From IMG/VR virus record IMGVR_UViG_2786546892_000017: a stretch of DNA of 64,000 nucleotides. The stretch is one strand, 5' to 3'. The stretch is from a virus. Lineage: Duplodnaviria > Caudoviricetes. The position numbers and the translations under genes are program-made. Below, one piece after another: positions 1 through 64,000 of the stretch (positions are counted from its first letter, which is position 1; each line of letters starts with the position of its first letter). The notes beneath the pieces were generated by a model. That model worked only from the letters and a program-made list of their open reading frames with translations, made no database searches and had not been told where the DNA came from.

Positions 1-122
1 ATGATCTGGTAGGAAATCGTTGCGTTGTTCCCCCAGATCCGGTACGCGAGGTAGTCGTACAGGAGGATCGCGGGGGCCGCGAGGACGATCAGGATTAGGG
101 TCAGAGTTTCGCCGGTGTTCAT
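1..122 (-). CDS. small membrane protein, truncated by window edge (possible holin-like)
   Basis: GAGG RBS then ATG at 122; MNTGETLTLILIVLAAPAILLYDYLAYRIWG... has one hydrophobic helix. Confidence 0.45.
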   Translation of the reverse strand, partial: MNTGETLTLILIVLAAPAILLYDYLAYRIWGNNATISYQI

Positions 123-132
123 GTGATACCTC

Positions 133-660
133 TCATGTCGTCAGGGGATCGCCTGCCCCGGCCGCCAACAGCCCGAGCGTGGTGGTGACGATCGTGGCCT
201 GGTCGAGCCTTGCTCCGCACTGAGCGGCCACGGTCGCGGGGTCGGTCGCACCGGCGATGCCGCCCGGTCCGCGGTTCGCTGCAATTTGGGCGGTGATCGC
301 AGCGGCAGTGGGCATGGCCACGTTGGCCGCCGCCGCGATCAATTGGAGGGTCGCCCAGAGCCCTTCGGCCACGTCGTTCACCCGGTAGTGGAGGGCCGCG
401 TCCCCGGCCCTGGCCCCCGTTGCGGTCGGTGAGACGCCGCCGAGCATGTCCGCCTGGGCCGACTGCGTTAGCCACGTCGTCGTTGCCGCGGTCAAGTCGC
501 CGACCGTGTCCGGCAGCGGTCCGCCGATCTGGGGCGGCGGCCCCGACCAATAAAATACCTGATACCCGGGGTACAAAGCCGGGTTAACGGTGGTGTCATC
601 GTGAGTCGCAAATATGCTCCCCGTAACGCCGTCCGCGTTGATGGACGCGACAATTTGCAT
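133..660 (-). CDS. hypothetical protein downstream of tail fibre
   Basis: ATG at 660 overlaps stop of fibre gene (TGATG coupling); MQIVASINADG... Confidence 0.6.
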   Translation of the reverse strand: MQIVASINADGVTGSIFATHDDTTVNPALYPGYQVFYWSGPPPQIGGPLPDTVGDLTAATTTWLTQSAQADMLGGVSPTATGARAGDAALHYRVNDVAEGLWATLQLIAAAANVAMPTAAAITAQIAANRGPGGIAGATDPATVAAQCGARLDQATIVTTTLGLLAAGAGDPLTT

Positions 661-2360
661 CACAGTGCCCGGAAGTTCGTGAGTTTCGGGTAAGCCGTGT
701 ACGACCCGCTGCCGAGGTAGTACCACCCGCACCCGGCCGACAGCAGCGTGTTCGCGTAGGTCGAGTCAGTGGCTGTTATGATCGTGGTCCCGTCGAGCTG
801 GACCGTGATAGATGAACCCAACATGATCACGGTCAGAGTGTGTGTGGCGCTCGCGGCCCACGAGAAGGTGTAGGCGGTCCCGAGTACCGTCGCCGCGTTG
901 GACACGAACTTTTGTAGGGTGACTTTCCCCGTGTTCGTGTCATAGGCCACCTGATACCCGTTCTGGTTGATCGTGCCGGTCCCGAGGCGAGTCCAGATCT
1001 CGCCGGCCCAACTGCCCGACGCCGGGGCCGTAAAGTCGCATGAAATCGTGTAATCGCCCTTCCCCAGGTTCATGTAGCAGATCGTGTTGCCGCTACTCGC
1101 CCCGGCTTGAATCAGAGCGTTACCACTAATCTGTCCAGTCCCGCCGACGATTGACCACGCCGGCCCCCACGTAGGGGTGTGAGCGGTGATATTCGTACTC
1201 GTGGTGTCGATAAAAGCGTCATACGCCGTCATCCCGTTGAACCCGGGACCAGACACTAAAGCGCCATAGTTACTAACGATACCGAGCGGCGGACTGAACA
1301 GTGCCGTGTTGCCGACATTGACGGCGGTCAATGGGTAGGTACACGCTGCTACGGTGACTTTGGCTCCCTGTTGCGACAATACGACCTGAGAATTCCCGTA
1401 GAACTGGACCGCTTGAAGTAACGCTTCCCCGCCATACGCCGCACTGACCGCGGCCGAGGTGCAGTAGGTAATGAGGCCGCCGAAAAGCTGGACGTGGCCC
1501 ATGCCGGCCGTCAGGTCGATTCCAGCCCCGCAGGCGCTGATACTGAGTCCGGTATTTGATGAAAAAAAGAATCCGGGTCCATACGTCCGGACTCCGATCG
1601 TACACCCGGTGATAGAAATGGTCCCGGAGGTGTTGAGTTCGCCGTCCCCGATTTGGGCGCCGGTCGTGAGGTTTTCAATCGTGCATGCCGTTATTGTCGT
1701 TCGGGACCGTCCCGTCTGGTTGATGCCGGTCTGACCATTGATCGTCGTGCCGTTAATTGTGAGATTGGAAACCGTCAATCTCACGTTGTCGGCCGCCACG
1801 GTGATGCAAGTGGCCGACGCCGCAACAGTCAATATTGTACTGCTGCCATTAATAATCAGACTGCCGCTTTGCGGTCCATTGATCGTGACCGCCGTGTTGG
1901 CGAAAGTCTGACTCGCCAGAGCCAGCGTCACGCTATTCGTCGGCGCGACTTCGCAATCTCGACAGAATAGTAACGCGTTGGCGATCGTCGTGAACCGGGA
2001 CGACGTGCCGACCGCCAGGGATACGTTGGCCGCGACGAACCACAGTTTCCAGTACGTGTAGGCGTCGGTCGTCGGGTCGTTACCCGTGGTCGAGGCGATG
2101 CACTGGTAGTAGTTCCCGTCACTCCCGATGACGACGGCTCCGGCCCCGTAGGTCGTCGTTGACAAGTAAGTTGCTAGACCGTCTTGCAACAGTGCGAACG
2201 TCCCGGCCTTGTCCGGGAGCGTAAATGTGCGAGCAGCCGTCAACCCTGTGGGGTCCACCACAGCGAGCCCGAGTTCCAAAGCATCGGTGCCCGACTGGAA
2301 CTCGTCCGACGCGAGAGTCGACGAGTCTCGGTAGAGCGGGCTGCGAGGGGTGCCGGCCAC
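660..2360 (-). CDS. tail fibre/tailspike: small carbohydrate-binding module, beta-helix region and C-terminal lectin-like beta-sandwich
   Basis: 566 aa T/G/S/A-rich; YGAGAVV..DGNYYQC...W motif; TIANAL followed by repeating beta-helix-like pattern; position at distal end of tail genes. Confidence 0.7.
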   Translation of the reverse strand: MAGTPRSPLYRDSSTLASDEFQSGTDALELGLAVVDPTGLTAARTFTLPDKAGTFALLQDGLATYLSTTTYGAGAVVIGSDGNYYQCIASTTGNDPTTDAYTYWKLWFVAANVSLAVGTSSRFTTIANALLFCRDCEVAPTNSVTLALASQTFANTAVTINGPQSGSLIINGSSTILTVAASATCITVAADNVRLTVSNLTINGTTINGQTGINQTGRSRTTITACTIENLTTGAQIGDGELNTSGTISITGCTIGVRTYGPGFFFSSNTGLSISACGAGIDLTAGMGHVQLFGGLITYCTSAAVSAAYGGEALLQAVQFYGNSQVVLSQQGAKVTVAACTYPLTAVNVGNTALFSPPLGIVSNYGALVSGPGFNGMTAYDAFIDTTSTNITAHTPTWGPAWSIVGGTGQISGNALIQAGASSGNTICYMNLGKGDYTISCDFTAPASGSWAGEIWTRLGTGTINQNGYQVAYDTNTGKVTLQKFVSNAATVLGTAYTFSWAASATHTLTVIMLGSSITVQLDGTTIITATDSTYANTLLSAGCGWYYLGSGSYTAYPKLTNFRAL

Positions 2361-2364
2361 TTAA

Positions 2365-2991
2365 TCACCCCGCCGTCTTGATCGGCGTTTGTGGCTGGAA
2401 CTGGACCTGCGTTGCAGAGAGGGCCACGCCCAACACCTGGGCCGTCTGCCCCGCGGTGTACGTCGGGATCGTGGTGGTCCCCACCCCAGCCGTGGCATTC
2501 GAGAGGACAACCGTGCTCCCGGGCGTCATCCCGGACACGTTCGAGTTGATCCCGCTCATGTAGATCGTGTTGGCGGCCGGCGACGTCGACGCTGTAGTAA
2601 CGTAGCCGTGTGCCCATTTCCCGTTCGTCGTCCCGTCCGCTTTCTGGATTGTCGCGACCCCGGAATTGCTCCAGACATGAACCCACGCCCCGGCCGCCAG
2701 AGTGTCCGACGTGGGCAACGAAATCGTGTCCGGTCCGACGCCAGTCGGGAGGACGGTAACGTCGAGTTGGCCCCCGGAATTCAGTAACGGGATCTTTCCC
2801 GAACTCCCCGCGCCGGCACTGACAATCGTCGTGTTGAGCAGCGACGTGTCGACCTGGGCCGACGAATTTAGGGCGACGGGATTGCCAGCTACGGCCTGGG
2901 TGTCTGTCGACAATTGGGCCGGGCGAATGTCGTCCAAAATCCCGGTCGTCGGGTCTCGCCCGGCGAGCATGGTTGCCGTGGAGCTTGACAT
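2365..2991 (-). CDS. virion structural protein (decoration/cement-like)
   Basis: T/S/A/G-rich, KAD..AHG and Q.LGVALSAT motifs similar to the neighbouring gene. Confidence 0.55.
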   Translation of the reverse strand: MSSSTATMLAGRDPTTGILDDIRPAQLSTDTQAVAGNPVALNSSAQVDTSLLNTTIVSAGAGSSGKIPLLNSGGQLDVTVLPTGVGPDTISLPTSDTLAAGAWVHVWSNSGVATIQKADGTTNGKWAHGYVTTASTSPAANTIYMSGINSNVSGMTPGSTVVLSNATAGVGTTTIPTYTAGQTAQVLGVALSATQVQFQPQTPIKTAG

Positions 2992-2994
2992 TAT

Positions 2995-3555
2995 TTACAC
3001 CGCGAGGGTTATTGGGGGTTGTGGGTCTATGAACACCGTCTGGGCACCGATTGCGTATCCAACAACGAGCGAAAACACGGATGACGGAGCAGTCGGCGGG
3101 CTCTGGGTCAACGCCCCTGCCACACCCAGAAAGACTGGACCTAGAGACCAATTCCAACTCGGCTCCGTGACAGGTCCGTAAGCCGTCACGTTCACGGTTT
3201 CTCCCATGGCCGCCGCACTCGCCGATAACCCGTATGCTTGCGAAAGACTCCCGGTCTGAGTCGCGTCGGCGTAGACCAAGCCGGTGGCAGTAAGCCGAAC
3301 AACTCGTTGCCCCCCGATATCGACGGCCGCAATCGCGGTGTACCCGTTCGATCCACCTTGCGGGCCGACGGGTCCCTGCTTCCCCTGCGGCCCCTGTCTC
3401 CCCGGAGCCAATACATACCTCGGGTCGCTGCGCACCACGACCGCCGGCCCGGCCACAACAATCGCATTCTGCGGGGCAGCCGACTCGATCGACTCTTGCG
3501 CCACGCCCGCGATCACTTGCGGCTGCTCCTCCGCAATCAGTTCGGGGCCGCTCAT
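2995..3555 (-). CDS. virion structural protein with short collagen-like repeat
   Basis: GRQGPQGKQGPVGPQG repeat; C-terminal part parallels 2365..2991. Confidence 0.55.
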   Translation of the reverse strand: MSGPELIAEEQPQVIAGVAQESIESAAPQNAIVVAGPAVVVRSDPRYVLAPGRQGPQGKQGPVGPQGGSNGYTAIAAVDIGGQRVVRLTATGLVYADATQTGSLSQAYGLSASAAAMGETVNVTAYGPVTEPSWNWSLGPVFLGVAGALTQSPPTAPSSVFSLVVGYAIGAQTVFIDPQPPITLAV

Positions 3556-3959
3556 GGGGGTGCGATCCTCCCCCGGAACGCCGTCATGGACCCATACGCC
3601 AACGGGGTCGCCGTCCCTAGCGGGTCAATCGTGTTGAGGGACGGGTTGTAGATGTTGAGTTGGTACGTCAGCACGACGCACGTCTGCCCAGCCGCCAAGA
3701 GCCCACCTGTCTGGATGCCCCACGTCGTGGCTTGCGCGACCGTCCAGTTAATCGCCCCCGTCGATCCGAGGGTCGCGATGGTCGGCGGGTCTGTTTCGGT
3801 CGACAGCGTGAATACGGTGCCACCGCCGCACGGGGCGATCGCCGTGAGGGTCGCCTTCCACCCCGTCAGGTCGATAGCATTGCCGTTCGGGTCGACGTAA
3901 ATAACGCCGTCCTCGTACGTCCCGCCGCAAACGAACGAAGTGTCATACTCGACGGCCAC
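3552..3959 (-). CDS. baseplate/tail-fibre adaptor-like protein (BppU N-terminal-like)
   Basis: GAGG RBS and GTG at 3959; DPNGNAIDLTGW motif; the longer 4670 ORF extension is judged spurious. Confidence 0.55.
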   Translation of the reverse strand: MAVEYDTSFVCGGTYEDGVIYVDPNGNAIDLTGWKATLTAIAPCGGGTVFTLSTETDPPTIATLGSTGAINWTVAQATTWGIQTGGLLAAGQTCVVLTYQLNIYNPSLNTIDPLGTATPLAYGSMTAFRGRIAPP

Positions 3960-3984
3960 GGGCAACACCTCAGTTTGTGCCGGG

Positions 3985-4008
3985 AACGTGCCGCCCGTTC
4001 GGGAACTA
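3985..4008 (-). promoter_or_regulatory. class II promoter (tail fibre operon)
   Basis: TAGTTCCC-N10-CACGTT. Confidence 0.8.
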
Positions 4009-4710
4009 CGCCGCCACCAACCGCCCCTCCTCCTCCACGTCAGCCGTCGAAGACGCGGCGCGACGATACACCAGCGGGGCGATCGGCTCGAATAGCCCCA
4101 GCCGGCGCCACACCGCGTAATGAGCCAATGCCGCTTCCTTGGAAATGAAGAGGCTGCACGGCACCGGCTGGACCGCGCGGGAATACCGCCCGTGCTCCCC
4201 CCGCGGGTGGTCCAACGGCTGATACCCCCGAGAGACGGGCGGCAGTACGACTTGCGGCACCCCCCAGACATGAGCCACCAGCCGGAAGCCCCGCTTCGCC
4301 AGAACCTTCCGGCCCCGCTCATTGCAAACCACAACATCCGGGTTACCCCGCACCCGTTGAATCTCGTAGGTGCAGATCTCCCGGCCCCGATACACGGCCA
4401 CCCAGTTCGGCCCGTAGTGATACCGGCACCAAAGGACGAGGGCATTGACGGCCGCGATAACGCTGGGGTAAGTGCCGAACTTCTTCTTGGTGAAAGGGTC
4501 GGCCACGCGGAAGGTGGTGCCCTCCGGACGCCGGTAGATGTGGTGGTATCCGATGTCCGCAATGGGATCTGAGTTGCGGAACTCGTCCCGCTCGGCCTGC
4601 GTGATGCGTGCGTTGCCTGAGTGAGCCAATGAATACGACGACACGTCCGCACCCCCGTGATAGAATTCACGTGAGGCGGTTGCGTTGGGCCGGGGGAACT
4701 TGTCCGGCAA
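4006..4710 (-). CDS. putative DNA-binding protein, AP2-like N-terminal region
   Basis: HIYRRPEGTTFRV...KKFGTYPSVIAAVNAL resembles the AP2 beta-sheet plus G.y.s..A helix; similar to 56230..56826. Confidence 0.45.
   Translation of the reverse strand: MPDKFPRPNATASREFYHGGADVSSYSLAHSGNARITQAERDEFRNSDPIADIGYHHIYRRPEGTTFRVADPFTKKKFGTYPSVIAAVNALVLWCRYHYGPNWVAVYRGREICTYEIQRVRGNPDVVVCNERGRKVLAKRGFRLVAHVWGVPQVVLPPVSRGYQPLDHPRGEHGRYSRAVQPVPCSLFISKEAALAHYAVWRRLGLFEPIAPLVYRRAASSTADVEEEGRLVAA
4611..4622 (-). promoter_or_regulatory. class I box without -10
   Basis: ACTCAGGCAACG inside gene 4006..4710, no TAnnnT at +8. Confidence 0.5.
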
Positions 4711-4743
4711 AGACTCTCCCCCGGCCTCTCTTCTTGTCCCGTG

Positions 4744-4767
4744 ATTATGTTTGCGAGGTGGGAACTA
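4744..4767 (-). promoter_or_regulatory. class II promoter (AP2-like gene)
   Basis: TAGTTCCC-N10-CATAAT. Confidence 0.65.
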
Positions 4768-5373
4768 CCGCTCCCCGTCGTCCGTCATGTGCTCCCTGAG
4801 CATCCCCACCGCCTCGCCCATCAACTGATCCACTCGCCCCTGCGTCAGTCCCATGATCGTCGCCGTCGTCTTCTTGCTGGCCGGGTCGCCACCGATGCCG
4901 GCCCGCAGTTTCACGACCGTTCGATGCGGCTCCGGGAGATATCGAACTGCCTCGCGCAACTGAACCATCTCCCCCGCCGCGTCCAGCTCCGCTTCGCCGC
5001 TCGCCCGCTGGTCGGCTAGCCCTTCCCACCCGTCGTCGTCGTCCTTCGTCTCGACAAACTGTTTGCCTGTTCGATCGTAGAACCTGACCAGTTCGACGAT
5101 GGCCCCGCGGATAAACTTTGCCGCGTAGGTGTCGACCGTCTCGCCCCACCCCGGCTGCCAAGTCGCCGCCGCCTCGCACACCGCCTGAAGCACCGCCGCA
5201 TTGACTTCGTCCCGCCGAAAGTGCCAGTGCGGGGCGTAGACCATTGCCGCGACCTTGGGTGCCAGCATCTTCAGAATGGCCAGCGGCTCGGGATAGCGGC
5301 GGTAGAAGTCCAAGACGAGCTGTTGCTGGTGCTCGCTGAGGGTCGGCGTGGGGCGTGGCGGGGGCGTGTCCAC
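4765..5373 (-). CDS. phage sigma-70 family RNA polymerase sigma factor (regions 2 and 4)
   Basis: AAATWQPGWG..DTYAAKFIRGAI (region 2) and LPEPHRTVVKLR...MGLTQGRVDQL (region 4). Confidence 0.85.
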   Translation of the reverse strand: MDTPPPRPTPTLSEHQQQLVLDFYRRYPEPLAILKMLAPKVAAMVYAPHWHFRRDEVNAAVLQAVCEAAATWQPGWGETVDTYAAKFIRGAIVELVRFYDRTGKQFVETKDDDDGWEGLADQRASGEAELDAAGEMVQLREAVRYLPEPHRTVVKLRAGIGGDPASKKTTATIMGLTQGRVDQLMGEAVGMLREHMTDDGER

Positions 5374-5417
5374 CAGTGGGTGGGACTCCGGACGGGGATA
5401 GTTTCGCGTGTTGGTGG

Positions 5418-5443
5418 ATTCTAGCGTGGGGCGTTGCCTGAGT
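5418..5443 (-). promoter_or_regulatory. class I promoter (drives sigma 4765..5373)
   Basis: ACTCAGGCAACG-N8-TAGAAT. Confidence 0.8.
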
Positions 5444-5449
5444 GGCTAA

Positions 5450-5833
5450 TCAATCTTTCGTCCATCCTGCAATCTCGGCTTCGAGTCGCCTTGTTATCGC
5501 GTCCCGCTCACTCTCGGGCGTGACCATCTGGATTCGCAAAATCAGGTTCCGCGCGACCCGCTCCTCCAACGTCGCCCCGGGGTAGTAGTTGTAAACCGAG
5601 TCCGGCACGGCCGGCGGGACGGCGTTGAGTAACCGCATTTCGCGGACGCCTTCCGCCAACGTCAGGTGCCCGGCGCGAACATCCTCGATCACTTTCGTCC
5701 GCGCGGGATCTTTGGCCACGAGCGGCGACGGCGGATGAGTGGGCTCTGTGTCGACCCCGTTGCCGCCGGGAGGAGGGCAGGAGTTCACGACCGCTACCAG
5801 AACGACGGCCACCACGATCAGTACGCTGGCCAT
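5450..5833 (-). CDS. secreted/lipoprotein-like hypothetical protein
   Basis: N-terminal hydrophobic run ending VVNSC. Confidence 0.5.
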   Translation of the reverse strand: MASVLIVVAVVLVAVVNSCPPPGGNGVDTEPTHPPSPLVAKDPARTKVIEDVRAGHLTLAEGVREMRLLNAVPPAVPDSVYNYYPGATLEERVARNLILRIQMVTPESERDAITRRLEAEIAGWTKD

Positions 5834-5936
5834 CCTCACGCCGTTGGTAGTCACGTTCGGGCCTGCCGGGGCGAAACTACGGTGCAAACACACCCAGATA
5901 TTCGCCGCCGGTAGGTGGACATTTGGATCTGCCAGT

Positions 5937-8444
5937 TTATGCCTTCCCCCATTTCCCCAGCGGGCAGGCTTCCTGCGGATACCACACCTTTCCCGGCTGG
6001 TCCTCCTTTTGCCCGGGTGCGAACCCCGCCGGCTTCACGTCGAGCGGACACCCGCACTGTGAGCAGCGGTCGTCCTTCCCGCGGGCCGGGCAGATGAGAC
6101 ACAGCGAGTACCGCTCCTTCGCCTTATCCTCGCTGACGAAATGAGAGCCGCCCAACCAGTGCCGCACCTTTGCGGCCCCGAAGTTCGCGATCTGCCGGGC
6201 GACGTTTGGAAGGTCCGGCTTGTCCTCGGGCCGACACCCGAGAACCATCAGCCCGTGATTGTTCTCGTACGATTCGAGGACCGTCCACTCCCGATGACTT
6301 TCCATGAACTTCGCGAGACCGGCCACGACACCAGGACCGCCGTCGTCCCCCTTGACGCCGAACGTGTTGGCGTCCGTACAGTGGACGACGATGTACCGGG
6401 AGACCGCGCCGGCCAGTCGGTCAAGGGTCTGGTGGACGGCCGATGCCGTGTGGTGGGTGTCGAGGAACAGGAGGTCGGTCGGCTCAATCTTTGCCCGGTC
6501 GAGATTCGTCACGTCGACCGTCAGCCCCCGGAATCCCGCCTCCCCGCGTTCGGCTGTGGCACTCTGCCAGTCGGGCTTGACCGCCGTGAAGTAGCTGCAA
6601 AACCGCTTGGCCTTGCTCGCTGCGAGAGCCGCGAACGCAGGGGGCTTGAACCACGCCGATACCTCCGTCACGTGGTCGCACTTGTCGGCCAGTGCCTTCA
6701 GCCGCTCTACATGCTCGTGGAAGTCGCTCGGAGTCGCCTTTGCCACAGCGTACAGGTCCACCAGCGGGGGTGCCTTCGACGTCTGCCCGCACGGGACACA
6801 CCCAGCGGCAGGCTCTGTCGCTTTCGGCTTCACTACCTCGGCCGGGAACCAGTTCGGCGCCGGCCCCCAGAACTTGTGATCCGTGATCGGTCGGCCGCTC
6901 AGTTGCCCGCTCTTGGCCTCGTAGCAGACGGCCGCGTGCCCTGTGAACACCCCGGGGGTGTTGACGTGGATGGATGGGGGGCAATTGGGATCAACGGTCA
7001 GGCGGACCCACTTCGAGCGGTCACCGTCGTGGTCCGGTTCGAGGATGACGGACCGGCCGCCCTCCCCCTCCTTGGCCGCCCGCTCCAGGTTCCGGAGGGC
7101 AACGCCGGTCCGCATCGTCAGTTGGTGCAACGGCTCGTGACGCTCCTTGACCGCGAGCCAACCGGTTTCGTTGAGTCCTTCGTAGTTCAGGTTGCTGATG
7201 ACCGGAGATTCAGGGTTCCTCGCGAGGGCATCCCCGATCCGGTCGAAGTACCCAGGCGGGTAAAGGACATCGTGTTCGAGGAAGACAATGGCGTCGAACT
7301 CAATCGGCCCCTGAACAAGAATGGCCTGTTTGATCTGCTTGACGATGGTAGCGTGGGAGCGGGTTCGATCCTTCACATCCAAGGTCGTGTTGATAAACGG
7401 GTTGCCGGGAATTACCCCCCAATCGCACGTTGAAACAAAAACCTCGTGCCGCCCCCGCTCGTTGGACTCATCGGCCGCCCGCTTGATCGTCGCGAGGGAC
7501 CGCTGAAGCAACGCGACCGGCTTCGTGTTGTCCGAGTACCAGACCCCCAGAAGCCGTTGCTTCTTGATTGGCAACGCCCGTTGGCCGAACGGCTGGATCT
7601 TCTCGGCCTGAACTGCAACTTGCTCGAACTGCAGCCGCGGGAACGCCGAATGATTGCCTGCTAGCAGCGACGGTGAGCCGCTGTTGACGTGCGCCGTCCA
7701 AACCTGCTCCGTCGCCTCGATCCCCAATTCCCGGTGCCCGATCAGGAGGTTCCTGACGGAAACCTGGTGGTGGAACGGGTAGGTCGGTAGGTCGCCGTTG
7801 GCATTGGCCCGGAAGCGGTGCCGCCACTTCAGGCCGGGCAAGCAAAGAGCCTTACCGCCCTTCCGCCGAAAGACTTCATGGATATACCCTTCCTCCATTC
7901 CGAATTGCTGGAAGAGGGGATTGAACCCGGGCCACGCCTCGCACCGGGCCATGAAACAGCCCAGACCCATCGAGTGGATTTCAAACGGCTCGTTCCCGGC
8001 TGCCCGCGGGTCGAGTTTCCAGACCCCCCAATACCCGGGAGGGTGGGTCGGTTCGAGATGCGAGGCCATGAGCCGGCCGTCGTCCGACACGAGAGGGCCG
8101 CTGACAATGTCCCGGCTGTCGGGGTTGACACGCGCGTAATCGATTGCCGCCTGAACTGCCCCGCCGCACAACGGCACATGGTCGTCCACGCACATCAGCC
8201 ACGGCGTCTGCGCGCACTCGAACAATGCCGACCGCGGGGCACTCGTCCCCGTCAGGTCCGGCCGATGAATGTATCGGCCCCCGACCGCCAGGGTCACCGC
8301 CCGGGTCTGCGGGCAGGCACGCGGGGCGTTGTCGAGGACGATGATCGGCGTTCGCGGGTGAAACTCGTGCAGGACTTGCAGGGTCATGTAGACCCCCTTA
8401 AAGTCCTGATACGTCGCCATGCCGATCGTTAACGGTTCGCTCAT
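5937..8444 (-). CDS. multidomain glycosyltransferase (two GT-A-like domains, SAM methyltransferase-like domain, Cys-rich tail)
   Basis: LTIGMATY..IIVLDN..LMCVDDH; VFLEHDVLY; TDLLFLDTHH; C-terminal CLIC...CSQCGC...CPLGKW. Confidence 0.8.
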   Translation of the reverse strand: MSEPLTIGMATYQDFKGVYMTLQVLHEFHPRTPIIVLDNAPRACPQTRAVTLAVGGRYIHRPDLTGTSAPRSALFECAQTPWLMCVDDHVPLCGGAVQAAIDYARVNPDSRDIVSGPLVSDDGRLMASHLEPTHPPGYWGVWKLDPRAAGNEPFEIHSMGLGCFMARCEAWPGFNPLFQQFGMEEGYIHEVFRRKGGKALCLPGLKWRHRFRANANGDLPTYPFHHQVSVRNLLIGHRELGIEATEQVWTAHVNSGSPSLLAGNHSAFPRLQFEQVAVQAEKIQPFGQRALPIKKQRLLGVWYSDNTKPVALLQRSLATIKRAADESNERGRHEVFVSTCDWGVIPGNPFINTTLDVKDRTRSHATIVKQIKQAILVQGPIEFDAIVFLEHDVLYPPGYFDRIGDALARNPESPVISNLNYEGLNETGWLAVKERHEPLHQLTMRTGVALRNLERAAKEGEGGRSVILEPDHDGDRSKWVRLTVDPNCPPSIHVNTPGVFTGHAAVCYEAKSGQLSGRPITDHKFWGPAPNWFPAEVVKPKATEPAAGCVPCGQTSKAPPLVDLYAVAKATPSDFHEHVERLKALADKCDHVTEVSAWFKPPAFAALAASKAKRFCSYFTAVKPDWQSATAERGEAGFRGLTVDVTNLDRAKIEPTDLLFLDTHHTASAVHQTLDRLAGAVSRYIVVHCTDANTFGVKGDDGGPGVVAGLAKFMESHREWTVLESYENNHGLMVLGCRPEDKPDLPNVARQIANFGAAKVRHWLGGSHFVSEDKAKERYSLCLICPARGKDDRCSQCGCPLDVKPAGFAPGQKEDQPGKVWYPQEACPLGKWGKA

Positions 8445-8454
8445 ATATGATTTC

Positions 8455-10458
8455 CTAGCTGCATCCGGTCATCATTTGGCACGCGGTCCGCGTGGGGTAT
8501 ATGCCACCACCCACCGGCTGACAGACCCCCAACACGCAATTCCAGCCGATGCCACCGCTACTCGTGCTGCTCGTTGTTCCGTCCGCGCAGACTGCCTGGC
8601 AATCGAGGCTCGTCGCGTAGGGGCCGCCACCGGGGGTAGCCCCGGTAGGGCACAAACCGCCGACGAGGGTGGCGCAGAAGTCCGGGGACGGGCAGCAGTA
8701 ATACCCCGTCCCCGTGCTGGTACTGGTCGTCGTGGTCGTCGTCGTTGAAGTCGTGGTGCTGGTCGTCGTGCTGGTGGTCGTCGCGGGGGCAGTGCTGGTG
8801 CTGGATGTCGTGCTGGTGGTACTCGTCGTCGTACCGGGCAAGCACGGGGACGCGACGCACAGCGCTACGGTGGAGTAAGTCATCCCGGTGTTGATGTCGA
8901 TTGCGCCCGGGTAGTACATGTAGAGATCGGCCAAGCTGATGTGGCACTCGGCAAACGGACCCGAAACGGCCGACCCGTTGTACAGATAAAACGTGTAGCA
9001 TGTGTACGGCGGTGACGTACTGGTACTCGTCGTCGTGCTGGTCGTCGTCCCGGGCGGCGTACTGGTCGACGGATTCACGCACGGTGTAATAGCCCAGTCG
9101 CACGGGCCGGTAGGAGATCGATCCGGGACGCCGCAGACGCAAACGATGCCGGCGCCACTGCACGTTCCACTCACCACGCCATCGCACGTCGTTACCGGCA
9201 CGGGCAGGCACGAGCCGCTTATCTGGGCCCACCCGCCCAGCCCGTTGGGGCCCATAACACAAGTGCCACAGCAGATACACGGAGCGGGCGGTGGCGGCGG
9301 AACAGGTGTACTCGTACTGATAGGGCCGCAATACGGAGGGGTGTACGATCCGCCGGAGATGCAAGCCGTCGTCACCGCGGTAACGCACCCACCGGGCGAC
9401 ACCGGAGGCGGGCACGGCGGCCACGGGCAATCGCACCCTGTCCCGCACGCGAGTGTCTTTAGGTACTCCCCTGAACCGTTGTCCGTGAAAAGGCAGTAGT
9501 TTGGATTGCACCCGGGCGTACTGGTGCTGGTTGTGGTGGTGGTGGTGGTGTACGGCGGGGCCTGAAACTCCCAATAATACGGCTCGTCCGGCGCCGCAAT
9601 GACCAACGTCGGCGACACGTACCCCGCCCCGCCGGCCCCCAATACCAGAGTGGCCACCTTGCCACCCGCCACGGTTGCGGTGATCACCGCACCGGCACCG
9701 GCTGGGTCCGACACCGTCACCTGCGGGGAGACCGTGTAGCCACCAGTCCCGGGGTCGGTCAGCGTGACGGTCGAAATGCTCCCGCCGGAATTCGCGACCG
9801 TGCCTTGGGCCGTCGTCTGCCGATTCGTCGGGCTGGCCCAGAACCGCGCGTTAACCTTGCCGTGGGTGTCGATTACGGGGATCAGACCTGTCACCGGATC
9901 AGGCACGGGAACAGCGTTCCAGACCTGGACCGGATCGGATGTGTCCTGCCAGGTCGGGGCAGTGGCGGCCGTCACTAATTCTTGCGGCTGCCAACTATAA
10001 AGGAACCCACCGGAAGACGACGTGGAGCCCGTCACCCGCCCCCACATGCTGGCTTGCAGGATACTGAATTCCCACATGCCCGATTGCGTCGGCGACTTCC
10101 AGAACCACCCGTATAAGTTGCCCGGTTTGTCGTCAGTGAGCGTGTCGGTCGGGAACGGATCGCCCTGTACGGGGAACGACGAGTTGACCACCTCGTCCTG
10201 CGAATCGTCATCAATGAACGTGCCGTCCGCCTGCATCACCTGCGGCTGGTAGCTGTACACCTTCTGGGCTCCGGGGCCCGCCGCCTTCCCCGTCAATCTC
10301 CCCCACTGCCCATCGAGCATGTTGGGCAGCTGGATCGACCTCGCCCCGTTCGGACCTGGCACCTCCGAGAACGGCGCGGGGAACCGCAACCCCTCGACGG
10401 CCCGGAGGCGACGGTCGAGGGCGTCCAGGCGGGCACGGTCGGCTGCTGAGTCTGCCAT
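8455..10458 (-). CDS. Cys-rich, Thr-repeat virion (tail tip-like) protein
   Basis: likely start MADSAADR at 10458, 6 nt after a class II -10; poly-Thr/Ser linkers separate Cys-rich modules. Confidence 0.65.
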   Translation of the reverse strand: MADSAADRARLDALDRRLRAVEGLRFPAPFSEVPGPNGARSIQLPNMLDGQWGRLTGKAAGPGAQKVYSYQPQVMQADGTFIDDDSQDEVVNSSFPVQGDPFPTDTLTDDKPGNLYGWFWKSPTQSGMWEFSILQASMWGRVTGSTSSSGGFLYSWQPQELVTAATAPTWQDTSDPVQVWNAVPVPDPVTGLIPVIDTHGKVNARFWASPTNRQTTAQGTVANSGGSISTVTLTDPGTGGYTVSPQVTVSDPAGAGAVITATVAGGKVATLVLGAGGAGYVSPTLVIAAPDEPYYWEFQAPPYTTTTTTTSTSTPGCNPNYCLFTDNGSGEYLKTLACGTGCDCPWPPCPPPVSPGGCVTAVTTACISGGSYTPPYCGPISTSTPVPPPPPAPCICCGTCVMGPNGLGGWAQISGSCLPVPVTTCDGVVSGTCSGAGIVCVCGVPDRSPTGPCDWAITPCVNPSTSTPPGTTTSTTTSTSTSPPYTCYTFYLYNGSAVSGPFAECHISLADLYMYYPGAIDINTGMTYSTVALCVASPCLPGTTTSTTSTTSSTSTAPATTTSTTTSTTTSTTTTTTTSTSTGTGYYCCPSPDFCATLVGGLCPTGATPGGGPYATSLDCQAVCADGTTSSTSSGGIGWNCVLGVCQPVGGGIYPTRTACQMMTGCS

Positions 10459-10464
10459 AGGGGG

Positions 10465-10488
10465 AATGTGGGGTCCGCGGGGGAACAC
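10465..10488 (-). promoter_or_regulatory. class II promoter variant
   Basis: GTGTTCCC-N10-CACATT-N6-ATG. Confidence 0.7.
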
Positions 10489-10495
10489 TGTGAGC

Positions 10496-10521
10496 ATCCT
10501 AACGAGGTCCGTTGCCTGAGT
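10496..10521 (-). promoter_or_regulatory. class I promoter
   Basis: ACTCAGGCAACG-N8-TAGGAT. Confidence 0.75.
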
Positions 10522-10525
10522 GAGA

Positions 10526-10549
10526 TAGTGCCCACGAACCGGCCACATT
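10526..10549 (+). promoter_or_regulatory. class II promoter variant
   Basis: TAGTGCCC-N10-CACATT-N7-ATG. Confidence 0.75.
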
Positions 10550-10556
10550 CGGGGGC

Positions 10557-11780
10557 ATGGCAGAACTGGAAAGCGAAGAAATCGGCGGCGACGACCTGTT
10601 CCCCGGCGTGCCCAGCTCGGGCTCCCCGGCGTCGTACATTTTGCCCGAGCCCGACCCCGCCGATAATTTCGACGCGGATACCAATTGGTCCGAGCAAGTC
10701 ACCGGCAACGAGGCCCCGGGCGGCGGGTCGTCTTTTAGTCGCGACGAGGGGAATGCGGGGTTGTACGGCTATGTACCGTACAACATGGTTCGGACCGCCG
10801 TAAGAGACATGGTCGGGTACTGTTGGGCCGACCAAGGGCCGCCTTGGCAACTCCACCGCGTCAACCCGTGGCAACACCCGGACTTCCCGTGGATGCGGTG
10901 CCAAAGTGTTCACGTGCAACCAGTTAACCCGTGTGGAGGTCCGAGTCAGGCGGACCCGACAACCAACGTGATCTGGACCAATTCGGCGGCCACGACGGCG
11001 CCTCAGTGGTCGAGCGCAGCGACGGCGGCCGTGCGCCCGAAGCGGCAGATCAACTACACGCGGGCCGCGTGTACCCTGAGCTTCAAGCCGTTCCCGTACG
11101 TCTTCTTGGAAGACGCGGATATGCAGGCGTATGGGTTGAAGGAGTATTATCGTAACTGTGATAGATTTTCTAGTATAGACCCGGCCCTCACGACGTTGAT
11201 GGCCTCGGCTACTCCGTTCATGACTTTTTTGGAGGGTCTGGACAACTCCACACCCGGCAAGCCGCTGACCAGTTTTACGCCGCCGCAGATGTTTCAAGGT
11301 GATTTGTACGAGCTGCTATGTCAAACGGATCTGGTCTTGGCATGGTACGGGGTGCCGTTGGATTTTGTCTGCGACCCCTACCTTCCGAGCAAAATCCTTG
11401 CATGTGTAGGCACGGTTAACATTAATGATCAGTGGCTGAACGTGTTTCCCAAAGGCACGTTGTTGCTGAATGCCCCACACATTAGAAAATCAATACAGAA
11501 CGTCTGGACAACACCGAACACGATTGGCTTCACAGTCGACGTGTTTTTCCCGTTCAAATTTTTCAATCCAACAGCTGGCGTTATGCTGGACTACCAGGAC
11601 GGACGAACCTCATCCCTGACTCAACCGGTTTTTAACGGGCACAATTTGTTCCCGCTCGGGACGACTGGCAGATACTATTCGGCCGCCAGAAAGAACAAGA
11701 ATACCCAGCAGGGAGATCCGACAAAGCCACTGATTTCATTCAGCGATTTCGACACGATGTTCGCACATGTGAAATCGTAG
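10557..11780 (+). CDS. putative tail hub/structural protein, inverted relative to other virion genes
   Basis: 407 aa W/P/N-rich; lies between tape measure and tail-tip genes; own class II promoter, leaderless. Confidence 0.55.
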   Translation: MAELESEEIGGDDLFPGVPSSGSPASYILPEPDPADNFDADTNWSEQVTGNEAPGGGSSFSRDEGNAGLYGYVPYNMVRTAVRDMVGYCWADQGPPWQLHRVNPWQHPDFPWMRCQSVHVQPVNPCGGPSQADPTTNVIWTNSAATTAPQWSSAATAAVRPKRQINYTRAACTLSFKPFPYVFLEDADMQAYGLKEYYRNCDRFSSIDPALTTLMASATPFMTFLEGLDNSTPGKPLTSFTPPQMFQGDLYELLCQTDLVLAWYGVPLDFVCDPYLPSKILACVGTVNINDQWLNVFPKGTLLLNAPHIRKSIQNVWTTPNTIGFTVDVFFPFKFFNPTAGVMLDYQDGRTSSLTQPVFNGHNLFPLGTTGRYYSAARKNKNTQQGDPTKPLISFSDFDTMFAHVKS

Positions 11781-11785
11781 CCACT

Positions 11786-11811
11786 ACTCAGGCAACGCCA
11801 CCCGCTACAAT
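11786..11811 (+). promoter_or_regulatory. class I promoter
   Basis: ACTCAGGCAACG-N8-TACAAT. Confidence 0.8.
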
Positions 11812-11816
11812 TCCCT

Positions 11817-11911
11817 TGACGACCAGCGCGGAGTAGCTACCGCGCGTAAACCTTCCGGCCGGCACTGCGGGTTGCGTTCCCCTGTGGTGTCGGCCGGAGG
11901 GCGGGTCGTTA
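11817..11911 (+). ncRNA. conserved structured 5' leader RNA, copy 1
   Basis: near-identical to reverse complement of 17266..17359; three helices; compensatory change CGCGG/CCGCG vs CACGG/CCGTG. Confidence 0.65.
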
Positions 11912-11926
11912 CGAGGGAACGCACGA

Positions 11927-12177
11927 TGAGTGGAGATACTCCTGGCACCGAGACCGATGTCACGTGCCCGCAATGCGACAAGCAATTCATCTGGGTTGTC
12001 CCGTCCCCACCGCCGGTCCCAGAATCCGGACCGTGGCAGTTGCGAAAATCGGGCGACGTGTGGGTCGTCTGCCCAAAATGTAAATACACCTTCCCAGGCA
12101 ACCTGCCTTTAGAAATCAACAAGGGGATCAAGTGGCCGCAACCGAAACTGACGGACAACCCGGGCGAGCAAAGTTGA
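11927..12177 (+). CDS. small zinc-ribbon protein
   Basis: GAGGG RBS; CPQC and CPKC pairs. Confidence 0.55.
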
Positions 12178-12647
12178 TCGCGCGATTACCCGGCCCGGCG
12201 GAAGCCGCATACCACGCCACGGCTATCAAGACCGTCGAGCAAACCGTCCCCACGCTGAACGATTTTTTGGGCAAGATGGTCACGCTCAACGCGGCCCTCC
12301 TCGGCGGCGGCTTCTTGGTGGCCAAAGGCGACGTGCTACCGATTTGGTGGGGTATCCTTGTGATGATCTCGCTTCTGATTTCGCTGAGCGTGGCACTCTG
12401 GGGGTTAATGCCAGAGCGGTCGAACGTAAACTTGGACGCGAGGGGCGGGTTGGAAGCCTACCGAGAATTTGATAACAAGTTGATCGCTAAGAAAGATTGC
12501 GCCATCCAAGGGAGCGCCGCCGCGATAATTGCAGCGTTCGCGATCGGGGTCGTGGGGCTGGCGGTCAAGGCTTGGCCGAGCGAGACAACCGCCACCCAGA
12601 CTACGGCCGAGCGAGTCAAAGCCGACGGCCACCCGACCGGGAAGTGA
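12132..12647 (+). CDS. 3-TM membrane protein (Pycsar-effector/DUF5706-like layout)
   Basis: three hydrophobic segments, WGLMP after TM2, KK before TM3. Confidence 0.55.
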   Translation: MAATETDGQPGRAKLIARLPGPAEAAYHATAIKTVEQTVPTLNDFLGKMVTLNAALLGGGFLVAKGDVLPIWWGILVMISLLISLSVALWGLMPERSNVNLDARGGLEAYREFDNKLIAKKDCAIQGSAAAIIAAFAIGVVGLAVKAWPSETTATQTTAERVKADGHPTGK

Positions 12648-12674
12648 GGGTCGGGCGGCAGAGGCGACCAATTA

Positions 12675-12896
12675 TCAGATAGACCCCGCACCTATCCCCC
12701 GCTGAAACCCTTGGATCGACCGATGCCGGAAGGTCAAAGGCTCGATCTTCGCCCCGCCGTGCTTCGCCCACACGACCGGGGCGATCTCGGCGAGGGCCAA
12801 CGCCACCCCGATCCGGTCGTGGGCCGTAATCGTCTGCTCCATGAAGTCGGCCACCTTCTTCACCCGCTCGTCCAACGTCAGTTCGGGGTCGGGCAC
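12675..12896 (-). CDS. hypothetical protein
   Basis: 73 aa ORF downstream of class I promoter 13013..13038. Confidence 0.5.
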   Translation of the reverse strand: MPDPELTLDERVKKVADFMEQTITAHDRIGVALALAEIAPVVWAKHGGAKIEPLTFRHRSIQGFQRGIGAGSI

Positions 12897-13012
12897 CGCG
12901 GGCAGGTGCCCCGAGTGGCCCTTGGCGCACGGCTGCTGGGGGAGTTAGCATTCGGGGACGAAATTCGTCGTCATGTGTTGCGGCCTCGCGGAATGGGTGT
13001 GGGTACGCGGGC

Positions 13013-13038
13013 ATTGTAACGTGGGGCGTTGCCTGACT
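13013..13038 (-). promoter_or_regulatory. class I promoter
   Basis: AGTCAGGCAACG-N8-TACAAT. Confidence 0.8.
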
Positions 13039-13041
13039 CAG

Positions 13042-13461
13042 CTACCACGCCGGCCATCTACCCCAAATCTCGCGGCCGATCAGATATGTCGCACTCCCGG
13101 CGAGGAAGGCGTGCGGCCAATACCTCGCGGCCGATTCCAACTGGCTCATCCGCGGTTGTTCGTCAATTTCTCGGGGCTTGTAACACTGCTCCAGATCAGC
13201 AGCAAATCCGCCATGGCAAGTAGGGCATTCGACCAACGCGGGCGGGCTAACGCCATCGAGGTGGTAGGCTCTCACGACTAATTTCGCGCGGCACGCTGGG
13301 CAGTCGGCAAGAATCTCCACACCGGCTGCTGGGAAATGCTCGGGTCTGGCTGCCATACTCGCTTCCATCACGCTTTCCCTGACGATTCCGGCGCACGCCA
13401 ACATCCTACCACCCGCCGTTGCCTGAGTGGGACGACGCCGGCCCCCGGGAAACTGAAACAC
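13042..13461 (-). CDS. zinc-ribbon protein (true start probably near 13370)
   Basis: CPAC and CPTC pairs; class I promoter at 13403..13428 implies a later start. Confidence 0.45.
   Translation of the reverse strand: MFQFPGGRRRPTQATAGGRMLACAGIVRESVMEASMAARPEHFPAAGVEILADCPACRAKLVVRAYHLDGVSPPALVECPTCHGGFAADLEQCYKPREIDEQPRMSQLESAARYWPHAFLAGSATYLIGREIWGRWPAW
13403..13428 (-). promoter_or_regulatory. class I promoter
   Basis: ACTCAGGCAACG-N8-TAGGAT. Confidence 0.8.
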
Positions 13462-13478
13462 CCTCCGGGGGCGATTCG

Positions 13479-13757
13479 CTAGATGTCACCCGGGCCTTCA
13501 TATGGGCTCCAGGCCAACACCTTCGGTCGGTCCAATTTCACTTCTGTGGCCACGACGTGAACACAGAGGAATGTCCTCGTTCCCATGAGCGACAACGCCT
13601 CCTCCTCAGTGCGGGCAACCACGAAGACACGGGCCTCACCATCCCAACTGTCGGTCCCGCCTTCGTCACCGTCGGGGTCTTTCGAGCCGATGATGTAAAG
13701 ATTGTAGGTGCCCATGCGATGGGGTCTCCGTGGGTGTGGGGGTAGAAAAGAAGACAA
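13479..13757 (-). CDS. hypothetical phage protein
   Basis: YII...DSWDG..VFVVARTEEEA pattern common in small phage proteins. Confidence 0.5.
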   Translation of the reverse strand: MSSFLPPHPRRPHRMGTYNLYIIGSKDPDGDEGGTDSWDGEARVFVVARTEEEALSLMGTRTFLCVHVVATEVKLDRPKVLAWSPYEGPGDI

Positions 13758-13844
13758 CCGTAGCGATCGCCGTTACGGTTGTGATTGCCTCACGGCCTTT
13801 TTACCGGTATCGGTAAAATGTAGATGCAACTGTATGTCCGCAGA

Positions 13845-14591
13845 CTAGTTCCGCATCCCGGCCAGATCCGAGAACAGGTTCCGTGCGGGTGGCGACTGCC
13901 GTTCGGCCGCGATCACTTCGTCCATGATGCGGTCAATGGCGTCGTCCAGACAGTTCACCTGCGGGCCGTCCCACACGAGCCACCCGCCGACCTTGTCGGG
14001 CACCTCGCCGAACCGCAGCAGCAGGAGGTGACTGGCGAGCCGCGAGATCTTCCCCCGCTGCTTCGTGGTGGTCGTCAGCCGCCGGTGGTGGCAACGCTCG
14101 GCCACGGTGAACCGAGTGATGGAGCGGACCGAACGGCTGTGGTCGATCGCCGCCATGACCTGCTTGACCGTTTCGATGACGATGAGGGCGATTTGCTGGG
14201 CGGTCATCCCGGACGGCGTCGGCTCCTGTTTCGGGCCGAAGAAGTGGGCGTGCAAGACGTCGGCACATTCGTTTTGATACAGCTCGATTTTCTTGACCAG
14301 TTCGGGCTTGTCCTTGGCTACGCGGTTCACGTCCAACGTCGCCAGCCACATGGCCACCCGCTCCCGGGGGATCATCACGGCTTCCTGCTCGTGCCCGCGG
14401 GCGTCTCGTATCAAGATCATCTTGATACGAGCCCACGGCTTCTTCTTCAGCCGCTCCTGTTGCCCCTGCGGTGAAATGCTGAACGACTCGCACACGCGGC
14501 GCACGGAGACGAAGATTTCCCCGTCATCCAGTTTCACGGCGTCGATCACGTCGTCGTGAAACTTCACCGGCACCAACTCATAACCAGCCAT
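13845..14591 (-). CDS. phage antirepressor (P22 Ant N-terminal domain)
   Basis: VPVKFHDD..IFVSVRRVCE...WLATLDVNRV...IELYQNECADVLHAHF. Confidence 0.85.
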   Translation of the reverse strand: MAGYELVPVKFHDDVIDAVKLDDGEIFVSVRRVCESFSISPQGQQERLKKKPWARIKMILIRDARGHEQEAVMIPRERVAMWLATLDVNRVAKDKPELVKKIELYQNECADVLHAHFFGPKQEPTPSGMTAQQIALIVIETVKQVMAAIDHSRSVRSITRFTVAERCHHRRLTTTTKQRGKISRLASHLLLLRFGEVPDKVGGWLVWDGPQVNCLDDAIDRIMDEVIAAERQSPPARNLFSDLAGMRN

Positions 14592-14643
14592 GTTGCCGAT
14601 CCTCAGAAGGTAAGTAATCAAAACCTTCCCACACTCGCAATGC

Positions 14644-14669
14644 ACTCTAGCTACCTGCGTTGCCTGAGT
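14644..14669 (-). promoter_or_regulatory. class I promoter (antirepressor)
   Basis: ACTCAGGCAACG-N8-TAGAGT. Confidence 0.8.
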
Positions 14670-14740
14670 GCTCATCCGGCAGATCGCACCCGATAAACGA
14701 GAAGACCCCGCCGGGCACGCAGCCAAGCGGGGTCGCACTC

Positions 14741-15088
14741 TCACACCATCACCGACCGATACACCTGCGGCCCCTGCCTGCCGCTGCAGCCCAACCCGTC
14801 CGCCATTGTTCGGCGGTCCCGTTCGTGCCAAAGTTCCTCGCGGTTCGCCACTCGCCTCCGCAACTCCTCTACCCTCTCGGCCGATCCTGGATCTGCCTCG
14901 CACGCTCTGGCCGCGGGTTTCGTCTCCCGAATTTTGGCCCCGAAGGTGGTCGGCCGAGTCACGGACCCCGCAGGGTACATCGCACGTACATTCGGTTTCG
15001 CGTGGCATGGATGGCAAAGGCGCCGCGGTCGAGTGATCTTCCGTTTCTTGCAGTGCCGGCAGGGGTCAACGATGGGGGTTGTCACCAC
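14741..15088 (-). CDS. hypothetical protein with CxxC pairs
   Basis: CRHC/CHPC; ADPGSAERVEELRRRVANREELWHERD motif. Confidence 0.55.
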   Translation of the reverse strand: MVTTPIVDPCRHCKKRKITRPRRLCHPCHAKPNVRAMYPAGSVTRPTTFGAKIRETKPAARACEADPGSAERVEELRRRVANREELWHERDRRTMADGLGCSGRQGPQVYRSVMV

Positions 15089-15459
15089 GTCGCACCGGCC
15101 CTCTCGCCGATCTCTTCGGCCATGCGGTCCATCTCGTCAGCCGTCATCGGGTCCGAGTCGGGCATGTCGTCGAGTAGTCCGTCGATCTGCCGGGCCGTCC
15201 GCCACGCGACCACCGATCGACGGATGCGGGCTTCTAAAGCCATTGACAGACCATGCTCGCCGTACTGAAGGCTGGAAGCGGGGGCGGACAGGATTGATTC
15301 CCGAACTACCTGCTGGACTTCCGCGACATCCTCACCGATGGCAACCAGCATGCGGCCGAACCGCTCGACGAAATGCCCGGCGTACTTCAGAAAAGAATGT
15401 GCGCGTGCGGATTCCGACCGCGGATTGCCCCGCGGTAACAAATGCGATACACTTTCCAT
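15082..15459 (-). CDS. hypothetical protein
   Basis: 125 aa ORF overlapping the next gene. Confidence 0.45.
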   Translation of the reverse strand: MESVSHLLPRGNPRSESARAHSFLKYAGHFVERFGRMLVAIGEDVAEVQQVVRESILSAPASSLQYGEHGLSMALEARIRRSVVAWRTARQIDGLLDDMPDSDPMTADEMDRMAEEIGERAGATW

Positions 15460-15565
15460 CGAACAACTCCGTGTAGAGCAGAGGGGTTCACCGGCTCTCG
15501 GGCGTGGACAAGACGCCCGAGAGCCTTGAGAACGATCCGTGTTGCACCACAGACCGTCCGGGAAA

Positions 15566-15587
15566 AGTGTAATTTATAAATTACACT
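15566..15587. promoter_or_regulatory. perfect 22-bp palindromic operator candidate
   Basis: AGTGTAATTTATAAATTACACT is its own reverse complement; lies between divergent genes upstream of an Xre gene. Confidence 0.7.
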
Positions 15588-15613
15588 GATTCAATCCCAG
15601 AAGGTCGATTCCC

Positions 15614-15847
15614 ATGATTTTTGTGGCCAAGAAAAAGAGCAGCGAGGCAACACCGTTCGGCCGCAGGCTTCGCGAAAAGCGTGTGGCGGCAGGACTTTCG
15701 CAGCTCGCATTGGCTGAAAAGATAGGGATGTTGCGGCCCGTGATCGCCAAGTTGGAAACGTCTCCGGACGCCAATCCAACCCTGGACACAATTAAGTCAC
15801 TGGCCGCCGCACTTGATGTGAATCCCGCGGATTTGATCGCGGACTGA
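15614..15847 (+). CDS. Xre-family HTH regulator
   Basis: FGRRLREKRVAAGLSQLALAEKIG...NPTLDTIKSLAAALDV. Confidence 0.9.
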   Translation: MIFVAKKKSSEATPFGRRLREKRVAAGLSQLALAEKIGMLRPVIAKLETSPDANPTLDTIKSLAAALDVNPADLIAD

Positions 15848-15881
15848 TTCTCTCGGGCGGCCCACTCAGGGGACCGCCACC

Positions 15882-16367
15882 ATGCCACGTGATTACGACG
15901 ACGATGACAGCAGCGTTGACTTGCCCCGCCGCAAACCAAAGTCCGCCGGGATACCCGTGTGGCTAATGCTACTCCTCGGCGCCGCCGCCGCGATGGTCCT
16001 TGTCTGTGGGGCGGGGATGCTGCTGTTTGTGATCGGCCTGGGCGGGGCAGCGCGACAGGTTGCAGTGGAACAGAAAGTCCAAGAAGATAATGCGACGGCC
16101 GCTGCCAAGCAAGCCAAACTCGATGCAGACAAGGACAAGGGGACCGCGCCGGCCACAATGACGCGGGAAGAGTTTATGCGAGTCATTGACCGGAAAACTG
16201 AAAAGGAAATTATTGCCCTACTTGGCCGCCCAGAATCAACGGACTTGCATTCTGACGGATCAACATGGCGGTACATGCACCGAACGGTCGACTCGATTTC
16301 TGGGAAAACGGACTACAGTGTCCACATTCGTTTTGTTGACGGTGTGGTAAACAGCGTCACGTTCTAG
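15882..16367 (+). CDS. membrane-anchored protein with SmpA/BamE-like C-terminal domain
   Basis: DDDD..PRRK then TM; EIIALLGRP...WRY...F.DGVV. Confidence 0.65.
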   Translation: MPRDYDDDDSSVDLPRRKPKSAGIPVWLMLLLGAAAAMVLVCGAGMLLFVIGLGGAARQVAVEQKVQEDNATAAAKQAKLDADKDKGTAPATMTREEFMRVIDRKTEKEIIALLGRPESTDLHSDGSTWRYMHRTVDSISGKTDYSVHIRFVDGVVNSVTF

Positions 16368-16405
16368 CCCCCGCATCTCGCCCACCGCCCTCCCCCACCC
16401 GACCC

Positions 16406-17002
16406 TTACTTCCCGGTCGGGTGGCTATCGGCTTTGACCCGCTCGACCGGCCCGACTTCGGGAACCGCCACCGTCTTCACCTTCGCCCGCTGTTCGACGA
16501 TCGCACAAGCCAGCGGAACCGCCAGCAGTCCGACGGAACACGCCGACAGGATGGTCGCCACCATTAGCAACCGGGCCTTGCGGTCGCAGCCGAATAGCGT
16601 TAGGGCGGTGGCCAACACCCATTGGCCGGCGAACGCGACTTCCCCGGTCTCCGTCAGGTCCGCCGCGTACCGCGCGGCCAGCGTAACTGATGGTCTGTAC
16701 ACGGTGCCGACCTGCCGCACGAGTATGCCGTACACGATGGACGCGATGGCGCACGCGAACGCCGGCATGATCCCGATGGCCGTGGCAGGCCCGATCTTCC
16801 CCTCCGCGATGCCGGCGATCGCCCCGACCACGACAAGCCCCGCGCCCCCGCTGAAATAGCCGATCAACGCTGCCGCCTTGACGTCCAGGTCGTCGAACGT
16901 CTTGAGAGCGTAGGCGTGGTCGTCCTTGGCAGCCTGGAGCACCCACTTGTGGTCGACGCCGGGGAGCGGGATATAAGACGCTGCCCATGCCTCCGCGTGC
17001 AT
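16406..17002 (-). CDS. 3-TM membrane protein (Pycsar-effector/DUF5706-like layout)
   Basis: LDVKAAALIGY before TM1, KARLL before last TM; C-terminus shared with 12132..12647. Confidence 0.6.
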   Translation of the reverse strand: MHAEAWAASYIPLPGVDHKWVLQAAKDDHAYALKTFDDLDVKAAALIGYFSGGAGLVVVGAIAGIAEGKIGPATAIGIMPAFACAIASIVYGILVRQVGTVYRPSVTLAARYAADLTETGEVAFAGQWVLATALTLFGCDRKARLLMVATILSACSVGLLAVPLACAIVEQRAKVKTVAVPEVGPVERVKADSHPTGK

Positions 17003-17031
17003 CGCGGGCGACCACTCTCTGAGAATCGAGT

Positions 17032-17175
17032 CTATTTCGGTGGGAACCCCCGGCGGAATGGAACCGGCCGCTGCTCCCGGGGTGGGACCGGCGGGGAGGA
17101 TGGCGGAGGAGGCGGAGGAGGGGGACTGGATGGCGGCGGGGGTGGCGATGACGGGGCTCCCGATGACTGGCTCAT
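17032..17175 (-). CDS. 47-aa proline-rich peptide
   Basis: AGGA RBS; MSQSSGAPSSPPPPPSSPPPPPPPPSSPPVPPREQRPVPFRRGFPPK; below ORF-track cutoff. Confidence 0.5.
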   Translation of the reverse strand: MSQSSGAPSSPPPPPSSPPPPPPPPSSPPVPPREQRPVPFRRGFPPK

Positions 17176-17265
17176 TGGCGTTCCTGAGAAGTAACCACGC
17201 TCAGCACCAGATAGCTAATCCGGTTGTCGTGGCGCCCACCATCATACGCCAAAACGCCCGCATTG

Positions 17266-17359
17266 TAACGACCCGCCCTCCGGCCGACACCACAGGGGAA
17301 CGCAACCCGCAGTGCCGGCCGAAAGGTTTCACACGGTAGCTACTCCGTGTTGGTCGTCA
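17266..17359 (-). ncRNA. conserved structured 5' leader RNA, copy 2
   Basis: inverted near-copy of 11817..11911, directly downstream of class I promoter. Confidence 0.65.
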
Positions 17360-17365
17360 CGGGAG

Positions 17366-17391
17366 ATTGTATCTGGTGGCGTTGCCTGAGT
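17366..17391 (-). promoter_or_regulatory. class I promoter
   Basis: ACTCAGGCAACG-N8-TACAAT. Confidence 0.8.
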
Positions 17392-17437
17392 GGATCAACC
17401 GCTGATCGTCCGGAGGAGGAATTCCCGGGCCACTCTG

Positions 17438-19594
17438 TCACCGCCGCCCCACGATGTGCCTATCAAGCATTTCCCGGGCAGCCACCCCCACAGCACCACC
17501 CGTCGCTGCGGAGACGACGCCACTGACGACCGAGCCGCCTGTACCGCCGATCGCACGGCCCAACGCCGTGGCCAAGGGCTCGATGTATTTGCCTTCGACA
17601 AAATAGTCTCGTAATTCTTTGATCCGTACACCTATTTCCGCGGTGGTGGAAGCTATCTTGACCTCCGGCTTCTCGCCGCCAGCTTGTCCAATCCCGAAAC
17701 TTGACTCTCTGGCCTTGCGAATAACGTCATCGACAGATCCCGTCGAAACATTCCGAACGCCCTTACCCTCACTCGCCCCCTTCGTGTCGGGCGTTTCAAC
17801 ACTCTTGATGCCGAAGAATGCGTTCACGGAGTCGACAAGGTACTTGATGCCGTCTGCCACGGCTTTCACGAATCGCGCGAACGTCGAGGCGGCGCCCAGG
17901 ACGATGTTCTTCAGCAGGTTGAAGGTCGGGGCGAGTGCGTCCCCGATCGAGCTGACCAGCGGGCCGACGGAGTTGGCCAAGGCGCTGAGCGTGTCGCCGA
18001 TCGAGTCGAATGCGTCTCCCAAGGCGACCACCGATGGCTTGATCACGGCAATGATGCCGTCGAACACGCCCTTGACTATGCCGACGATTGACGTAAAGGC
18101 ATTGGCTACGCCGGAAATGATCCGCATCGCGATTCGCAGCGGAGCGGTCAGGGCGTTGACAAAAACCGATTGCATGTACGCGACGACCGGCTGGGCGACC
18201 GACATGATAGTATCGAATGCCGTCTTCATGGGAGACAAGAGGGCGGTGACGACATCCCCGATCGCCGTGACGACTGCCGATAGTACGTCAAAGACCACGG
18301 AAAGAGGGGCGAGGAGCATCGTCACAATTGGGGCCAGTGAAGCCAGAACGGACACAATCGGTTTGATGAGAGAGAGAACCGACAGGCTGAATTTCTGGGC
18401 CGCGACTCCGACCGTGATGAGCGTCGGGAGAATACTGCCGATGGCCGGGGCGATACTCTCGATCACGTTGACGAACAGGCTGATGGCGGTATCCACGTTC
18501 TTCAGGACCGCCCCGGCGCCGGTGGTCGCGATCTGAGTGAGCGTGTCGATGATGGGCGTGATGGCGGTGACGACGCGAGTGAACCCCGCCCCGAGTGCGT
18601 CGAGGACGACTTTCATCACCCCGGACAGTTTGCTGAAGATGGGTTGGAGTTCGGCCAGCGGTTTGGTTGCGGCCGCCATCACTCCCAATCCAACGGCAGC
18701 CCCCGCGATGCCGCCCAACAAAACCGAGAGTCCGCCCGTTGCGGTGCTAACAACTGATGAGAATACGCCAGTTACGGCGACAAGGGCGCCCATCCCCGTG
18801 GCCGCAGCCGCGAGTGCGGCCACCAACGCCTTGCCCTTTGGTGAAAGCGAGGCCAGTGAATCCGCCACGGCGCGCACAAGGGCAGTCGCGGAACCCATCA
18901 CGGGTAGCAACGCCTCGCCTATCGACGCGCGCAGGTCCAGCACAGCGAATTCAAACCCCTTCACGGCGGTCGGCGAAAACGCCGCGACGTAAGACGCGAT
19001 GTTGCTTTGGATGGAGCCAGTTAGCGAGTTGAGCCCGTTCGTGATCCCGCTGAAAAGTTGGGGCGCCCGTCCGAGCCCGGTTGTGAACTTCGAGTATTGG
19101 GTCGATACAACTCCGAGACCTTTTTGGAGCTGCGCCAGGGTGCCGGTTTGGGCTTTCACTTCGGCGTTGGCCTTGGTTCCTCCGGCCGTCAGTTTCTGCG
19201 TGTTGGCGACCAGCATCGCCATTTGTACGTTCGCAGGTTGCAATGCGGCGGCGATCGGCGTGACGTTCGCCAGCAGCTTCGCCACAGGGGGCGGGGACGA
19301 TTGGTTTGCTCCGGACCCAGAGGGAGTCGCACCCGATTGTGTTTGCGACCCGGTGCCCAGGCTCGGCGCCGCCTTGCCGACGTTGGCGAAGAAATTCGAG
19401 ATGGCCGATGTCAATTTGGCCAAAGGGTTCAAATTAGCAGCCGCGGACATGAGTTTGCCTAGCCCGTTGGCGAGCTGGACTATCCGCACATCGAGCGGGG
19501 TGGTGAGTCCCGCTAAAGGGTTCTTTGTCGACGACTGGCTCGGCGCAGGAGACTTCGGCTGGTTCGGTTTCGGTTGGCTTGGCAGCGGGGGCAT
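17438..19594 (-). CDS. tape measure protein
   Basis: 718 aa A/V/L/I-rich amphipathic helical repeats following tail tube and chaperones. Confidence 0.85.
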   Translation of the reverse strand: MPPLPSQPKPNQPKSPAPSQSSTKNPLAGLTTPLDVRIVQLANGLGKLMSAAANLNPLAKLTSAISNFFANVGKAAPSLGTGSQTQSGATPSGSGANQSSPPPVAKLLANVTPIAAALQPANVQMAMLVANTQKLTAGGTKANAEVKAQTGTLAQLQKGLGVVSTQYSKFTTGLGRAPQLFSGITNGLNSLTGSIQSNIASYVAAFSPTAVKGFEFAVLDLRASIGEALLPVMGSATALVRAVADSLASLSPKGKALVAALAAAATGMGALVAVTGVFSSVVSTATGGLSVLLGGIAGAAVGLGVMAAATKPLAELQPIFSKLSGVMKVVLDALGAGFTRVVTAITPIIDTLTQIATTGAGAVLKNVDTAISLFVNVIESIAPAIGSILPTLITVGVAAQKFSLSVLSLIKPIVSVLASLAPIVTMLLAPLSVVFDVLSAVVTAIGDVVTALLSPMKTAFDTIMSVAQPVVAYMQSVFVNALTAPLRIAMRIISGVANAFTSIVGIVKGVFDGIIAVIKPSVVALGDAFDSIGDTLSALANSVGPLVSSIGDALAPTFNLLKNIVLGAASTFARFVKAVADGIKYLVDSVNAFFGIKSVETPDTKGASEGKGVRNVSTGSVDDVIRKARESSFGIGQAGGEKPEVKIASTTAEIGVRIKELRDYFVEGKYIEPLATALGRAIGGTGGSVVSGVVSAATGGAVGVAAREMLDRHIVGRR

Positions 19595-19632
19595 AAACCA
19601 ATCTCCGACACGTTACGCGGTACTACCCGGTG

Positions 19633-19656
19633 AACGTGTCGGAGAAAGGGGAACCG
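19633..19656 (-). promoter_or_regulatory. class II promoter variant (tape measure)
   Basis: CGGTTCCC-N10-CACGTT. Confidence 0.65.
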
Positions 19657-19668
19657 TCTGTATCGCGG

Positions 19669-20241
19669 CTATTCGCTCGCGGGTTCGTCGTAGTTCTTTT
19701 CGGCCGTCTCGATGGCGATGCGAATATCTTCGGGGTCTGCTTTGATGGCGGTGCCCAGTTCGTTGAACAGATGGGGCACGATGGCTTTCATGGCGGAGCG
19801 CAACCCCGGCGGATTGTCGGCCGCCATGCCTACCACGTCTTCGTAGGTCATTTTCGGGTGGTTGGCTTGAAACAGTGACAGGACGTACAGGATGACTCCG
19901 GCCTCGCGATTCTTGCCGTTCCGGTATTCCACCCACAGAGGGCGACCGGGCTTCTGTTCCCCCATCATCATGCGGCGGGAAAGTTGGTCGACCTTCTCGT
20001 CGTATTTAGCCTGGTCGACGAACCCCGCCGCCAATTGGCCTCGGATGGCCCCGATTTCTTGCTTGATGAGCAGATCTTCAAACCGTTTGGAAGCGGCGCC
20101 GCCCGGTTGCCCCATTTGGTAGGTTTCGCCGTTCCACTCGACCGTTGCGAGCGGCGAGACGATTTTTTCGGCGGAACCTGTTAGCGCATGAATCTGGTCG
20201 TCAGCCACAAGATACCCTCGCGTGCTTGCTGTCGGTAACAT
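19669..20241 (-). CDS. tail assembly chaperone (probable GTG start near 20208)
   Basis: position before tape measure; paralogous to N-half of 20267..21094. Confidence 0.6.
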   Translation of the reverse strand: MLPTASTRGYLVADDQIHALTGSAEKIVSPLATVEWNGETYQMGQPGGAASKRFEDLLIKQEIGAIRGQLAAGFVDQAKYDEKVDQLSRRMMMGEQKPGRPLWVEYRNGKNREAGVILYVLSLFQANHPKMTYEDVVGMAADNPPGLRSAMKAIVPHLFNELGTAIKADPEDIRIAIETAEKNYDEPASE

Positions 20242-20245
20242 CTGG

Positions 20246-20269
20246 AAGGTGTCAGTAAACAGGGAACTA
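20246..20269 (-). promoter_or_regulatory. class II promoter
   Basis: TAGTTCCC-N10-CACCTT. Confidence 0.8.
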
Positions 20270-21094
20270 ACTGGTCACAGGAACCGGCCCGTAGGCAGCA
20301 ATCCATTTCTCGGTGTAATCAGCATGACACTTCTCAGCGTCCGCCACCTTCCAGCCATCCTTCATAAGTCCATTGACCATATCCCGCTTGGGAACGTAGG
20401 CTTCGGACTCATCGGGTCGACCAGGTTCCATCAGTGGCGGCAACCCCTTCCGATCTCGCTCAATTTGTTCGGCCCGCTTGCGGTTCGACCGGATGTATTG
20501 ATGTTCGATCTGGTAGTCCGTCAACGTGGCGTATTCGGACGGGTGCCAGGCGTAAGGCTCCAGGCAAAACATTTCGTAGAGATCGAGCGGGTTGAAGCGA
20601 TATGCGCGGGCAACGGCTCCGGGTGGCATCGCGTCTGTTTCGCTACTTTGCTTCGCAACGTCCGAATGAGGGATGAGGCAAGCAATTGCCAGCCGCACGT
20701 CCACCCGACAATCCGCACAGATCTCCACAGCATCAGCGACCGATAAATCCGGATGACGGTCGGTAAGAAGCGACCACACGAACAAAACGTCGCCGACCTG
20801 CGAACAATCCCCGGACGAATATCGTTCCCAAAGCGGACCGCCCGTCCGATGGTCACCAGATTCCACGCGGGCGATACACGCCTCAATCTTTTCGTCGTGT
20901 ATCGCCCGCGAAATCCAGCCGTCCCGAAGCTGTTGTTTAACCAACCGTTTTTCCGCTTCAACAACTGCGATTTCAAATCGTGCTTTTGCCGCTTGGGTCG
21001 GGTGGCCAACGTGGCAGACGACCCCACGCCACTCAATAGTGGGACATGGGCCAGCATTGCCCAAAGACTGGAGGATAGATGGGATACGATTCAT
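20267..21094 (-). CDS. tail assembly chaperone, long (G-T-like) form
   Basis: N-half aligns with 19669..20241; C-half W.P.EYATLTDYQI typical of gpT-like extension. Confidence 0.55.
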   Translation of the reverse strand: MNRIPSILQSLGNAGPCPTIEWRGVVCHVGHPTQAAKARFEIAVVEAEKRLVKQQLRDGWISRAIHDEKIEACIARVESGDHRTGGPLWERYSSGDCSQVGDVLFVWSLLTDRHPDLSVADAVEICADCRVDVRLAIACLIPHSDVAKQSSETDAMPPGAVARAYRFNPLDLYEMFCLEPYAWHPSEYATLTDYQIEHQYIRSNRKRAEQIERDRKGLPPLMEPGRPDESEAYVPKRDMVNGLMKDGWKVADAEKCHADYTEKWIAAYGPVPVTS

Positions 21095-21110
21095 TCGCCA
21101 CCTCGGCTGT

Positions 21111-21599
21111 TCACATGCCGTTGGTCACGTTCGGCAGTGCCCCGGACCCGACCGCCGTGAAGCTGAACGCCCCCGGGTTGCCGGTCGTCCCGTCCACGTC
21201 CTGGCTGCGGTCGGTGATTTTGGCCACGCACCCGTAGCGGCCGAGCGGCGACAGCTTGCTGATGATGAGGTCGAGCACGACGAACGCCCCGTCCGGGAAC
21301 TTACTGTCGGTAGTGCCCGCCGCGTCCGAGTTGTACGTCCCCGACACCTGCACCGACCAACTGGTGATGCCGCCCTGGAGCTGGTACTCGTACACGTTGC
21401 CGTACTCGCCGACCGGGTTCTCGAACCCGATGAACTTGCCACCGTCGGTCTTCGGCGCAACCGACCACTTGTTGATTTCGGCGTTGGGCAATCGGGTGAT
21501 GCTGCTCGGGGTGATGATCGGCAGATCCGTACCCGTTTGATACGCCACCAGCCCGGACGAAAGCCGCCCGCTCGTCCCGGCCCAAATTGTAAATGCCAT
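21111..21599 (-). CDS. major tail (tube) protein
   Basis: 162 aa; INKWSV...GGITSWSVQVSG...FSFTAVGSG. Confidence 0.7.
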   Translation of the reverse strand: MAFTIWAGTSGRLSSGLVAYQTGTDLPIITPSSITRLPNAEINKWSVAPKTDGGKFIGFENPVGEYGNVYEYQLQGGITSWSVQVSGTYNSDAAGTTDSKFPDGAFVVLDLIISKLSPLGRYGCVAKITDRSQDVDGTTGNPGAFSFTAVGSGALPNVTNGM

Positions 21600-21649
21600 G
21601 TCGAATCCTCCCCACCGAAACGATGGGCTTATTTTTCAGGAGGGGATGA

Positions 21650-22165
21650 TTAGTGGACGCCCGCGAACACGACGGTGACGACCGCCGCGTTGGATGAGTC
21701 GTTGTTCGTGATTCGCACGGTGTCCGATGTGCCGCTCGCCACGGTGAACCCGGCCGCACTCCACCCGGAGAGCGGGGGGCCGCCCGAGTTAATGCTCCAG
21801 GTGTTGCCAACGGCCCCGAAGTTCAACGCGATGGGATGGGTGGGGCCGGTGCCGCCGATCGTGATGCTGGACGCCCCGCCGGCCGCGAGGATGATCGTGT
21901 ACCCTTTGACCGTGGACAGCCCGGCGACGGTGGCGCCGAACATGTCCGTCAGCGACCCGCTCAGCGTGATGTCCTGGGTGCCGCTGGCCGCGATCGTGTA
22001 CGTGATCGGGACGATGGTGTTCATCTGCCCGGACGAGGTGCCGAACGCCAGAGTCGAACTGCCCGACTGCGTGTTGGCCGACGTCTGATTCGGGAGAAAC
22101 GCGGTGCCGGCCGCAGTGCCGTTGATGCCGACGCTGCCCGATTGGTTAAATGTCCCGCCGATCAT
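21650..22165 (-). CDS. virion structural protein
   Basis: G/S/T-rich beta protein in tail cluster, class II promoter. Confidence 0.55.
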   Translation of the reverse strand: MIGGTFNQSGSVGINGTAAGTAFLPNQTSANTQSGSSTLAFGTSSGQMNTIVPITYTIAASGTQDITLSGSLTDMFGATVAGLSTVKGYTIILAAGGASSITIGGTGPTHPIALNFGAVGNTWSINSGGPPLSGWSAAGFTVASGTSDTVRITNNDSSNAAVVTVVFAGVH

Positions 22166-22191
22166 TCTTGGGCACCTCTGTGTGTGCCCCG

Positions 22192-22215
22192 AACGTGCCG
22201 CCGAGATGGGAACTA
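22192..22215 (-). promoter_or_regulatory. class II promoter
   Basis: TAGTTCCC-N10-CACGTT. Confidence 0.8.
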
Positions 22216-22692
22216 CGGACCCGTACGAAGTGCCTGCACGGAATAGTCGAGCGTCACCTTGAACACGTACCCAATCGTCTCGGTCCGCGTCGTGTCCGTC
22301 ATTCGCCGCTGCTTCGGTGGGAGAATGGTTTCAATCGTCTGGCCGGTTACGGGGAGGCTGGTACACCAGTCGAACCCTTGGGCCGCGTTGTACGCCCCGG
22401 CCCCGAACCGGATGCCCAAAGCGATGGCATCCGCCGCCGCAAGGCTCAGGGCATAGATTTCGAACGTGAAGTCTGTGGTCTCGATCACCTCGTACTCGAA
22501 GGTCTGGAAGGACGGGGTGGTACCGTTGTCCTTCAGGAGCACGTAGGGCGGCTTGTACGGGTTCCCGCTGCCGTCCTTGGCCGGCACCTCGTCAAAGAGG
22601 ATGGGGACGGGCGGACTCGGCGGTGACGGGGTGGCCACCGGGAGGGACTGGTAGAACTCGACGATGGCGCCGATGATGGAAGTGGATGGCAT
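22213..22692 (-). CDS. tail terminator/completion protein
   Basis: leaderless start MPSTSII; PPYVLL...FTFEIYA.S...A..IA pattern. Confidence 0.65.
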   Translation of the reverse strand: MPSTSIIGAIVEFYQSLPVATPSPPSPPVPILFDEVPAKDGSGNPYKPPYVLLKDNGTTPSFQTFEYEVIETTDFTFEIYALSLAAADAIALGIRFGAGAYNAAQGFDWCTSLPVTGQTIETILPPKQRRMTDTTRTETIGYVFKVTLDYSVQALRTGP

Positions 22693-22699
22693 GCCCCGG

Positions 22700-22723
22700 A
22701 AGGTGACGGGGGGCGGGGAACTA
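22700..22723 (-). promoter_or_regulatory. class II promoter
   Basis: TAGTTCCC-N10-CACCTT-N7-ATG. Confidence 0.8.
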
Positions 22724-22978
22724 GCGGCGGTGGCGACGGGGCTTCTGTGCCCCATGCACCGGCTGACTCCGTCTGTTAACCCCACGGTGCGGACGGTCCA
22801 GCGACACATAAAAGTTCTTCCGGCACACTTCCGCCCAATGTTCGCGGTTGCCACGGCCGGAAGGCGGGATCGGTCCGTCATCGAGATCGGCGTCAGGGTC
22901 GCAGGTGTACGCCTCTTGGCGGTAATCGATGTAGTCTTCCCACTGTGACCAATACCCATAATCGCGGATCATCCCCAT
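22721..22978 (-). CDS. hypothetical protein
   Basis: 85 aa; stop codon is the TAG of a class II box. Confidence 0.45.
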   Translation of the reverse strand: MGMIRDYGYWSQWEDYIDYRQEAYTCDPDADLDDGPIPPSGRGNREHWAEVCRKNFYVSLDRPHRGVNRRSQPVHGAQKPRRHRR

Positions 22979-22981
22979 TCC

Positions 22982-23362
22982 TCAATACACCGTCTGTACC
23001 AGTTTCACCTTCGCATACGGGGCAATATCCGTACTGATCATCGCCCCGTGCAAATCCACCGTCACCACGCGCAAGTACATGTTCTTCGCTTCTACGGGGT
23101 TCCCCCCCTGATTCAGCACGAACAGCCGGTCGCCACGCTGGATGCCCAGATAATTCGTCCACATCACGTGGCTGACCTGCCACCCTTCCGTCGACCCCTC
23201 GACCTGCTGTTCGCTGGTCGACTGCTCGCCGATGTAGCACTTGATCGACGCGATGCGGGTGGTCCACGCGAGTACGTTGCCCCCGTCCGCGTCCTGGGTG
23301 GACGATTCCATTTCGACGCGGGCGCGGTGAACGAGGAGGTCGTCGCCGATGGGGTCTGCCAT
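22982..23362 (-). CDS. head closure/head-tail adaptor protein
   Basis: TQDADGGN..W...IQRGDRL pattern of SPP1 gp16-like proteins. Confidence 0.7.
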   Translation of the reverse strand: MADPIGDDLLVHRARVEMESSTQDADGGNVLAWTTRIASIKCYIGEQSTSEQQVEGSTEGWQVSHVMWTNYLGIQRGDRLFVLNQGGNPVEAKNMYLRVVTVDLHGAMISTDIAPYAKVKLVQTVY

Positions 23363-23369
23363 GACCCGG

Positions 23370-23393
23370 AAAGTGGGGCGGGGGCGGGAACTA
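23370..23393 (-). promoter_or_regulatory. class II promoter
   Basis: TAGTTCCC-N10-CACTTT-N7-ATG. Confidence 0.8.
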
Positions 23394-23635
23394 GACCACT
23401 GGCGACGTCACCCGCGGTTTCGCTGCCACGACTGCTCGCCCGACGATCCCGAATGCTTCGTCAACCGTGTATCCTTTTTGGATGAGAATCTTGACTTGCT
23501 GTAAAGCCGTGTGCGGGCTGCCGATTTCCCACGGTTCGCCCACTTCAGGAATAGCGTACATCGCGGGAATTTCGTTCCCAGACATGGGCAGCCTCACGGG
23601 TATCGGCCCCCAACCTCCGGGAGCCTTACGTGAGC

Positions 23636-23705
23636 ATCCTACCCGCCCCGTTGCCTGAGTCGTAATCCCGGCCGCCGTCACTCAGGCAACGCGCCCAGTT
23701 AGGAT
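23636..23705. promoter_or_regulatory. back-to-back pair of class I promoters
   Basis: - box-N7-TAGGAT (23636..23660) and + box-N8-TAGGAT (23680..23705). Confidence 0.8.
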
Positions 23706-23748
23706 GCTGGTGTTGGCGAAATCACCGACGAAATCAATCGAGGAACAC

Positions 23749-24240
23749 ATGAACGCAGCCGATTTGGAAACTCTGTCGAATGGCCTGTCCGCCCTGAACG
23801 GCGTCATTGTGGGACTGTCCGCCAACGCGACCGATGGAGACGTGATCCGTGAGCGGACTCATGAAACGTGCGAAAAGATGTGCGAGGTACTGAAGAAATA
23901 CAGCCCGGCGTCGGCGGGATGGGTGTGCGAATCGCCCGATAAGGAGCCGGCGACCAAGCCGTCTGCTAATTCACGAACCGTCACGCCCAAGGAAGCCGGA
24001 GAAATCCTGCGAACCGACCGAGACCACCACTTTGCCGGAGCCAGCAGCGACTACGAATCTGAGGCATATCGGCTTGCTGCTGACATGCTCACCGGGAAGT
24101 GGGCGACATGCGACCGTGACCGCGAACCGGTCATCCTTCGTGGTGGCAAGATCATGACCCAAACCAGCCGGATAATCCTCCAGGCGGTTGCGCTGGCCGG
24201 GAAAGGGATAATGCTCCCGGTCGTCACGTTCCCTGCGTAG
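23749..24240 (+). CDS. hypothetical accessory protein
   Basis: GAGGA RBS, ATG 23749, downstream of plus-strand class I promoter. Confidence 0.55.
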   Translation: MNAADLETLSNGLSALNGVIVGLSANATDGDVIRERTHETCEKMCEVLKKYSPASAGWVCESPDKEPATKPSANSRTVTPKEAGEILRTDRDHHFAGASSDYESEAYRLAADMLTGKWATCDRDREPVILRGGKIMTQTSRIILQAVALAGKGIMLPVVTFPA

Positions 24241-24277
24241 CACCCGGCCGAACAAGGGGCCAACGGATTGGCCCCGT

Positions 24278-25195
24278 CTAGCCCATCGCAATCACCCGCC
24301 GCTTCCGCCGAAACAACGCATTCGCCAACTGGTCGGTCAAAAACGGCGTCACCCCCGGCCCATTACTCCCCGTCTGCCGCTGGAACGGCGTAATACTGAA
24401 CGACACGTCCCCCAGGCTCCGGTTCCCCTTGTACCCCAAACCCAGATTCTGTTGAAACTTCCACCGCGCCCCGGCCTCCGCGTACATCGCCTCCACGATG
24501 TCGGGCGGCACGCACGGCCCCACGGTATACGTCACGCGGATGCACCCCCGCGCGGGCTCCAGCGTGTAGGCCAGCCGGTCCGGGGCAACTTGCCACCTGA
24601 AGTCCCAGACGGTCCGAATACGGCGGAGCAGGTTCGGCGGCTGGAAAAAGTAGTCCTGCCCGAGCGTCAGGACGGTAGAGACGCCGCACGGCGAGTCGAT
24701 CGCCACTTGTGGCGCCGCGGCGTAGTTCTCCCCGCCAGCCGTGAGCGTGATGCTCGTGACCACGCCGTTGACGACCGTGGCAGTCGCCGCCGCGTCCGCC
24801 CCGCCCCCGCCGACGAAGATCACATTGGGAATCTGGGTGTACCCACTGCTGCCGCTGACGAGTGTTACGCCCGTGACTACACCGTTGGTGACGGCTGACG
24901 TCGCTGTGGCCGCCGGCAGTCCCTGGAAGCCTTCTGGGGTCGTCCCGGCGTGCCCGTACCAGTCCTGACGCACTTCGAGCACGCTGGATGCGGGTTGCCG
25001 CAGGACGGCCGTATCCGTCCCGTAGCCCGACAGGTATTCCGTCGTGGTGACGGGCGTGGGATCGTACCCGAGATAGTCGACCACCGCAGCCTGCAGGCCA
25101 CGGAGGATCGACACCGCGATTTCGGGCGTGAGACTGGAGTCGAGGGCGACCAGCCGGGCCGGGTCGCACCAGAGGGTCGGGCACGCGGTTGACAT
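24278..25195 (-). CDS. head-tail connector protein with inserted tandem beta-repeat
   Basis: VDYLGY...IRVTYTVG..VPPDI..SLGDVSFS connector motifs; insert of two ATAT.V.NGVVT..TL..G.GY...P.V repeats. Confidence 0.7.
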   Translation of the reverse strand: MSTACPTLWCDPARLVALDSSLTPEIAVSILRGLQAAVVDYLGYDPTPVTTTEYLSGYGTDTAVLRQPASSVLEVRQDWYGHAGTTPEGFQGLPAATATSAVTNGVVTGVTLVSGSSGYTQIPNVIFVGGGGADAAATATVVNGVVTSITLTAGGENYAAAPQVAIDSPCGVSTVLTLGQDYFFQPPNLLRRIRTVWDFRWQVAPDRLAYTLEPARGCIRVTYTVGPCVPPDIVEAMYAEAGARWKFQQNLGLGYKGNRSLGDVSFSITPFQRQTGSNGPGVTPFLTDQLANALFRRKRRVIAMG

Positions 25196-25201
25196 GCTCG
25201 G

Positions 25202-25225
25202 AAAGTGTGACGGAGTAGGGAACTA
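25202..25225 (-). promoter_or_regulatory. class II promoter
   Basis: TAGTTCCC-N10-CACTTT-N6-ATG. Confidence 0.8.
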
Positions 25226-25234
25226 GCGACCACC

Positions 25235-25348
25235 CTACCGGAACCATGCCCCCTCCGAATTAAGTGCCCACCGGAGGAACAGAAGCATGCCAACACAGCC
25301 GACGACGGCGCCGCTAAGACTTGCCCCGATCAGATACACCCAATCCAT
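25235..25348 (-). CDS. 37-aa hydrophobic peptide
   Basis: AAGGAG RBS; MDWVYLIGASLSGAVVGCVGMLLFLRWALNSEGAWFR. Confidence 0.55.
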   Translation of the reverse strand: MDWVYLIGASLSGAVVGCVGMLLFLRWALNSEGAWFR

Positions 25349-25467
25349 GATTCTCCTTCACATAAATAAGGTCTGTTCAGGCCGGCGTTCGGCTTACGGT
25401 GCAGAACAGCATACACCTAGGACTTCCGCCCCTTCGGACGGGACGGGCGGCGGTGGGAAAACCGGAA

Positions 25468-25510
25468 ACACCTGCCGGCTCACCTTAATGAGAACCCGGC
25501 AGGTGTTGTT
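25468..25510. terminator. stem-loop, probable terminator
   Basis: AACACCTGCCGG ... CCGGCAGGTGTT inverted repeat. Confidence 0.55.
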
Positions 25511-25515
25511 TCGCG

Positions 25516-25893
25516 TCAGTCTGATCCGTCGCCCCTAGCGTAAAAATACTGCACGCCCCGCACATTCACCCGCGGGATACAAAGCGTACACCGCAGGTTG
25601 TCGGTGGTCAGGCTCCGGTCCAGGGCGATCGTGATCGCTTCGGCCGTGTCGCGGACCACGAATCCGCACGATTCCATTTCGCTCATGCCGGCCGCCTCAT
25701 CGGGGGTCGCGGGCCAGCCGGTCGTGATCTTGGAGTCGAACCAGCGGACGAAGGCGATCTGCTTGGGGGCGGGCGGTTCTTCGTTCACTGGAACCAACCC
25801 CCTCCTATCGGAAACCACAGGTCCACCACCTTCGTCACCATCTCCCCCGCCACCCCACTCCGCACTACCTCCGTCCCCGCGCCCCGCTTGCAC
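25516..25893 (-). CDS. small phage protein (true start probably near 25788)
   Basis: VRWFDS...ESCGFVV...ITIA...IP motif. Confidence 0.55.
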   Translation of the reverse strand: MQAGRGDGGSAEWGGGGDGDEGGGPVVSDRRGLVPVNEEPPAPKQIAFVRWFDSKITTGWPATPDEAAGMSEMESCGFVVRDTAEAITIALDRSLTTDNLRCTLCIPRVNVRGVQYFYARGDGSD

Positions 25894-26030
25894 GTCAGGA
25901 CGATCTCGCCATACGCCCCGGCCACCGATTCCACCTTGGCGAACTGGCCGTCGATGCGAACGATGTCCCCGACGACGATCGTTTCGAGTAGGACGCGGGC
26001 GGTGGTGTGGGAGGAGTCGGAAGGGGTCAT
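25785..26030 (-). CDS. hypothetical protein
   Basis: ATG 6 nt after class I -10 (leaderless). Confidence 0.55.
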   Translation of the reverse strand: MTPSDSSHTTARVLLETIVVGDIVRIDGQFAKVESVAGAYGEIVLTCKRGAGTEVVRSGVAGEMVTKVVDLWFPIGGGWFQ

Positions 26031-26036
26031 GGGAGG

Positions 26037-26062
26037 ATCATAGCGGGGTGCGTTGCCTGAGT
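26037..26062 (-). promoter_or_regulatory. class I promoter
   Basis: ACTCAGGCAACG-N8-TATGAT. Confidence 0.8.
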
Positions 26063-26559
26063 CAGAACTGGCCAGATGCCGCCGCGATCAAGCCGAGTGT
26101 CAGGAGGTGAAACGTGTTGTCCACAACGATGACGGACCACGGCGACATTCCAACGGGCGGAAGCGATGCGAATACCGTTTGCCCGCTGACGTTCCGCATC
26201 CACCTACCCGCGAGACGGAAACGATCGATAGGCCAGTGAACCGCGAAACACACCAGTAAACCCCACCACGGCATCCACCAGAGGGAGCAGGCGAACACGG
26301 CCAGCGTGTACAGGCAGCAGTGAACGGTGCAGGCGAGGTGCCCACGAAGGCTGGTCGCCCGCTGTCCTGAGTAGGCATCCATTGCTGCGTTTCGGTCTAG
26401 CAATTTTCGTGAATAAGCGGGCAAATCGAACGGGTCCGCATCGACAGCCCAAGTGGGCTTGCGAGGACAGAGCGGGTTCGTCTTGTTCCCCGCCATCCAG
26501 TCATTCTGAAAAATGTAATCACCGAGCATATGCCCAACGATCAACCAGAACCCGACCAT
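26062..26559 (-). CDS. DUF3307-like membrane protein
   Basis: GHMLGDYIFQNDWMA..K; HCCLY; HWPID; VDNTFH. Confidence 0.8.
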   Translation of the reverse strand: MVGFWLIVGHMLGDYIFQNDWMAGNKTNPLCPRKPTWAVDADPFDLPAYSRKLLDRNAAMDAYSGQRATSLRGHLACTVHCCLYTLAVFACSLWWMPWWGLLVCFAVHWPIDRFRLAGRWMRNVSGQTVFASLPPVGMSPWSVIVVDNTFHLLTLGLIAAASGQF

Positions 26560-26598
26560 GAAATGCCCTCGCGTCAGTGATTCTCACGACCCGAGAGC

Positions 26599-26624
26599 AT
26601 CCTACCGCCCCGCGTTGCCTGACT
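26599..26624 (-). promoter_or_regulatory. class I promoter
   Basis: AGTCAGGCAACG-N8-TAGGAT. Confidence 0.8.
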
Positions 26625-26844
26625 CACAACCCGGCTCAACATCCCGTCGATACAGGTGATCTATCAGCGAATCCGCCGCTTCATCCGCGGATTCTTCGGT
26701 GGGCGACAGACCCCACCCTACCACCGTGTCCGCCTGCCTACGGCCAAAAACGGCCCAATAGTACAGGCTCGACGGGTCGCAGTCGTCCATCCGGAAGACA
26801 CGCTTGGAATACGCAGCCACAGCACACCCCTTCAGGATGCGACC

Positions 26845-26870
26845 ATCCTAACACGAAGCGTTGCCTGACT
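26845..26870 (-). promoter_or_regulatory. class I promoter
   Basis: AGTCAGGCAACG-N8-TAGGAT. Confidence 0.8.
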
Positions 26871-27160
26871 CCTACTTCCCATCCTTCCGCCCCACTCGCC
26901 CGGGCTTCGCCACAGGCTCCGGAGCATCCGCAGGGACAGGTGGAACGACAGCGGGCTGGGTATAGATCGTCTTGGCATCTTCTGATGCGACGGCCTTGGA
27001 TTGATTGGCCTTGTCGATCAACGTGGCAAGGTGAGCGAACGCGAATAACGCCGGCATCGGGGGCATCGTCGTTTCTCCATCGGGTAAAAGAAAAACCGCC
27101 GCCCACGGCTGGGGGACCGTAGACGGCGGCCGGGGGATGGATCTCGACCAAAAGGCCGCG

Positions 27161-27916
27161 TTAGCTCGCAGAGCCCTTCTCGATCGCGTAATTGATGACG
27201 ATGGCACCGGTCTCGGCCGTGGACGTCGCCGCGTTGTACACCGTGATCTTGAAGCTACCTGCGGCAACCCCGCTGACGTAGGCGACGGAGTTCCCGGAGT
27301 TCGACCCGCTGGCGATGCTCAGGTTGACCGTGTCAGCCGCCCCCATCGTCGAGTTCGTCACGGTGAATTGCGCGTATGCCGCGGCCGCCAGGCTCGTCGC
27401 GTTCGTCGTGATCTGGCCCGTGACGGTGTTCAGCGTCACGCCGGTCGTCCGACTGGTCGCCTGGGTAACGGTCCCACCAGATCCGGTCGTGTAGCCAACC
27501 CCGGCAGTCGGCGAACTGGATAACAGGGCCCCGGACGAGATCAGGCCGGTTGTAGCGGGGGTACTGACCGGCAAGTCCGAGGTGCCCACGAACGCGCCGG
27601 ACGCACCTGCCAGAACCACGGACCCCGACCCGAGGGCGGACAGGTTTACTTGAATCTGGGTGGCCAGCGGTGCCTTGACCAGCCACGACTTCGGGGACGT
27701 CGACCCAACCGAAATGTTGCCGGTGACGACGTTCCCGGTCGACTGATCGACCACGCCGATCGGCAGATAATTCGTCCCGTCAAGGGATTGGTAAAACGAA
27801 AGGGTGGCCCCGGTGAAGGTGCCACTCGCCTGAACGACGGCAGTGGTATCGGTCGCCTGCTTGGTGAACGTCACCGTGTCGGTGGTCGACAGTGTCTGGG
27901 CAGCAAACGCGGACAT
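27161..27916 (-). CDS. head decoration/fibre protein
   Basis: T/S/A/G-rich, GGTVTQATSRTTGVTLN motif; after capsid. Confidence 0.65.
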   Translation of the reverse strand: MSAFAAQTLSTTDTVTFTKQATDTTAVVQASGTFTGATLSFYQSLDGTNYLPIGVVDQSTGNVVTGNISVGSTSPKSWLVKAPLATQIQVNLSALGSGSVVLAGASGAFVGTSDLPVSTPATTGLISSGALLSSSPTAGVGYTTGSGGTVTQATSRTTGVTLNTVTGQITTNATSLAAAAYAQFTVTNSTMGAADTVNLSIASGSNSGNSVAYVSGVAAGSFKITVYNAATSTAETGAIVINYAIEKGSAS

Positions 27917-27946
27917 GCGGGGGATCTCCTGCGCGGTGGCGTCGGG

Positions 27947-28378
27947 TTAGTTGATGGCCGGCGGCTGGGCCGTCCCGTTCTGGAAGCCGAAGTTCTGGTC
28001 GATCTTCTGCTCAGCCAGCATGACGACCGAGATGAGGCAGCTCGTCCCCACGAGGGTGGCGACGGCTCGGACGTAGTTGTAAGTGCCGGTCGTGTTCTGG
28101 AAGGGCACGATCTGCACGGAATTGGCAGCCGTGATCGCCGTTCCGACCGCGTTGGTGATGTCCGTCCACCCGGTCGACCCATCCGCGGACTGTTGGACCT
28201 TGACGGTGACGCTGGTGAAGGTGTTCACCGCGCCGACGGACACGAGCATGTTCCCCACGTTGGGACCGACGCTCGCCATGTTAACGGCGGTGCCGTTGGT
28301 GTTCCCGCTGATCGACTGCGGGACGATGGTCTGGGCCTGGTACGCAACCAGACTTAAGTCGTTAAACTGCGTGGACAC
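27947..28378 (-). CDS. capsid-associated (cement/decoration) protein
   Basis: directly after capsid; VKVQQSADGSTGWTDI...YVRAV. Confidence 0.65.
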   Translation of the reverse strand: MSTQFNDLSLVAYQAQTIVPQSISGNTNGTAVNMASVGPNVGNMLVSVGAVNTFTSVTVKVQQSADGSTGWTDITNAVGTAITAANSVQIVPFQNTTGTYNYVRAVATLVGTSCLISVVMLAEQKIDQNFGFQNGTAQPPAIN

Positions 28379-28446
28379 TGAGGTATCTCCGGAAGGCGTG
28401 CGGGTATAAGAGGGGGCGGCGCGGTCGCCCCCGGAGGTGTCATTGC

Positions 28447-29910
28447 TTAGATCAGGCCTTGGCTACCGATGACGTTGGTCAGCCAGAGAAAAGCTTCGGG
28501 GTACTCGAACCCGACGTCTCCGTACATCGTTCCTTTGACGATGTACTGACCGTTCAAAAACGTGAACCCGTCGTGGCCTTGGGTGAACATCAGGGCGCCG
28601 TAGGTCGCCATGATGGCGTGGTTCCACATCCCGTAGAAGGCGTCGGAGAGGTTCGTGCCAGACCCCTTGGTCCGCGCCCCGTTGATGTTCGTGGACTGGA
28701 CTACCCGCCGACCCCGCCACTGCTGGGGGCCGCCGTCCGAGAACCGGCGGAGCAGGTCGACCAGCGGCCCGGCGCCGTCCCCGGCGGTCACAGCGTCGGC
28801 CCGGACGCCGAAGGCGGAGGCGAGGGCCGTGGGCCGCATGATCCACGTACCCTTGGTCGCGTCGAGGTTGAACGACCGCTCCTCGATCAGAACGGGGAGC
28901 AAGTCGCCATACTGCGGTAGAAGGGTGTTCCCGTTCGCCCCGATCCCCTTGCCGCTCGGGTAAGCGGTCTCGACGTTGATTACGGCCGCCGCATATTCGG
29001 CCGATGTCAGACCGGCAGGGATACTCGTCCCCCCGGTCCCGTAAAACGCGAATGCGTCGGCCTTCAGCCCGAGGGTGATGCCTAAATCGTTTTGGGCGAT
29101 CGTGTCGATGGTCCCCGAGGTGTAGTTGGTCGCTTCCTCCGAGATGTACATCGCCCCGCTAATCTTCTTCGCCGTCAAGGTCATCTGGCCGGTCCCGACC
29201 GTCGTGGCCGGGGTGGTCACGCCTTCGCCGAGTGCCGAGGCGACGGTCGGCCGGGTCAGACGGGGGCGCACGTACCGCCCTGACGGGGGAAGAGTCATCG
29301 ACTGGGCACCCGCAGCAAGGAAGGCCGCTTGCGGGCGGATCAAGGGAATCACTTCCCCTTGGACCGGCGGGGCCACCAACGACCCGCCGAGATTATCAAT
29401 GAACGCCGATTGGCCGGTCGCTTGGGTCGCGGACTTCCGGATGATGCCGCGGCGGGCCAGCCATTCGGCTTCTTCCGGGTCGTAGCTGCCGCCGGTGCGA
29501 ACGGCCGCGTCCTGTAAGACGGCCTTGGCGAACTTGCCGTCGTCGGTTTCCGCGACGTGGTCAAACCCGTCCCACCGGAGAGGGAGCCACTTCGCCCCGG
29601 CCGGGGCGCCGACCAGCCCTTGCCCGGTGGCGTGGAGGGCCTTGGAGAAACGGTCGATGGTGTCCATCTCGAACTTGGCGGCGGAAACGTCGTTCCGCGC
29701 GAGTCCGTTGATGGCGAAGGACGTCATCGAGAACCGCTTGGAGTCCGGGTTATTGGTCCCTGAGTGCCCCTTGGTGAACCGGGCGTTACCCGGACCGGCG
29801 CCGGGGGCCGGGCGGTCCTCCATCTCGCGGAGTTTCCTCTCGGCGGACTCCGCCTTTTCTTCAGCTTTCTTGACGCGGCTGATCAGTTCCGCCGCAGTGT
29901 ACTCGGCCAT
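28447..29910 (-). CDS. major capsid protein (HK97 fold)
   Basis: GGSLVAP, EG....T....LTAKKI....ISEE, YGTG....PAGL; N-terminal coiled-coil delta-like domain. Confidence 0.92.
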   Translation of the reverse strand: MAEYTAAELISRVKKAEEKAESAERKLREMEDRPAPGAGPGNARFTKGHSGTNNPDSKRFSMTSFAINGLARNDVSAAKFEMDTIDRFSKALHATGQGLVGAPAGAKWLPLRWDGFDHVAETDDGKFAKAVLQDAAVRTGGSYDPEEAEWLARRGIIRKSATQATGQSAFIDNLGGSLVAPPVQGEVIPLIRPQAAFLAAGAQSMTLPPSGRYVRPRLTRPTVASALGEGVTTPATTVGTGQMTLTAKKISGAMYISEEATNYTSGTIDTIAQNDLGITLGLKADAFAFYGTGGTSIPAGLTSAEYAAAVINVETAYPSGKGIGANGNTLLPQYGDLLPVLIEERSFNLDATKGTWIMRPTALASAFGVRADAVTAGDGAGPLVDLLRRFSDGGPQQWRGRRVVQSTNINGARTKGSGTNLSDAFYGMWNHAIMATYGALMFTQGHDGFTFLNGQYIVKGTMYGDVGFEYPEAFLWLTNVIGSQGLI

Positions 29911-29954
29911 TGTCTAAGACCTCGGAGTGAGAGTGTGCCTGGTGCGGCGGATGG

Positions 29955-31262
29955 TTATTTGGTGCGGGATTCGATCTTGCGAGTCTTGCGGTCGACCCGC
30001 TTGAGACCGGCGTTAAGTTCGCGGAGTTCGGCCGGAGTGAGTTCCAGACCCTTACTGACGGTCGCGGCCGGCTTGCGAAGGTCCGACACCTTGAACCGGG
30101 TCGGAAACCCCTTCCTGAACGCCTTGGACATCACGGCGCCGTCGTCCGTCATGGGCATCGTGTCGTCGGGCTCTCCGGTGTCGTTGTCCGGGGCTCCGAA
30201 CCCGCCATCGGGCCACACCTTCTGGGCGTCCACCTTGGCTTCTTTCGCCAACTCCTCGATCTGGTCTGCGACACCAGAGAGAAGTTCCAACCCTTCCTTG
30301 TCTTCCAGGTCCGGGCCGGCGACCGCGTCCTTGATCTGCTTGGCCGTGTCCATCAGTTGTTGGATCAGAGACATGACGGCCATGCCGGTCTTCTTCAGGC
30401 CCGGAGCGGCCTCTGCGTCCGGTTCCGTACTCGTCTCGTCGGGTTCGCCGGTATCCGCCGTGACATCGTCCGGGGTGTCTTCCGGGTCGGGCGCCGGATC
30501 GTTGTAATCGGCCATTGCTTTCCTCACGGGAACAGGGGTTTTGAGGTCGACCCCCGGAACCATCGCCCGGCGGGTAAATTGATCCAAATAAGGCTGGAGC
30601 GACTTCCGAATCAGCGGGCGAAGCGGCTCGCCGTTCAATCGCCCGGTGCCCGCGATCTGGAACGCCTTCTCGACTAACTCGGGGGCCAACACTTGCGCCC
30701 CGGGGTTGATCGGGTGCCGGCAGTGCGCCCATCCGTCGCCTTCCCACTCGTGGATCGCGTAGGCCGGGCCGCCCCGAATCAAGGACCGCCCGCGGACTTC
30801 ACTGTTGAGCGAGTGGGCTTCCAGGCTCACACCAGTCAAAATCCCGTGCTCAACCAATGCGAACGCCTGCGGGGCCACCTGGAGGCTTTCGTTGGGGTCG
30901 TACCGGCCGACCCGCCGGCCCTTCCCGTCGACGATCGCCATGTCCACGCCGTTCAGATCGCTCACCCGTTGGGCAAAGTGGGACAGGCCGATCGGGAGTT
31001 CCCATTCCTTGCCGTCGATCATTGCCATCCGGGTCGTCGGGACACCGTGGCCGATCGGAATGCCGTGCTCGTGGTTCACGCACGGCGTGTCAGCCCACCC
31101 GCGGCACCCGTCGGGGGCCACCAAGTCGCCCTCAAGGTCGACTGTGGGGTACGTCAGGACACTTGTGACCGTCATCCGCGACGGGTCGATCGCAGTCAGT
31201 TCCGGCAGAGCCTTCGTGAAGCGGTCGAAGGTCGCGCGGATCGCCTTGCGGGTGGCAACCAT
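29955..31262 (-). CDS. prohead protease/scaffold
   Basis: TVDLEGDLV, NHEH..PIG, G.LTGVSL, PINPGA; acidic C-terminal scaffold region. Confidence 0.8.
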   Translation of the reverse strand: MVATRKAIRATFDRFTKALPELTAIDPSRMTVTSVLTYPTVDLEGDLVAPDGCRGWADTPCVNHEHGIPIGHGVPTTRMAMIDGKEWELPIGLSHFAQRVSDLNGVDMAIVDGKGRRVGRYDPNESLQVAPQAFALVEHGILTGVSLEAHSLNSEVRGRSLIRGGPAYAIHEWEGDGWAHCRHPINPGAQVLAPELVEKAFQIAGTGRLNGEPLRPLIRKSLQPYLDQFTRRAMVPGVDLKTPVPVRKAMADYNDPAPDPEDTPDDVTADTGEPDETSTEPDAEAAPGLKKTGMAVMSLIQQLMDTAKQIKDAVAGPDLEDKEGLELLSGVADQIEELAKEAKVDAQKVWPDGGFGAPDNDTGEPDDTMPMTDDGAVMSKAFRKGFPTRFKVSDLRKPAATVSKGLELTPAELRELNAGLKRVDRKTRKIESRTK

Positions 31263-31266
31263 CGAG

Positions 31267-31611
31267 TTACCCTCCCGCCGGCCAAGGCCGCATTGCGTCA
31301 TTCGTGTACGACGACTGGCACCCCAGGCACCGGCACTGCCCGCCACCGCAGTCCATGCACTTGTCGCCACACCCGGGGCACTCGTAGGCCCCGCCCAGAA
31401 CCAAGTCCGGGGGCACTTCGGTCGTCCCGGGCGGCAGGGCGTGAGCGTGGTCGGCGATCGTCTGGAGATGCCCCGACTGAGCGATCCCGGCCAAGTGTTC
31501 GGTCGCCTCGTCCGGATCGGCACCGGGCGCAAAGAGCACGTCGAACACGTGGGCGAGCACGCGGCCTTCCGCGGGCGTTAGCGACTCGGCAGTGGGGGCG
31601 TCGATGGACAT
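31267..31611 (-). CDS. hypothetical protein with Cys-rich C-terminus
   Basis: leaderless start MSIDAP after class II promoter; CPGC..CMDC..CRCLGC. Confidence 0.55.
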   Translation of the reverse strand: MSIDAPTAESLTPAEGRVLAHVFDVLFAPGADPDEATEHLAGIAQSGHLQTIADHAHALPPGTTEVPPDLVLGGAYECPGCGDKCMDCGGGQCRCLGCQSSYTNDAMRPWPAGG

Positions 31612-31618
31612 GCCCCGG

Positions 31619-31642
31619 AAGGTGGGGCGGGGGTGGGAACTA
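31619..31642 (-). promoter_or_regulatory. class II promoter (protease-capsid operon)
   Basis: TAGTTCCC-N10-CACCTT-N7-ATG. Confidence 0.8.
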
Positions 31643-31674
31643 TAAACGGGGTGAGATTGGTACGGGAAATAACG

Positions 31675-31705
31675 CGCCCGGGTGTCTACCGTAGACACCC
31701 GGGCG
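31675..31705. repeat. 31-bp palindrome (15-bp arms), probable terminator/operator
   Basis: CGCCCGGGTGTCTAC-C-GTAGACACCCGGGCG between TIGR02996 gene and head promoter. Confidence 0.65.
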
Positions 31706-31741
31706 GTCGGGGAAAAGGTGGGGGATGTGATGGGTGAGGAA

Positions 31742-32656
31742 CTACTCGGCGGATCTTTCTACGGCCTGCGACCACTCGCGGAACGTCGGGGTGCGGACGA
31801 GACGGACACGGCGCCCTTCGATCAGAGTCGCCATTTCGTTGAAGCGATCCATTTGCGCAGTCGCACTGCGGAACGCTTCGGCGAGACGGTCGGCGGCATG
31901 AGTCGCACGCCTAACGGGGTATTCCCGCCCGTCACCGTACCACATAGCGGTCGGCCGCGGCTCCATCTCGAACACGATGCCGGGGAAAGCGTCGCGCAAG
32001 ATCCGCATCAGCACCGTGTCAGTACGACCAGTTCCGCGAACCTCGTCTCGCCGGGAATTAAGGACCATGTGTGTGAAAATTGGTGGGGCGTGTCCCTCGC
32101 CAACGGTGTTTATGCAATAAGTGGTCGTGCCGTCACTGAAGACTTCGCCGTAATACCAGTCTTCCCACGCCATCCGCACCCGCTCCAGGCCGGGGTTCGC
32201 CGCGGCGAACCCGCGGATGTGGGGGAGAAGGAAGGAGGGCAGAACGCCGGAAGCCTCTGAGACGAAACCGCGTCGGAAGCGAATGTCTTCTTGCACATCT
32301 CCAACATGCACCAAATAGCGGCCACAAGCCTGTATCCTCAATGCCTTTCGAAACAGACGGGCCGGGGCCTTCTTCTCCACCCATTGCATTACCAACTCAT
32401 CCGACCGCCGAGCCAAGGGGTTTGTGATCCATTCGCCAATCCGGGTAACAACATCCGCACCCTTCATTTGCTTAATAAAAGGCTCCAATTCTATCTGCAC
32501 ACGGATCGTCTCGGCCTCCGAGTGCCGCCCGTGCTCGTCCAGCCAGTCGGCATAGACAAGTCGTGGCAGGTCGTCGGCCTTGTTCGCCCGGATCGCGGCG
32601 AGGAACCCGGCCTCGTCGGCGGAGATGACCATGTCAAATATCCTCGCGCCGAGCAA
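31742..32656 (-). CDS. TIGR02996 domain protein
   Basis: EAGFLAAIRANKADDLPRLVYADWLDEHG...IRVQIEL...FRRGFV. Confidence 0.85.
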   Translation of the reverse strand: MLGARIFDMVISADEAGFLAAIRANKADDLPRLVYADWLDEHGRHSEAETIRVQIELEPFIKQMKGADVVTRIGEWITNPLARRSDELVMQWVEKKAPARLFRKALRIQACGRYLVHVGDVQEDIRFRRGFVSEASGVLPSFLLPHIRGFAAANPGLERVRMAWEDWYYGEVFSDGTTTYCINTVGEGHAPPIFTHMVLNSRRDEVRGTGRTDTVLMRILRDAFPGIVFEMEPRPTAMWYGDGREYPVRRATHAADRLAEAFRSATAQMDRFNEMATLIEGRRVRLVRTPTFREWSQAVERSAE

Positions 32657-32808
32657 CGTAACACCGCTTGCACCACCAGAGAATCGGGTTGTCTTGATCT
32701 GGATTTACAGACGTCAGGAACGGGTCCGGCGCACATATGCACGGCCGTGTTTCGTCACACTGTTCGCAGCGGAGAACAACGGCATCGCTCGCTGTGGTCC
32801 ATTCTTCG

Positions 32809-33150
32809 TCAGGGGTGGTTGTCACGAGGATGCCTCCCCGTCCAATTCTGGCGGCTTCCAACTCGGTTCGCGAAGCGGGTGCACCAGCCCTCTACCTTGT
32901 CGTGTTCATCGGTCGTTGACGGGTACACGAATCCGCCATTGGCCACATAAACACACCGGATATCGTCCGGAGGCCCAAACCCGCGGATCTCCACAATTTC
33001 TAACTTCGGCTTCGCATTGTTACCCCGGCCGTACAGGTAGCCGTAGAACCACCACCGCGTGCCGGGCATGCGAGGGAAGGCTTTCCGCCACGGGTTCATT
33101 TCGGCCACCGTGGGAAGCGGGCCGAAATCGTGTCCTTTCCAGACGGTCAC
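32809..33150 (-). CDS. hypothetical protein
   Basis: coupled (GTGA overlap) to Xre gene. Confidence 0.5.
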   Translation of the reverse strand: MTVWKGHDFGPLPTVAEMNPWRKAFPRMPGTRWWFYGYLYGRGNNAKPKLEIVEIRGFGPPDDIRCVYVANGGFVYPSTTDEHDKVEGWCTRFANRVGSRQNWTGRHPRDNHP

Positions 33151-33425
33151 TTCTTCTTACCTCCCTTGGGCGTCTCTCCGCCGAACATGAGCCACTGAAA
33201 CGGCACCCCATAGCCCTTCGCGATGTCGAACAAGAACTCTATCGTCGGGATGGCCGTCTTGCCCGTCTCGATCTTGTTCAAGTTGGCAAAAGGCACCCCG
33301 CACCGCTCCCCAGCCTCGCGTGCCGATAGCCCCGCATCCGCGCGGATGCGGCGTATCCGTTCCCTCACCCCTTCTGCCCACGCGAGCAATTCGGGGTTCA
33401 TCTCTTCTGGTCGTTTGCGTCCCAT
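33147..33425 (-). CDS. Xre-family HTH repressor
   Basis: ERIRRIRADAGLSAREAGERCGV...IETGK..PTIEFL..IAKGYGV..WL..G. Confidence 0.9.
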   Translation of the reverse strand: MGRKRPEEMNPELLAWAEGVRERIRRIRADAGLSAREAGERCGVPFANLNKIETGKTAIPTIEFLFDIAKGYGVPFQWLMFGGETPKGGKKK

Positions 33426-33431
33426 GAAAAC

Positions 33432-33493
33432 ATACTACCCAATATTTTTTTCTAGTCAACGATATTGACAACGTTGCCGGTATCGTCTACATT
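33432..33493. promoter_or_regulatory. divergent sigma70-type promoters with palindrome
   Basis: + TTGACA-N17-TACATT (33465..33493); - TTGACT-N16-TAGTAT 6 nt before repressor ATG; GTCAA-N5-TTGAC spans both -35 boxes. Confidence 0.7.
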
Positions 33494-33687
33494 ACTCTTG
33501 TCGACATGACCCCCCCCCCACAAAGGACTCTGAGCCATGCCCGCCCTCCTGCGCTCCGCCGCCTGGACCGTCGCTTACCTCCTGCTCACCTGCGCGTTCG
33601 GGGCGATCGTCGCCGGGACGGTTGGGGCAGTGCTGATGCCGGTGGTGATTGTGATTCTGGCGTTCTGTAACAACCGCTAACCGGGAG

Positions 33688-34119
33688 ATGACCATGTGCC
33701 GAGTCGCCAAACTCAAAGTCGCACCGACCGCCCGTATCGTCGGACCCATCCTTCCCCTGTGGGACATCCTCAGCGACGGCACCATGATTAGCTTCTGCCC
33801 CTCCCGCCGCGTGATGGAACTTCAGGGCCAGCGAGACCGGGCCATCACCTTGTACGCCCTGACGGAATGCACGGCCGTTGGCGGGAAGGGGATCACGTTG
33901 ACGAAGGCGGTGGGTCGCGGGACGGATGCTGAGGCGGACGGCTACACTGTGTTCGTCAGTGACTGTGGGCGGCGGGATAGTTGCGAGTGTCGTGGGTGGT
34001 TGCGACACGGGGGGTCTTGTCGGCATATTCTGGCGTGCCGGAAATTGGTGGGGGCGGGGTGGTTGGCGATGGGGAACCCGATGACGGAGATGCCGGAGAC
34101 GGTGGGGTGCCCGTTCTGA
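33688..34119 (+). CDS. SWIM zinc-finger protein
   Basis: YTV...SCECRGW.....CRHILA. Confidence 0.75.
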   Translation: MTMCRVAKLKVAPTARIVGPILPLWDILSDGTMISFCPSRRVMELQGQRDRAITLYALTECTAVGGKGITLTKAVGRGTDAEADGYTVFVSDCGRRDSCECRGWLRHGGSCRHILACRKLVGAGWLAMGNPMTEMPETVGCPF

Positions 34120-34141
34120 GGCAACTTCTGGGAGATAGGCA

Positions 34142-34408
34142 GTGGCTGACGAATTTATCGCCTTGGATTACTGCGGGTGGAACCAGACCTATGGCCGGTT
34201 CACACACATACCGTCCGGGGACACGTTGTTGTGTCTGCCCGGCATGGGGCAACGGGAATGGGACGAAGCCCAATGGCTGTTCCTCCAACAGTATCCGGGG
34301 CTGAATGTTCACATGTGCCCGGGGGCTTACACGACCGATGCGAAGTTACTCGGCTCGGCGGACGAGATTTGCGAACGGTTGGTTAAACGGCTCCCGGCCC
34401 CAATGTGA
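34142..34408 (+). CDS. hypothetical protein
   Basis: GGAG RBS, 88 aa. Confidence 0.5.
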   Translation: MADEFIALDYCGWNQTYGRFTHIPSGDTLLCLPGMGQREWDEAQWLFLQQYPGLNVHMCPGAYTTDAKLLGSADEICERLVKRLPAPM

Positions 34409-34616
34409 AACAAGAGAAAAAGCCTATGACCACCGAAGTCAACGTGACCCTGACCGAACAGTTCTACCACGCCATCGAGGACCGCCGCCGGGACTGCTGG
34501 CAGCGGTATAACAGGGCACGGCTCAGCGATGCCATCATTGCCCGCTACTGGCAGGATCGCCACGAGCGGTGTCAGGTGGCGTTGGAGTATTTGCAGGGGC
34601 GGTTTGAGCGGTCTCA

Positions 34617-37073
34617 TTAGCCCTTGTACGCCGCCAAATCTTTTCCCTGACTCGGCATCATGAAATTGTACATCCGCCCGTCCTCGTGGATCGCCCCCCG
34701 CTTTAAGTCGTGGTCCTTGGCCATGTGGACCTCGCTCAGCTTGTGCAACTCCAAGTGGCGGTCCTTGTTAAGTTGGTACATGGCATTCTGCACGTCGTTG
34801 ACGGACGGCACGGTCTGCCCGTTGGCCTCCGCGTCCTGTCGAACCTGACTGATGATCCGGTGCAGAGGAATCATGCCGGACCGGTGTTCCTCGAACATAT
34901 GCTGGGTTTCGTAGGCGTCTTTGATGGCTGCCGCGTGCTTCGCGGCCAGTTGCTTCCGGTGGCCCACGTCGGGATTGATCGGGGTGTGGTAGTCGCGGCC
35001 GTGCTTGAACAGGTAGCTGCCCTCTTTGGGGTCGACGTGAACCTGCTCGGCCCCCGCGGGCACGCTACCGGAGGGCAGACCGGCCGACGGCTTGGCAGCC
35101 TCTGGCTTCGGGGCGGCAGGGGGCTTGGCTTCAGGGGTGGCAGACTTCGGCTGTGCCTGAGTCACTGGCTCGCCCTTGGGTGCAGACACCCCTTCGCCGG
35201 TGGCCGCGGCCCGCTTCGCCGCTTGCTCCCGCTGGTGATCCTCGGCCCGGCGCCCCGTGTGGTCCTTGTTCTGCCTTTCGTGGTAGCCGCCCGTCTCCGG
35301 GACGTTGATCAAGTGAAAATGCGTGTTCCCATGTCTGATCTCGGACCGATCTACAAAATCCGGGTGGTGGAGCTGCGGCAAATCGGCGCGAGATAGTTCG
35401 ACCCCTTGCCCGCGGCCACCGATTGATTCGACCAATTTCTTCTTGAACACTTCCGGCGTCAGACTCGGATCCTCCTTGTGGAAGTGGTCATACATGTCCG
35501 AGATAAACACCTTGTTCCCGAACCCGTGCGGGAAGTCCTTGGCCGCCTGGTTCACAGCCGCCGCAAATTCCGCCGTGGGCATTGCTGCCACCCGGCCTGC
35601 CTTGGTCGGTGCAGATTCAGGGGATGGAGCGGCTTCCTCCTGTTTCGCTTGCTCGGATTCGTGGGCGGCGAAAGCGGCCTCCGCCTTGGCCTTCAGTGCC
35701 TTGATGCGAGCGGTCTCGGCCTTGGTCGGCTTGCGCCCTTCGGCGAACGCCTGGTCGTTGATGCGAGACGACTCCCGACCGTGTTCGCGGTCGGCCTTTT
35801 GCCAATCGCCGAAGGTGTCGGTGGGCGTAGCCGGCGCCGGTTCGCCCGGCGGGGGCGCGGCGGCCGGCGTTGGGGCTTCCGCCGCAGGTGTGGGCGGGGG
35901 CTCGGGAGGGGTGGCGGGGGGCGACGCAGATGCGGGGGCTTCCGGCTGTGCCGCTCCCTTCGCCTCGATTTCCTTCGGGACCGGTGCCGCCTGAGCCTTC
36001 GCCCCCACGTGGGCCAACACCGCCCTCGCCGCCAACTTCCTCGCCACCTCCGCCTTCCCTCCACTCGCCCTCAGTCCCAGCCGACGCTTCACCTCGTGCA
36101 GATCCTTCGCCGAAACCCGCGTCGTCAGGGTGTGGGCCAATTCACGCACCGCCTCCGGGTCCGTCGCCAGTCGGGTCGCCAGACCCTTGACGTGTTCGTG
36201 GGCTTCGTCGGCGGTCATCCGCTCGTGGGAGTAGTGCCGCAGGTTGGAACGGGTCGGAGCTGCGATCCGCTCCGCCAACTTGCGGGACACTTCGGCCTTT
36301 GTCCCGGACGCCTTCACCCCGAGTTGCTTCTTGATCTCGGCAAGTTCGGCATGAGTATGCCCGGTGAACGCATCCGCCAACGCCCGCACCGTCTCTGGGG
36401 TCGTTAGACCCTGGTCGGCTTTGAGCTTGTGGACGAGTGCCACGGTCTCGGTCACGGTACGGGGCTTCGACTGCTTGCCTGCCGGCTTCTCCGGACTGGC
36501 CCCGCTTGTCGCTACCTGGCCCGTCTCCTGCGTCTGGTCCCCTACCACCCGCTTCAACGCCCGGTGCCCGCTGGGATGGTCACCCCGGCCCCGTTCTCGA
36601 AACTCACGGGCGCGGTCGTATTCCTCCGCGTCGTGGTCGTCAGGGGAGTAAGGTTGCTCGCGAGACTCGTCGACGGGCTCGCGGGCAGCAGCCTCATCGA
36701 GTCGCCGGTCCTGTTCGACCTTGCGGGCCTTGACCGAGTCGTCATCGCCGTTGCCTTTCGTCTTCCCGGTTGCGTCGTTGGCATGCCCCTGAGCGATCTT
36801 CGCCTTTTCTTCCGGTGTCGCTTTATCTAACACCTCGGATGGGATAAATTGGCCACCAACGTAATCCTTGCCCCCGACCGTTACGCCGCCCTTGGGTGCG
36901 TGCGTTGCGGCTTTCCGGATCAGCATCCCCGCCCCGGGCATGGTGACGGTCGCCAGTACGTCCGCCGACACCCCCGCCGTGACGAGCAGTTCCGTGACCC
37001 GCTTCCGCTCGGACAGGGTGCCCTCGCCGAAGGTTTTGCGGAGGATGCTCTTGGTTAACTTTTGGTCGGTCAC
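34617..37073 (-). CDS. large head-associated (putative internal/ejected) protein
   Basis: 818 aa between portal and protease; HAPKGGVT.GG..Y.GGQFIP motif; two LG.KASG.KAEV.RKLA repeats; class II promoter. Confidence 0.6.
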   Translation of the reverse strand: MTDQKLTKSILRKTFGEGTLSERKRVTELLVTAGVSADVLATVTMPGAGMLIRKAATHAPKGGVTVGGKDYVGGQFIPSEVLDKATPEEKAKIAQGHANDATGKTKGNGDDDSVKARKVEQDRRLDEAAAREPVDESREQPYSPDDHDAEEYDRAREFRERGRGDHPSGHRALKRVVGDQTQETGQVATSGASPEKPAGKQSKPRTVTETVALVHKLKADQGLTTPETVRALADAFTGHTHAELAEIKKQLGVKASGTKAEVSRKLAERIAAPTRSNLRHYSHERMTADEAHEHVKGLATRLATDPEAVRELAHTLTTRVSAKDLHEVKRRLGLRASGGKAEVARKLAARAVLAHVGAKAQAAPVPKEIEAKGAAQPEAPASASPPATPPEPPPTPAAEAPTPAAAPPPGEPAPATPTDTFGDWQKADREHGRESSRINDQAFAEGRKPTKAETARIKALKAKAEAAFAAHESEQAKQEEAAPSPESAPTKAGRVAAMPTAEFAAAVNQAAKDFPHGFGNKVFISDMYDHFHKEDPSLTPEVFKKKLVESIGGRGQGVELSRADLPQLHHPDFVDRSEIRHGNTHFHLINVPETGGYHERQNKDHTGRRAEDHQREQAAKRAAATGEGVSAPKGEPVTQAQPKSATPEAKPPAAPKPEAAKPSAGLPSGSVPAGAEQVHVDPKEGSYLFKHGRDYHTPINPDVGHRKQLAAKHAAAIKDAYETQHMFEEHRSGMIPLHRIISQVRQDAEANGQTVPSVNDVQNAMYQLNKDRHLELHKLSEVHMAKDHDLKRGAIHEDGRMYNFMMPSQGKDLAAYKG

Positions 37074-37102
37074 GGTGGCGGCACTCCGGGGAAGATGCCG
37101 GG

Positions 37103-37126
37103 AAGGTGCCGCGAAAGTGGGAACTA
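37103..37126 (-). promoter_or_regulatory. class II promoter
   Basis: TAGTTCCC-N10-CACCTT. Confidence 0.8.
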
Positions 37127-37131
37127 GGGCT

Positions 37132-38208
<1,077 letters not shown>

Positions 38209-38248
38209 CGTTGGGGTTCTCGTCAGGGGTGCGAAAAGTCCACACCCC

Positions 38249-38274
38249 AGTCTAGCCGACCGCGTTGCCTGACT
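38249..38274 (-). promoter_or_regulatory. class I promoter (Clp-N gene)
   Basis: AGTCAGGCAACG-N8-TAGACT. Confidence 0.8.
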
Positions 38275-41200
38275 CACACCGTGACCACATCGGCCGCCGA
38301 CAACCCCTTGACGAACCTCAACGCGGCCCGCCTTATCCTTCGCCGCTTCGCCTTCATCTTCGGACCTGCCGCCGGAGGCACCAGCGTCCCGCCCACCGCG
38401 TTCAAGTTCGCAGACATGCCCCCGATAGCCTTTTGCATGTGAGCGGCCCCGGAGAGCAAGATGGGCGTCTCCTGGCCGTCCGCGTCCGAGAAGTGCAAAT
38501 GATGGGTCACTGCCTCCTCGTTGATCGTCCCCATCCGGCGGGCGTGTTCCGCCCCCAACCCCGGTTGGACATAGGCGATGGTCGCGTGCGGGACGTACTT
38601 CGCTCGGGTGTTCGTATGGGGGAGCAACTTCCGTAGTTTCCGGTTCAACCGCCTGATCCCGGCACCGTGAACTTCAGCGTACAGAATGTCGTGCTCCGGG
38701 TGGCTAAACACCCGAACTCGCCCGAGCCGGTATTTCACGGGCCTCGAAGTTCCCCCTACGGCCCATCGCACGTCTTCCGGGTCGTCCGTGTGCAGTCCGT
38801 ATAGCGTCGTGATGTGCGGGGAATCCTCCCGGCCGTCATCGAACGCGAGATGGTCGTCAGGGATGGAATCGGCGAGGGCCGTGATGTGGGACGCCAGGTG
38901 CCCCGGGAGTTTCACGTGGGTCGATGACAACGGCCGGTCGTCCGCGTCCATCCCCTTCTTCATGCGGGGCGGCAACGATCCCTTCCCGGCCGGGTTGCTG
39001 GGGCGGGGCGGCCAGTTCGCGGCCCCGGCCGGCTTGCCGTGCTTCGGCACCGGCACCCGCTTCGCCCGCACCGTTACGCCACCCTTGCTCGCCGAAACCG
39101 GACCGCCGGCCTTGATCTGTTGAACCACCTGGCCGGCCAAACTCTGGATCAGATTCGACAACAGAGCATGCGCGTGCGACTCGGAGATCCCGAGTTTCGC
39201 AGCCACCCGCCCCGCGTGCTTCGACGCCTCGCTCGCCGCCCAGACCGCCGGCTTGTGGCTCAAAATCTTGGCGTGCCGCGGGGTCAGCCGCTGGGCGACG
39301 GGCAACGCGCGAGACGCGACGGCCGGGGCCACATGCTTCGCCAAGGGCGCCACGGTCGGCGGGAGCGGGGCTGGCGTAAACTCCTTGGTCGCGTCGGCGT
39401 TGGGGGGCGGCGTTCGGCTGGCGGGTTGCGCAGGCGTCGGGCCGCGGCCAGCAATCAGCGGCGCCGCAGGTGCGGCTGGCGACGGTTTCTTTGTCGGTGT
39501 GTGGTGGAACGCGGCGTCGATGGCCTCCGAGTTATCCCTCACTGGTACCGAAGATTGTCGCGGGGGCGGCGTCGGGGCCGAAGGCGTCGGCTTGGCAGCG
39601 GATTGAGACGCAGGGGCAGGCTGCCCGGCCAACACCCGATGCTTCTCGGCCGCTTCCACGTGGCCCTTGACCGCCCCTTCGGCCCCGCTCACACCGGACT
39701 TCTCTTTAGCCGTCCGCTCGTGAACGGCGGCTGCGTCTTGGTGAATCTTTGGATCGGTCTTAGCCCCGGGCGGAATGAACTCGTACCCTTCTTTCCCCGA
39801 TTTGTCCCACAGGAGAGCCCCAGCCCCCCACTGGTTGCCGTTCTTGTCTCGCCCATCGCTGTTGATTACGACTTTCTTGTGCCCGTCATCGGTGTGGAGG
39901 ACTACCGTGTAGCCCTCCTTCGATTTTTGACGGACCAGATCTTCGACATGCTTCGTCGCCGCCTTCATATCGACGTAGCCGTTGCTGCCCGTGAATTGCT
40001 TCAACAACGAACCTTTGGTGATCGGTGCCTGGTGCGGCGTAGCAGTCGATGGCGACGGCTTGTCACCTTCCTCTGGCTCCACATGACCGGCCTGTGCCCG
40101 TTGCAGCTTCTCCGCAAGGTCGTTGCGATCGGACAATTTTTGAAAGTGTGCCTCACCGTGGGCGCCCCACTCTTCTTTTGGTTTGCGCACCCACCCCTTC
40201 ATTGACTCGTCAATGCCCTTATCGGCTACGGCCAGTTTTGACTTCAGGTCGGCCACGTGCGGCGAGTCTGGCTGAGCCCCGTGGGCCGCGATCGCCGCGT
40301 CCAGTTTCTTCCGTTGGCCTGGGTCTGTCACCTTGGCCCGAAGGGCTGCTGCGGCTTTCGGGTCTTTGGCCGCTGCTGCTACTTCGTCTTTATCGACGAA
40401 CTCCCCATGATCATCTCGCGGATGCTGGTCTTCGAACCCTTTCTGGAACGGATCGCCCGGCTTGATCCCCAACGCCTGCAACACCTCATCGGTGATGAGA
40501 CTGCGGGGGTCGCCAGTATCGGGGAGAGGTTCCTCGCCCTGTGCGTCCAACTCGGGGACACCGTTGGATCGATCGGGGGCCACAACGGGCGGGGCCGGTG
40601 GCGTGGGGGCGGCAGGTTGCCCGGGTGCGGGTTGTGGCTGGGTTGCGGCCTGGGCCTTGGCTTGGAGTCCGGCCACATACACCGACGGGGGGACCTCCCC
40701 TCCTTCCACGGGGTCCAGATCGATCATCCCCCGCAGTTCGTTCGTCATGATATAGCCAGACGACGCACCAGCATTCATTCGAGCCTGCTGGATATCGTGG
40801 TCGTCAATCTGTGGCGGGTCGATTTTTACGACGAGATGGTCTTTCTCCCAAAAACGCTTCGCCAGATGCTTGGTCAGTTGCTCGCCAATGTCCTTCACGA
40901 CCGGCCCGAGCCCGAGCGTGAAGAACTGCTTGAGTTTTGCGTAGAACGCCGCGTAGCTGTCCGCGGGCTTCAGCCCCGCCACGGTTGGGTCGGCGAGCCA
41001 CAGGGCACAGACCATGCCCATCATCCGGTCCCACCCGGACCCGTAGTCCATGTCACGGGCGCCAGGAGTGAGTAAGTTCGTAATCTTCACATCTTCGTCG
41101 CCAGCCAGCCCGATAATCCGATTTCCGCGAGCGCCGCTATACCGCTGCGAGACCTGAGCCAGTGCCGCCTCAACCGCCTCCTGGTTCGCCCCCGGCACAC

Positions 41201-41999
41201 TGATAATCGTGTCAGCCGACAGTCCGTTGTCCATCGACCGCTTCCAACTATCCGCGATCGCGTCGATCGTGTCGATCATCCTCGCCCCGGCTTGCATCTT
41301 GGGCCACGTCGCCCACTGATACAGCGGGTGAATCTCGTGGTCCCAGATGGCATCGCGCCGGTCGATCGTCCACGGACCACCCATCCCGAACGGTCCCACG
41401 ATCCCCGTCACGTAGTTCGTGACGTACCACCCACCGCACGGGTACTGGGTGCCCATCGGGATCTGATTCGTCGTCGGGGCAGGCACGATCCACAGGTCGG
41501 CCGGCGTACCAACCTCGCTCGGTCGCCAGGGCACAATCACTTCGCCCACGAGCTGCTTTTGGAGCGTCCACGACGAGAGAAATTGGCTGATCGTCTCGAC
41601 TTCGTTGGGGTCTTGCATCAGCCGGACGAGTTTGTGCTCGTCCGGGGCCGGCTGGTACTCGTGGTCCTTCGCCCCCGGCGCCCCAAACGCCTTCTTGAAC
41701 GGCACCCTCGAGGCCGTCCCCATCCCCTTCGGCCGCTGCTTCCGCTTCTGCTCCACCCGGACCGTGCAGCTCCCGACCGCGTGCATCAACGCACGGATAC
41801 AGAGGTACTGGACGTCCTTGTATTTGCTGGCCTGGGTGAGCCGATCAGAGAGTGCCGGCCCCGGGATGTCGCGGCTACGAATCTCCAGGACCGTTGACCG
41901 CGCCTGATTCGTGGCGGGTTGAGGAAGTCGTTGCGTCGGGTCGGGCAGCCCGAGAATGCGGGAGCGGCTGGATTCGGCGGACTGCGTAGTAGGTGCCAT
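38274..41999 (-). CDS. portal protein with long extension and C-terminal 2H phosphoesterase (Acb1/T4 gp57B-like)
   Basis: LMQDPN..ETISQF, RDMDY, MTNELRG..DLDPVEGG portal motifs; SPHITTLYGLH and YVPHATIAY 2H motifs. Confidence 0.85.
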   Translation of the reverse strand: MAPTTQSAESSRSRILGLPDPTQRLPQPATNQARSTVLEIRSRDIPGPALSDRLTQASKYKDVQYLCIRALMHAVGSCTVRVEQKRKQRPKGMGTASRVPFKKAFGAPGAKDHEYQPAPDEHKLVRLMQDPNEVETISQFLSSWTLQKQLVGEVIVPWRPSEVGTPADLWIVPAPTTNQIPMGTQYPCGGWYVTNYVTGIVGPFGMGGPWTIDRRDAIWDHEIHPLYQWATWPKMQAGARMIDTIDAIADSWKRSMDNGLSADTIISVPGANQEAVEAALAQVSQRYSGARGNRIIGLAGDEDVKITNLLTPGARDMDYGSGWDRMMGMVCALWLADPTVAGLKPADSYAAFYAKLKQFFTLGLGPVVKDIGEQLTKHLAKRFWEKDHLVVKIDPPQIDDHDIQQARMNAGASSGYIMTNELRGMIDLDPVEGGEVPPSVYVAGLQAKAQAATQPQPAPGQPAAPTPPAPPVVAPDRSNGVPELDAQGEEPLPDTGDPRSLITDEVLQALGIKPGDPFQKGFEDQHPRDDHGEFVDKDEVAAAAKDPKAAAALRAKVTDPGQRKKLDAAIAAHGAQPDSPHVADLKSKLAVADKGIDESMKGWVRKPKEEWGAHGEAHFQKLSDRNDLAEKLQRAQAGHVEPEEGDKPSPSTATPHQAPITKGSLLKQFTGSNGYVDMKAATKHVEDLVRQKSKEGYTVVLHTDDGHKKVVINSDGRDKNGNQWGAGALLWDKSGKEGYEFIPPGAKTDPKIHQDAAAVHERTAKEKSGVSGAEGAVKGHVEAAEKHRVLAGQPAPASQSAAKPTPSAPTPPPRQSSVPVRDNSEAIDAAFHHTPTKKPSPAAPAAPLIAGRGPTPAQPASRTPPPNADATKEFTPAPLPPTVAPLAKHVAPAVASRALPVAQRLTPRHAKILSHKPAVWAASEASKHAGRVAAKLGISESHAHALLSNLIQSLAGQVVQQIKAGGPVSASKGGVTVRAKRVPVPKHGKPAGAANWPPRPSNPAGKGSLPPRMKKGMDADDRPLSSTHVKLPGHLASHITALADSIPDDHLAFDDGREDSPHITTLYGLHTDDPEDVRWAVGGTSRPVKYRLGRVRVFSHPEHDILYAEVHGAGIRRLNRKLRKLLPHTNTRAKYVPHATIAYVQPGLGAEHARRMGTINEEAVTHHLHFSDADGQETPILLSGAAHMQKAIGGMSANLNAVGGTLVPPAAGPKMKAKRRRIRRAALRFVKGLSAADVVTV

Positions 42000-42005
42000 G
42001 CGGCG

Positions 42006-42029
42006 AATGTGCCGCAGAACGGGGAACTA
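42006..42029 (-). promoter_or_regulatory. class II promoter (portal)
   Basis: TAGTTCCC-N10-CACATT-N6-ATG. Confidence 0.8.
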
Positions 42030-42314
42030 GCCGACTCTCACAGGCTCGTCCGCCTCAACGCTTTCCGCCCGCTTCACCAATTGCATCTTGGTTTCCAGAT
42101 GCGACTCTGACGGCAACGCGAACGAAGCAAATGGCAGGACTACCCACCGCGCGACCCACATCTTCATTGTCCCGTCGTCGAGCGTCTTAATGGCCGGGCG
42201 ACGGAGTATCTTCACCCCACTGATCCGTAATTCCACGACCTCCCAACGATACGGCTCACCCGGTTCCATCCAGATATCGCCCACCCGCACGTCAGGTCGC
42301 TCAGCCTCACTCAT
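42027..42314 (-). CDS. hypothetical protein
   Basis: stop is TAG of the portal class II box. Confidence 0.5.
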   Translation of the reverse strand: MSEAERPDVRVGDIWMEPGEPYRWEVVELRISGVKILRRPAIKTLDDGTMKMWVARWVVLPFASFALPSESHLETKMQLVKRAESVEADEPVRVG

Positions 42315-42847
42315 TAGTTTCCCCCAGGAGATACATCGGCACCCGCCCCACCTCCAACCGCCTGATCTTCCCCGCCGCCACCAGTCGAGCGACCACCCGC
42401 TTCACCCGTTCCCGACTCTTCTCGGGGACTGCCGCCGGTCTGCGGACTTGCGCGACTACCGGACACCACGGACACGGGCCATCAGTGTTGAGGAACCGGG
42501 TGACTTGGCTGATCTGAAGGCCGATGCCTCGATGCCGCGAGAAAACGCTGAGCACGTCGGATTCGCGGCGTTTAACCCCGCAATTAAGGCAATAATACAC
42601 CGCAACAGGCTCCGGATCGCTCGCCGGGACAAACTGCCCGCAGCCGCCGTCGCACAACACCACGTGCACCACATTGTTACCAGAAGGCGCAGGCGACCCG
42701 TCTCCGTCCCAGCGACCAATGAACGGCCCCTGGATGTCGCGGTCGATCATCTCGCGCAGCCGGTCGTGATTCACGGTCCCTTCCTCCCCGTCAGAGTTAG
42801 GATATAGTGCTCGGTGAGGAAGCGGTCGAGGCACTGTGCGGTCATAC

Positions 42848-43171
42848 TCAGTCTCCCTCGACTGGAGCCGCTTCCAGCACATCTTCTGGCACGTCAAAGT
42901 GAATCGCCTTCATTAGATCAGCCAACTCGCCCCGCGTGCGGTAGTAGCCCGGGAGCATCACCATGTCGCCCTCTTCCGGGTCAGGATCTTTGAGGAACAC
43001 GTATCCGCGGTTGTCCGGGACCGAGATCGCCCAGACGATCGTGAGCCACGGCTTCTGGCAACCGGGCACGTCGCGCGGCTTCTCGGTGATTCGCATCTCG
43101 TCGCCCTTGCGCGTCCACCCCTGCGTCTCCATCCACTCGGGGGTTAGGAAAGTGTCGCGGTCGTTGCTCAT
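42848..43171 (-). CDS. hypothetical protein
   Basis: LTPEWMETQGW...TRGELADLMKAI, similar to C-half of 60967..61398. Confidence 0.55.
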   Translation of the reverse strand: MSNDRDTFLTPEWMETQGWTRKGDEMRITEKPRDVPGCQKPWLTIVWAISVPDNRGYVFLKDPDPEEGDMVMLPGYYRTRGELADLMKAIHFDVPEDVLEAAPVEGD

Positions 43172-43851
43172 ATCGCCACCTTAAACGGCCTCGCCTTCCC
43201 CTCATCTGCCCACGCAACAAATGACGCGAGCGGCCCGAACGACGCCTCGAACTGCTCGGCCCAGATTCGCCGAATGTTCTCCCGGAACCGTTGGTCGGCA
43301 CAGGGGAAGCACGTGCACTTCGCATCGCCCGTACACGTCGACGGGAGAGGAACGATTTCGAGGGGCGGCTCGGGAACTCCCACGAATATGGTCTTGTTCA
43401 TTCTGTTGCCACCAATCTGACTGTCATCCAGACCGTTCCCACTGCCAGCGAGCCGAAACACGCCCACCCCTGCCACTCGCAAGGTCGCGGGTTGGATGCC
43501 AGACTCGGTGTGTACCACTTCGTCGGCTTCAATTGGTTTAGGACTGGCTGATCGGCAGACAGAGTAATTATCACAGCTTTCTACCTCCGGCTGACGATAA
43601 GCCAATCAACCGAGCACTCCGCGTACGCCCACCCGACTACGATCAAGCCAGACGCACAAAATGCCAGTAACCCAACGGGCGCTGCGAGCAAACAAAACGT
43701 GGCAGTCTGCTGGGCGGAATACGTTTTTGGTGGCACCAGTCTGATGAACATCGCCATCAGCGGGTAGGACACCACCGCGTAGATTGCCAACCACCAATAC
43801 CAGTCCATCACTCCGACCCTCTCAGTGTGTCTGCCACGATCTGTTGCCACC

Positions 43852-44142
43852 TCACCCCATCCTCAGTTTCAACACTGTTACCGCAATTAACTCCGCCTCG
43901 CCCGTAAGATCCCGCGGCACCCCTATGACCCACACCGCGCACAACTCCGCGTCGTACCAGAACTGATTCCCCGATCGCACACAGATACTCTGCCGCCGCT
44001 TCTTCCTGTTAAAGTGCTGCACCTTGGTCGGCGACACGCGGACGGCGCCGGCCAACGATGCGACCAGATCCCCCGCCGGGAATCGCTTGAGGAAGCGGTC
44101 GAGGCAGTGGTTGGAGACGGCGACGGTTGGTAAGGTGGTCAC
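43852..44142 (-). CDS. hypothetical protein (RelE-like fold possible)
   Basis: VSNHCLDRFLKR...IAVTVL pattern. Confidence 0.45.
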   Translation of the reverse strand: MTTLPTVAVSNHCLDRFLKRFPAGDLVASLAGAVRVSPTKVQHFNRKKRRQSICVRSGNQFWYDAELCAVWVIGVPRDLTGEAELIAVTVLKLRMG

Positions 44143-44412
44143 GCTATTTACTCCGTCTCCCCCACAATTTCTTCTTCACCGGCACAACCCCCGGCTCCTC
44201 CACCTTTACCCCGTTCAAACCCTCCGCCGCGTCCATCCCCAAGCCGCCCAGCGAACAATGCGGGTTCGGACACCCGCCCCCATTCCCAATGGGTGAAGTG
44301 GCACTTCGGGCAGTCGATCACCACGCCGGACTGGTCCTTGGGCTGGTAGGCGGCCATTGGCGGACTCCGTGGCGTGTGGGGTACGTCAGGGATGGTGGGG
44401 TCGGGCGGGGAA

Positions 44413-44853
44413 TCAAGCAGTCGATTCGACCACCTGCCGCGCCACAGACGAAGGCGGCTCCGGCAGACACGCCAGCGTCCAACGGTTCTCTGGAAAGTGG
44501 TCGGCCGGGACCGCGCGGGCGCCCACCACTTGGAATACGCTCGTCCTGTCGGCGAACTGTACACTTCGCAATTCCAGAAAACCGCTCTTTCGGTGATACC
44601 ACCACAGACCAGATTGCGATGGGTTTTCGAGCCACACCGCCTCTTCCGGTTCCTCATTCGCCCCGGACTGCTTCCCGCCGCCGATCTGTTCCGCCACCTC
44701 GCACGGAAGTCTCGACAGCATCTCATGCCGCAGACACTTGGTCGCCAAGTGGTACAGTGTCTCCGCCGACATGTCGACGTACTGCCCGCTCGGGAACGAG
44801 TGCTTGGCGTAGTGCTCCAGAACCCGGAACGCCAGGTCGATCGCAGCCGACAT
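44413..44853 (-). CDS. hypothetical protein
   Basis: GAGG RBS; W..NPSQSGLWWY motif. Confidence 0.5.
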   Translation of the reverse strand: MSAAIDLAFRVLEHYAKHSFPSGQYVDMSAETLYHLATKCLRHEMLSRLPCEVAEQIGGGKQSGANEEPEEAVWLENPSQSGLWWYHRKSGFLELRSVQFADRTSVFQVVGARAVPADHFPENRWTLACLPEPPSSVARQVVESTA

Positions 44854-44958
44854 GTCGCACCCTCGGATAAAGAAAACGCGCGCGGGATTGCTGTTACGCT
44901 AAAGACGACTGTGGCTCACGCGATTATGCCACGCCCGGTCACTGTTCGTTCCGGCCCC

Positions 44959-44982
44959 TAGTTCCCCGAGTCCGCCTACTCC
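44959..44982 (+). promoter_or_regulatory. class II box with degenerate -10, antisense to candidate ncRNA
   Basis: TAGTTCCC-N10-TACTCC. Confidence 0.35.
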
Positions 44983-44984
44983 GT

Positions 44985-45116
44985 GGCCCGCGTGCGTTAC
45001 AGCGGGATTGCGCCGCGGAGGTCTGCGTCATGCCGTTTCGTGTCGGCGTCACATTCACCCGGTTCAGGCGTCACTTATTATGGATGGCTGCCTTCAGGCC
45101 CACCACCCGCGCACGT
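44985..45116 (-). ncRNA. candidate RNA resembling 23S rRNA GTPase-associated (L11-binding) centre with insertion
   Basis: GGUGGUGGGCCUGAAGGCAGCCAUCCAUAAUAAGUG...CUGUAACGCAC vs rRNA GGAUGUUGGCUUAGAAGCAGCCAUCAUUUAAAG..GCGUAAUAGCUCAC. Confidence 0.45.
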
Positions 45117-45127
45117 GTCTCCAACGG

Positions 45128-45412
45128 TTACAGGATGCCGACCACTTCCCCCGCCCGCATCACCAGATAATCCTCCCCGTCCAGTTCTATCTCGCTCGCC
45201 GAGTGTTCACTGAACAGCACCCGGTCCCCCACGGCGACATCCATCGCACACCGGACCCCGCTGTCCGTAATCCGACCCGGGCCGGCGGCGGCCACCACGC
45301 CCCGTTTGGGCTTGCCCTTGGCGCGGTCCGGAATGAGGATACCGCCTGGGGTCTTGGTCGCCGGTTCATCAGGGGTGATGAGGATGATGTCGCCGGTCGG
45401 CCGGAAAGTCAC
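45128..45412 (-). CDS. groES: co-chaperonin GroES
   Basis: FRPTGD..L...TKTPGGILIPD.AK.KP.RG.V.A.GPG...V.VGDRVLF. Confidence 0.92.
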   Translation of the reverse strand: MTFRPTGDIILITPDEPATKTPGGILIPDRAKGKPKRGVVAAAGPGRITDSGVRCAMDVAVGDRVLFSEHSASEIELDGEDYLVMRAGEVVGIL

Positions 45413-45487
45413 AGCGCATTTCTTGGCACAGGTGGTCTTGGTCACAGTCGTCAGCCTCAAAGGTGTTGGATAAAAAAACGCTTCGTG

Positions 45488-46204
45488 TTACGTCTTCGAC
45501 AGATTCACATTGACTTGCACCGCCGGCTGAGCCGGATCTGGCGATACTGACGATACTGACGATAGCAGTTGCGCGGCCGACTGGTTACCATCCAGCTTCC
45601 ACGACCGGACCAAGCCACTCGTCGCTTGATAAGCCGCCTGCGTGCCCCGAGCGTCAGCCGCAAAGCTCATTGCCCCCTTCGCGGCTATGCCGTACTTGGC
45701 CGCCTCTTGGATCGCGTCTTGGTTCGCACCCAGGAACAGGAATTGCCAGCCATATTTGGTCGTCTGGTGTGCCACCCGCTCGTTCAATTGGACACGCGTG
45801 AACAGCCGAGACTGGTTTTCTTCGCCGTCGGTCATGATGACGACGACCACCTTGTCTGGGCGGTCCGCATCGCTCATGCGGGCGAGCCGGGTGCCGGTGC
45901 GGTCGATGGCGATGCATACCGCGTCGATCAAAGCCGTGCCGCCCCGCGGTTTGAACGTTTCGGCCGACAACCGAGGGGCATCGGTCTGTGGCTTGGCTTC
46001 GAACACGACGAGCGGGAACTCCTCGCCCGCACCCCGGGCCGACGCCGTGTCATCGAATTGGATCATTGTCCAACACCCTTCGCCGGGCACCCGCGTCTGT
46101 TCCTCGACAAACGTGTTGAACCCGGCGATCGTTGCTTCCTTGATGGACGACATCGAGCCCGATCGGTCCAGGATCATCGTGATGTCCGTGAAATCTCTCG
46201 GCAT
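45488..46204 (-). CDS. von Willebrand factor A domain protein
   Basis: ILDRSGSM MIDAS, PRGGTALIDA, IMTDGEENQS. Confidence 0.9.
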   Translation of the reverse strand: MPRDFTDITMILDRSGSMSSIKEATIAGFNTFVEEQTRVPGEGCWTMIQFDDTASARGAGEEFPLVVFEAKPQTDAPRLSAETFKPRGGTALIDAVCIAIDRTGTRLARMSDADRPDKVVVVIMTDGEENQSRLFTRVQLNERVAHQTTKYGWQFLFLGANQDAIQEAAKYGIAAKGAMSFAADARGTQAAYQATSGLVRSWKLDGNQSAAQLLSSVSSVSPDPAQPAVQVNVNLSKT

Positions 46205-46254
46205 ACCGTCAACCCTCGTGTCGTTGTGTAAAAGTTCGTACCCACCCCACCCCT

Positions 46255-46280
46255 ACTTTACCCGCCCGCGTTGCCTGAGT
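46255..46280 (-). promoter_or_regulatory. class I promoter (vWA-groES)
   Basis: ACTCAGGCAACG-N8-TAAAGT. Confidence 0.8.
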
Positions 46281-46291
46281 CGGCCACCGGC

Positions 46292-46660
46292 TCACCCGTA
46301 CCCCTTGTCGAGCGGGTCCGGCCCAGTCGCCGGGTCGAAGTCGGGTCCGTAAGGGTCGACCGGCTTGGGATCTACCAGCCTCGCTTTTATCGCCTCGCCC
46401 CCCGTTACAGGCTCAAACCGCTCGCGAAATGTCTCGTCGCCCGCCACCTCAACCGCGATCCCATCCCTGAGAATGAGCCAGTCGCCCGGGTGGACGTCTT
46501 GTCCCGTGGCCACCAACTGCCAGGCCGATGCGTACTTCAGGCGGGCGGGGTCGGGGCGGTGTCGCAGCCCCATTGCCACCACCAGGCGAGGATCAGAATG
46601 AGTTGTCTCGGGCCACTGGACAGCCTCGACGGTGACAGGTTTGGTGCGGAACGTCGGCAT
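46292..46660 (-). CDS. small phage protein (KPVxVEAxQ family)
   Basis: FRTKPVTVEAVQW...GDWLI...FRERFE. Confidence 0.65.
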   Translation of the reverse strand: MPTFRTKPVTVEAVQWPETTHSDPRLVVAMGLRHRPDPARLKYASAWQLVATGQDVHPGDWLILRDGIAVEVAGDETFRERFEPVTGGEAIKARLVDPKPVDPYGPDFDPATGPDPLDKGYG

Positions 46661-46956
46661 TACTCATACTCCGCCACAGTCTGGAACATCGCCCCAAATT
46701 CGCCGCCCGTGTACACCACCCTGGCTGTCGCTCCGTACCACGCCTCGAAGTCTACGAGCCAGTCCCCCGCCGTCAGGGCCCGGTCCGCGAACGGGCACAC
46801 GTAGACAACCTGCCCCTCGTGGGGAGCGGCGAGGATCTTGTAACGTGCGGCTTGGTCTATGTCGCCGGGGCGGAATTGCTCGGCCTCGACGGGCACGGTC
46901 CGGCCCACGATCGTGGACGGGACGTGTGGTTGCAGGACGAATCGCGGCATGGTCAC
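46660..46956 (-). CDS. small phage protein, paralog of 46292..46660
   Basis: VEAEQF...GDWLV...F..F. Confidence 0.55.
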   Translation of the reverse strand: MTMPRFVLQPHVPSTIVGRTVPVEAEQFRPGDIDQAARYKILAAPHEGQVVYVCPFADRALTAGDWLVDFEAWYGATARVVYTGGEFGAMFQTVAEYE

Positions 46957-47190
46957 TTGTCCCCTTTCTTCTTCTTTGCATCCCGTCCGATCTTTGCCAT
47001 TTCCTTCGCTAGAGACGCGATGGCGCCAGATGACATCAGTGTAATGGTGAACGAATCCCTAGCGGTGTAGATGGTCAGTTGAAAGAGGTCGTCGAAATCA
47101 TCGCCCCTGCTGTTCTTTTGGGGCGCAGCCTCTACAGTGGGGCAATCGGCGTTCACGGATACAATGTGCGCCACAACTCAACCCTCTGGC

Positions 47191-47568
47191 CTACCCGATC
47201 CTCACCGACCCGCCCGCCGAAATACTCCCGCCCAGCCGACCCGCTGCCCTGACGCTGCCGCCCGCCGTAACATCCCCGGCGACGGAGCCACACGTTACCG
47301 ACCCGCCAGCCGACACGTCATTCGCATTTCCGGTGACAGTTGCATCCCCGTCGGCCGTCAGGTTGCCGACATCGCCCGTGATGTTCACGACCACGCTACC
47401 GGACTGCGAATAGGTCGTCGCCTTCCGGCCGCCGATCGTGACGATACCGTTGACGATCGAGATGTTGGCGCCCGCGGGCATGTCGATGGCGACGCCGTTG
47501 ATGGTCATTTGGCCCATGTTTCCGCCTCTGATGTTGATGCTCACGGTGTCACATCCCCGACGAATCAA
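47191..47568 (-). CDS. glycine-rich beta-helix repeat protein
   Basis: repeats of G.V.AGGSV. Confidence 0.6.
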   Translation of the reverse strand: MIRRGCDTVSINIRGGNMGQMTINGVAIDMPAGANISIVNGIVTIGGRKATTYSQSGSVVVNITGDVGNLTADGDATVTGNANDVSAGGSVTCGSVAGDVTAGGSVRAAGRLGGSISAGGSVRIG

Positions 47569-47869
47569 ACGACGAACCGCCGCAATCGAAATTACCGCCC
47601 CCGCCCCCGAAGTCCATCGGGCTGGAGTCTGCCGGCGGCGAGATAGACGGCGCGGACGTATCGGGGCACAAAGGCGGCGACGAATGGTGCGACAAAGTGT
47701 CGCTATAGATCCCGTACGGGCACAGGGGACTGAGGATGTTCAGCGGCGACAGGATGTTCGTCGGGTTGGTCAAATCGTCGGAAGGTGTGGGCGGCGGCAA
47801 TGCCCCACCCACGAACGACTTCGATTTCTCGCCCTTCTTCTCTTTTGGCTTGCGGTTCCACGGCCACAT
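47549..47869 (-). CDS. low-complexity S/P/G-rich protein
   Basis: MWPWNRK..., ends DFGGGGGNFDCGGSS; follows class I promoter. Confidence 0.5.
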   Translation of the reverse strand: MWPWNRKPKEKKGEKSKSFVGGALPPPTPSDDLTNPTNILSPLNILSPLCPYGIYSDTLSHHSSPPLCPDTSAPSISPPADSSPMDFGGGGGNFDCGGSSFDSSGM

Positions 47870-47908
47870 GAGTCGGTCTCCGTCGGGTGAAGTTAGTCGC
47901 CCGTGATC

Positions 47909-47978
47909 ATCCTACCCGCTCGCGTTGCCTGAGTGATTTCGGGAGCCGCACGAGTCAGGCAACGGGAGGCGGTAGAGT
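47909..47978. promoter_or_regulatory. back-to-back pair of class I promoters
   Basis: - box-N8-TAGGAT (47909..47934) and + box-N8-TAGAGT (47953..47978). Confidence 0.8.
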
Positions 47979-48442
47979 AGATGGCGAGGGCGAATCATCC
48001 ACCGGGGTCACGAAATGACAGCACGGGGCATCGAGAATCTGAATTGGTCGTCAGGCGTTGTCGGCGTGACTTTCGGCGTCTTGGGAGTCACTGGTGGGGT
48101 TCTGAATTGGTGGTCCGACCCAGTGATTGCTTCATTGCTTACCGTCGGCCTTCTTTCGCCGTTCAACCTCATGATGGCGTACAGGCTTCGCACGCAACGT
48201 CTGCAAACTCACGGGGATCATAAATGACCTACCACGCCGCCACACTCGGCCAGATCCGGCAAGCCGTCAACGCCTTCATCGAACGGCTCGGGCCGGATGC
48301 CCCGATCCGCCACCGAGTCGACCACGACTTCCTCACCCTGTGGTGGGTGCAGGTGGACTTTGCGACGGGGCAGGTTGTGACCGAGGGGCCGACGCCGAGT
48401 CAGGCGAATGCCGTGCTGGTCGACTGAACAGGAGAATCCACT

Positions 48443-48913
48443 GTGTCTCGTTCCACATCTGATCTTTACCAGAGGGTCAGAGAAAGCGTCCCTTGTCATC
48501 TTGAGGAGGCCATCCCTGTGAGCTTCGGAAAATACATCTATCTCGGACCCTATGTTGTCTGCCAACGTCCGGCGACAATGGGTCAGGACGACTACATGGC
48601 CATGAAGCGGGAATTCCACGACGATAAGGATCGCCTCATCTGCATGCGGCGAGACACTCGTAACGATGACCGCGTGGCCACTAGGCACGTCTGGACGTCC
48701 AACCGCCGCGACGCCGAACCGTCCGGCCGGTCGTGGCACCTACCCTGGAACGATGCGACGGTCGCGGCTTACGACGCCGCTGACGTGCAAACCGACACCG
48801 CCATCTTCAATTCCTTCTACAAAGTCGAGCTGCACATGCTGAGGAAGTTCTACGGGACCGACAACGTAGCCGTGCGGTGGGGCTTGCTGCACTTTTGGAT
48901 GGGCGACGAATGA
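48443..48913 (+). CDS. hypothetical protein in plus-strand accessory operon (48015..50104)
   Basis: GGAG RBS; chain of overlapping ORFs after class I promoter 47953. Confidence 0.5.
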   Translation: MSRSTSDLYQRVRESVPCHLEEAIPVSFGKYIYLGPYVVCQRPATMGQDDYMAMKREFHDDKDRLICMRRDTRNDDRVATRHVWTSNRRDAEPSGRSWHLPWNDATVAAYDAADVQTDTAIFNSFYKVELHMLRKFYGTDNVAVRWGLLHFWMGDE

Positions 48914-49372
48914 TCCCCCGCATCCCCCGCTCCTTCACCCACCTAATGCGACTCGAATGCTACGCCTTCAACCGCTGGCGGCGGACGCTCTCGCCGCTCT
49001 GGTTAAGACTTGGGGCGGCGTGCAATCGGGCGGTCAAAGATCACCCCGAGTACCGAGGAGTCTGATGACGAACGAACAGATCGTGGAAGCCCTTGAGACA
49101 TTCGTTGACGAAGCCGACGTCAACGTCGAGGGGGACGGTCGTGTTGTCTTCGCTACAAAGCTCCGGCCGGGCGAAGGGGAAACGTACGGCGACGTGGCGG
49201 GCGACGAGATGTGGCAGATCAAATGGGAACTCGACCATCTCGGGTTAGAATCCCCCGACATCGCCCATGAGGGGAAATGGGTCTGTGGGTCGGTCCGTGA
49301 GAAATCACCGCCGCCTTTCCCGCCCGACTTGTTCGCCCCCGTCACCACCCCCGCCTACTCCGGGTACATCGT

Positions 49373-50104
49373 ATGACCGAGAGGGACGCCCTGCTGCGGG
49401 CGGTACTGGAGAACCCAGACGACGACTTGCCGCGTCTGGTGATGGCGGACTGGCTGGAAGAACACGGCCAAGAGAGCGAGGCGGTGAAAATTAGATATGG
49501 CGTGGCCAATCCGCATGAAACAGAGGGGAAATATTTGGCCCAAGCCATGTCGTTCGCATCTATTCGTCGCGGCTTCATCGAACAAGTTGCGTGCCCGTGC
49601 GAAGTGTTTATGGCCAAGGCGGGGGAGTGGTTCGGAGTGCAGCCAATTACGCGGGTGGTACTAAGCGACAAGCGGCCACATCTTCCGCACGTCGGGAGAC
49701 CGGGCGAGACAAGGCATCTGGACTACAGCCCCTGGAAAGCTTTCTATTGGAACTCACCCTACCACTGGAGCGAGCGGTTCATGGACTGGCGAGGCGATAA
49801 TTCGGTCCCCCATGTCCTGCCCGCACAATTGCTTTCTCGGTTCCCTCCGGAATACGTAAAAGCTGTATACGAACAAGAAAACGGCCAGCGGGGTATGCAC
49901 CGCCGCGGCTACGAATTCCCTGCACACAAAACGATAACGTCGTTGCACTGGGATAACCAAATTTCATACCGACTTATCTACAGTCCACAGAGTTTTAATT
50001 TGTCCTTTGACCCCGAGCGATACTCCGAGATTTGCCTGTCCGCTGCCTGCGTCTCCTACGGCCGCACCCTCGCCGGATTGTCCCCGTACACGCCGGGAGT
50101 TTAG
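49373..50104 (+). CDS. TIGR02996 domain protein
   Basis: ERDALLRAVLENPDDDLPRLVMADWLEEHG...IRRGFIEQV. Confidence 0.85.
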   Translation: MTERDALLRAVLENPDDDLPRLVMADWLEEHGQESEAVKIRYGVANPHETEGKYLAQAMSFASIRRGFIEQVACPCEVFMAKAGEWFGVQPITRVVLSDKRPHLPHVGRPGETRHLDYSPWKAFYWNSPYHWSERFMDWRGDNSVPHVLPAQLLSRFPPEYVKAVYEQENGQRGMHRRGYEFPAHKTITSLHWDNQISYRLIYSPQSFNLSFDPERYSEICLSAACVSYGRTLAGLSPYTPGV

Positions 50105-51750
50105 CGGCCCCCGCCCGCCACGGCGACGACGAGGCCGCCGCTCCTGCCCTCGTAGTACGCCAAGTTCATCGCGTCCATTCCATCTGGGGATCGGCCAATT
50201 TTCTTCTTGGTGTCATCTTTCGGCTCGACGCTTCGCCGGCCCTTTGAGTCGGGCCACCAGATCGGCGCCAACGCCTGCGATTCGAGACGAGCCACGACCC
50301 CCGACTTCCGGGCGTTCAACGCGGCGAGACTTAGCCGCCCACTTTTCGCCCGCTCGACCGTCGAGAACCACAGCTCGTGCCTCACCTTCTCGTACTTATC
50401 AGAATCCTTAGCCGTCTCGGAGCTGTTAACCGGAATCACGTTGTATTTATCGGCCCGGAGGATGCTGACAACGCCGCCCCCGCACCCGGTATCATCGACC
50501 TTCATCTTGATCTGCTTTGCTGTGACCGCTGGTAGCGTCTTCGGTCTATCCTTGTTAGCTAATGCCGCTAATTCGGCCACCACATCCTTCAGCCGTGTGG
50601 CCACGCGGACTTCATCCCACCCATTCACAGCCTCGTGGTCCAAGCTCACGTTACCCCACCGGGAATGCGTCTCGGTCCAGTCGTCGCCGAAGCGGGCCAC
50701 GTCGCAACCCAACTCCGGAAACTCGTTCATCCGGTGCGGAGACCGATCATCATTTTTTACCGCCATCGACCACAACGCCTCGGACCATACCCCGTAAGTT
50801 CCGGCCGAGGGTCGCCGGCCGAGAACCCTGGCTTCGCCCAGTGGCCCGGGTCGCCACCACTGTCCGCTGCCGGGCGGGAATTCAATGTCCGTCGCCGCAT
50901 GAGAGTCCGCCGCGATTCGTTCGAACCAATCTCCCAGCCACGTCCTGACCTGTTCGACAGACACCGCGTTCGGGATCGGTACGGGCAGCGGTAACTCGCC
51001 CCGTGCGATCCGCCCCTCGTTCTCCAGGCCGACGGCTATGTTCGGGTGGCTGAGGCTACTGACCGTGAACACCTGCCACTTACGAAGCCCGTCAGCGCCC
51101 ACCGCTCGCTCTTCGATGAAACTCTGACTGGTCGTCGTCGTGGGGTTCAGAATCGCGAAGAAAGCGTGGTCGCCGTTGGGGTGGAACATCGTCTCCGCCG
51201 TCTGCCAGTAGTTCGCACTGACGCCCTCGGCCTCATCGAATACGAACAACATCCGGGCGCGGTGCCGCCCCTGGAAACTCTCACCTTTGCTGGCCGTGTA
51301 CCCTTTGGCGTAGTGGTCGTCGCCCGTGCGCATCTCGGGCGCCGCGGGACCGATGAAGTCGAACGGGAGAGGTAGTTTCGCACGCTGCCGTTGCAGCCTC
51401 ACTTCAGTCCAAAGGAGATCCACCACGTCCCGCTTTGTGGGCGCCGTGGTAATGGCCACCCCGGGCTTCCGGGTGTCGTACCACCAGTTGACGAGCCACG
51501 CCGCAAGAAACGTCTTTCCGATCGAATGGCCCGACTTCACGAGCACTCGGTACGGTGGGCAGAGAATGGCCGGTGCGATTTGGGATTGATCTGGCGTGGG
51601 TAGAATACCAAGCACGTCACGCGCGTAACCGAGAGGATCATTCAAGTAGGCAGAGAAATCCCGATCGATGCTGGCTGAATCGTCACCCATCTCTTCTTCG
51701 ATCTGACGGGCGAGGCGGTCGATGGCGTTGCTCGTTGCGAACGACTTCAC
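50101..51750 (-). CDS. terminase large subunit
   Basis: KSGHSIGKT Walker A, FVFDEA Walker B, GCDVARFGDD nuclease, SPDGMDA. Confidence 0.93.
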   Translation of the reverse strand: MKSFATSNAIDRLARQIEEEMGDDSASIDRDFSAYLNDPLGYARDVLGILPTPDQSQIAPAILCPPYRVLVKSGHSIGKTFLAAWLVNWWYDTRKPGVAITTAPTKRDVVDLLWTEVRLQRQRAKLPLPFDFIGPAAPEMRTGDDHYAKGYTASKGESFQGRHRARMLFVFDEAEGVSANYWQTAETMFHPNGDHAFFAILNPTTTTSQSFIEERAVGADGLRKWQVFTVSSLSHPNIAVGLENEGRIARGELPLPVPIPNAVSVEQVRTWLGDWFERIAADSHAATDIEFPPGSGQWWRPGPLGEARVLGRRPSAGTYGVWSEALWSMAVKNDDRSPHRMNEFPELGCDVARFGDDWTETHSRWGNVSLDHEAVNGWDEVRVATRLKDVVAELAALANKDRPKTLPAVTAKQIKMKVDDTGCGGGVVSILRADKYNVIPVNSSETAKDSDKYEKVRHELWFSTVERAKSGRLSLAALNARKSGVVARLESQALAPIWWPDSKGRRSVEPKDDTKKKIGRSPDGMDAMNLAYYEGRSGGLVVAVAGGGR

Positions 51751-52316
51751 TTCTTGCCCGCCCGCTTCGCCGTGAGCTCCGCCAGTTTCTCCGATAATTC
51801 TTTCACCTTGTCCGCCATGCCCAGTAACCCGACGAGTTCGACCCGCTTCTCAACACAGTAGCCCACGATGCGAAGAAATTCGGCCGACCCGTCCCGCCCA
51901 GCTTTCTTCACCTTCCGGCTAATCGGTGTGCCGGGCAGAGGCGGGGCGTTGTCACCTGCCACAGCCGGAACATCTTCAACGTCAATCGTCACCGCATCAG
52001 CCTGGCTCCGCTCCCACGCCCGCCACGCCTCTGCCTCGACGCGGTCCAGTTTCGCCATCTCTTGGGCCACTCGCCGCCCGTAAGCAGTCCGGGCTTCCTT
52101 CACCCACTCCGCGCGGATCGCCTTCAGGTCTTCGCTGATGACCGACTGGGTAACCCCGACATCGGGCGAGTTGGCAATGTCCCATTGGGTATGCCCGGTC
52201 AGATACAACCGAGCCACGATCGCTCGTCGGGCGGTAATTGCAGTGTCGACGGCTGTGGAGCGGCGGCTCACTCGGTATTGCCTTAAACGTATTGGGCCAC
52301 GGCCGCTCCGCCACAC
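51747..52316 (-). CDS. terminase small subunit
   Basis: HTH RRAIVARLYLTG.TQ.DIA...GV....IS.DL; coupled to large subunit. Confidence 0.75.
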   Translation of the reverse strand: MWRSGRGPIRLRQYRVSRRSTAVDTAITARRAIVARLYLTGHTQWDIANSPDVGVTQSVISEDLKAIRAEWVKEARTAYGRRVAQEMAKLDRVEAEAWRAWERSQADAVTIDVEDVPAVAGDNAPPLPGTPISRKVKKAGRDGSAEFLRIVGYCVEKRVELVGLLGMADKVKELSEKLAELTAKRAGKK

Positions 52317-52366
52317 AGGGTTACTGAGCGGGAAACGGCGGGTTGAGCGGTGGCCATGATACCCTG

Positions 52367-52390
52367 ATAGTGCGGGGCGGGCGGGAACTA
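52367..52390 (-). promoter_or_regulatory. class II promoter (terminase)
   Basis: TAGTTCCC-N10-CACTAT. Confidence 0.75.
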
Positions 52391-52906
52391 CGCTGGAGGG
52401 GTGACATTGGCATCGTGGAGCCGCCCCTTAGCCCACGCGATGGACGCGGGCATGTTCTCGACGGTGTCAACCACCACCTCGTGCGTATCGCTTCCGCATG
52501 TTTCCAATCGCTCGATTTGTCCAAACTCCTTGTCAAGAACGAGAATGTCAAAGCGTGGCTTCTCGGATGACAACTGGTCTAGCTTGTATCCGAGTTCGGT
52601 CAGATTTTTCAGCGACGGCGGGCGCTTCGGGCATCCCTGATCGAGATCGTGTTCACGGGGGCGGGAGTAGTGGTCAGTCACCTCGGCCGAGATGCCCATA
52701 ACCACCATCTCTTCTTCCCATGTGGTCTGGGTGTCCTTGTCCCAAAACACTTTGACGACCCGGATATTGGTCGGTGCCGGGGAAACAGTAACCGCCCGCG
52801 GACGGAAAAAGTACACTCGCGGGTCCGGCTTGTATCGCCGGGGTTCACGGGTCGCAGAGGGTTGTTCAGCGGACATAATCGGCTCCCCATTGGTAATGGA
52901 AATCAC
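52388..52906 (-). CDS. hypothetical protein
   Basis: stop is TAG of the terminase class II box. Confidence 0.5.
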   Translation of the reverse strand: MISITNGEPIMSAEQPSATREPRRYKPDPRVYFFRPRAVTVSPAPTNIRVVKVFWDKDTQTTWEEEMVVMGISAEVTDHYSRPREHDLDQGCPKRPPSLKNLTELGYKLDQLSSEKPRFDILVLDKEFGQIERLETCGSDTHEVVVDTVENMPASIAWAKGRLHDANVTPPA

Positions 52907-53934
52907 TCGCCGTCGACCTGAATCACACCGCCCGGCGGGTTCTGGCCCGTCCCGAATAGGACCCGGGCTTCTTCGTCACTCATCCCGTCAAGGGGGAGGG
53001 TTTGTATCGCTTTCCTGAACGCCGCCCAACGGCTCCCGGGTCCGCTACGTGGGGAAAGTCGAACAGGAACTGGTGGCGGTTCAGGATCGATGACCCGCCC
53101 CGACATCGTGCGGTTCCCGTTCGCTATCGGAGGCATGTTGTAAAACCTCCGCAGCTCGTTCACGGTGATGGCGTCAATGCGAAATCCGAGTTGGATGCTG
53201 TCGTCCCAGCCACCAGGGTTGCCTGGTGGCCCCCACCGCTCGACCTCCACCGTCACCCCCAAATCCGCTGTCAGTAACGCGGCGGCGTGATCCTGATAAT
53301 ATTGGAAGGTGTTTGCGAACGGCACAGCGGGCCATCCAGCAAAATCTTGCGGCCAAGAGCCCCGGTAAATGGTTCTCGCACCATCCCGCATCTCGAACCC
53401 CATCGCCTTGTCGTTGCCGTCCATAAACAGCCACAGATTCTCGGCCGCCAGCCCGATCCGCTCCAGCCCCGGGCACGCCCGCACGAATTCCCGGGCGTGG
53501 GGGAGGAATCGGGAGGGGGTCACACGGTCGATACCCCGGACGAGCCCGCGGTCGAATTGGAGCCAGAAACTGTCGCCGTTCCGCTCAACCACGCGGATCA
53601 TTCCGCACCGCGGATCGACAGTGGCACCGGGGTCGCCATCGACCCACGGGAGCGGTGGCAGCCACTCCCAGACGTGATCGCGGAGCAACTTGTGGGCAGT
53701 CGCCATCAGCTGCTTTTGGCGGTCTAGATTGGGCCCGGACCACCCGATATCGACCACCCACCCGGGGATACGCTGCATCTCGCACTGTGCCCGGATAAAC
53801 CACGCCCGCTCCGGTTGCCCGCCCCTCTCCTCGTACCAGTCAGCCAGCACGAGTCGGGGCAGGTCGTCGGCGGGGGCCGCGCGGACGGCTTCGAGGAGGG
53901 CGAGTTCGTCAAACGATGCGATTGCCGTCATCAT
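52903..53934 (-). CDS. TIGR02996 domain protein
   Basis: ELALLEAVRAAPADDLPRLVLADWYEERG...FIRAQC...FDRGLV. Confidence 0.85.
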   Translation of the reverse strand: MMTAIASFDELALLEAVRAAPADDLPRLVLADWYEERGGQPERAWFIRAQCEMQRIPGWVVDIGWSGPNLDRQKQLMATAHKLLRDHVWEWLPPLPWVDGDPGATVDPRCGMIRVVERNGDSFWLQFDRGLVRGIDRVTPSRFLPHAREFVRACPGLERIGLAAENLWLFMDGNDKAMGFEMRDGARTIYRGSWPQDFAGWPAVPFANTFQYYQDHAAALLTADLGVTVEVERWGPPGNPGGWDDSIQLGFRIDAITVNELRRFYNMPPIANGNRTMSGRVIDPEPPPVPVRLSPRSGPGSRWAAFRKAIQTLPLDGMSDEEARVLFGTGQNPPGGVIQVDGE

Positions 53935-54128
53935 ACTCTCATGTTGGCGATGTTGATAAGCATATCAGCGATCTGACTAATAGTTTCCCTCACCGCGAAC
54001 GCTTCCTTTTCGACTGACGTTGAAATCACGGTGTACTTATCATTCGCTTCAGCCGAAACGAAGTGGTCCAGGTTGACCAAAATCTCTCGCCCCGACACAG
54101 CACCCGTCAGTTTAAGCCAAGCGTTCAT
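53931..54128 (-). CDS. small FlbD-like phage protein
   Basis: WLKLT...ILVNLDHF...VRET..QI. Confidence 0.55.
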   Translation of the reverse strand: MNAWLKLTGAVSGREILVNLDHFVSAEANDKYTVISTSVEKEAFAVRETISQIADMLINIANMRV

Positions 54129-54805
54129 TTATGTCCCTCCGAAGCGAATACGGTCCCGATGAACTTCCACTTCCACCCCGCACACTCGTCAATAATCCGT
54201 GCCGTCTGGCACCCAGTCTTCCCTACCCCGCATACCGTGGGGATCGTCACACGCTCAAGCCACGTCGTCTCCAGATTGGCGGCCCCGCTGACGTACCCGA
54301 CGACGACTTCCGGCCAGTCGACTCGGCCGGTCTTAATGAGGTACGCCCCGATTTGGGTTGGGGCGTCTTGCCACGGTTGGTCCGCGTTCGGTGCTACAGG
54401 GTCTACCGGCCGCGATAATGCAATCGGCCATTCGCATCGATACACAGTAAAGCTGACACAATCATCGGGGTCGATTTTGCGCACCAAGTCAGTTGGGGCC
54501 GGGTCACTGAGACCGGTGTCACCGCTGAAGGTCGGACGTTTCCAGGCGATCGGGCGTGGATTAGAGGAGACCCCGTTAGTGAACGAAAGTGGGGGCTGAA
54601 TCCCTCCCAGACTGCTCCGCCCATCGGATGGTTCGACACGGTATAACCTTACCTCCCCATCGGCGCAATGGCACCACCAGTGCCCCCGTTCGGTCGGATG
54701 ACTGCGCCACTCGTTGGTTAATCCCTTGTGCATGGTCGGCCCCGCTGTGATGAATTGCCCACGGGAATCATAGCGGGGCGCGTTGCCTGACTCGCTACGC
54801 CGCAC
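54125..54805 (-). CDS. hypothetical protein (start probably near 54733)
   Basis: two W...PT..G.W/Y repeats; class I promoter at 54767..54792. Confidence 0.5.
   Translation of the reverse strand: MRRSESGNAPRYDSRGQFITAGPTMHKGLTNEWRSHPTERGHWWCHCADGEVRLYRVEPSDGRSSLGGIQPPLSFTNGVSSNPRPIAWKRPTFSGDTGLSDPAPTDLVRKIDPDDCVSFTVYRCEWPIALSRPVDPVAPNADQPWQDAPTQIGAYLIKTGRVDWPEVVVGYVSGAANLETTWLERVTIPTVCGVGKTGCQTARIIDECAGWKWKFIGTVFASEGHK
54767..54792 (-). promoter_or_regulatory. class I promoter
   Basis: AGTCAGGCAACG-N8-TATGAT. Confidence 0.8.
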
Positions 54806-55559
54806 CCGTCACGCCGCCCACGCGGGCCGCCAACCGAAGCACCTCGGACTCGTCCACCTTCATCGCCTTGGCCTTGGCCTCAATCGCCTTAAACTCCTCT
54901 GGATACAGCCGGACGACCACCGTCTTAAATGCCGATGCGGGGGACGTGGGCGGCGGGGAGTTTTGGTTAACCGTAGCCCAGATCGCCTTGCACACGGCGG
55001 CCAGCGGCGCTTCGGAGTTACTGATCGCCACCACCCCCTTGTTGGGGTCGACCTTGACTGTCCGGTTGGGCTTCCGGTCCGCCATCGGTTCCGGCTTGCC
55101 GGGCTGCTTCGGCTCCCCGTGGATGACCGCCTTCTGAGCCTCCGGGGTCCGGATGGTGCTCTTGTTGAATACCTGGATGATCTCCCGCAGGCTCAATTCG
55201 TCGAGGTCCACGTCGCGGGAGAACTCGTCGCCCCCGACGAACACCGCGACCGCCTTCGTCTTGGCGAGCCGCTTCTGGTCCTTCATGTTCATCTCGGACA
55301 TCGCCGTCAGGAGCCGATACCGCCCCGCGTATTGGGCCACCAGCCCGGGGTGCAGGCGGCCGGTCCCAACCATCGGGAGCCACTTGGCGAACGAGCACTT
55401 GAATTTCGCCATGGGCACGCCGCGGTCTTCCAGTTCGCACCAGATGGCGGCCAACCGCGAGATCGACAGGGCGGACATTCTCATCAGCCGATCGAATTCA
55501 TCGACCAGTTGGCCCGTCGTCATTTGGGCCACGTTCGCCTTAGTGGTCTCGTCGTTCAT
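54795..55559 (-). CDS. hypothetical protein with C-terminal ribbon-helix-helix-like segment
   Basis: GGAG RBS; VVVRLYPEEFKAIEAKAK....SEVLR. Confidence 0.55.
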   Translation of the reverse strand: MNDETTKANVAQMTTGQLVDEFDRLMRMSALSISRLAAIWCELEDRGVPMAKFKCSFAKWLPMVGTGRLHPGLVAQYAGRYRLLTAMSEMNMKDQKRLAKTKAVAVFVGGDEFSRDVDLDELSLREIIQVFNKSTIRTPEAQKAVIHGEPKQPGKPEPMADRKPNRTVKVDPNKGVVAISNSEAPLAAVCKAIWATVNQNSPPPTSPASAFKTVVVRLYPEEFKAIEAKAKAMKVDESEVLRLAARVGGVTGAA

Positions 55560-56242
55560 TTGCAGTCTCCTTGGAGGGAATCGAGGGCTTGGGTCAGTTT
55601 GGAACGGATGTCGTGAAATTGCATGCCGACGTCCAATTGCTTTGCATTCACGTACCTTGCGCGACCGCGGCTCCGCTCGCGTTTTTGCTTGCAATTCGCC
55701 GAGCATTTAGACTGCGTGTAGTGCCCTATGAATCGTTTGCCGCACACGCTACACAGTCTGCTGTAGCCACAAGACAAACAAGAAGGCTGTCGGTCGCGGC
55801 GCGATGCCGACAACAAATGTTTAGCGGTCCTTACGACTCGTTTTCCGCAGTCGCACAAGCATTGCCATTTTTGGCTAGATGTTAAATTTTTATAGCCGTA
55901 AGTGCTCACGGGTTGCAAAACCGTGAGCAACCCAAATCGATGCGACATCAGATCTCGCCACTGCCTTCGCAGAGCACTTGCAGTCAACGCAACCTTTTTG
56001 GCCGCGCACGGTCGACATGAACAAGCATGACCGTAAGACGAATACAACAAATATTGCCGGGTTACAGTTCTGTACTTCCCGCACTCACACTTGCACACCC
56101 AAACACGATCTTTAGGAGATATTCGTTGGTGGCCACAAATGCGATCCACGCCCAACACCGTCAGCTTCCCGTACTCCCTCCCCGACAGTTCCCCCTTCCT
56201 GTACGGCGGCGCCTTCTCCCGTTTGGCCTTCACTTCTCCCAT
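55556..56242 (-). CDS. Zn-ribbon repeat protein of homing-endonuclease-associated type
   Basis: two G.LTV...W.C.C.CG repeats; visibly lower GC than flanks. Confidence 0.6.
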   Translation of the reverse strand: MGEVKAKREKAPPYRKGELSGREYGKLTVLGVDRICGHQRISPKDRVWVCKCECGKYRTVTRQYLLYSSYGHACSCRPCAAKKVALTASALRRQWRDLMSHRFGLLTVLQPVSTYGYKNLTSSQKWQCLCDCGKRVVRTAKHLLSASRRDRQPSCLSCGYSRLCSVCGKRFIGHYTQSKCSANCKQKRERSRGRARYVNAKQLDVGMQFHDIRSKLTQALDSLQGDCK

Positions 56243-56826
56243 TGCCACCCCTCCCCGAACATCACCTGCTGCGTACTCGCCGCCCGCCCCCGCCGCGACC
56301 ACCACGGGCGAATCCGCACCCCGCGGCACCTGGCCACCGTGACGCCAACCCGGTCGCCCCACCCTTCCGGGACCGCCAGATACCCGGGCGCCCACGCCAC
56401 GTCCGGCAGCGGGTCATAACCGCCGTGTCGCAGTCTCCGCATTATCATTTCGTGGGCCAGCTCCGGGCTGTCCACCGGGCCGACCAAATACGTCACCTGC
56501 CCCAACCGGACAGTCGCAACGAACTTACCCCGATGCCGCCGCACGTACTTCGGGAGAATGTGCGGGCGAATCACCCCGGCCGCAACGCCTCCCTTGATTG
56601 CGGCCCACACGTCAAGGGTTGTCGTCAGGGGCGTGGATCGGCTGACGAACTTCACCGCAGCCCACGCCAGCCCTTCTGACGGGTAAAGCCCGAGATTGAT
56701 ACTTCCGCCTGCCGACTCGGGCAACCAGAGTCGGGCCTGGAACAGCCCCGGTTTGATTTGCCGCACGTACTTATGGCGGCACCTGTGAGACGTATCCCGT
56801 TCGATTTCGCGCACATCCCCCAACAT
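56230..56826 (-). CDS. AP2-like DNA-binding protein
   Basis: KYVRQ...FQARL...INLGLYPSE.LA; second LPKYVRR..GKFVATV...S.ELAH repeat. Confidence 0.6.
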   Translation of the reverse strand: MLGDVREIERDTSHRCRHKYVRQIKPGLFQARLWLPESAGGSINLGLYPSEGLAWAAVKFVSRSTPLTTTLDVWAAIKGGVAAGVIRPHILPKYVRRHRGKFVATVRLGQVTYLVGPVDSPELAHEMIMRRLRHGGYDPLPDVAWAPGYLAVPEGWGDRVGVTVARCRGVRIRPWWSRRGRAASTQQVMFGEGWQWEK

Positions 56827-56847
56827 GCGAGAAGCCTCCGGTGAGAG

Positions 56848-57540
56848 TTAGTCGACGAGTTTCCGCAATAACGGCCTCAGCCGCTCCGTCGCCAGGTTAC
56901 ACAGTTGCCGGACCCGTTCCCGGCTGATCCCCTCAATCACCCCGATTTGACGCAGGGTCAATTGGTCGTACCCGAGCAGCCCGTACCAGTGGCAGAAAAT
57001 CCGCCGCTGCCGGATCGGGACTGCCAGCAGGGCCTGCTGGATGTCTCGACGGAGGTGGGTCCGCCACACCTCCCGCTCTCCGTCTTCCTTGGACGACACC
57101 CCGAGCGAGTCCCAGCCGGCCGTGGTCCCGCCGTCCAAGTCGCGGACCGCGTCCACGGGGATGAGGGAGTCGGGCTCGCCGGCCCTCCGCATGTTCGTTC
57201 GCTGGCACTTCGCCCGAATGTGTGCGGCCGCATAGGTCACAAACTTGACCCCGCGCCGCGGGTCGAACTTCGTCGCCGCGATCGTCGCACCCAAGTAGGC
57301 CGCGAGTTTACACTCCTCAAAGTGATCGTCTCCACGGGCAACGATCTGATTCCACGTCCCCCGGTAGGCCGTCGAGAGTACGAGGATCGGCTCCGGGTAC
57401 AGGTCGATAAACTCTTTGAGAATCCGCTGCCCCGACTCCCGGAGTACGGGCTGCCATTCCCCCCGCTTCTCGTCCCACACGAGGCGGGCGAGCGGGCCGA
57501 TTTTGGGCTTGAGCGGGCGGTCGAATAGTGTCGGCTGCAT
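56848..57540 (-). CDS. phage sigma-70 family RNA polymerase sigma factor
   Basis: AATKFDPRRGVKFVTYA..HIR (region 2); TLRQIG..EGISRERVRQL (region 4). Confidence 0.92.
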   Translation of the reverse strand: MQPTLFDRPLKPKIGPLARLVWDEKRGEWQPVLRESGQRILKEFIDLYPEPILVLSTAYRGTWNQIVARGDDHFEECKLAAYLGATIAATKFDPRRGVKFVTYAAAHIRAKCQRTNMRRAGEPDSLIPVDAVRDLDGGTTAGWDSLGVSSKEDGEREVWRTHLRRDIQQALLAVPIRQRRIFCHWYGLLGYDQLTLRQIGVIEGISRERVRQLCNLATERLRPLLRKLVD

Positions 57541-57603
57541 GTACGCTCTCCTGATTTATTTGTCATCGATTTCGTGCGGGGAGGAATGCGTCCGGCGTCT
57601 CAA

Positions 57604-58422
57604 TCACGGCGCAACCCGCCCGTTGAGTACGAAGGCGGCGTGTGTGATCGGCCAGCCCTGCTTGAACATCTCTTCGCAGGCCAAGGCACCGAGTTCGATC
57701 TCGTGGAGTGGGTAACTGCGGAACGTCGCCTCTTCGCTGCCGACTCGCAACGATAGGAACGACATCAGCGACCGCGGGTTGCACGTCACCCAGCAGGATG
57801 AGTAGATGCCGACCGGCAGACAGTCACGGGCCAAGCCGGGGTCCAATTGCCTGGACAATTGACGCTCATACCGAGCGTATTCGTCCTTGTAGCCTTGCTT
57901 CATATCGCTAACGATCTCGTCGTATTTCTGGTCGGCCGCCGCTTCAGCAATATCTCCGAAATGTTCCATGTCGGTCACCAAAGCCATCGACTGATCCAGG
58001 GTTAGGAACTTCGGTCGACCGGGTTTCCAGCCATCCACTTTTACCATTGGCCTGTCTCTCGCTGGAATGTAGAAGACCGGGTCGAGTTGCTTATACCTTG
58101 CACTCTCTTCATTGTACGAAAATCCGATCCTGTGCCGGTGCCACTCCCTCCACACGAAGATCGGGGCCTTCACGCAGAAGGTCATTGCCGAATGCTCGAA
58201 CGGTGTACCGTGCCGGTGTTTGATCAGGTAGTTGATCACCCCGCGTACGTCGTCCGGGTTCTCGACGGCTCGCCTGAGTCCTTGCTGGGCACTGGTGGAC
58301 ACCCATGCGGCCGACGCGAGCATGGCGTCAGAGCCCATCGATTGAATCAGGGTGACATCGACCGATGATTTAAATTCCACGTTAAACCTCACGAACAGTT
58401 TGGATTGTTGGGACGGGGTCAT
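57604..58422 (-). CDS. thyX: FAD-dependent thymidylate synthase
   Basis: HGTPFEH, REWHRHR..SYNEESARY, NPRSL..FL.LR. Confidence 0.95.
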   Translation of the reverse strand: MTPSQQSKLFVRFNVEFKSSVDVTLIQSMGSDAMLASAAWVSTSAQQGLRRAVENPDDVRGVINYLIKHRHGTPFEHSAMTFCVKAPIFVWREWHRHRIGFSYNEESARYKQLDPVFYIPARDRPMVKVDGWKPGRPKFLTLDQSMALVTDMEHFGDIAEAAADQKYDEIVSDMKQGYKDEYARYERQLSRQLDPGLARDCLPVGIYSSCWVTCNPRSLMSFLSLRVGSEEATFRSYPLHEIELGALACEEMFKQGWPITHAAFVLNGRVAP

Positions 58423-58793
58423 ATGCGGCGAGCCTCCGCCGCCGGCGGCTTGTTGAACCCGTGCCGCCCGTACCTGTGCATCGTCGACCGGCCCCCGTAC
58501 TTCGGCCCCGCCAACTCCTCGTCCGCCGGCCGCGGGACGTTCTCCATCACCTTTTCCAGAGGCACTTTGTACAAGCAACAGAGGGTAAGGATCTCGCAGA
58601 CTTTGAACTGAATCTCGCCGGCCTCTCTCCGGTAAAGCTCGTTCGATCCGAGGTGTAGCAGTTTGCACACCTCGTCCTGCGTGTACCCGGCGTTCTCGCG
58701 GGCGACCGCGATGTTGGCCGCGATCTGGGGCATCATGCGGCGAATGAACACCGGGAGTCCCTTTTTACTCGGCACCGGCCACCCCCTCCACAA
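58419..58793 (-). CDS. Xre-family HTH protein
   Basis: [19 protein letters not shown]...EAG. Confidence 0.75.
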
Positions 58794-59457
58794 TGGGTAA
58801 CGTCAACCCCATTTGCCCCTGATATTTCCCACCCTTATCCGCATAACTCACCCGGCACTCCGCCTCGCCCTTGAGGAACAGCATCTGGGCGATCCCCTCG
58901 CCGGCGTAGATCTTGGCCGGCAGCGGGGTCGTGTTGCTGATCTCGATCGTCACCCGGCCGCGCCATTCGGGTTCAATGGGCGTAGTATTGATTATGATGC
59001 CACAACGTGCGTACGTGCTTCGTCCGACGCAGATGGCGAGCACGTCCCGCGGCATCTCGATCCACTCGACGGTCTCGGCGAGGGCGAAGGAATTGGGCGG
59101 GATGAGGACGTGATCCGGCCTGTCCGAGACAGGGCAGACCGCGTCAGCCTTTTCTTTCGTTTGGTAACACCGCGCGCACCCCTGACCGCTTTGGTTTGGA
59201 GACTTGATCCACATCTGCCAGAATCTGTGTTCGCCGCTCGGCGTCAGGTCCACATCCACGAACGCCTTCGCATCAAAGCTCTTGGGATCTACCACCCCGC
59301 GATGGGCGTTGGTAAAGATCTTGAACTTGTACCCGGCCCGCACGTCCAATCCATAGGACGAGAGCCCCCAGCTAATCCGCCCGGGGGTCTTGTCCCAGGT
59401 CGGGGGCGGGTCGATTTTGACCCTCGCCGCGATCATCCAGTCGGGTAAGACGCCCAT
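58765..59457 (-). CDS. dcd: dCTP deaminase
   Basis: [49 protein letters not shown]. Confidence 0.93.
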
Positions 59458-59814
59458 CTCAGTTGTTCCCTCCAATGCTCACCAGCCACGCACACAGCCG
59501 GTAGGTTCCGGCGACCATAATCGCCATGAGACACAAATAAAACACGGCCACGATGCACCCCGTAGCAACGTCGCCTTGGTCGTTAGGCTTATCCGCCACG
59601 CCCGTCCTCCGGGGTAAAAGGAAGAACTACGCAGCACTTGCCCCGAAATTCTTCTCGCTCGGAACGGGGCGGCTCTGCCCCGTTCAGCCGCCCCGCCATC
59701 TCCCGGTATGAGTTCATGCACACCCGGCACAAGTCCCACATGCTCGCTGTGTTCGGGCACGCCCCGTTCTGGCACCGCTTGGGCTTCCGTTTCTTTGAGG
59801 TGCGGTCGGCGGCT

Positions 59815-60929
59815 TTAGTCTTGGGCATCGGTCGGCACCTCGTCGAACAGGGAGGGGGCGGCCGGGGTCGCAATCGCCTCGACCTTCGCCCCCGTCACCC
59901 GCTTGTAACTATTCCACCCGCTCTCCACGTCCCGCAGTCGGTTCCGGGCAATCTCGACCTGACTCTCGCGGATGTCGCATCCGATGAAATTCCGCCCATG
60001 AATAATGGCGGCATGGGCTGTTGTTCCGCTCCCCGTGAAACAGTCGGCGACCGTGCCCCCGGGCGGGCAGCAGGACAGGACGAACCGCTCGACCAGTTCC
60101 AAGGGGTAGGGAGCTTCGTTATCGTGGGCCGCGTCGTGGCCCATTTTGCCGCCGCCGACAACGCAGTCGACGATGTCGCCGTGTTCGTAGCGGGCGAGTA
60201 TCTTGGTGACCTCTTCGGCCGTGTAGGTGCGATTGATAATGATGCCGGGGTTCGCCTTCACAGGTGGTTGGTAAGCGTTGCCGTTCTGAATGTCCCCGTT
60301 TTTCGCCCCGCAGGTAGCTCGGCCGATAGGAGCCACGACATGCGAAGGTCTGTGGCCATCGAGGGACACTGCTTTGGTTCCCGGCGCCTTCGACCCGCGT
60401 CGCGTTTTTGCCCCCGTCTTGCCCCATTGATTGACCCGCGATCCGCTGCTCACCCGATGGCTCATTTCTCCGCCCGGTCCCCACTTCGGGGTATGCCCAC
60501 ACGCCGTGTTGTCGCTCCACGGCAACCGCCCCGGGCGAGCGACGCAGATGATCGGCTCGGAGTCCCCACGGAACCAGTCTGGGCCACCACTACCGGGGAT
60601 ACCAACACGCCGGTAGATACACGGTTTCCGCAACGTGAACCCCAGACGGATCAGGTCCGCCATAAGCAGATACGGTGTTGCGGAGTAGCTGTAATCTTCC
60701 GTTCGCCCCTCACACACGATCGCAATCAACCCCGTCACCTTGGGGACGCGGCCTGGATGATCGTGACCATCCAGTCGACCCACGCCTGACCCGTCAGGTT
60801 GAACCCGATCCCGTATGACCTTTGGGCTTCGTAAGGCGGGGAACCCATGAACAGATCGACGCTGTCATTGGGCTGGCGGTTCCACCAGTCGATCGCATCG
60901 CCCTGTTCCACCGCCCACGTCCCGCCCAT
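59815..60929 (-). pseudogene. N4-C/N6-A DNA methyltransferase split by a frameshift near 60745
   Basis: SVDLFMGSPPY in ORF 60735..60929; PYP.EL.ERF...DCFTGSGTT...GCD in ORF 59815..60783, different frame. Confidence 0.8.
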
Positions 60930-60966
60930 CACCCCACCCCCTTCGTCAGCCGCCGCCCGCAGTTCT

Positions 60967-61398
60967 TCATCCGCCATTGGTCGTTACCCCCAGAGCCGCC
61001 ATGAGATTCCGAAAGTGCCCCCGCGTTTTCGGCCACAGGCGATCCGGTAGCCTTTGGTCATCCACTCGCCAGTAATTGCTCACATCGTTGGGGTTGTCGC
61101 CGGCCGGATACACCACAACGGAAATACTGCCCCGCCGCAGTATGGCATTGTCCTCGCCGTGAGGCGCAAAGCCCTGTTGGATGAGCCACGTCTCCGTCAC
61201 GGGCTCGTCCGCGTCCTCCGTCGGCAACAGGCCCAGCACCGCGCGGGCCACACCCATCGCGTCGTCGCGAATCTGGTTCGCCGGCTCCGGCTCCAGGCTT
61301 TCGTCAAAGGGCGACGGTTCGTCCTCGTGGAACCACTCCATGAGAATCCGTTCGGCCGCCGCCCGCAGTTGGTCCGCCGCCGGTGTCTCGCTGCTCAT
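60967..61398 (-). CDS. hypothetical protein
   Basis: DEPVTETWL...GF...TRGHFRNL.AALG. Confidence 0.55.
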   Translation of the reverse strand: MSSETPAADQLRAAAERILMEWFHEDEPSPFDESLEPEPANQIRDDAMGVARAVLGLLPTEDADEPVTETWLIQQGFAPHGEDNAILRRGSISVVVYPAGDNPNDVSNYWRVDDQRLPDRLWPKTRGHFRNLMAALGVTTNGG

Positions 61399-61399
61399 G

Positions 61400-61948
61400 T
61401 CAGGTGCCCTCCGGGGTGTCGTTAGTGGGTGCCGGTCGCTGCGGCACGTAAGCCGTCCGCGAAAAACAATCGTGGTGCATCACCCCTCGCTCCGACCGGA
61501 ACCACTCGAACCACCGCGGACGGGGCTCGTCCCAATGCAGGCCGACGGGCGTTTCCTTGCCGATCCCCCTGCCACACTTTTGGCAGCGGGAAAACAGACG
61601 TCGCCGCAGAGTTTGAAGTGGGTGGATCTGGAGCCGCCAGTGCCAGAAGTGGTAGCGGGGATGCTTCCACCATGCCCGCGGCCGCGGGTCTTGCCGGTCC
61701 TCGGCCTTCCCCTTGTTGAACCAGTCGCACGAGTCGTCGCTCCCGTCCCTCTCCGGGTCGACGTGCCAGACCGTTACCAGGGCCGGACGGTAGCCGTGGA
61801 TGGAGCGCACGAACGGGTTCTTGATTTCGAACGCTACTGTCATTGGGTCATGCATTGGATGCTCCTTGTTTCCTCTCCGCCGCCCGACCCAGACACTCCG
61901 CCTGGGCCACGATCCGAAATCGCCCAGATCGCTCAACCGTTGGCCCAC
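61400..61948 (-). CDS. hypothetical protein (start probably MHDPMTVAF)
   Basis: MHDP.TVAF.I..P...VWHVDPERDGSDDSC.W; CQKC. Confidence 0.55.
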   Translation of the reverse strand: MGQRLSDLGDFGSWPRRSVWVGRRRGNKEHPMHDPMTVAFEIKNPFVRSIHGYRPALVTVWHVDPERDGSDDSCDWFNKGKAEDRQDPRPRAWWKHPRYHFWHWRLQIHPLQTLRRRLFSRCQKCGRGIGKETPVGLHWDEPRPRWFEWFRSERGVMHHDCFSRTAYVPQRPAPTNDTPEGT

Positions 61949-62322
61949 GCGATCACGTCCGCCACTGAATGAAACACCGGGATGCCACGACCCATCGCCT
62001 CTGCCGTCTCCAAATCGGCCCCCGTCGACAGTCCAGGCAACCGGAGAACCGCGTCAGACACGGCCACCCACGGCAGATCAACCCCCATCCAATCCTCATG
62101 CGTCGTGTCGCCCGGTAACACGCTCGCGATCGACGCCACAACGCCCTCCGGGTGACGGCTGCTAATGGCTTCATACGTCGACCCGTGGTACACGCTCCAG
62201 TGCGGACACCACGGGGCCAACCCCGCACGCAGGAGGGCGGCAAACGCCGCGTCTGCCTGTCGGATGTTGTGGGCCAGACAACCCTTGCTAATGGGGCCAG
62301 CTATGTAGACTCGTTTTTTCAT
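61933..62322 (-). CDS. nucleoside 2-deoxyribosyltransferase-like protein
   Basis: VYIAGP, D....SDAVLRLPG.STGADLE...A...GIPVF. Confidence 0.8.
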   Translation of the reverse strand: MKKRVYIAGPISKGCLAHNIRQADAAFAALLRAGLAPWCPHWSVYHGSTYEAISSRHPEGVVASIASVLPGDTTHEDWMGVDLPWVAVSDAVLRLPGLSTGADLETAEAMGRGIPVFHSVADVIAWANG

Positions 62323-62874
62323 CGTTCACCCTCGTTAAGGTTTCGCCCCGCACACAATGCACTTCCCGCAATTCAGCGGCTCCGGGTGCGGGCAGTCCCG
62401 CCGCAGGAGCGCGAGATCGTCGCGCAGCGTTTCCATCCGGTTCTCAATCTGCATCGTCGCCGCCTGCCGGGCGGCGAACTCGTTCCACATCTCCGCCGCC
62501 CGCTTGTCGTCGTTCCCGCACCGGTGGCGGATGTGGGCCATGATGCCCTCGGTCGCTCGCATGTAAGTTGTCTCGTTCGTGTTAGATAGTCGCCCCACAC
62601 ACCAAACACTCGTCCCAACTATCCGAGCCGCCCGCCGGGTCCGCATGCCACTTCGTCGTCGGGTGCCGGCAGTCGCGATGTACGGCCGCCAGCTCCGCGT
62701 CCATCGCCGTAATCGCGAGCCTGTGAGCCCGCTCCGCAGCGGCCTTCCTGTCGCGAATCTCAGCCACCTTCCGCGCCGTGCACTCCAGGTTGTGCAGGTA
62801 GCCCGCCAACTGGACGTCCGACTGATCCGGGTGGTTTCGCCCATGGTGGTGGGCGATGAGTTCGGGGGTAATCT

Positions 62875-63330
62875 TCATGTGGCCTGCCTCCGTTTGGATT
62901 CCAACACCGCCACCAGACTCGCGGCCGCCGTCCCGTCCGCCAGCGTCTTCGCTGTCGCTCTGACCAACGTCCAGCCGAGCACGGCCGCCGCGTTGTACTT
63001 GGCCATGTCCTCGTCGTACCCGTTCCCGATCGCGTGCCGACTCATCAACAGCCGCCGCGGGTGCCGGCACTTCTTGCACGGGAGGGGTACCCAAATTCTT
63101 CCTTCCCGCTCAAACGCCGTCATTTGCTCGGGCCAGCACAGGTCGAACCGCCATTCCCGCCCCATCGCCTCTTTCGCGAACCGATGCTCGCGGGTCGGCT
63201 CCGGGAACCCCGCCGCCCGCACCGCCGCCAGCAACGGCCCCAGGTCGTCAACTGCCGGCAGGTTGGTCTTGGCCCCGGCCACGATCGCCGCGGGGTAGTT
63301 GGACATGGCCTGGAGTTGTTCCAGGGTCAT
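62875..63330 (-). CDS. PD-(D/E)XK endonuclease
   Basis: EHRF....WRFDL.WP...A.E.EG...D..KYN.A...GW..R. Confidence 0.8.
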   Translation of the reverse strand: MTLEQLQAMSNYPAAIVAGAKTNLPAVDDLGPLLAAVRAAGFPEPTREHRFAKEAMGREWRFDLCWPEQMTAFEREGRIWVPLPCKKCRHPRRLLMSRHAIGNGYDEDMAKYNAAAVLGWTLVRATAKTLADGTAAASLVAVLESKRRQAT

Positions 63331-63344
63331 GCGGACGCGGCGGG

Positions 63345-63695
63345 TCAAGATGTCGCCTCCGTAGCCCTGATCGCCGCCCGGCAAATCGCCTCCGGGAACC
63401 GGTCCCTGAGAACCACCAACACGTCCGGCCACGCGGCTATCATCTGGCCGTCACTGAAAGTCGCCTGCCCTTGGATGGCTTGCAGGTACGCGTGCCGGCG
63501 AGAGAGGATCCACCCGCACGCCACCTGATGGACCTTCCACGCCAACGCGATCTCCGTCGAGTACGCCGGTACGTCCATCGTCATCCATTCGTCCCGCGCC
63601 GGGTCCGGCTGCCAGATCGCCACCCCGTGGGCGTTGATCGCGCCGCCCATGATGCGGGTGTGGACCGCCGCGTCCAATTCACGAAGACTGCTCAT
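63345..63695 (-). CDS. phage ABA-sandwich-like protein
   Basis: ELDAAV...MG...PAYST.IA.AW.V...PEAICRAA. Confidence 0.65.
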   Translation of the reverse strand: MSSLRELDAAVHTRIMGGAINAHGVAIWQPDPARDEWMTMDVPAYSTEIALAWKVHQVACGWILSRRHAYLQAIQGQATFSDGQMIAAWPDVLVVLRDRFPEAICRAAIRATEATS

Positions 63696-64000
63696 GCCCA
63701 TATCCCCCGCTTGACCCCCACCCGCGCCCACGCCGCCTGAACCTTCGCCCAATCGACCACGGCCGCCGTCCTCACCGCCGCCCGGCACAACATGTCAACG
63801 CCGTGGTCGGAGACATCGGGGTTACCGACCGCTTGCATGATCACGTCCTCTGTGTCGCGGATGTACTGCTCCGGGTCGTGCGTCAGGGTACCAACGAAGC
63901 CGGCTGGCAGGAGGGTTCGGAATCGAGCGGGTTGCGTCTCGTTCACTTCGGCCCCTCCCCCGTGTACTCCCGCCCGTCCAACACCCGGCCCGAGACCGCG

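Follow-up and report, generated by a model that had tools for sequence, protein, structure and literature searches.

What is the pair of short sequence blocks that recurs, always at the same distance, at the gene junctions of this phage DNA, and what reads it? The 64,000-nucleotide (nt) window analysed here lies in a temperate siphovirus-like prophage (roughly G000:C20:145–239 kb) of a planctomycete-like bacterium with a 12.4-Mb, 64% GC genome. Our analysis indicates that this motif, termed class II, is very probably a promoter (a putative assignment from sequence), and the explanation that we prefer as a whole, a late promoter that is specific to the phage and recognised with the help of a sigma factor from the phage itself, is a probable one.

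A two-block motif of fixed geometry

The first-pass annotation had described about 15 copies with an invariant 10-nt spacer, and a motif scan bears this out. TAGTTCCC-N10-CAYNNT is found in exact form 11 times in the window, always on the minus strand (3985, 4744, 20246, 22192, 22700, 23370, 25202, 31619, 37103, 42006 and 52367), compared with 0.02 expected and with none of 100 shuffles reaching 11. Three degenerate copies, 10465(−), 10526(+) and 19633(−), retain the 10-nt spacer, and 670 bp to the left of the window there is a twelfth exact copy (G000:C20:163010–163033, window −693 to −670). No other spacer length occurs among window copies with an exact 8-mer, and the second block is absent from the plus-strand TAGTTCCC 8-mers at 2110 and 44959. 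Relaxing the core to GTTCCC-N10-CAYNTT with at most one mismatch gives 15 window matches versus 2.37 expected and a largest shuffle of 7; 14 of the 15 are sites listed in the first-pass annotation. A relaxed-core match at 10621–10642(+) looks like chance.

The extended motif is TAGTTCCC-N10-CACnTT-C..G, followed by an A 7–8 nt past the hexamer: the base after the hexamer is C in all 12 exact sites, G stands four bases on in 11 of them, and a purine occupies +7/8. The hexamer is usually CACnTT and once CATAAT (site 4744). The two blocks are unlike, the spacer between them is invariant in length and non-conserved in sequence, and the 20 nt that precede the 8-mer show no conservation. All 15 sites face their downstream gene, including the divergent pair 10465(−)/10526(+), and the sole plus-strand site (10526) precedes the sole plus-strand gene among site-linked genes.

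The sites are tightly fitted to gene boundaries. At 8 of the 11 exact sites the TAG of the 8-mer terminates the open reading frame (ORF) before it, and at 7 of 15 sites an ATG that opens a long ORF stands 6–7 nt past the hexamer, leaving no room for a Shine–Dalgarno sequence in between. Only 10 of the 199 CAYNTT hexamers in the window are followed by an ATG at this distance, and class II sites make up 7 of those 10. At the other eight sites the start codon is off the fixed distance, or lies 25–110 nt off with a ribosome site of its own in front.

As the motif runs from a stop codon to the next start at several junctions, it could act in RNA, either as a processing site cutting a long late transcript before each AUG or as a stop–start signal for translation re-initiation; in addition, an ORF within a class II block weakly matches a PHROG family named ‘Rnase E’. 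We consider this the least likely of the explanations weighed here. The eight displaced start codons speak against it, as do sites 25225 and 31642, which lie at positions where no gene terminates. The 15 sites share no conserved hairpin, most of them fold no more stably than shuffles, an Rfam search returned no match, and two blocks with a free spacer of fixed length are typical of DNA recognition.

Class II sites head blocks of virion genes

Followed in the direction of minus-strand transcription, the exact sites begin at 52367..52390(−), the TAG of which is the stop of ORF 52388–52906. This site heads a block with the gene of a small helix-turn-helix (HTH) protein (51747–52316) and the large terminase (50101–51750); the ATG 9 nt past its hexamer opens an ORF of just 24 codons, so that the gene start is leadered or uncertain. 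The site at 42006..42029(−) supplies the stop of ORF 42027–42314 and has leaderless geometry, with the ATG at +6 being the start of the portal gene (38274–41999). The next site, 37103..37126(−), lies 5 nt past the TAA of a Clp_N gene, has an A at position 7, and is followed by a 29-nt leader with GGAG and the GTG of an 818-amino-acid (aa) ORF (34617–37073).

The capsid block illustrates how such a unit is delimited. A terminator-like hairpin at 31675–31705(−), with 14 pairs of which 10 are G–C, ends the preceding unit immediately before the class II site 31619..31642(−), and the ATG at +7 is the start of ORF 31267–31611, which encodes a Cys-rich protein of 114 aa and has a GC3 of 0.84–0.88. 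This ORF is followed in order by 29955–~31260, the major capsid gene (28447–29910), 27947–28378 and 27161–27916, and the block ends at a second hairpin, 27094..27131(−), with 16 pairs and then a T run. The capsid block is thus bracketed by two strong terminator-like hairpins; terminator-like sites overall are no more numerous in the window than in shuffles.

Further downstream, the intergenic site 25202..25225(−) has its ATG at +6, the start of 24278–25195, a gene with a weak match to an Ig-like head-closure or connector protein. At 23370..23393(−), the TAG is the stop of 23391–23681 and the ATG at +7 begins 22982–23362, which weakly matches head completion proteins. The same arrangement recurs at 22700..22723(−), between the stop of 22721–22978 and, at +7, the ATG of 22213–22692, the stop of which is in turn the TAG of the site at 22192..22215(−). 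After this last site, which has an A at position 7, a 26-nt leader containing AGAGG precedes the ATG of 21650–22165, and ORFs 21111–21599 and 20267–21094 follow. The stop of 20267–21094 is again the TAG of a site, 20246..20269(−), and the downstream ORF 19669–20241 may start at an ATG 4 nt past the hexamer or at a GTG 37 nt past it, behind GAGGG. The degenerate site 19633..19656(−), CGGTTCCC, is followed by a 38-nt leader with GGAG and the ATG of the tape measure gene (17438–19594).

The divergent pair comprises 10526..10549(+), TAGTGCCC, with an ATG at +7 that starts the plus-strand gene 10557–11780, and 10465..10488(−), GTGTTCCC, which lies directly downstream of a site of a second motif, class I (10496–10519), and has its ATG at +6 (10458), the start of a 667-aa ORF (8455–10458) that is followed by 5937–8444 and 5450–5893. 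The last two exact sites are 4744..4767(−), where the TAG is the stop of a sigma factor gene (sigma-A) and a 33-nt leader precedes the TTG of 4006–4710, and 3985..4008(−), where the TAG is the stop of 4006–4710 and a GAGG leader precedes the GTG of 3552–3959; ORFs 2995–3555 and 2365–2991 and a fibre-like gene (660–2360) complete that block.

The first-pass annotation had read these sites as individual promoters of a late regulon, marking every virion gene block, and had named many of the genes. Family searches confirm the large terminase, portal, major capsid and tape measure, weakly support the connector and head-closure assignments, and give no support for ‘tail terminator’, ‘chaperone’ or ‘head protein’ (34617–37073); 4006–4710, labelled ‘AP2-like’, has no family match. 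The placement of sites before virion blocks stands, and a promoter for every gene is an overstatement, each block having one to about five genes.

Class I sites interleave with the virion blocks

The class I motif, TCAGGCAAC-N9-TAnnnT, has 16 exact sites in the window compared with 0.08 expected, and its block-to-hexamer distance of 18 nt equals that of class II. As previously proposed, class I accessory genes are interleaved between the virion blocks: class I sites precede Clp_N, GroES/VWA, small membrane genes and sigma-A, and three of them (26845, 26599 and 26037) follow the hairpin 27094–27131. At the class I site 26037–26060, an ATG stands 6 nt past the hexamer. This ATG, together with the shared geometry and the plain TAnnnT, supports reading the hexamers of both classes as candidate −10 elements. 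The sigma-A gene sits between the two systems, with a class I site before it (5418–5441) and a class II site after it. No class I or class II site was found in the window right of 54790, where a second sigma gene, sigma-B, is located.

These observations bear on another alternative, in which a prophage repressor would bind asymmetric sites and block elongation into virion genes during lysogeny. Such sites are known from cluster A mycobacteriophages as stoperators, single 13-bp blocks bound by the repressor; mycobacteriophages also have start-associated sequences, which adjoin ribosome sites. The resemblance is a repeated, oriented short motif at gene junctions of a temperate phage, here in many asymmetric copies with one orientation relative to transcription and within very short intergenic spaces, and repressor-like genes are present (an HTH gene at 33147–33425 and an S24 peptidase at L011:10513–11265). 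Unlike class II, however, the mycobacteriophage motifs are not known to show −10-like geometry or a constant distance from a leaderless ATG, and stoperator function would give no reason for the ATG at 6–7 nt in 7 of 15 sites, the purine at +7/8 or the −10-like position. Class I has the same layout with a plain TAnnnT hexamer, and, without the class II sites, virion blocks cut off by class I units and terminators would be left with no promoter. We therefore regard a stoperator role as highly unlikely.

The motif is confined to mobile elements

Across the 12.36-Mb genome there are 17 exact class II sites, 12 of them within C20:163010–216093, compared with 1 for a reversed-pattern control. A weight matrix built from the 12 exact sites scores them at 29–40 bits, a circular result for these training sites that is informative only on the rest of the genome, where the next best position reaches 20.4 bits. 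The maximum among 266 further genomes from this order is 2 motif matches per genome, similar to the control. Apart from this prophage, the class II motif is found in just a few mobile elements of the host genome, and the host chromosome is essentially free of it.

Two of these other locations are informative. A second prophage, on contig C19, encodes a sigma-A paralog (39% identical) that is flanked by two exact TAGTTCCC-N10-CATCTT sites. Contig C9 contains two recombinase and primase elements of approximately 12 kb each, which bear both class I and class II motifs and in which no homologue of sigma-A or sigma-B was found. A search for a related phage that would allow an independent comparison of motif conservation found none.

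Two phage sigma factors are candidate readers

The proposed sigma genes, 4765..5373(−) and 56848..57540(−), both score above the cut-off of Pfam Sigma70_r4 (26.8 bits versus 24.1 for sigma-A), in agreement with the first-pass annotation. Sigma-A is a 202-aa sigma-70-family protein with an N-terminal domain (residues 14–102), a disordered linker (107–131) and a sigma-4 domain (132–198). Its AlphaFold 2 (AF2) model has a mean pLDDT of 80, and all 50 Protein Data Bank (PDB) matches at E ≤ 0.001 are sigma factors; as modelled, it has a sigma fold with a region 4 helix-turn-helix. Other profiles are less decisive: Sigma70_r2 is below the curated cut-off in sigma-A and above it in the C19 paralog (26.6 bits versus 24), and TIGR02937 gives 35.6 bits for sigma-A, below the cut-off of 42.9, and exceeds the cut-off in sigma-B and the C19 paralog. 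The best subfamily-level NCBIfam match of sigma-A is FliA/WhiG (E 2.9e-8), with 33.7 bits versus a cut-off of 189.6, and we rejected membership in FliA. Sigma-B also belongs to the sigma-70 family: its 230 aa include regions 2 and 4, and its full-length identity to sigma-A is 25%. It is encoded in a leftward early run and has a Shine–Dalgarno sequence alone in front of it.

A phage sigma is the probable reader of class II, judging from gene content and motif layout. If the reader is a phage sigma, sigma-A is somewhat favoured over sigma-B, and sigma-B is the candidate reader of class I. The pairing of sigma-A with class II is weakened by the sigma-4 recognition helix, which differs between sigma-A and the C19 paralog despite the identical 8-mer, whereas sigma-B and a second C19 sigma share S(R/K)ERVRQL.

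Proposed promoter geometry compared with known systems

Canonical sigma-70-type and extracytoplasmic function (ECF) promoters have 16–18 bp between −35 and −10. As in a sigma-70 bipartite promoter, the class II blocks lie at a fixed distance and face a gene (15/15), but the 16–18-bp spacing and TAnnnT are absent: the 8-mer is about 6 bp nearer the hexamer than a canonical −35, the gap being 12 bp when each block is counted as a hexamer, and the TA of a standard −10 is missing from CACnTT. An ECF-type promoter (GGAAC-N16/17-CGTC) was rejected, as neither block matches the GGAAC or CGTC elements. Reverse-complementing GGAAC does give GTTCC, but here the latter lies on the coding-direction strand. 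Sigma-54 promoters carry −24 GG and −12 GC one helical turn apart and depend on an enhancer-binding ATPase; this class was also rejected, with no GG/GC pattern and no sigma-54 or AAA+ activator family among the 76 window ORFs. The sigma-28 promoters of FliA/WhiG, TAAAGTTT-N11-GCCGATAA, likewise have two long blocks and a short written spacer; their sequences bear no relation to those of class II, whose upstream block lies nearer by about 3 bp.

Because sigma-4 docking on the flap may not allow a 12-bp gap, there is room for an activator. Mu C and P2 Ogr are phage late activators with their own sites, and T4 middle promoters combine a MotA box at −30 with a sigma-70 −10, read by host sigma-70 with the activator MotA and the sigma remodeller AsiA. 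By analogy, a non-sigma phage activator could occupy the 8-mer at about −30 while a host sigma (primary or ECF) reads CACnTT. T4 middle promoters and class II share a block near −30, approximately 11–13 bp from −10, in place of a −35; the class II upstream block, centred near −27, is too near for a −35 and resembles the MotA box in position, CACnTT alone is a poor −10 that would need help, and several class I and early proteins are without an assigned function. Nevertheless, we judge an activator improbable. MotA, AsiA and other late-activator families were not found among the 76 window ORFs, and the MotA/AsiA Pfam and PHROG families were also absent from 60 flanking prophage ORFs (L010/L011), scanned with 36 C19-prophage ORFs, in a search that distant homologues could escape. 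Two sigma-like genes and two promoter classes of the same geometry are more simply explained with two sigmas, and the host chromosome is essentially without the motif.

Phage sigma cascades provide the closer parallel. In Bacillus phage SPO1, gp28 and gp33/34 form a phage sigma cascade acting on promoters with about 17–18 bp between −35 and −10. Phages phiEco32 and 7-11 have a phage sigma with TAATGTATA-type promoters, which were inferred from over-represented motifs (PMC4331800), as were the putative promoters described here; the phiEco32-type motif is a single block and ours has two. Common to SPO1, the phiEco32 type and our proposal are phage sigma-70 proteins that redirect the host core polymerase to middle and late promoters of the phage, with promoter classes that map to functional gene clusters; in contrast to those of this prophage, SPO1 and phiEco32-type promoters are not known to be part of stop-to-start junctions or to be associated with leaderless starts.

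For leaderless geometry, the parallel is with Thermus phages. Lalka27a is reported to have 16 late promoters that share TAGGGT as their class-specific −10 hexamer, with a single upstream base also conserved; both Lalka27a and YS40 have dense late promoters, and most transcripts are leaderless, their first base being the A or G of a start codon that lies about 6 nt past the hexamer (10.64898/2026.04.20.719267). These phages share with the arrangement proposed for this prophage many class-specific late promoters, leaderless geometry and the lack of a single long late operon. Lalka27a is described there as encoding no sigma, a modifier of host polymerase being assumed, and as keeping TANNNT with no 8-bp upstream block (10.64898/2026.04.20.719267), whereas this prophage has CACnTT, an 8-mer 10 nt upstream and two sigma genes.

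A proposed late cascade and its implications

In the sigma-dependent explanation, host core RNA polymerase with a phage sigma, most likely sigma-A, would bind the 8-mer at approximately −30 to −23 and the hexamer at approximately −12 to −7, and transcription would start at the conserved purine 7–8 nt past the hexamer. The geometry places this start base on the A of the ATG at seven sites, which would thus yield leaderless mRNA; the remaining sites would give a 25–40-nt leader with a GAGG-type ribosome site. The first three bases of the 8-mer are TAG, so that it often also serves as the stop of the preceding gene, and a stop-to-start junction then needs only 27–28 nt. In a cascade of this kind, host holoenzyme would transcribe the early leftward run including sigma-B, sigma-B would read class I to express the accessory genes and sigma-A, and sigma-A would read class II to express the packaging, head, connector, tail and fibre blocks.

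A broader and more tentative reading, which we consider rather unlikely in its joint form, combines an undescribed sigma-70 branch, compressed ‘−30/−10’ promoters, the leaderless cassette and C9 satellites. Both sigmas would be small, without region 3 and with a conserved N-terminal L-T..Q..LV...YPxPxA module, and region 4 would sit about half a helical turn nearer the −10 than in any characterised sigma, in two flavours corresponding to class I and class II. If this were true, a 27–28-nt stop–promoter–start cassette would restart virion blocks as leaderless mRNA past accessory units, and the C9 elements would be satellites listening to phage sigmas.

Class II sites in the prophage

The two-block motif TAGTTCCC-N10-CAYNNT, hereafter class II, occurs at 11 exact sites in the window, each of them on the minus strand, where 0.02 would be expected, and none of 100 shuffles reached 11. 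Three degenerate copies with the same spacer are present at 10465-10488(-), 10526-10549(+) and 19633-19656(-), and 670 bp beyond the left window edge is a twelfth exact copy. The scan bears out the two blocks and constant 10-nt spacer described in the first-pass annotation. Alignment of 12 sites extends the motif on the gene strand to TAGTTCCC-N10-CACnTT-C..G, with a C directly after the hexamer in all 12 and a G four bases further in 11; the C-rich spacer and the 20 nt 5′ of the motif are not conserved. The window corresponds to G000:C20:163704-227703. The host genome (G000; 12.36 Mb, 20 contigs, ~64% GC) contains 17 exact matches overall, 12 of them within C20:163010-216093 on the prophage contig, compared with 1 for a reversed-pattern control. 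A weight matrix built from 12 sites scored these at 29–40 bits and the next best site in the 12.36 Mb at 20.4, scores that are circular for the source sites and informative for the rest of the genome. The sole exact copy outside contigs C20, C19 and C9, G000:C7:293371-293394(-), reads TAGTTCCC-N10-CACAGT and stands 18 nt ahead of the AGGAGG-led ATG that starts an uncharacterized 338-aa ORF.

An upstream ORF of at least 85 aa terminates in frame at the motif's own TAG at 8 of the 11 exact sites in the window. On the other side, 7 of the 15 sites (10488, 10526, 22723, 23393, 25225, 31642 and 42029; minus-strand sites are named by their right-hand end) have an ATG 6 or 7 nt past the hexamer, and all seven ATGs open the long ORF. 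Among the 199 CAYNTT hexamers in the window, 10 have an ATG at that distance, and 7 of these 10 are class II sites. The gap from stop to start is 28 nt at junction 22723..22692. Sites 4008, 4767, 19656, 22215 and 37126 have a purine at the equivalent position, followed by a 25–40-nt leader with a GAGG-type ribosome site. The start at site 20269 is ambiguous (ATG at +4 or GTG at +37), the ATG neighbouring site 52390 opens 24 codons only, and the copy beyond the left window edge is followed by a ~110-nt leader containing a site of a second motif class, class I.

Taken from these sequence features, the best reading of class II is a phage-specific late promoter. The −10-like hexamer would occupy positions −12 to −7 and the upstream block approximately −30 to −23, and transcription would begin at a purine 7–8 nt past the hexamer, which at seven sites would be the A of the ATG, yielding leaderless messages. 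We rejected the idea of a hairpin or single-stranded DNA promoter, in which N10 pairs with bases past the hexamer: 28-nt folds at the 15 sites have mostly shuffle-like energies, are clearly more stable only at 22723, 31642 and 42029, and have no structure common to all 15. Rfam families were not detected in the window.

The leaderless-geometry ATG after site 31642 opens ORF 31267-31611(-), which encodes 114 aa, is Cys-rich (CPGCGDKCMDCGGGQCRCLGC) and has a GC3 of 0.84-0.88; the start of the 525-aa ORF listed from 31532 must lie downstream of ~31267.

Gene layout and a second motif class

Pfam and PHROG scans of 76 window ORFs show a tailed-phage arrangement, mostly on the minus strand. Nucleotide-metabolism genes and one sigma-70-family-like gene, sigma-B (56848-57540), occupy the right part of the window, followed by the large terminase (50101-51750), portal (38274-41999(-)), capsid (28447-29910) and tape measure (17438-19594), with fibre-like genes left of the latter and a second such gene, sigma-A (4765-5373), close to the left window edge. 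The flanks encode an integrase (L010:1199-2347) and, on L011, a primase-polymerase, a helicase-like ATPase, CsrA and an S24 repressor, which together place the prophage at roughly C20:145-239 kb. Pfam PF07596 is present in at least 155 copies in the host genome versus 0 of 14 control genomes, an abundance that we take to be typical of Planctomycetota. Comparison of 14 kb with phage records by megablast gave zero matches.

Word counts identified the class I motif, TCAGGCAAC-N9-TAnnnT, with 16 exact sites between 5418 and 54790, against 0.08 expected, and one further copy with N8 at 23635-23658; right of 54790 the window has none. The upstream block and hexamer start 18 nt apart in both classes, and class I hexamers (TAGGAT, TAGAAT, TACAAT and similar) resemble an ordinary −10 element. 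At site 26037-26060, an ATG 6 nt past the hexamer is the start of gene 25785-26030, which supports a −10 reading of the hexamers of both classes. Canonical promoters have a longer block-to-hexamer distance than class II, and because this distance is short and non-canonical, an activator-based reading of class II sites is kept as a less likely rival. Two other explanations, that class II sites are stoperator-type repressor sites or carry an RNA-level signal, poorly account for the fixed ATG distance and for the class I parallel.

Class I sites stand in front of sigma-A (5418-5441), Clp_N (38249-38272), a GroES/VWA run (46255), three small genes that separate the capsid block from the connector block (26845-26868, 26599 and 26037), and an Ant-like gene region and plus-strand inserts (11788, 23682 and 47955). 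Two divergent pairs are formed, 23658/23682 and 47932/47955 (47909-47932/47955-47978). The capsid block is bracketed by two long terminator-like hairpins, one at 31705-31675 directly ahead of class II site 31642 and one at 27131-27094 after the block, before the three class I sites; the count of terminator-like sites in the window overall is not above shuffles. From the class I placement and the bracketing hairpins, the interleaving of the two classes, proposed in the first-pass annotation, is therefore real at the sequence level. Overall, the first-pass interpretation is partly supported. The promoter reading and the interleaving are well supported by sequence, and some of the accompanying gene labels lack support: 4006-4710, called ‘AP2-like’, matches no Pfam family, even at E ≤ 1.

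Several local features accompany this layout. Homologous ~60-nt leaders (11812-11870(+) and 17306-17365(-)) follow two class I sites, sharing ...gacgacca.c.cggagtagctaccg.g.g.aaacct.tc.ggccggcactgcggg with an inverted repeat inside; they could represent a regulatory leader common to both sites, or a small RNA. The word GCGATCTGCCGG lies ~8-20 nt 5′ of some class I blocks (window 14676-14687(-), L010:19273-19284(-) in the prophage flank and two elements on contig C9). This word, conserved across the C20 prophage and the C9 pair, might be an additional regulator site. TTGACA-17-TAnnnT host-type promoter-like sites form a single cluster in the window, at 33432-33493 on both strands, around an HTH_3 gene (33147-33425) and plus-strand genes (33688-34620); this central part of the virion region may be a lysogeny-expressed regulatory island. 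The 1241-aa portal protein (38274-41999(-)) has its portal domain at residues 119-425 and a fused 2H phosphoesterase or 2′-5′ RNA ligase-like domain at its C-terminus (residues 1034-1150); its N-terminal 650 aa have no relatives among the genome contigs or viral contigs searched.

Sigma-like proteins and a putative cascade

Sigma-A (202 aa) matches Sigma70_r4 above cut-off, with region 2 detected in its paralog on contig C19 only; sigma-B (230 aa) matches region 4 and TIGR02937 above cut-off and region 2 below it. The two are 25% identical across their full length and have in common an N-terminal ...YPEP... module. An AlphaFold2 model of sigma-A (mean pLDDT 80, 12-row alignment) comprises helical domains at 14-102 and 132-198 with a disordered linker between them, and 50 of 50 PDB matches to it at E ≤ 0.001 are sigma factors. 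A word-index search with sigma-A returned only itself, and a full HMMER scan with sigma-A and the C19 paralog gave 13 proteins at E ≤ 1e-10, counting both queries; the aligned relatives retain an N-terminal P..P.A module. Judged by these searches, the family is sparse. Nine metagenome loci brought in by a distant sigma relative, P0006, lack class I- and class II-like motifs, and the repeated words in three of them (L016, L021 and L022) are iteron-like tandem repeats.

The C19 paralog (39% identity to sigma-A, E = 1.1e-23; region G000:C19:334182-337500, L009, L012:14133-17498) is carried by a second, different prophage of the same genome, whose gene set on L013 includes terminase, portal, S49 protease, capsid and tape measure. 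An exact TAGTTCCC-N10-CATCTT site, with GGTTCCC after it, stands on each side of the paralog gene, and another sigma-70-family gene comes next.

The layout suggests a three-step sigma cascade. Host polymerase would transcribe the early run, which is free of both motif classes and includes sigma-B, preceded by just an AGGAG; sigma-B would then read class I, including sigma-A; and sigma-A would read class II, the virion blocks. The pairing of sigma factors with promoters rests on gene order and the C19 arrangement, and what weakens it is that sigma-A and the C19 paralog differ in their putative recognition helices, though the 8-mer is identical.

C9 elements and wider searches

Two ~12-kb elements on contig C9 (G000:C9:229001-241600 and C9:326450-338570; L014 and L015), 88-91% identical, each carry the class II-like site TAGTTCCC-N10-CACCAT and, ~145 nt later, the class I-like TCAGGCAAC-N8/9-TAGACT. 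Their products include a serine recombinase, a GHKL/Toprim protein and an NrS-1-type primase-polymerase. C9 encodes no homologues of sigma-A or sigma-B, and the elements could be satellites responsive to the C20 prophage. Class II matches show no clustering in 266 further genomes from the same order, where they reach a maximum of 2 per genome, similar to the control. Viral contigs contain at least 118 single class II matches, and among the 80 matches listed each is on a separate contig.

Discussion

Promoters recognized by phage-encoded sigma factors are textbook biology. Literature searches found analogues and nothing on the class II motif or planctomycete prophage promoters, nor any report of prophage promoters or sigma cascades in a Planctomycetota-like lineage. 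The behaviour nearest to that of class II sites is described for Thermus phages: in Lalka27a, TAGGGT is common to 16 putative late promoters, late promoters are dense and transcripts are mostly leaderless, whereas that phage has no sigma gene, compared with two sigma-like genes here (preprint 10.64898/2026.04.20.719267). For phiEco32 and 7-11, phage sigma-specific promoters have been inferred from over-represented motifs (PMC4331800). SPO1, T4 MotA and FliA are further comparison systems. Novelty appears to lie in the block sequences, in the compressed geometry common to both classes, and in the joining of the motif to stop codons and putative leaderless starts.

An 8-bp block just 10 bp from a −10 hexamer, the layout of both classes, is an unusual geometry that poses a structural question of how a sigma factor sits on polymerase. 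Fused to a stop codon upstream and, at 7 of 15 sites, to a putative leaderless start downstream, the late promoter would restart transcription economically behind inserted accessory genes. The two promoter types, short and tightly defined and each with a candidate sigma factor, could be used as orthogonal expression switches in a phylum for which genetic tools are scarce (PMC11958385). Together, the two motif classes and sigma-like genes would form a temporal programme, complete and defined by sequence, in a virus from a Planctomycetota-like lineage.

Follow-up and report, generated by a model that had tools for sequence, protein, structure and literature searches.

Does a prophage that carries two sigma genes, each followed by a partner gene, use them one after the other to transcribe its own genes? 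This question was raised by a stretch of DNA of 64,000 nt (hereafter the window), which represents most of a tailed prophage of ~80 kb inside a 12.4-Mb host genome. The phage genome encodes two sigma factors of its own and has two private promoter types, designated class I and class II, that are almost absent from the rest of the host genome. Its recognised modules are an early/nucleotide-metabolism operon, terminase, portal, head, tail and accessory genes. The original prediction had described two gene pairs, sigma 1 (56848..57540) with partner 1 (56230..56826) and sigma 2 (4765..5373) with partner 2 (4006..4710), had called both partners AP2-like, and had joined the pairs into a cascade. All four ORFs were found at these coordinates, on the minus strand, and each of the frames has high third-position GC.

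Sigma 1 (230 aa) comes last among the regulatory genes of the early operon, with the ThyX and dCTP deaminase (DCD) genes upstream of it, and sigma 2 (202 aa) is a divergent family member. The region 4 helix-turn-helix of each protein exceeded the cut-off of PF04545 (Sigma70_r4; 24.1 bits), with 33.6 bits for sigma 1 and 26.8 bits for sigma 2; the Pfam Sigma70_r2 scores of region 2 were 18.6 and 12.2 bits, respectively, both below 24. Regions 2 to 4 of sigma 1 (residues 64-222) matched TIGR02937 with 53.3 bits, above the cut-off of 42.9, and residues 50-196 of sigma 2 gave 35.6 bits, below that cut-off (E 6.6e-9). Matches to phrog_351 were obtained for sigma 1 (E 5.9e-15) and sigma 2 (E 2e-8). 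We concluded that both genes belong to the sigma-70 family, as had been proposed. When aligned with each other the two proteins are 25% identical (E 2e-8), and the N-terminal motif said to be common to them is in register and occurs in two more homologues. From family membership, both are predicted to bind core RNA polymerase and to direct promoter-specific initiation. No relatives were obtained in the IMG/VR scans with each sigma as query, nor for sigma 2 among 150 family genomes at E<=1e-8, and tblastn of all four proteins against 50,697 GenBank phage records returned only bacterial RpoS in one record.

The class I box CGTTGCCTGAST occurs in 18 exact copies against 0.52 expected, a number reached by none of 100 shuffles. 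Of these 18 boxes, 17 are followed by TAnnnT, with a spacer of 8 nt at 16 sites and of 7 nt at one. The box is an invariant 12-bp sequence, A(C/G)TCAGGCAACG, located at about -32 to -21, and its 19 prophage copies (18 promoters plus the box at 4611-4622) are identical except for C or G at the second position. Downstream of it lies an extended -10, GnTAnnnT, with G at -14 in 17 of 17 spacer-8 sites, and no -35-like hexamer was found at 16-18 nt. For an ordinary -35 element, the box would be too long and too invariant, and it lies too near the -10. The complete 26-nt class I pattern was found 18 times in this genome and in none of 251 other family genomes, and 17 of the 18 genome-wide matches to the full class I regular expression are inside the prophage.

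The class II element GGGAACTA was found in 13 copies against 0.90 expected, and in the 11 minus-strand copies of the window it is followed exactly 10 nt downstream by CA(C/T)N(T/A)TC. The consensus is TAGTTCCC-N10-CACyTTC, and the 10-nt spacing is kept at all 13 sites. Measured from centre to centre, the two classes have a similar geometry of about 17-18 bp. Every class I and class II site points at a co-oriented gene start; a start codon lies 6-7 nt past the -10 at 4 of the 18 class I sites, and at 7 of the 13 class II sites, which are leaderless, an ATG follows the downstream element by 2-5 nt. The predicted transcription start therefore falls where a promoter would put it.

The two classes are placed before distinct gene sets. 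Class I promoters precede accessory genes (Clp_N, VWA-like, P22 antirepressor-N, GT2) and sigma 2; class II promoters are placed ahead of the terminase (52390), the portal (42029), the head (major-capsid) operon (31642) and the tape-measure/tail genes (25225-20269, and 10526 on the plus strand). The rightmost class I promoter, AGTCAGGCAACG-N8-TATGAT, lies at 54760..54792 on the minus strand, 33 nt before the next ATG. As had been predicted, no class I box lies to the right of 54792; the region out to C20:245000 has neither a class I nor a class II site, except for two incomplete look-alikes. The early/nucleotide-metabolism operon ends with sigma 1 and partner 1, shortly before the first class I promoter, and the region of these two genes is free of both classes, again in agreement with the prediction. 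Sigma 2, as claimed, is behind a class I promoter, ACTCAGGCAACG-N8-TAGAAT (5412..5443, minus strand; box at 5432-5443), 44 nt from its GTG start. Partner 2 is preceded by a variant class II site, TAGTTCCC-N10-CATAATCA (4734..4767, minus strand; TAGTTCCC at 4760-4767), in which TAG is the sigma 2 stop codon, and the expected placing of this gene under class II was borne out. In the following class II promoter, TAGTTCCC-N10-CACGTTCC (3983..4008, minus strand), which precedes genes of the tail-fibre region, the TAG doubles as the partner 2 stop codon. Within the window, the remaining 15 class I and 10 class II promoters are spread over 10487..54792. One class I box (4611..4622, minus strand), found by the motif scan inside the partner 2 coding sequence, has no -10; it is indeed the only such box in the prophage. 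Scans for consensus sigma-70 promoters and terminators around both sigma/partner pairs gave nothing above shuffles.

The layout is compatible with a cascade in which early transcription would enter from the right (the repressor/replication side), cross the nucleotide-metabolism genes and end with the genes of sigma 1, of the tandem-AP2 protein and of a zinc-ribbon protein. Sigma 1 would then redirect host core RNA polymerase to the class I promoters, most likely assisted by the tandem-AP2 protein through binding of the long invariant box; class I would switch on the accessory genes and sigma 2, and sigma 2 would read class II, leading to expression of partner 2 along with the terminase, portal, head and tail genes. 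This order agrees with everything computed, and we give about an even chance to the reading that the two promoter types transcribe the prophage after the early phase, from sigma 1 (with AP2) through class I to sigma 2 and class II. The proposed later sigma, sigma 2, is behind class I, for which sigma 1 is the candidate reader. Regions 2 and 4 of sigma 1 are more RpoD/RpoS-like than those of sigma 2, in keeping with the sigma-70-like character of the extended -10 in class I. On the other hand, sigma 1 has an RpoD-like RERVRQ helix, yet nothing TTGACA-like is present in the class I or the class II box, and this counts against the cascade.

A cascade of this kind is known from the Bacillus phage SPO1, in which gp28 serves the middle genes and gp33/gp34 the late genes. 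PMC13401047 describes the switch from the host sigma A in the early phase to phage sigma. As in SPO1, sigma-70-family proteins of the phage would one after the other take the place of the host sigma, each having a promoter class of its own, and the late step would depend on a pair of adjacent phage genes. The present case differs in being a temperate prophage of an unrelated high-GC host with no sequence relative in the 50,697 GenBank phage records, in having as partner a tandem AP2 DNA-binding-type protein and not a small gp33-like cofactor, and in its unusually short promoter spacing.

The assignment of sigmas to classes might also be reversed or overlapping, for example if sigma 2 autoregulated via class I or if both sigmas read both classes with different partners. 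The two sigmas are paralogous, their promoter classes share the same short geometry, and one gene just left of the window is preceded by tandem class II and class I promoters. A second element in the same genome, on contig C19, also bears on this point. Both box types are present on it together with a homologue of each sigma, which favours the cascade; class II-like sites, not class I, stand on either side of its sigma-2-like gene. The product of this gene is 39% identical to sigma 2. The TAGTTCCC boxes of the C19 element are identical to those of the prophage, whereas its sigma-2 homologue differs from sigma 2 in the presumed region 4.2 recognition helix; thus region 4 of sigma 2 may not read TAGTTCCC. 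Against a reversed assignment, neither class is present in the sigma 1 region and a class I promoter precedes sigma 2, so that a scheme in which sigma 2 leads to class I only would have no way to start. We regard a reversed or overlapping assignment as quite unlikely. The C19 element has no AP2 homologue, and the ORF between its two sigma homologues is unlike partner 2 and unlike the AP2 family. AP2 is therefore not needed for persistence of the boxes there, which, like the difference in the recognition helix, counts against the proposed cascade.

AP2-type DNA-binding proteins are best known as plant transcription factors, and the claim that partner 1 is AP2-like was examined by profile and structure comparison. 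The partner 1 gene starts 21 nt downstream of sigma 1. HMMER found 80 relatives, and the family consists of compact stand-alone two-domain proteins of about 130-200 aa. The partner 1 sequence alone had no Pfam match at E<=1, and PF00847 was matched at E<=0.01 by 3 of the 77 family members scanned. When the family profile was searched against PDB, AP2/ERF chains were the top 4 of 5 matches (3.1e-4, 0.0026, 0.053 and 0.054), the named ones being WRI1 (3.1e-4), ERF096 (0.0026) and AtERF1 (0.053). The AF2 model, built from 77 sequences, has pLDDT >90 over about residues 15-135 and contains the beta-beta-beta-alpha arrangement twice (E21-25, E28-34, E42-48, H51-63; E95-98, E101-108, E111-118, H121-133), that is, a three-stranded antiparallel sheet packed on one helix. 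In a VIA fold search of 48,161 chains, the top 3 matches were AP2 domains, with Z of 5.9, 5.6 and 5.2, modest values for such a small domain, and rmsd of 3.8, 6.3 and 2.5 over 70, 107 and 50 residues. Foldseek gave no match at E<=0.001; its best was WRI1 (E 3.7e-3, prob 0.97). We concluded, from the model, its fold matches and the family-profile match, that partner 1 is a tandem AP2/ERF-like protein. Its domains span approximately residues 17-63 and 92-133. Since R22, Q30 and R32 are near-invariant in the strands of the family, partner 1 probably binds DNA in a sequence-specific manner.

The closest known protein is WRINKLED1 (WRI1; PDB 7wq5), a double-AP2 plant factor that likewise has two beta-beta-beta-alpha domains and a helical linker; it is the best match of partner 1 by sequence profile as well as by Foldseek, and its match in the VIA search extends over both domains. 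In partner 1, a conserved Arg/Gln/Arg/Trp pattern of the strands aligns with the DNA-contacting strands of the plant AP2/ERF proteins. Partner 1 differs from them in being only about 18-20% identical, in lacking a Pfam AP2 match itself, in its prokaryotic-virus context, and in an extra N-terminal RRHxC motif and a W/R-rich tail.

A family-level search detected AP2-family loci in 19 of 251 family genomes. At 5 of 27 places in these 19 other genomes, and in four arrangements, the AP2-family gene directly adjoins a small sigma-70-family gene, against 0.64 expected (binomial P about 4e-4, with the sigma density taken from this genome alone and the genomes being mutually related). On the metagenomic contig L019 the AP2-family and sigma genes overlap by 4 nt. 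At the other 22 of the 27 places no sigma gene was found within 6 kb, so the pairing is not obligatory. The Pfam counts of the neighbour census are lower bounds, because its GC3-based gene calls are crude, with the strand sometimes wrong, and they were kept out of the sigma count. With the AP2 profile A2, no locus was detected in 400 genomes sampled across the phylum; the smaller AP2-family alignments gave no genome-contig locus, one IMG/VR locus (L018, which ends at the contig end) and one metagenome locus (L019), and P0006 and P0009 had no match in IMG/VR. Neither promoter motif is present in L018 or L019, and no repeated motif was seen in L019. In the literature searched, no description was found of a recurrent tandem AP2-type gene beside small sigma genes.

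AP2 domains in phages have mostly been described as components of HNH endonucleases (PMC2248197 and PMC1524935). Partner 1 and the gene after it might accordingly be relics of an AP2-containing homing endonuclease, a selfish insertion, that lie beside sigma 1 by accident and have no role in transcription. The next gene (55556..56242, minus strand), which shares 13 nt with the end of partner 1 and is located in a low-GC island (a GC3 dip), encodes a Cys-rich, zinc-ribbon-like repeat protein with no Pfam match; its zinc-ribbon repeats resemble parts of AP2-HNH homing endonucleases, its region 132-240 matches phrog_374 'HNH endonuclease' (E 1.8e-9), and phrog_18493 is matched at 4.7e-10. The ESM Atlas structural neighbours include HNH_3/NUMOD4 clusters as well. 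A relic of this kind is nevertheless very improbable, considering that a nuclease domain was found neither in partner 1 nor in any of the 77 family members scanned, that the family is made up of compact, stand-alone proteins, and that sigma adjacency recurs at 5 of 27 places and in L019.

The second pair gave a different result. Partner 2, an orphan of 234 aa (212 aa in the public gene call) with a supported coding frame, matched only itself in a near-length search of 5.8 billion proteins and nothing in a shorter-length search, and it had no Pfam or NCBIfam match. No similarity to partner 1 was detected (E 0.39), and hhalign against the partner 1 family gave E 0.074 and a probability of 0.8%. 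Repeat HMMs scored <=2.3 bits on partner 2, values equalled by 8, 63 and 19 of 500 shuffles; the internal-repeat test gave E 3.2, and in AP2-likeness the protein fell outside the top 10 of 764 window frames. Its single-sequence AF2 model has a mean pLDDT of 35.3 with no residue at 70 or above. A single match among the 251 family genomes (E 6.9e-4) was rejected as spurious, as it lies in a host protease/toxin-antitoxin region and has stops inside. By sequence, then, the AP2-like label of partner 2 failed. The original prediction of two sigma/AP2 pairs holds for the first pair, whose partner is of tandem AP2 type and belongs to a family that recurs beside sigma genes, and not for the second, whose partner has no detectable relative and no usable model. 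A feedback role of partner 2 is speculation.

In ECF sigma/anti-sigma pairs, the anti-sigma gene is directly downstream of the sigma gene and co-transcribed with it. Here, too, a small two-domain sigma is followed by a partner gene predicted to be co-transcribed, and both partners could be anti-sigma factors or other sigma-binding modulators that restrain their sigmas. The classic anti-sigma position and the lack of an assigned fold for partner 2 would suit such a role, but partner 1 is no helical anti-sigma domain: it is basic and has two beta-beta-beta-alpha domains, in which the strands keep the Arg/Trp pattern of DNA-binding AP2. Moreover, HxxxCxxC is not visible by eye in either partner, neither matches a Pfam or NCBIfam family, and the order and orientation relative to sigma vary among relatives: 4 of the 5 related pairs, and L019 as well, have the two genes in reversed order or in a divergent or convergent arrangement. 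We consider an anti-sigma role highly improbable.

How the AP2-type protein would act can be compared with known phage activators. In T4, middle promoters combine a MotA box at -30 with a sigma-70 -10 and involve AsiA, and Mu C and P2 Ogr are late activators. The Mu late promoters, according to PMC2582627, have -10 hexamers and no typical -35. The class I promoters resemble these systems: their -10 is good, a normal -35 is missing, and a conserved box lies near the -10. In T4, Mu and P2 a phage DNA-binding protein reads the box; the candidate reader here is of AP2 fold, unlike the double wing of MotA or a zinc finger. The box is also distinct in being 12 bp long, invariant and 8 nt from the -10, and those phages reuse the host sigma, whereas this prophage brings its own.

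By analogy, the host primary sigma could read class I via the extended -10, with a tandem-AP2 activator on the box replacing the -35 contact and the phage sigmas serving only class II or another unseen set. The good TAnnnT with G at -14, the missing -35-like hexamer, the invariance of the box in the 19 prophage copies, and the comparable Mu late promoters (PMC2582627) are all in line with this arrangement. Three boxes have no -10, namely 4611-4622 and two in tandem on C19, and they suit a stand-alone protein-binding site. Yet sigma 1 would be left without a target though it is directly upstream of the first class I promoter, and the AP2 family recurs beside sigma genes, which argues for joint action. 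The likeness of the -10 was judged by the sigma-70 pattern. Reading of class I by the host sigma is, in our estimate, unlikely. As to joint action, we tentatively suggest that the tandem AP2-type protein may be the promoter-recognition partner of a minimal phage sigma and may read the box at -32 to -21 instead of the normal -35 contact, the two forming an initiation module that would recur in phages and mobile elements of the bacterial family.

If this is true, AP2 domains would here have a transcriptional role outside eukaryotes for the first time, and this might give a picture of AP2 function before plants and apicomplexans took these domains up as transcription factors. Should AP2 and sigma act together, bacterial and viral AP2 domains would gain a regulatory function beyond homing endonucleases, and bacteria with few genetic tools would gain a compact orthogonal promoter/sigma set. 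Phage sigma cascades are textbook knowledge, yet the examples known so far come from a handful of lytic phages that infect model hosts. The prophage of this large, poorly studied high-GC bacterium would offer a complete, sequence-legible example, and with about 30 near-perfect promoter copies, a few templates, a single core polymerase and the two sigmas suffice to test each prediction. That most late promoters have a leaderless layout gives, in addition, a direct lead on translation start in the host.

The stretch corresponds to G000:C20:163704-227703 in a genome of 12.4 Mb comprising 20 contigs; its GC content is 62% and nearly all of its genes are carried by the minus strand. The element is a tailed prophage, with genes for the large terminase (50101-51750), the portal (38274-41999), the major capsid protein (28447-29910), the tape measure (17438-19594) and a tail-fibre-like protein (660-2360). 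The portal, of 1241 aa, is fused at its C-terminus to a domain of the 2'-5' RNA ligase superfamily (PF13563, E 5.8e-10). To the right of these modules lie the genes for ThyX (57604-58422) and dCTP deaminase (58765-59457), and beyond the right window edge ORFs that by eye are primase/helicase-like, repressor-like with a GDSM peptidase motif, and antirepressor-like. Since these early genes are at the right, transcription would proceed from right (early) to left (late).

Two promoter motif types, class I and class II, were found in the prophage, and both are private to the phage. On the gene strand, class I reads A(C/G)TCAGGCAACG-N8-TAnnnT, comprising an invariant 12-bp box 8 nt from the -10. The window contains 18 exact boxes against 0.52 expected; 17 of them have a -10, with a spacer of 8 nt in 16 and 7 nt in one. 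A G is located two bases 5' of the TA in all 17 spacer-8 sites (16 within the window and another immediately outside its left edge; the spacer-7 site is not counted). All class I boxes in C20:150000-245000 are perfect 12-mers, and no one-mismatch intermediates were found inside the prophage in this region. Genome-wide, 17 of the 18 matches to the class I regular expression fall in this prophage, and the 26-nt class I pattern, which occurs 18 times in this genome, is absent from all 251 other genomes examined in the bacterial family (one occurrence for its reversed control). A complete class I promoter outside the prophage (L022, G000:C9:238793-238818, minus strand) precedes a 118-aa ORF and adjoins a ParB-like/DNA-methyltransferase gene; more bare boxes are located at C9:335739, C9:372559, C2:347049 and C12:31938. 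Within the prophage, two class I pairs are arranged back to back in opposite directions (23649-23691 and 47923-47964), their box starts being 31 and 30 nt apart, respectively.

Class II reads TAGTTCCC-N10-CA(C/T)N(T/A)TC. Thirteen sites were obtained: 11 on the window's minus strand, one immediately beyond its left edge and, with a single mismatch, one on the plus strand. Two more plus-strand copies of TAGTTCCC, at 2110 and 44959, have no second element and are not counted. Ten of the 12 genome-wide matches to the class II regular expression are in this prophage and the remaining two on contig C19. At five or more sites (at least 4008, 4767, 22215, 42029 and 52390) the TAG of the box is the stop codon of the preceding gene, and the layout is therefore very compact. 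One 182-aa gene just left of the window has both a class II and a class I promoter in front of it, arranged in tandem at a distance of 69 nt (G000:C20:162939-163040, window -764 to -663), so the prophage reaches past the left window edge.

All class I and class II sites face a co-oriented start codon. An ATG lies 2-5 nt past the downstream element at 7 of the 13 class II sites (among those at 20244-42029 and 10526-10559), and a start codon lies 6-7 nt past the -10 at 4 of 18 class I sites. This spacing is consistent with the geometry of leaderless transcripts beginning at the start codon, and we read both motifs as promoters. The late (class II) promoters would be mostly leaderless, a Shine-Dalgarno sequence being impossible there. 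Given a start 6-7 nt past the -10, the class I box would span about -32 to -21, and it is unlike a -35 hexamer. Class II is found ahead of the terminase and portal genes, the head operon, the tail-fibre region, a number of tail genes and the orphan at 4006..4710 discussed below. The accessory genes behind class I encode Clp_N, VWA-like and P22 antirepressor-N proteins and include an operon for an 835-aa glycosyltransferase. This operon (5937-10548) encodes the 835-aa protein, whose N-terminal domain is of the GT2 type, and a second protein, of 697 aa, whose gene contains long, imperfectly repeated GT-rich DNA (8704-9066).

The original prediction described two pairs of sigma and AP2-like genes, sigma 1 (56848..57540) with partner 1 (56230..56826) and sigma 2 (4765..5373) with partner 2 (4006..4710), and all four ORFs exist as described, in the high third-position-GC frame. 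Sigma 1 matches Pfam Sigma70_r4 with 33.6 bits and sigma 2 with 26.8 bits (cut-off 24.1); against TIGR02937 (cut-off 42.9), sigma 1 scores 53.3 and sigma 2, over nearly its full length, 35.6 (E 6.6e-9). Both match the PHROG sigma family and are 25% identical to each other (E 2e-8), sigma 1 being the more RpoD/RpoS-like. The N-terminal motif predicted to be common to both, Q(Q/R)(L/I)V..F...(Y/W)P.P, is in register in their alignment and recurs in a paralogue on C19 and in a metagenomic relative; judged by where it lies, it probably corresponds to the beginning of region 2.

A word-indexed search with partner 1 recovered only itself, and an exhaustive HMMER search yielded 80 proteins at E<=1e-3, aligned over residues about 10-135. 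After exclusion of the self-hit P0002, the long multi-repeat P0059 and P0079, and P0065, 76 relatives were aligned with the query. Just 3 of these 77 family members match Pfam AP2 individually, and the four best PDB matches of the family profile are all AP2/ERF proteins: WRI1 (3.1e-4, both repeats matched), ERF096 (0.0026) and AtERF1 (0.053 and 0.054). The AlphaFold2 model built from the family alignment is confident from about residue 15 to 135 (pLDDT above 90) and shows two beta-beta-beta-alpha units with a helix between them, followed by a disordered W/R-rich tail. The best Foldseek match, with none at E<=0.001, was WRI1 bound to DNA (E 3.7e-3, prob 0.97). When the model was aligned exhaustively with 48,161 chains, AP2 domains took the first three ranks (TEM1, Z 5.9; WRI1, 5.6; AtERF1, 5.2), although matches with Z below 8 may result from a commonly occurring arrangement. 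Leads from the ESM Atlas agree with AP2. Because sequence and predicted fold independently point to the same family, the assignment of partner 1 as a tandem AP2 protein is well supported. Its C-terminus (56230-56260) reads F-G-E-G-W-Q-W-E-K, and that of its closest relative, P0003, F-D-T-G-W-S-W-E; this short conserved tail after the disordered stretch is possibly a docking peptide.

The AP2 part of the prediction did not extend to partner 2, which is a genuine coding frame and an orphan. It has no detectable similarity to partner 1 and no match to the AP2 family (hhalign E 0.074); its scores with AP2 repeat HMMs were equalled by 8-63 of 500 shuffles, it was outside the top ten of 764 window frames for the AP2 family, and its single-sequence model (pLDDT 35) is unusable. 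The pattern originally picked out by eye in this protein, FGTYPSVIAAVNAL..., is the spot where the weak AP2 alignments fall, which is a hint, not evidence.

A profile search detected the partner 1 family gene in 19 of the 251 other genomes from the bacterial family; 400 genomes sampled from the phylum yielded none. For all 27 distinct AP2-family places, we searched the six frames, up to 6 kb either side, using a sigma HMM that had been iterated on ORFs of the source genome (140 hits collected). At 5 of the places, the AP2 gene has a sigma ORF no more than 500 nt away (one pair convergent, one divergent, one with sigma preceding AP2 and two with AP2 preceding sigma), and the sole other match across 243 kb was a weak helix-turn-helix 2.6 kb from an AP2 gene. 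All five paired sigmas match TIGR02937 (E 3e-10 to 2e-17), three above cut-off. The expectation at the source genome's sigma density is 0.64 (P about 4e-4), a figure that overstates independence because the genomes are related. At the metagenomic locus L019, the AP2 homologue and a sigma gene share 4 nt; the product of this sigma gene is 27% identical to sigma 2, and both genes diverge from the terminase genes; L018, an IMG/VR relative, has the same terminase-divergent layout, and its contig ends just after the AP2 gene. Since 22 of the 27 places have no sigma nearby, the pairing is recurrent but not obligatory: the family tends to adjoin sigma genes. In the texts returned by a full-text literature search, no papers linking AP2 domains to phage sigma factors or on prophage sigma factors in this bacterial group were found, and the phage AP2 domains encountered are part of HNH endonucleases.

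The early operon closes with sigma 1 and partner 1, and the first class I promoter follows 2 kb downstream. Neither class I nor class II sites were found right of 54792, where class I boxes had been predicted to be absent. As also predicted, a class I promoter precedes sigma 2 and a class II site (TAG at 4767) precedes partner 2. The gene at 55556-56242, which lies in a low-GC island and separates partner 1 from the first class I promoter, encodes a Cys-rich protein in which CxC...CxxC units recur. This protein has a partial match to an 'HNH endonuclease' PHROG and none to a nuclease family; it may be a third regulator. This layout supports a cascade in which early transcription would provide sigma 1, sigma 1 would turn on class I, class I would provide sigma 2, and sigma 2 would turn on class II. 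We regard this cascade as the best reading, with roughly equal chances of being right or wrong.

A second integrative element of the same genome (L021, G000:C19:322000-340000; L009 1426-3467) contains two tyrosine-recombinase-like ORFs (by eye) and homologues of sigma 2 (39% identity) and sigma 1 (31%), which are separated by 630 nt and flank an orphan of 160 aa. Two sites of this element resemble class II (TAGTTCCC-N10-CATCTT), and two class I boxes without a -10 stand in tandem at a distance of 31 nt. The element could represent a relative, or a satellite listening to the prophage's regulators.

As for class I itself, we favour joint action of sigma 1 and the AP2 protein, because the box is long, invariant and near the -10, and because the boxes without a -10, at 4611-4622 and the two on C19, would suit a separate binding protein. 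The box is presumably about the size that a two-domain AP2 protein could cover, judging from the WRI1 site, and the -10 of class I is more sigma-70-like than its class II counterpart. Against joint action, the C19 element has identical boxes and a sigma-2 homologue with a different recognition helix, and no AP2 gene was found in it. On the boldest reading, the AP2 protein may be a promoter reader. The system as a whole is a real and unusually clean one, a phage-private set of two promoter classes with two phage sigma factors.

Follow-up and report, generated by a model that had tools for sequence, protein, structure and literature searches.

The window analysed here, a 64,000-nt stretch of a caudoviricete virus record, would be the core of a prophage-like element of ~85 kb with its own sigma-factor cascade and two promoter classes, and the first cistrons at seven of the 14 class II promoters are probably leaderless (we put the probability of this reading at about 0.7). 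Class I promoters would take the form TCAGGCAA-N10-TAGGAT, and class II promoters, TAGTTCCC-N10-CACNTTC, would head the structural and packaging genes. At 7/14 of the latter, the ATG of the first gene coincides with the predicted transcription start; these putatively leaderless first cistrons comprise the portal gene, a 114-aa open reading frame (ORF) before the scaffold and capsid genes, three head/neck genes, and two large tail-region genes. 70S ribosomes would presumably bind an mRNA beginning with AUG directly, with no need for a Shine-Dalgarno (SD) sequence; later cistrons and the remaining seven class II units would use ordinary SD sites. Of two phage sigma-like proteins, sigma-2 would read class II and sigma-1 class I.

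Taken alone, CACNTT is a frequent hexamer, found 142 times in the window where 103 matches are expected, and it constitutes the downstream half of the bipartite class II motif. In the host genome (G000, 12.36 Mb), the exact pattern TAGTTCCC-N10-CACNTT occurs ten times, all ten on one strand of the prophage, and 200 other genomes of the host family hold zero or one copy each (one copy in 9/200). A weight matrix applied at ≥18 bits yields 14 class II sites in C20:150-240 kb and 25 in all 12.36 Mb, counts that are circular because the matrix was trained on these very sites. The hexamer carries A at position 2 and T at position 6 in 14/14 class II and 17/17 class I sites, a constancy that is in part a consequence of site picking. 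An A at +7 or +8 is present in 13 of the 14 class II copies, including six of the seven leadered ones, as expected for the preferred initiating purine. In both classes, 10 nt separate the end of the 8-mer from the hexamer and the hexamer-to-hexamer distance is 12 nt, so the sites, which appear to work like promoters, lack canonical sigma-70 spacing (-35 and -10 elements 17 ± 1 bp apart) and are not filed as canonical sigma-70 promoters. Since the box-hexamer geometry differs from 17 ± 1 bp, the class II +1 position is extrapolated. These features support a reading of CACNTT as the -10 part of a late promoter that is specific to the phage. The class II box also contains a TAG, which at 9/14 sites is the stop codon of a preceding ORF of 72 aa or more; the genes ending in this manner include proven ones (sigma-2, a 234-aa gene, and a 159-aa gene).

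The first-pass annotation had placed seven ATGs 6 or 7 nt past CACNTT, and all seven hold: the gap is 6 nt at 10458(-), 25195(-), and 41999(-) and 7 nt at 10557(+), 22692(-), 23362(-), and 31611(-). Class II sites with the ATG of a long ORF at +7/+8 thus number seven of 14, for which the binomial P(≥7/14) is 1e-8 at an ATG frequency of 0.0115 per position. The other seven copies have leaders of 16-50 nt, mostly with a GAGG-type SD. The absence of an SD from the seven starts, also proposed earlier, is confirmed, with GGAG, GAGG, and AGGA missing from -18..-5 in 7/7. When the one class I start of the same layout (ATG 26030) is included, an SD-like 4-mer precedes 0/8 leaderless-type starts versus 19/30 other phage starts (Fisher P = 0.003; phage gene starts beyond the seven are calls made in this analysis). 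Four of the seven ORFs (41999, 25195, 23362, and 10557) have no possible start codon ahead of this ATG, and none of the seven has an in-frame, SD-preceded alternative in its first 38 codons; the closest rule-positive candidates are TTG +39 (31611), GTG +66 (10458), and TTG +68 (10557).

Start-codon usage follows the same division. All seven leaderless-type class II genes begin with ATG versus 2/7 of the leadered class II first genes (Fisher P = 0.02), and ATG opens all eight leaderless-type candidates (seven class II and one class I). This exclusive use fits a requirement for a 5′-terminal start codon (PMC4633059), which Brock et al. reportedly described in 2008. A -10-like element lies ~6-7 nt before the start in 7/14 class II and 1/17 class I units. 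The earlier generalization that late genes are leaderless would hold, by gap, SD absence, and ATG, for half of the class II first genes and not for the other seven, which are leadered; nor is the layout exclusive to late genes, because the class I box at 26060 has an ATG at +7 as well. With a putative phage-specific -10 half, an ATG at the expected +1, no SD, uniform ATG use, and conservation in relatives, these units are best read as having a leaderless first cistron. Because the ATGs sit where transcription should begin, leaderless mRNAs probably carry the portal gene and other virion genes, and we infer that +1 is the A of the ATG.

The class II promoter TAGTTCCC-N10-CACATT at 42006..42029 (-) lies 6 nt from the ATG of the portal gene (38274..41999, -; 1241 aa), and its box TAG stops an upstream 95-aa ORF. 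The proposed presence of the portal gene among these units is borne out by matches to Phage_portal (2.4e-18) and phrog_2662 (8e-26); its product also has a C-terminal 2H (2_5_RNA_ligase2) domain. The promoter at 31619..31642 (-) has its ATG, 31611, 7 nt on, and the 114-aa Cys-rich ORF that it heads (31267..31611, -) is followed by a scaffold-like gene with an SD (ATG 31262) and by the gene for the major capsid protein (28447-29910); just upstream of this promoter is a terminator-like hairpin of 14 pairs, 10 of them G-C (31675..31705, -). The promoter at 25202..25225 (-) precedes, by 6 nt, a 305-aa virion-type gene (24278..25195, -) with PHROG head closure/structural matches over residues 86-172. 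At 23370..23393 (-), the box TAG closes an upstream 96-aa ORF, and the ATG 7 nt on opens a 126-aa gene (22982..23362, -) with a weak, below-cut-off Phage_HCP match. Similarly, the promoter at 22700..22723 (-) closes an upstream 85-aa ORF with its box TAG and lies 7 nt from ATG 22692, the start of a 159-aa gene (22213..22692, -) that ends at the TAG within the following class II box (22215); this start is backed by an orthologue of equal length, 159 aa, in locus L172.

The remaining two leaderless-type promoters are divergent. One, at 10465..10488 (-), has the weaker box GTGTTCCC and lies 6 nt from the ATG of a 667-aa gene (8455..10458, -), which is followed by an 835-aa gene (5937-8444). Its partner, TAGTGCCC-N10-CACATT at 10526..10549 (+), lies 7 nt from the ATG of a 407-aa gene (10557..11780, +), orthologues of which are second cistrons in loci L172 and L184, SD-led in L172.

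Among the leadered class II units, the promoter at 22192..22215 (-) has a 26-nt leader with a GAGGTG SD before ATG 22165, that at 3985..4008 (-) a 25-nt leader with GAGGTG before GTG 3959, and that at 37103..37126 (-) a 29-nt leader with GGAG before GTG 37073, the start of an 818-aa gene. The CATAAT variant at 4744..4767 (-), whose box TAG is the stop of sigma-2, has a 33-nt leader with GGGGGAG before TTG 4710. At 20246..20269 (-), an ATG lies 4 nt past the hexamer, and GTG 20208, 11 codons on with a GAGGG SD, is the likelier start. The CACTAT variant at 52367..52390 (-) precedes a 189-aa ORF and the large terminase gene (50101-51750); the ATG 9 nt past its hexamer opens an ORF of fewer than 45 aa. 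Within the late operons, ordinary SD sites precede the genes further downstream, among them those for the major capsid and tape measure. The PHROG and Pfam matches place genes for portal, major capsid, terminase, and tape measure behind the promoters, and these form a tailed-phage late module; a terminator-like hairpin of 16 pairs with a T-run follows the head operon (27094..27131, -).

The second motif, TCAGGCAA-N10-TAGGAT, occurs in 17 copies. The sole leaderless-type class I unit has the variant TCAGGCAA-N10-TATGAT at 26037..26060 (-), 6 nt from ATG 26030 of an 81-aa ORF (25785-26030, -). The class II promoter at 10488 has a strong class I promoter as its tandem neighbour, 31 nt further upstream (10496..10519, -). 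Another class I promoter (38249..38272, -) precedes a Clp_N-domain gene (ATG 38208) in the stretch that separates the portal gene from the 818-aa late gene. A further one, at 46255..46278 (-), heads a VWA/Cpn10 gene cluster that reaches the portal promoter with no strong terminator between, and that at 5418..5441 (-) precedes sigma-2 with a 44-nt leader, GGAG, and GTG 5373. Eleven more boxes start at 11788(+), 13036(-), 13426(-), 14667(-), 17389(-), 23682(+), 26622(-), 26868(-), 47932(-), 47955(+), and 54790(-), and one with an 11-nt spacer at 23658(-).

Sigma-2 (4765..5373, -; 202 aa), the candidate class II reader of the sigma-70 family, scores above the cut-off for Sigma70_r4 (26.8 vs 24.1 bits) and below it for TIGR02937 (35.6 vs the NCBIfam cut-off of 42.9 bits) and Pfam region 2 (12.2 vs 24). 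A profile of its 29 weak relatives matches the structures of RpoS (7e-36), SigA, FliA, and WhiG at 1e-24 to 1e-36. Its only paralogue, on C19, is 39% identical and is flanked by two TAGTTCCC-N10-CATCTT sites; no orthologue was found among the parts of the relatives' contigs examined. Sigma-1 (56848..57540, -; 230 aa), the candidate class I reader of the same family, exceeds the cut-offs for TIGR02937 (53.3 vs 42.9 bits, residues 64-222) and Sigma70_r4 (33.6 vs 24.1), with region 2 at 18.6 bits, below the cut-off of 24. The weight-matrix scan places no class I or class II site in the early region that holds sigma-1. The second motif and the two sigma-like genes suggest an early-to-middle-to-late sigma cascade. 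The phage also encodes a CsrA homologue just outside the window.

The host has a CCUCC anti-SD and a sharp SD peak (29% vs 5.7% in the control, 2228 ORFs). Its genome also has a TANNNT peak exactly 6 nt before the first start codon, at 45/2868 genes versus 7-25 at gaps 0-20. Metagenomic relatives with capsid proteins 51-56% identical carry a related motif, GACGCCGGTTCC-N11-CAnAnT, and seven of their 11 boxed copies have an ATG 6 nt on (8 nt in one). The copies that abut an ATG include those ahead of the L172 and L177 portal orthologues, whose products are ~29% identical to the portal protein of the window with the N-terminus aligned from residues 6-8. The box TGA of the relatives likewise ends an upstream ORF at several sites. 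The wider group does not share this layout throughout: the more distant relative L183 has a different motif, ~40-nt leaders, and SD sites.

Several other readings were considered. SD-less first cistrons might need a 5′-terminal AUG for translation and be silent on class I or read-through RNA, a lock, also proposed earlier, with middle and late genes sharing a strand. Class I promoters are interspersed with late units on the same strand, and at nine of 14 sites the upstream ORF runs into the class II box, so that a terminator would not fit. The number of terminator-like structures matches the shuffle expectation; strong terminators are rare (two stand out), so the portal gene, 25195, and 23362 are likely to receive read-through. 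In mycobacteria, moreover, a 5′-terminal ATG or GTG suffices and leadered initiation needs an SD (PMC4633059). However, this arrangement could apply to three or four of the seven genes at most and hence cannot be general: the 14-bp hairpin stands before 31611, no same-strand gene lies upstream of 10557, 22692 comes after another class II unit, and the strong class I promoter of 10458 would give an SD-less 30-nt leader. Read-through RNA of any origin would still yield the downstream late genes because their SD sites are ordinary. Within read-through RNA, pairing is slightly lower around these ATGs than around SD-led starts (mean unpaired 0.50 vs 0.40), and ribosomes ending at the TAG ~25 nt upstream could re-initiate. 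A lock is thus fairly unlikely. Such re-initiation could itself be the main route to protein, with the sites being promoters and the ATG-hexamer spacing a by-product of tight gene packing; the position of the box TAG and the TGA of the relatives agree with this. Yet three of the seven sites (10557, 25195, and 31611) have no ORF ending in the box, at a fourth (10488, before 10458) the box begins with GTG, which is not a stop, and packing alone cannot give a fixed 6-7 nt gap, ATG-only use, and an A at +7/+8 in leadered sites, which makes this account quite improbable.

It is highly improbable that the motif is no promoter, acting instead as a start-associated element at the RNA or protein level or as an operator for a phage regulator. 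Start-associated sequences occur in cluster K mycobacteriophages, the motif directly precedes start codons in half of cases, and its box-hexamer spacing is non-canonical for sigma-70; against this, 7/14 copies stand 16-50 nt away from the start codon and mostly have a separate SD in the interval, the hexamer keeps the -10-like A2 and T6, a parallel class with an obvious TAGGAT/TACAAT hexamer has the same architecture, and TTCC has the same sense as the anti-SD rather than its complement. If class II is a promoter, its reader may be a sigma factor of the host, or host RNA polymerase aided by a phage activator in a T4 MotA-like appropriation, rather than sigma-2. The box is centred near -26, the MotA box lies at -30, and sigma-2 is weakly sigma-like by single-sequence scores. 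This option is nonetheless unlikely, given zero exact sites outside the element in the host genome, a C19 paralogue that travels with the same box, and the profile matches of the sigma-2 relatives; we infer the sigma-2/class II and sigma-1/class I pairing. The leaderless reading would be unchanged if a host sigma or an activator read class II.

A more elaborate proposal, which we regard as quite speculative and doubtful, is a two-level late gating in an otherwise SD-dependent host. The late sigma would start transcripts at the AUG of first cistrons, the portal above all, SD-less AUGs would be silent on abundant middle read-through RNA, and the phage CsrA homologue could late in infection tilt ribosomes away from GGA/SD-led messages.

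Elements of this organization have counterparts elsewhere. In SPO1 (gp28, then gp33/34) and phiEco32 (gp36), sigma-70-family factors switch host RNA polymerase to middle and late promoters with ordinary spacing and leadered mRNAs, whereas both classes here are 8-N10-6 and half of the late ones adjoin an ATG. The lambda cI mRNA from PRM starts with AUG, a leaderless case reportedly described by Shean and Gottesman; it concerns one lysogeny gene read by host sigma-70, in contrast to the present set of late structural genes. In Deinococcus, a -10 motif ~6-7 bp before ORFs is validated as a promoter of leaderless genes with a spacing requirement (PMC12340547). The Deinococcus-Thermus motif described there is a host housekeeping TANNNT at about one third of genes, unlike the CACNTT with a phage-specific box found here, in a host with only the small gap-6 TANNNT peak (45/2868). 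In mycobacteria, a 5′-terminal ATG or GTG is both necessary and sufficient, with an SD needed for leadered starts (PMC4633059); this rule underlies the leaderless reading and the lock alike, but the organism is different, and the present eight candidate sites use ATG only and are known from sequence.

Leaderless late genes are already known from a few Thermus phages. Most transcripts of phiYS40 and Lalka27a are leaderless, and Lalka27a late promoters consist of TAGGGT with a conserved C at -25 (PMC3594737; bioRxiv 10.64898/2026.04.20.719267). Middle and late transcripts of both are described as leaderless. In those phages, however, the layout covers most transcripts and is widely used by the host phylum, whereas here it covers half of one promoter class in a mainly SD-using host, and this prophage has a strong upstream promoter box and phage sigma genes. 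A shift in IF2 and IF3 is reported for phiYS40, and the late tilt of ribosomes by the CsrA homologue, if true, would be its analogue.

The first-pass annotation described seven start codons in the window (ATGs at 41999, 31611, 25195, 23362, 22692, 10458, and 10557) as lying 6-7 nt after a CACNTT hexamer, and every one of these sites is as described. The bare hexamer is common in the window (142 matches vs 103 expected), and alignment of the seven upstream regions extends it to a two-part motif, TAGTTCCC-N10-CACNTT with an invariant C after the hexamer, which represents the candidate late (class II) promoter. The exact pattern occurs in 10 copies in G000, the host genome carrying the prophage, all on the minus strand of the element, as against 0 copies of a reversed-pattern control and at most one copy per genome in 200 host-family genomes (nine genomes with one). 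With a loose regular expression, the 12.36-Mb genome has 22 sites, 13 of them falling within C20:163033-216093, and a weight matrix at ≥18 bits finds 14 sites in C20:150-240 kb vs 25 genome-wide, counts that are circular because the matrix was trained on these same sites. All but one of the 14 fall in the window, the exception being located 670 nt before it. Scans of viral contigs return only single, chance-like matches, at no fewer than 118 loci for class II and at three loci for the second candidate promoter, class I; a search of genome G648 gives 100 matches, equal to the control level. Further class II-like sites are located at C9:238958 and C9:335882 on another host contig, as is a class I site (C9:238816).

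At 9 of the 14 sites, an upstream ORF (≥72 aa) terminates at the TAG that opens the class II box: 42027-42029, 23391-23393, 22721-22723, 22213-22215, 20267-20269, 4765-4767, 4006-4008, and 52388-52390 in the window, and C20:163031-163033 before it. Several gene junctions of about 28 nt thus consist of the promoter only.

Class II sites divide evenly by the position of the start codon. At seven of the 14, an ATG is found at +7 or +8 after the hexamer (binomial P(≥7 of 14) = 1e-8), where transcription would be expected to begin, and these leaderless-type starts open ORFs of 114-1241 aa. The remaining seven have leaders of 16-50 nt, and four of them (22215, 4008, 37126, and 4767) carry a Shine-Dalgarno (SD) sequence, GAGGTG, GGAG, or GGGGGAG, 6-14 nt before the start. 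At 20269, an ATG lies just 4 nt after the hexamer, and a GTG 11 codons downstream, preceded by GAGGG, is the likelier start. At 52390 (CACTAT), translation from the ATG 9 nt downstream would give <45 aa, and a 189-aa ORF starts 50 nt downstream without an SD under the rule used here (GGAG, GAGG, or AGGA within −18 to −5 of the start).

By this rule, none of eight leaderless-type starts (the seven class II sites plus the ATG at 26030, behind a class I promoter) has an SD, vs 19 of 30 other phage starts as called in this analysis (P = 0.003), which bears out the first-pass annotation on the lack of an SD at these positions. Its broader proposal that the late genes are leaderless would apply at only half of the class II sites; the other half are leadered, and the internal late-operon genes are all SD-led, including those for the capsid, the tape measure, the scaffold-like protein (ATG 31262), and proteins of 143, 251, 162, and 275 aa. 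The scaffold-like gene (29955-31262, minus strand) has a GGGAGGG SD, and ahead of it a Cys-rich, zinc-ribbon-like 114-aa ORF (31267-31611, minus strand) occupies the leaderless position.

Five lines of indirect evidence agree in pointing to a +1 at the ATG; two of them, a host TANNNT peak and the validated spacing in Deinococcus, are described further below. Thirteen of the 14 class II sites have an A at +7 (eight sites) or +8 (five sites), among them six of the seven leadered ones, where no ATG constrains it. The start codon is ATG at 7/7 leaderless-type class II starts vs 2/7 leadered class II first genes (P = 0.02), and at four of the seven leaderless-type sites it is the first start codon of the ORF. 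None of the seven has an SD-led in-frame alternative within its first 38 codons, the nearest rule-positive candidates being codons +39 (31611), +66 (10458), and +68 (10557). Third-position GC rises at the leaderless-type ATG. Two other readings of the junction were considered. The GGGG in the discriminator was rejected as an SD, as it lies 1 nt from the ATG. A sigma-28-like register, with +1 after the ATG, was rejected because it would leave the conserved ATG unexplained and because no SD-preceded in-frame start exists in the first 38 codons. As sequence anatomy, the motif, spacing, and start layout are well supported; leaderless expression of these late genes is, judged from sequence, moderately well supported.

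The layout recurs in distant relatives. A megablast search of phages with 12 kb detected no close DNA relatives, a search with the capsid protein alone gave no match in genome contigs or viral contigs, and 400 genomes of the host's phylum held no capsid match at 1e-10. Within the host's order, the host's own family (f1) has capsid relatives of 31-39% identity, mostly one per genome, in 86 of 185 further genomes, as against 0 of 15 in family f105; this distribution suggests a distant prophage lineage that is widespread, or else a domesticated element. Metagenomes contain about 80 capsid homologues with 42-60% identity, and an alignment of 33 homologues was used to retrieve 15 metagenome loci and one MAG locus. 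The window's own motifs are absent from all of these loci (no weight-matrix site ≥16 bits). A cognate motif, found only by listing gene-upstream sequences, has the form (T)GACGCCGGTTCC-N11-(C/G)A(C/T)(A/G)(A/C)T and shares the GTTCC core and spacing of the window's AGTTCC-N11-CACNTT; its TGA likewise serves as the upstream stop at several sites.

Eleven boxed copies of this motif occur in four relatives (L172, L177, L184, and L181), a count that leaves out an unboxed match inside a gene (L172 18169) and a variant-box match (L182 155). In seven, an ATG lies 6 nt (six cases) or 8 nt (one case) downstream and opens an ORF of 174-714 aa; the other four are leadered. One more ATG-abutting copy is found at the contig edge of L174, and L173 has GTTCC-N12-GAAAGT-N7-ATG before its scaffold-like gene. 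Two of the leaderless-type genes, in L172 and L177, are portal orthologues with 29-30% identity to the window portal (E 2e-50 and 9e-54), and their residues 6-8 onward align with it from its second codon. A late promoter adjoining the portal ATG has thus persisted despite extensive divergence. The first cistron behind the late promoter can change between relatives: the scaffold-like gene is itself leaderless-type in the relatives, 6 nt after the hexamer, whereas in the window the 114-aa ORF holds that place, and a 407-aa gene that is leaderless-type in the window is a second cistron in L172. In L183 (= L225; 21.5 kb, 52% GC, 46% capsid identity), which is more distantly related, a different repeated motif, CCTCTT(T/C)CTCAGAGAA, occurs in 13 copies, 11 on the gene strand; downstream of the copies checked lie leaders of about 40 nt that contain an SD.

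The window corresponds to G000:C20:163704-227703, on a 614-kb contig of the 12.36-Mb, 20-contig genome. It encodes a tailed-phage module comprising the portal (38274-41999, minus strand), major capsid (28447-29910), tape measure (17438-19594), and large terminase (50101-51750), along with ThyX, a dCTP deaminase-like protein, a DNA methylase, Cpn10, a Clp_N protein, and two sigma-70 region 4 proteins. The 1241-aa portal protein has a C-terminal 2_5_RNA_ligase2 (2H phosphoesterase) domain (residues 1034-1150, Pfam 5.8e-10). Phage-type genes extend past the window on either side, with PhoH and a papain-like peptidase at C20:156-160 kb and Prim-Pol, an AAA_25 helicase-like gene, a CsrA homologue, and Bro-N at C20:231-240 kb, after which come IS transposases and a PAS protein. 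Because of these flanking genes, the window is treated as belonging to a prophage-like element of about 85 kb; the ORFs that were scanned include no integrase. The 114-aa CsrA homologue (G000:C20:236713-237057, minus strand, = L222:9010-9354; Pfam 8.7e-18), which lies outside the window among the early-type genes Prim-Pol, AAA_25, and Bro-N, is a possible modulator of SD/GGA-dependent translation, and phage-encoded CsrA homologues are mentioned in published work. Within the window, an HTH_3 (Cro/CI-type) gene (33147-33425, minus strand) adjoins divergent sigma-70-like promoters (33147-33493), TTGACA-17-TACATT on the plus strand and TTGACT-16-TAGTAT on the minus strand, and may form with them an immunity region set between late units.

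Class I promoters were defined by k-mer enrichment as TCAGGCAA(CG)-N8-TAGGAT, with hexamer variants TACAAT, TAGAAT, TAGAGT, and TATGAT; 17 of the 21 sites in the genome at ≥18 bits lie in the element. They head small non-structural units interleaved with late ones (Clp_N, VWA-Cpn10, and an antirepressor-like gene), and an ATG is found at +7 in just 1 of the 17 (box at 26060). Two back-to-back divergent class I pairs (23634-23705 and 47909-47978) form near-palindromic 70-nt blocks. Both classes have an 8-N10-6 architecture, in which the box-hexamer gap is 10 nt rather than the canonical 17 ± 1 and the 8-mer is about 5 bp closer than a canonical −35.

The element encodes a sigma-70-family protein and a second, putative one. 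Sigma-1 (56848-57540) scores above the TIGR02937 cut-off and lies in a right-hand region without class I or class II sites. Sigma-2 (4765-5373), for which Pfam region 4 is the only cut-off passed, sits behind a predicted class I promoter (5441) and is nearly an orphan, with three representatives at E ≤1e-10 among 1.84 billion. At 1e-8, 200 family genomes contain no relatives besides G000's own two copies, and a word-based search returned sigma-2 only; a profile of its weak relatives matches RpoS, SigA, FliA, and WhiG structures (1e-24 to 1e-36). In G000:C19:334182-336120, two leadered TAGTTCCC-N10-CATCTT sites flank the one paralogue of sigma-2 (C19:335532-336041, 39% identity). We infer a pairing of sigma-1 with class I and of sigma-2 with class II: the host polymerase would make sigma-1, which would read class I promoters and so lead to sigma-2, which in turn would read class II promoters.

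The host, whose 16S rRNA ends in GGATCACCTCCTTT, uses SD sites: SD 4-mers, with a sharp peak at −12, occur at −18 to −5 of 29% of 2228 long host ORFs with crude start calls, vs 5.7% at a control position. TANNNT lies exactly 6 nt before the first start codon in 45 of 2868 ORFs (long ORFs, first ATG or GTG, contigs C1, C2, C4, C5, C14, and C17), compared with 7-25 for gaps of 0-20 nt. This peak indicates that the host has a small gene set of leaderless-type layout and suggests that roughly 1% of its genes are leaderless.

The first-pass annotation further proposed a translational lock, in which SD-less leaderless-type AUGs stay silent on read-through RNA so that middle and late genes can share a strand. 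Class I and class II units do lie on one strand. Terminator-like hairpins are overall as numerous as in shuffled sequence, and just two strong ones (31705-31675 and 27131-27094) are conspicuous. Given the upstream ORFs that end in the box TAG, it is likely that transcripts read through into the portal gene, 25195, and 23362, and in mycobacteria an SD is required for leadered initiation (PMC4633059). If true, the lock would explain how middle and late genes are interleaved on one strand with almost no terminators. However, one of the two hairpins directly precedes the class II promoter of 31611, no gene lies upstream of 10557 on the same strand, 22692 is preceded by another late unit, and 10458 has its own strong class I promoter 31 nt upstream. 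SD-led downstream cistrons would moreover be translated from any transcript, and in folded read-through contexts the leaderless-type ATG regions are slightly more open than SD-led starts (mean unpaired 0.50 vs 0.40, P = 0.05). Termination-reinitiation from the TAG about 25 nt upstream is a candidate alternative. A regulatory lock is weakly supported and rather unlikely.

Leaderless expression itself, if true, would give a set of virion genes under a phage-specific promoter class in a mostly SD-reliant host, with the layout conserved at the portal gene across very diverged relatives. The arrangement would amount to a small, transferable cassette in which an upstream box containing a stop codon is followed at 10 nt by the hexamer and, 6-7 nt further on, by the ATG. 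It also allows start codons to be called precisely in phages of this group, which are poorly annotated, and provides biochemists with two candidate sigma/promoter pairs whose spacing is unusually short. Limited literature searches found no description of a promoter class that is specific to a phage sigma factor and abuts start codons in a host that uses SD sites, and phiKZ and AR9 reportedly show no leaderless transcripts. In Deinococcus, a 6-7 bp spacing between motif and ORF has been validated experimentally for leaderless genes (PMC12340547) and is the same as the hexamer-ATG spacing of the phage. Leaderless late transcripts are documented for the Thermus phages phiYS40 and Lalka27a (PMC3594737; bioRxiv 10.64898/2026.04.20.719267), and the present element, if its late genes are indeed leaderless, would show that such expression is not confined to Thermus phages.
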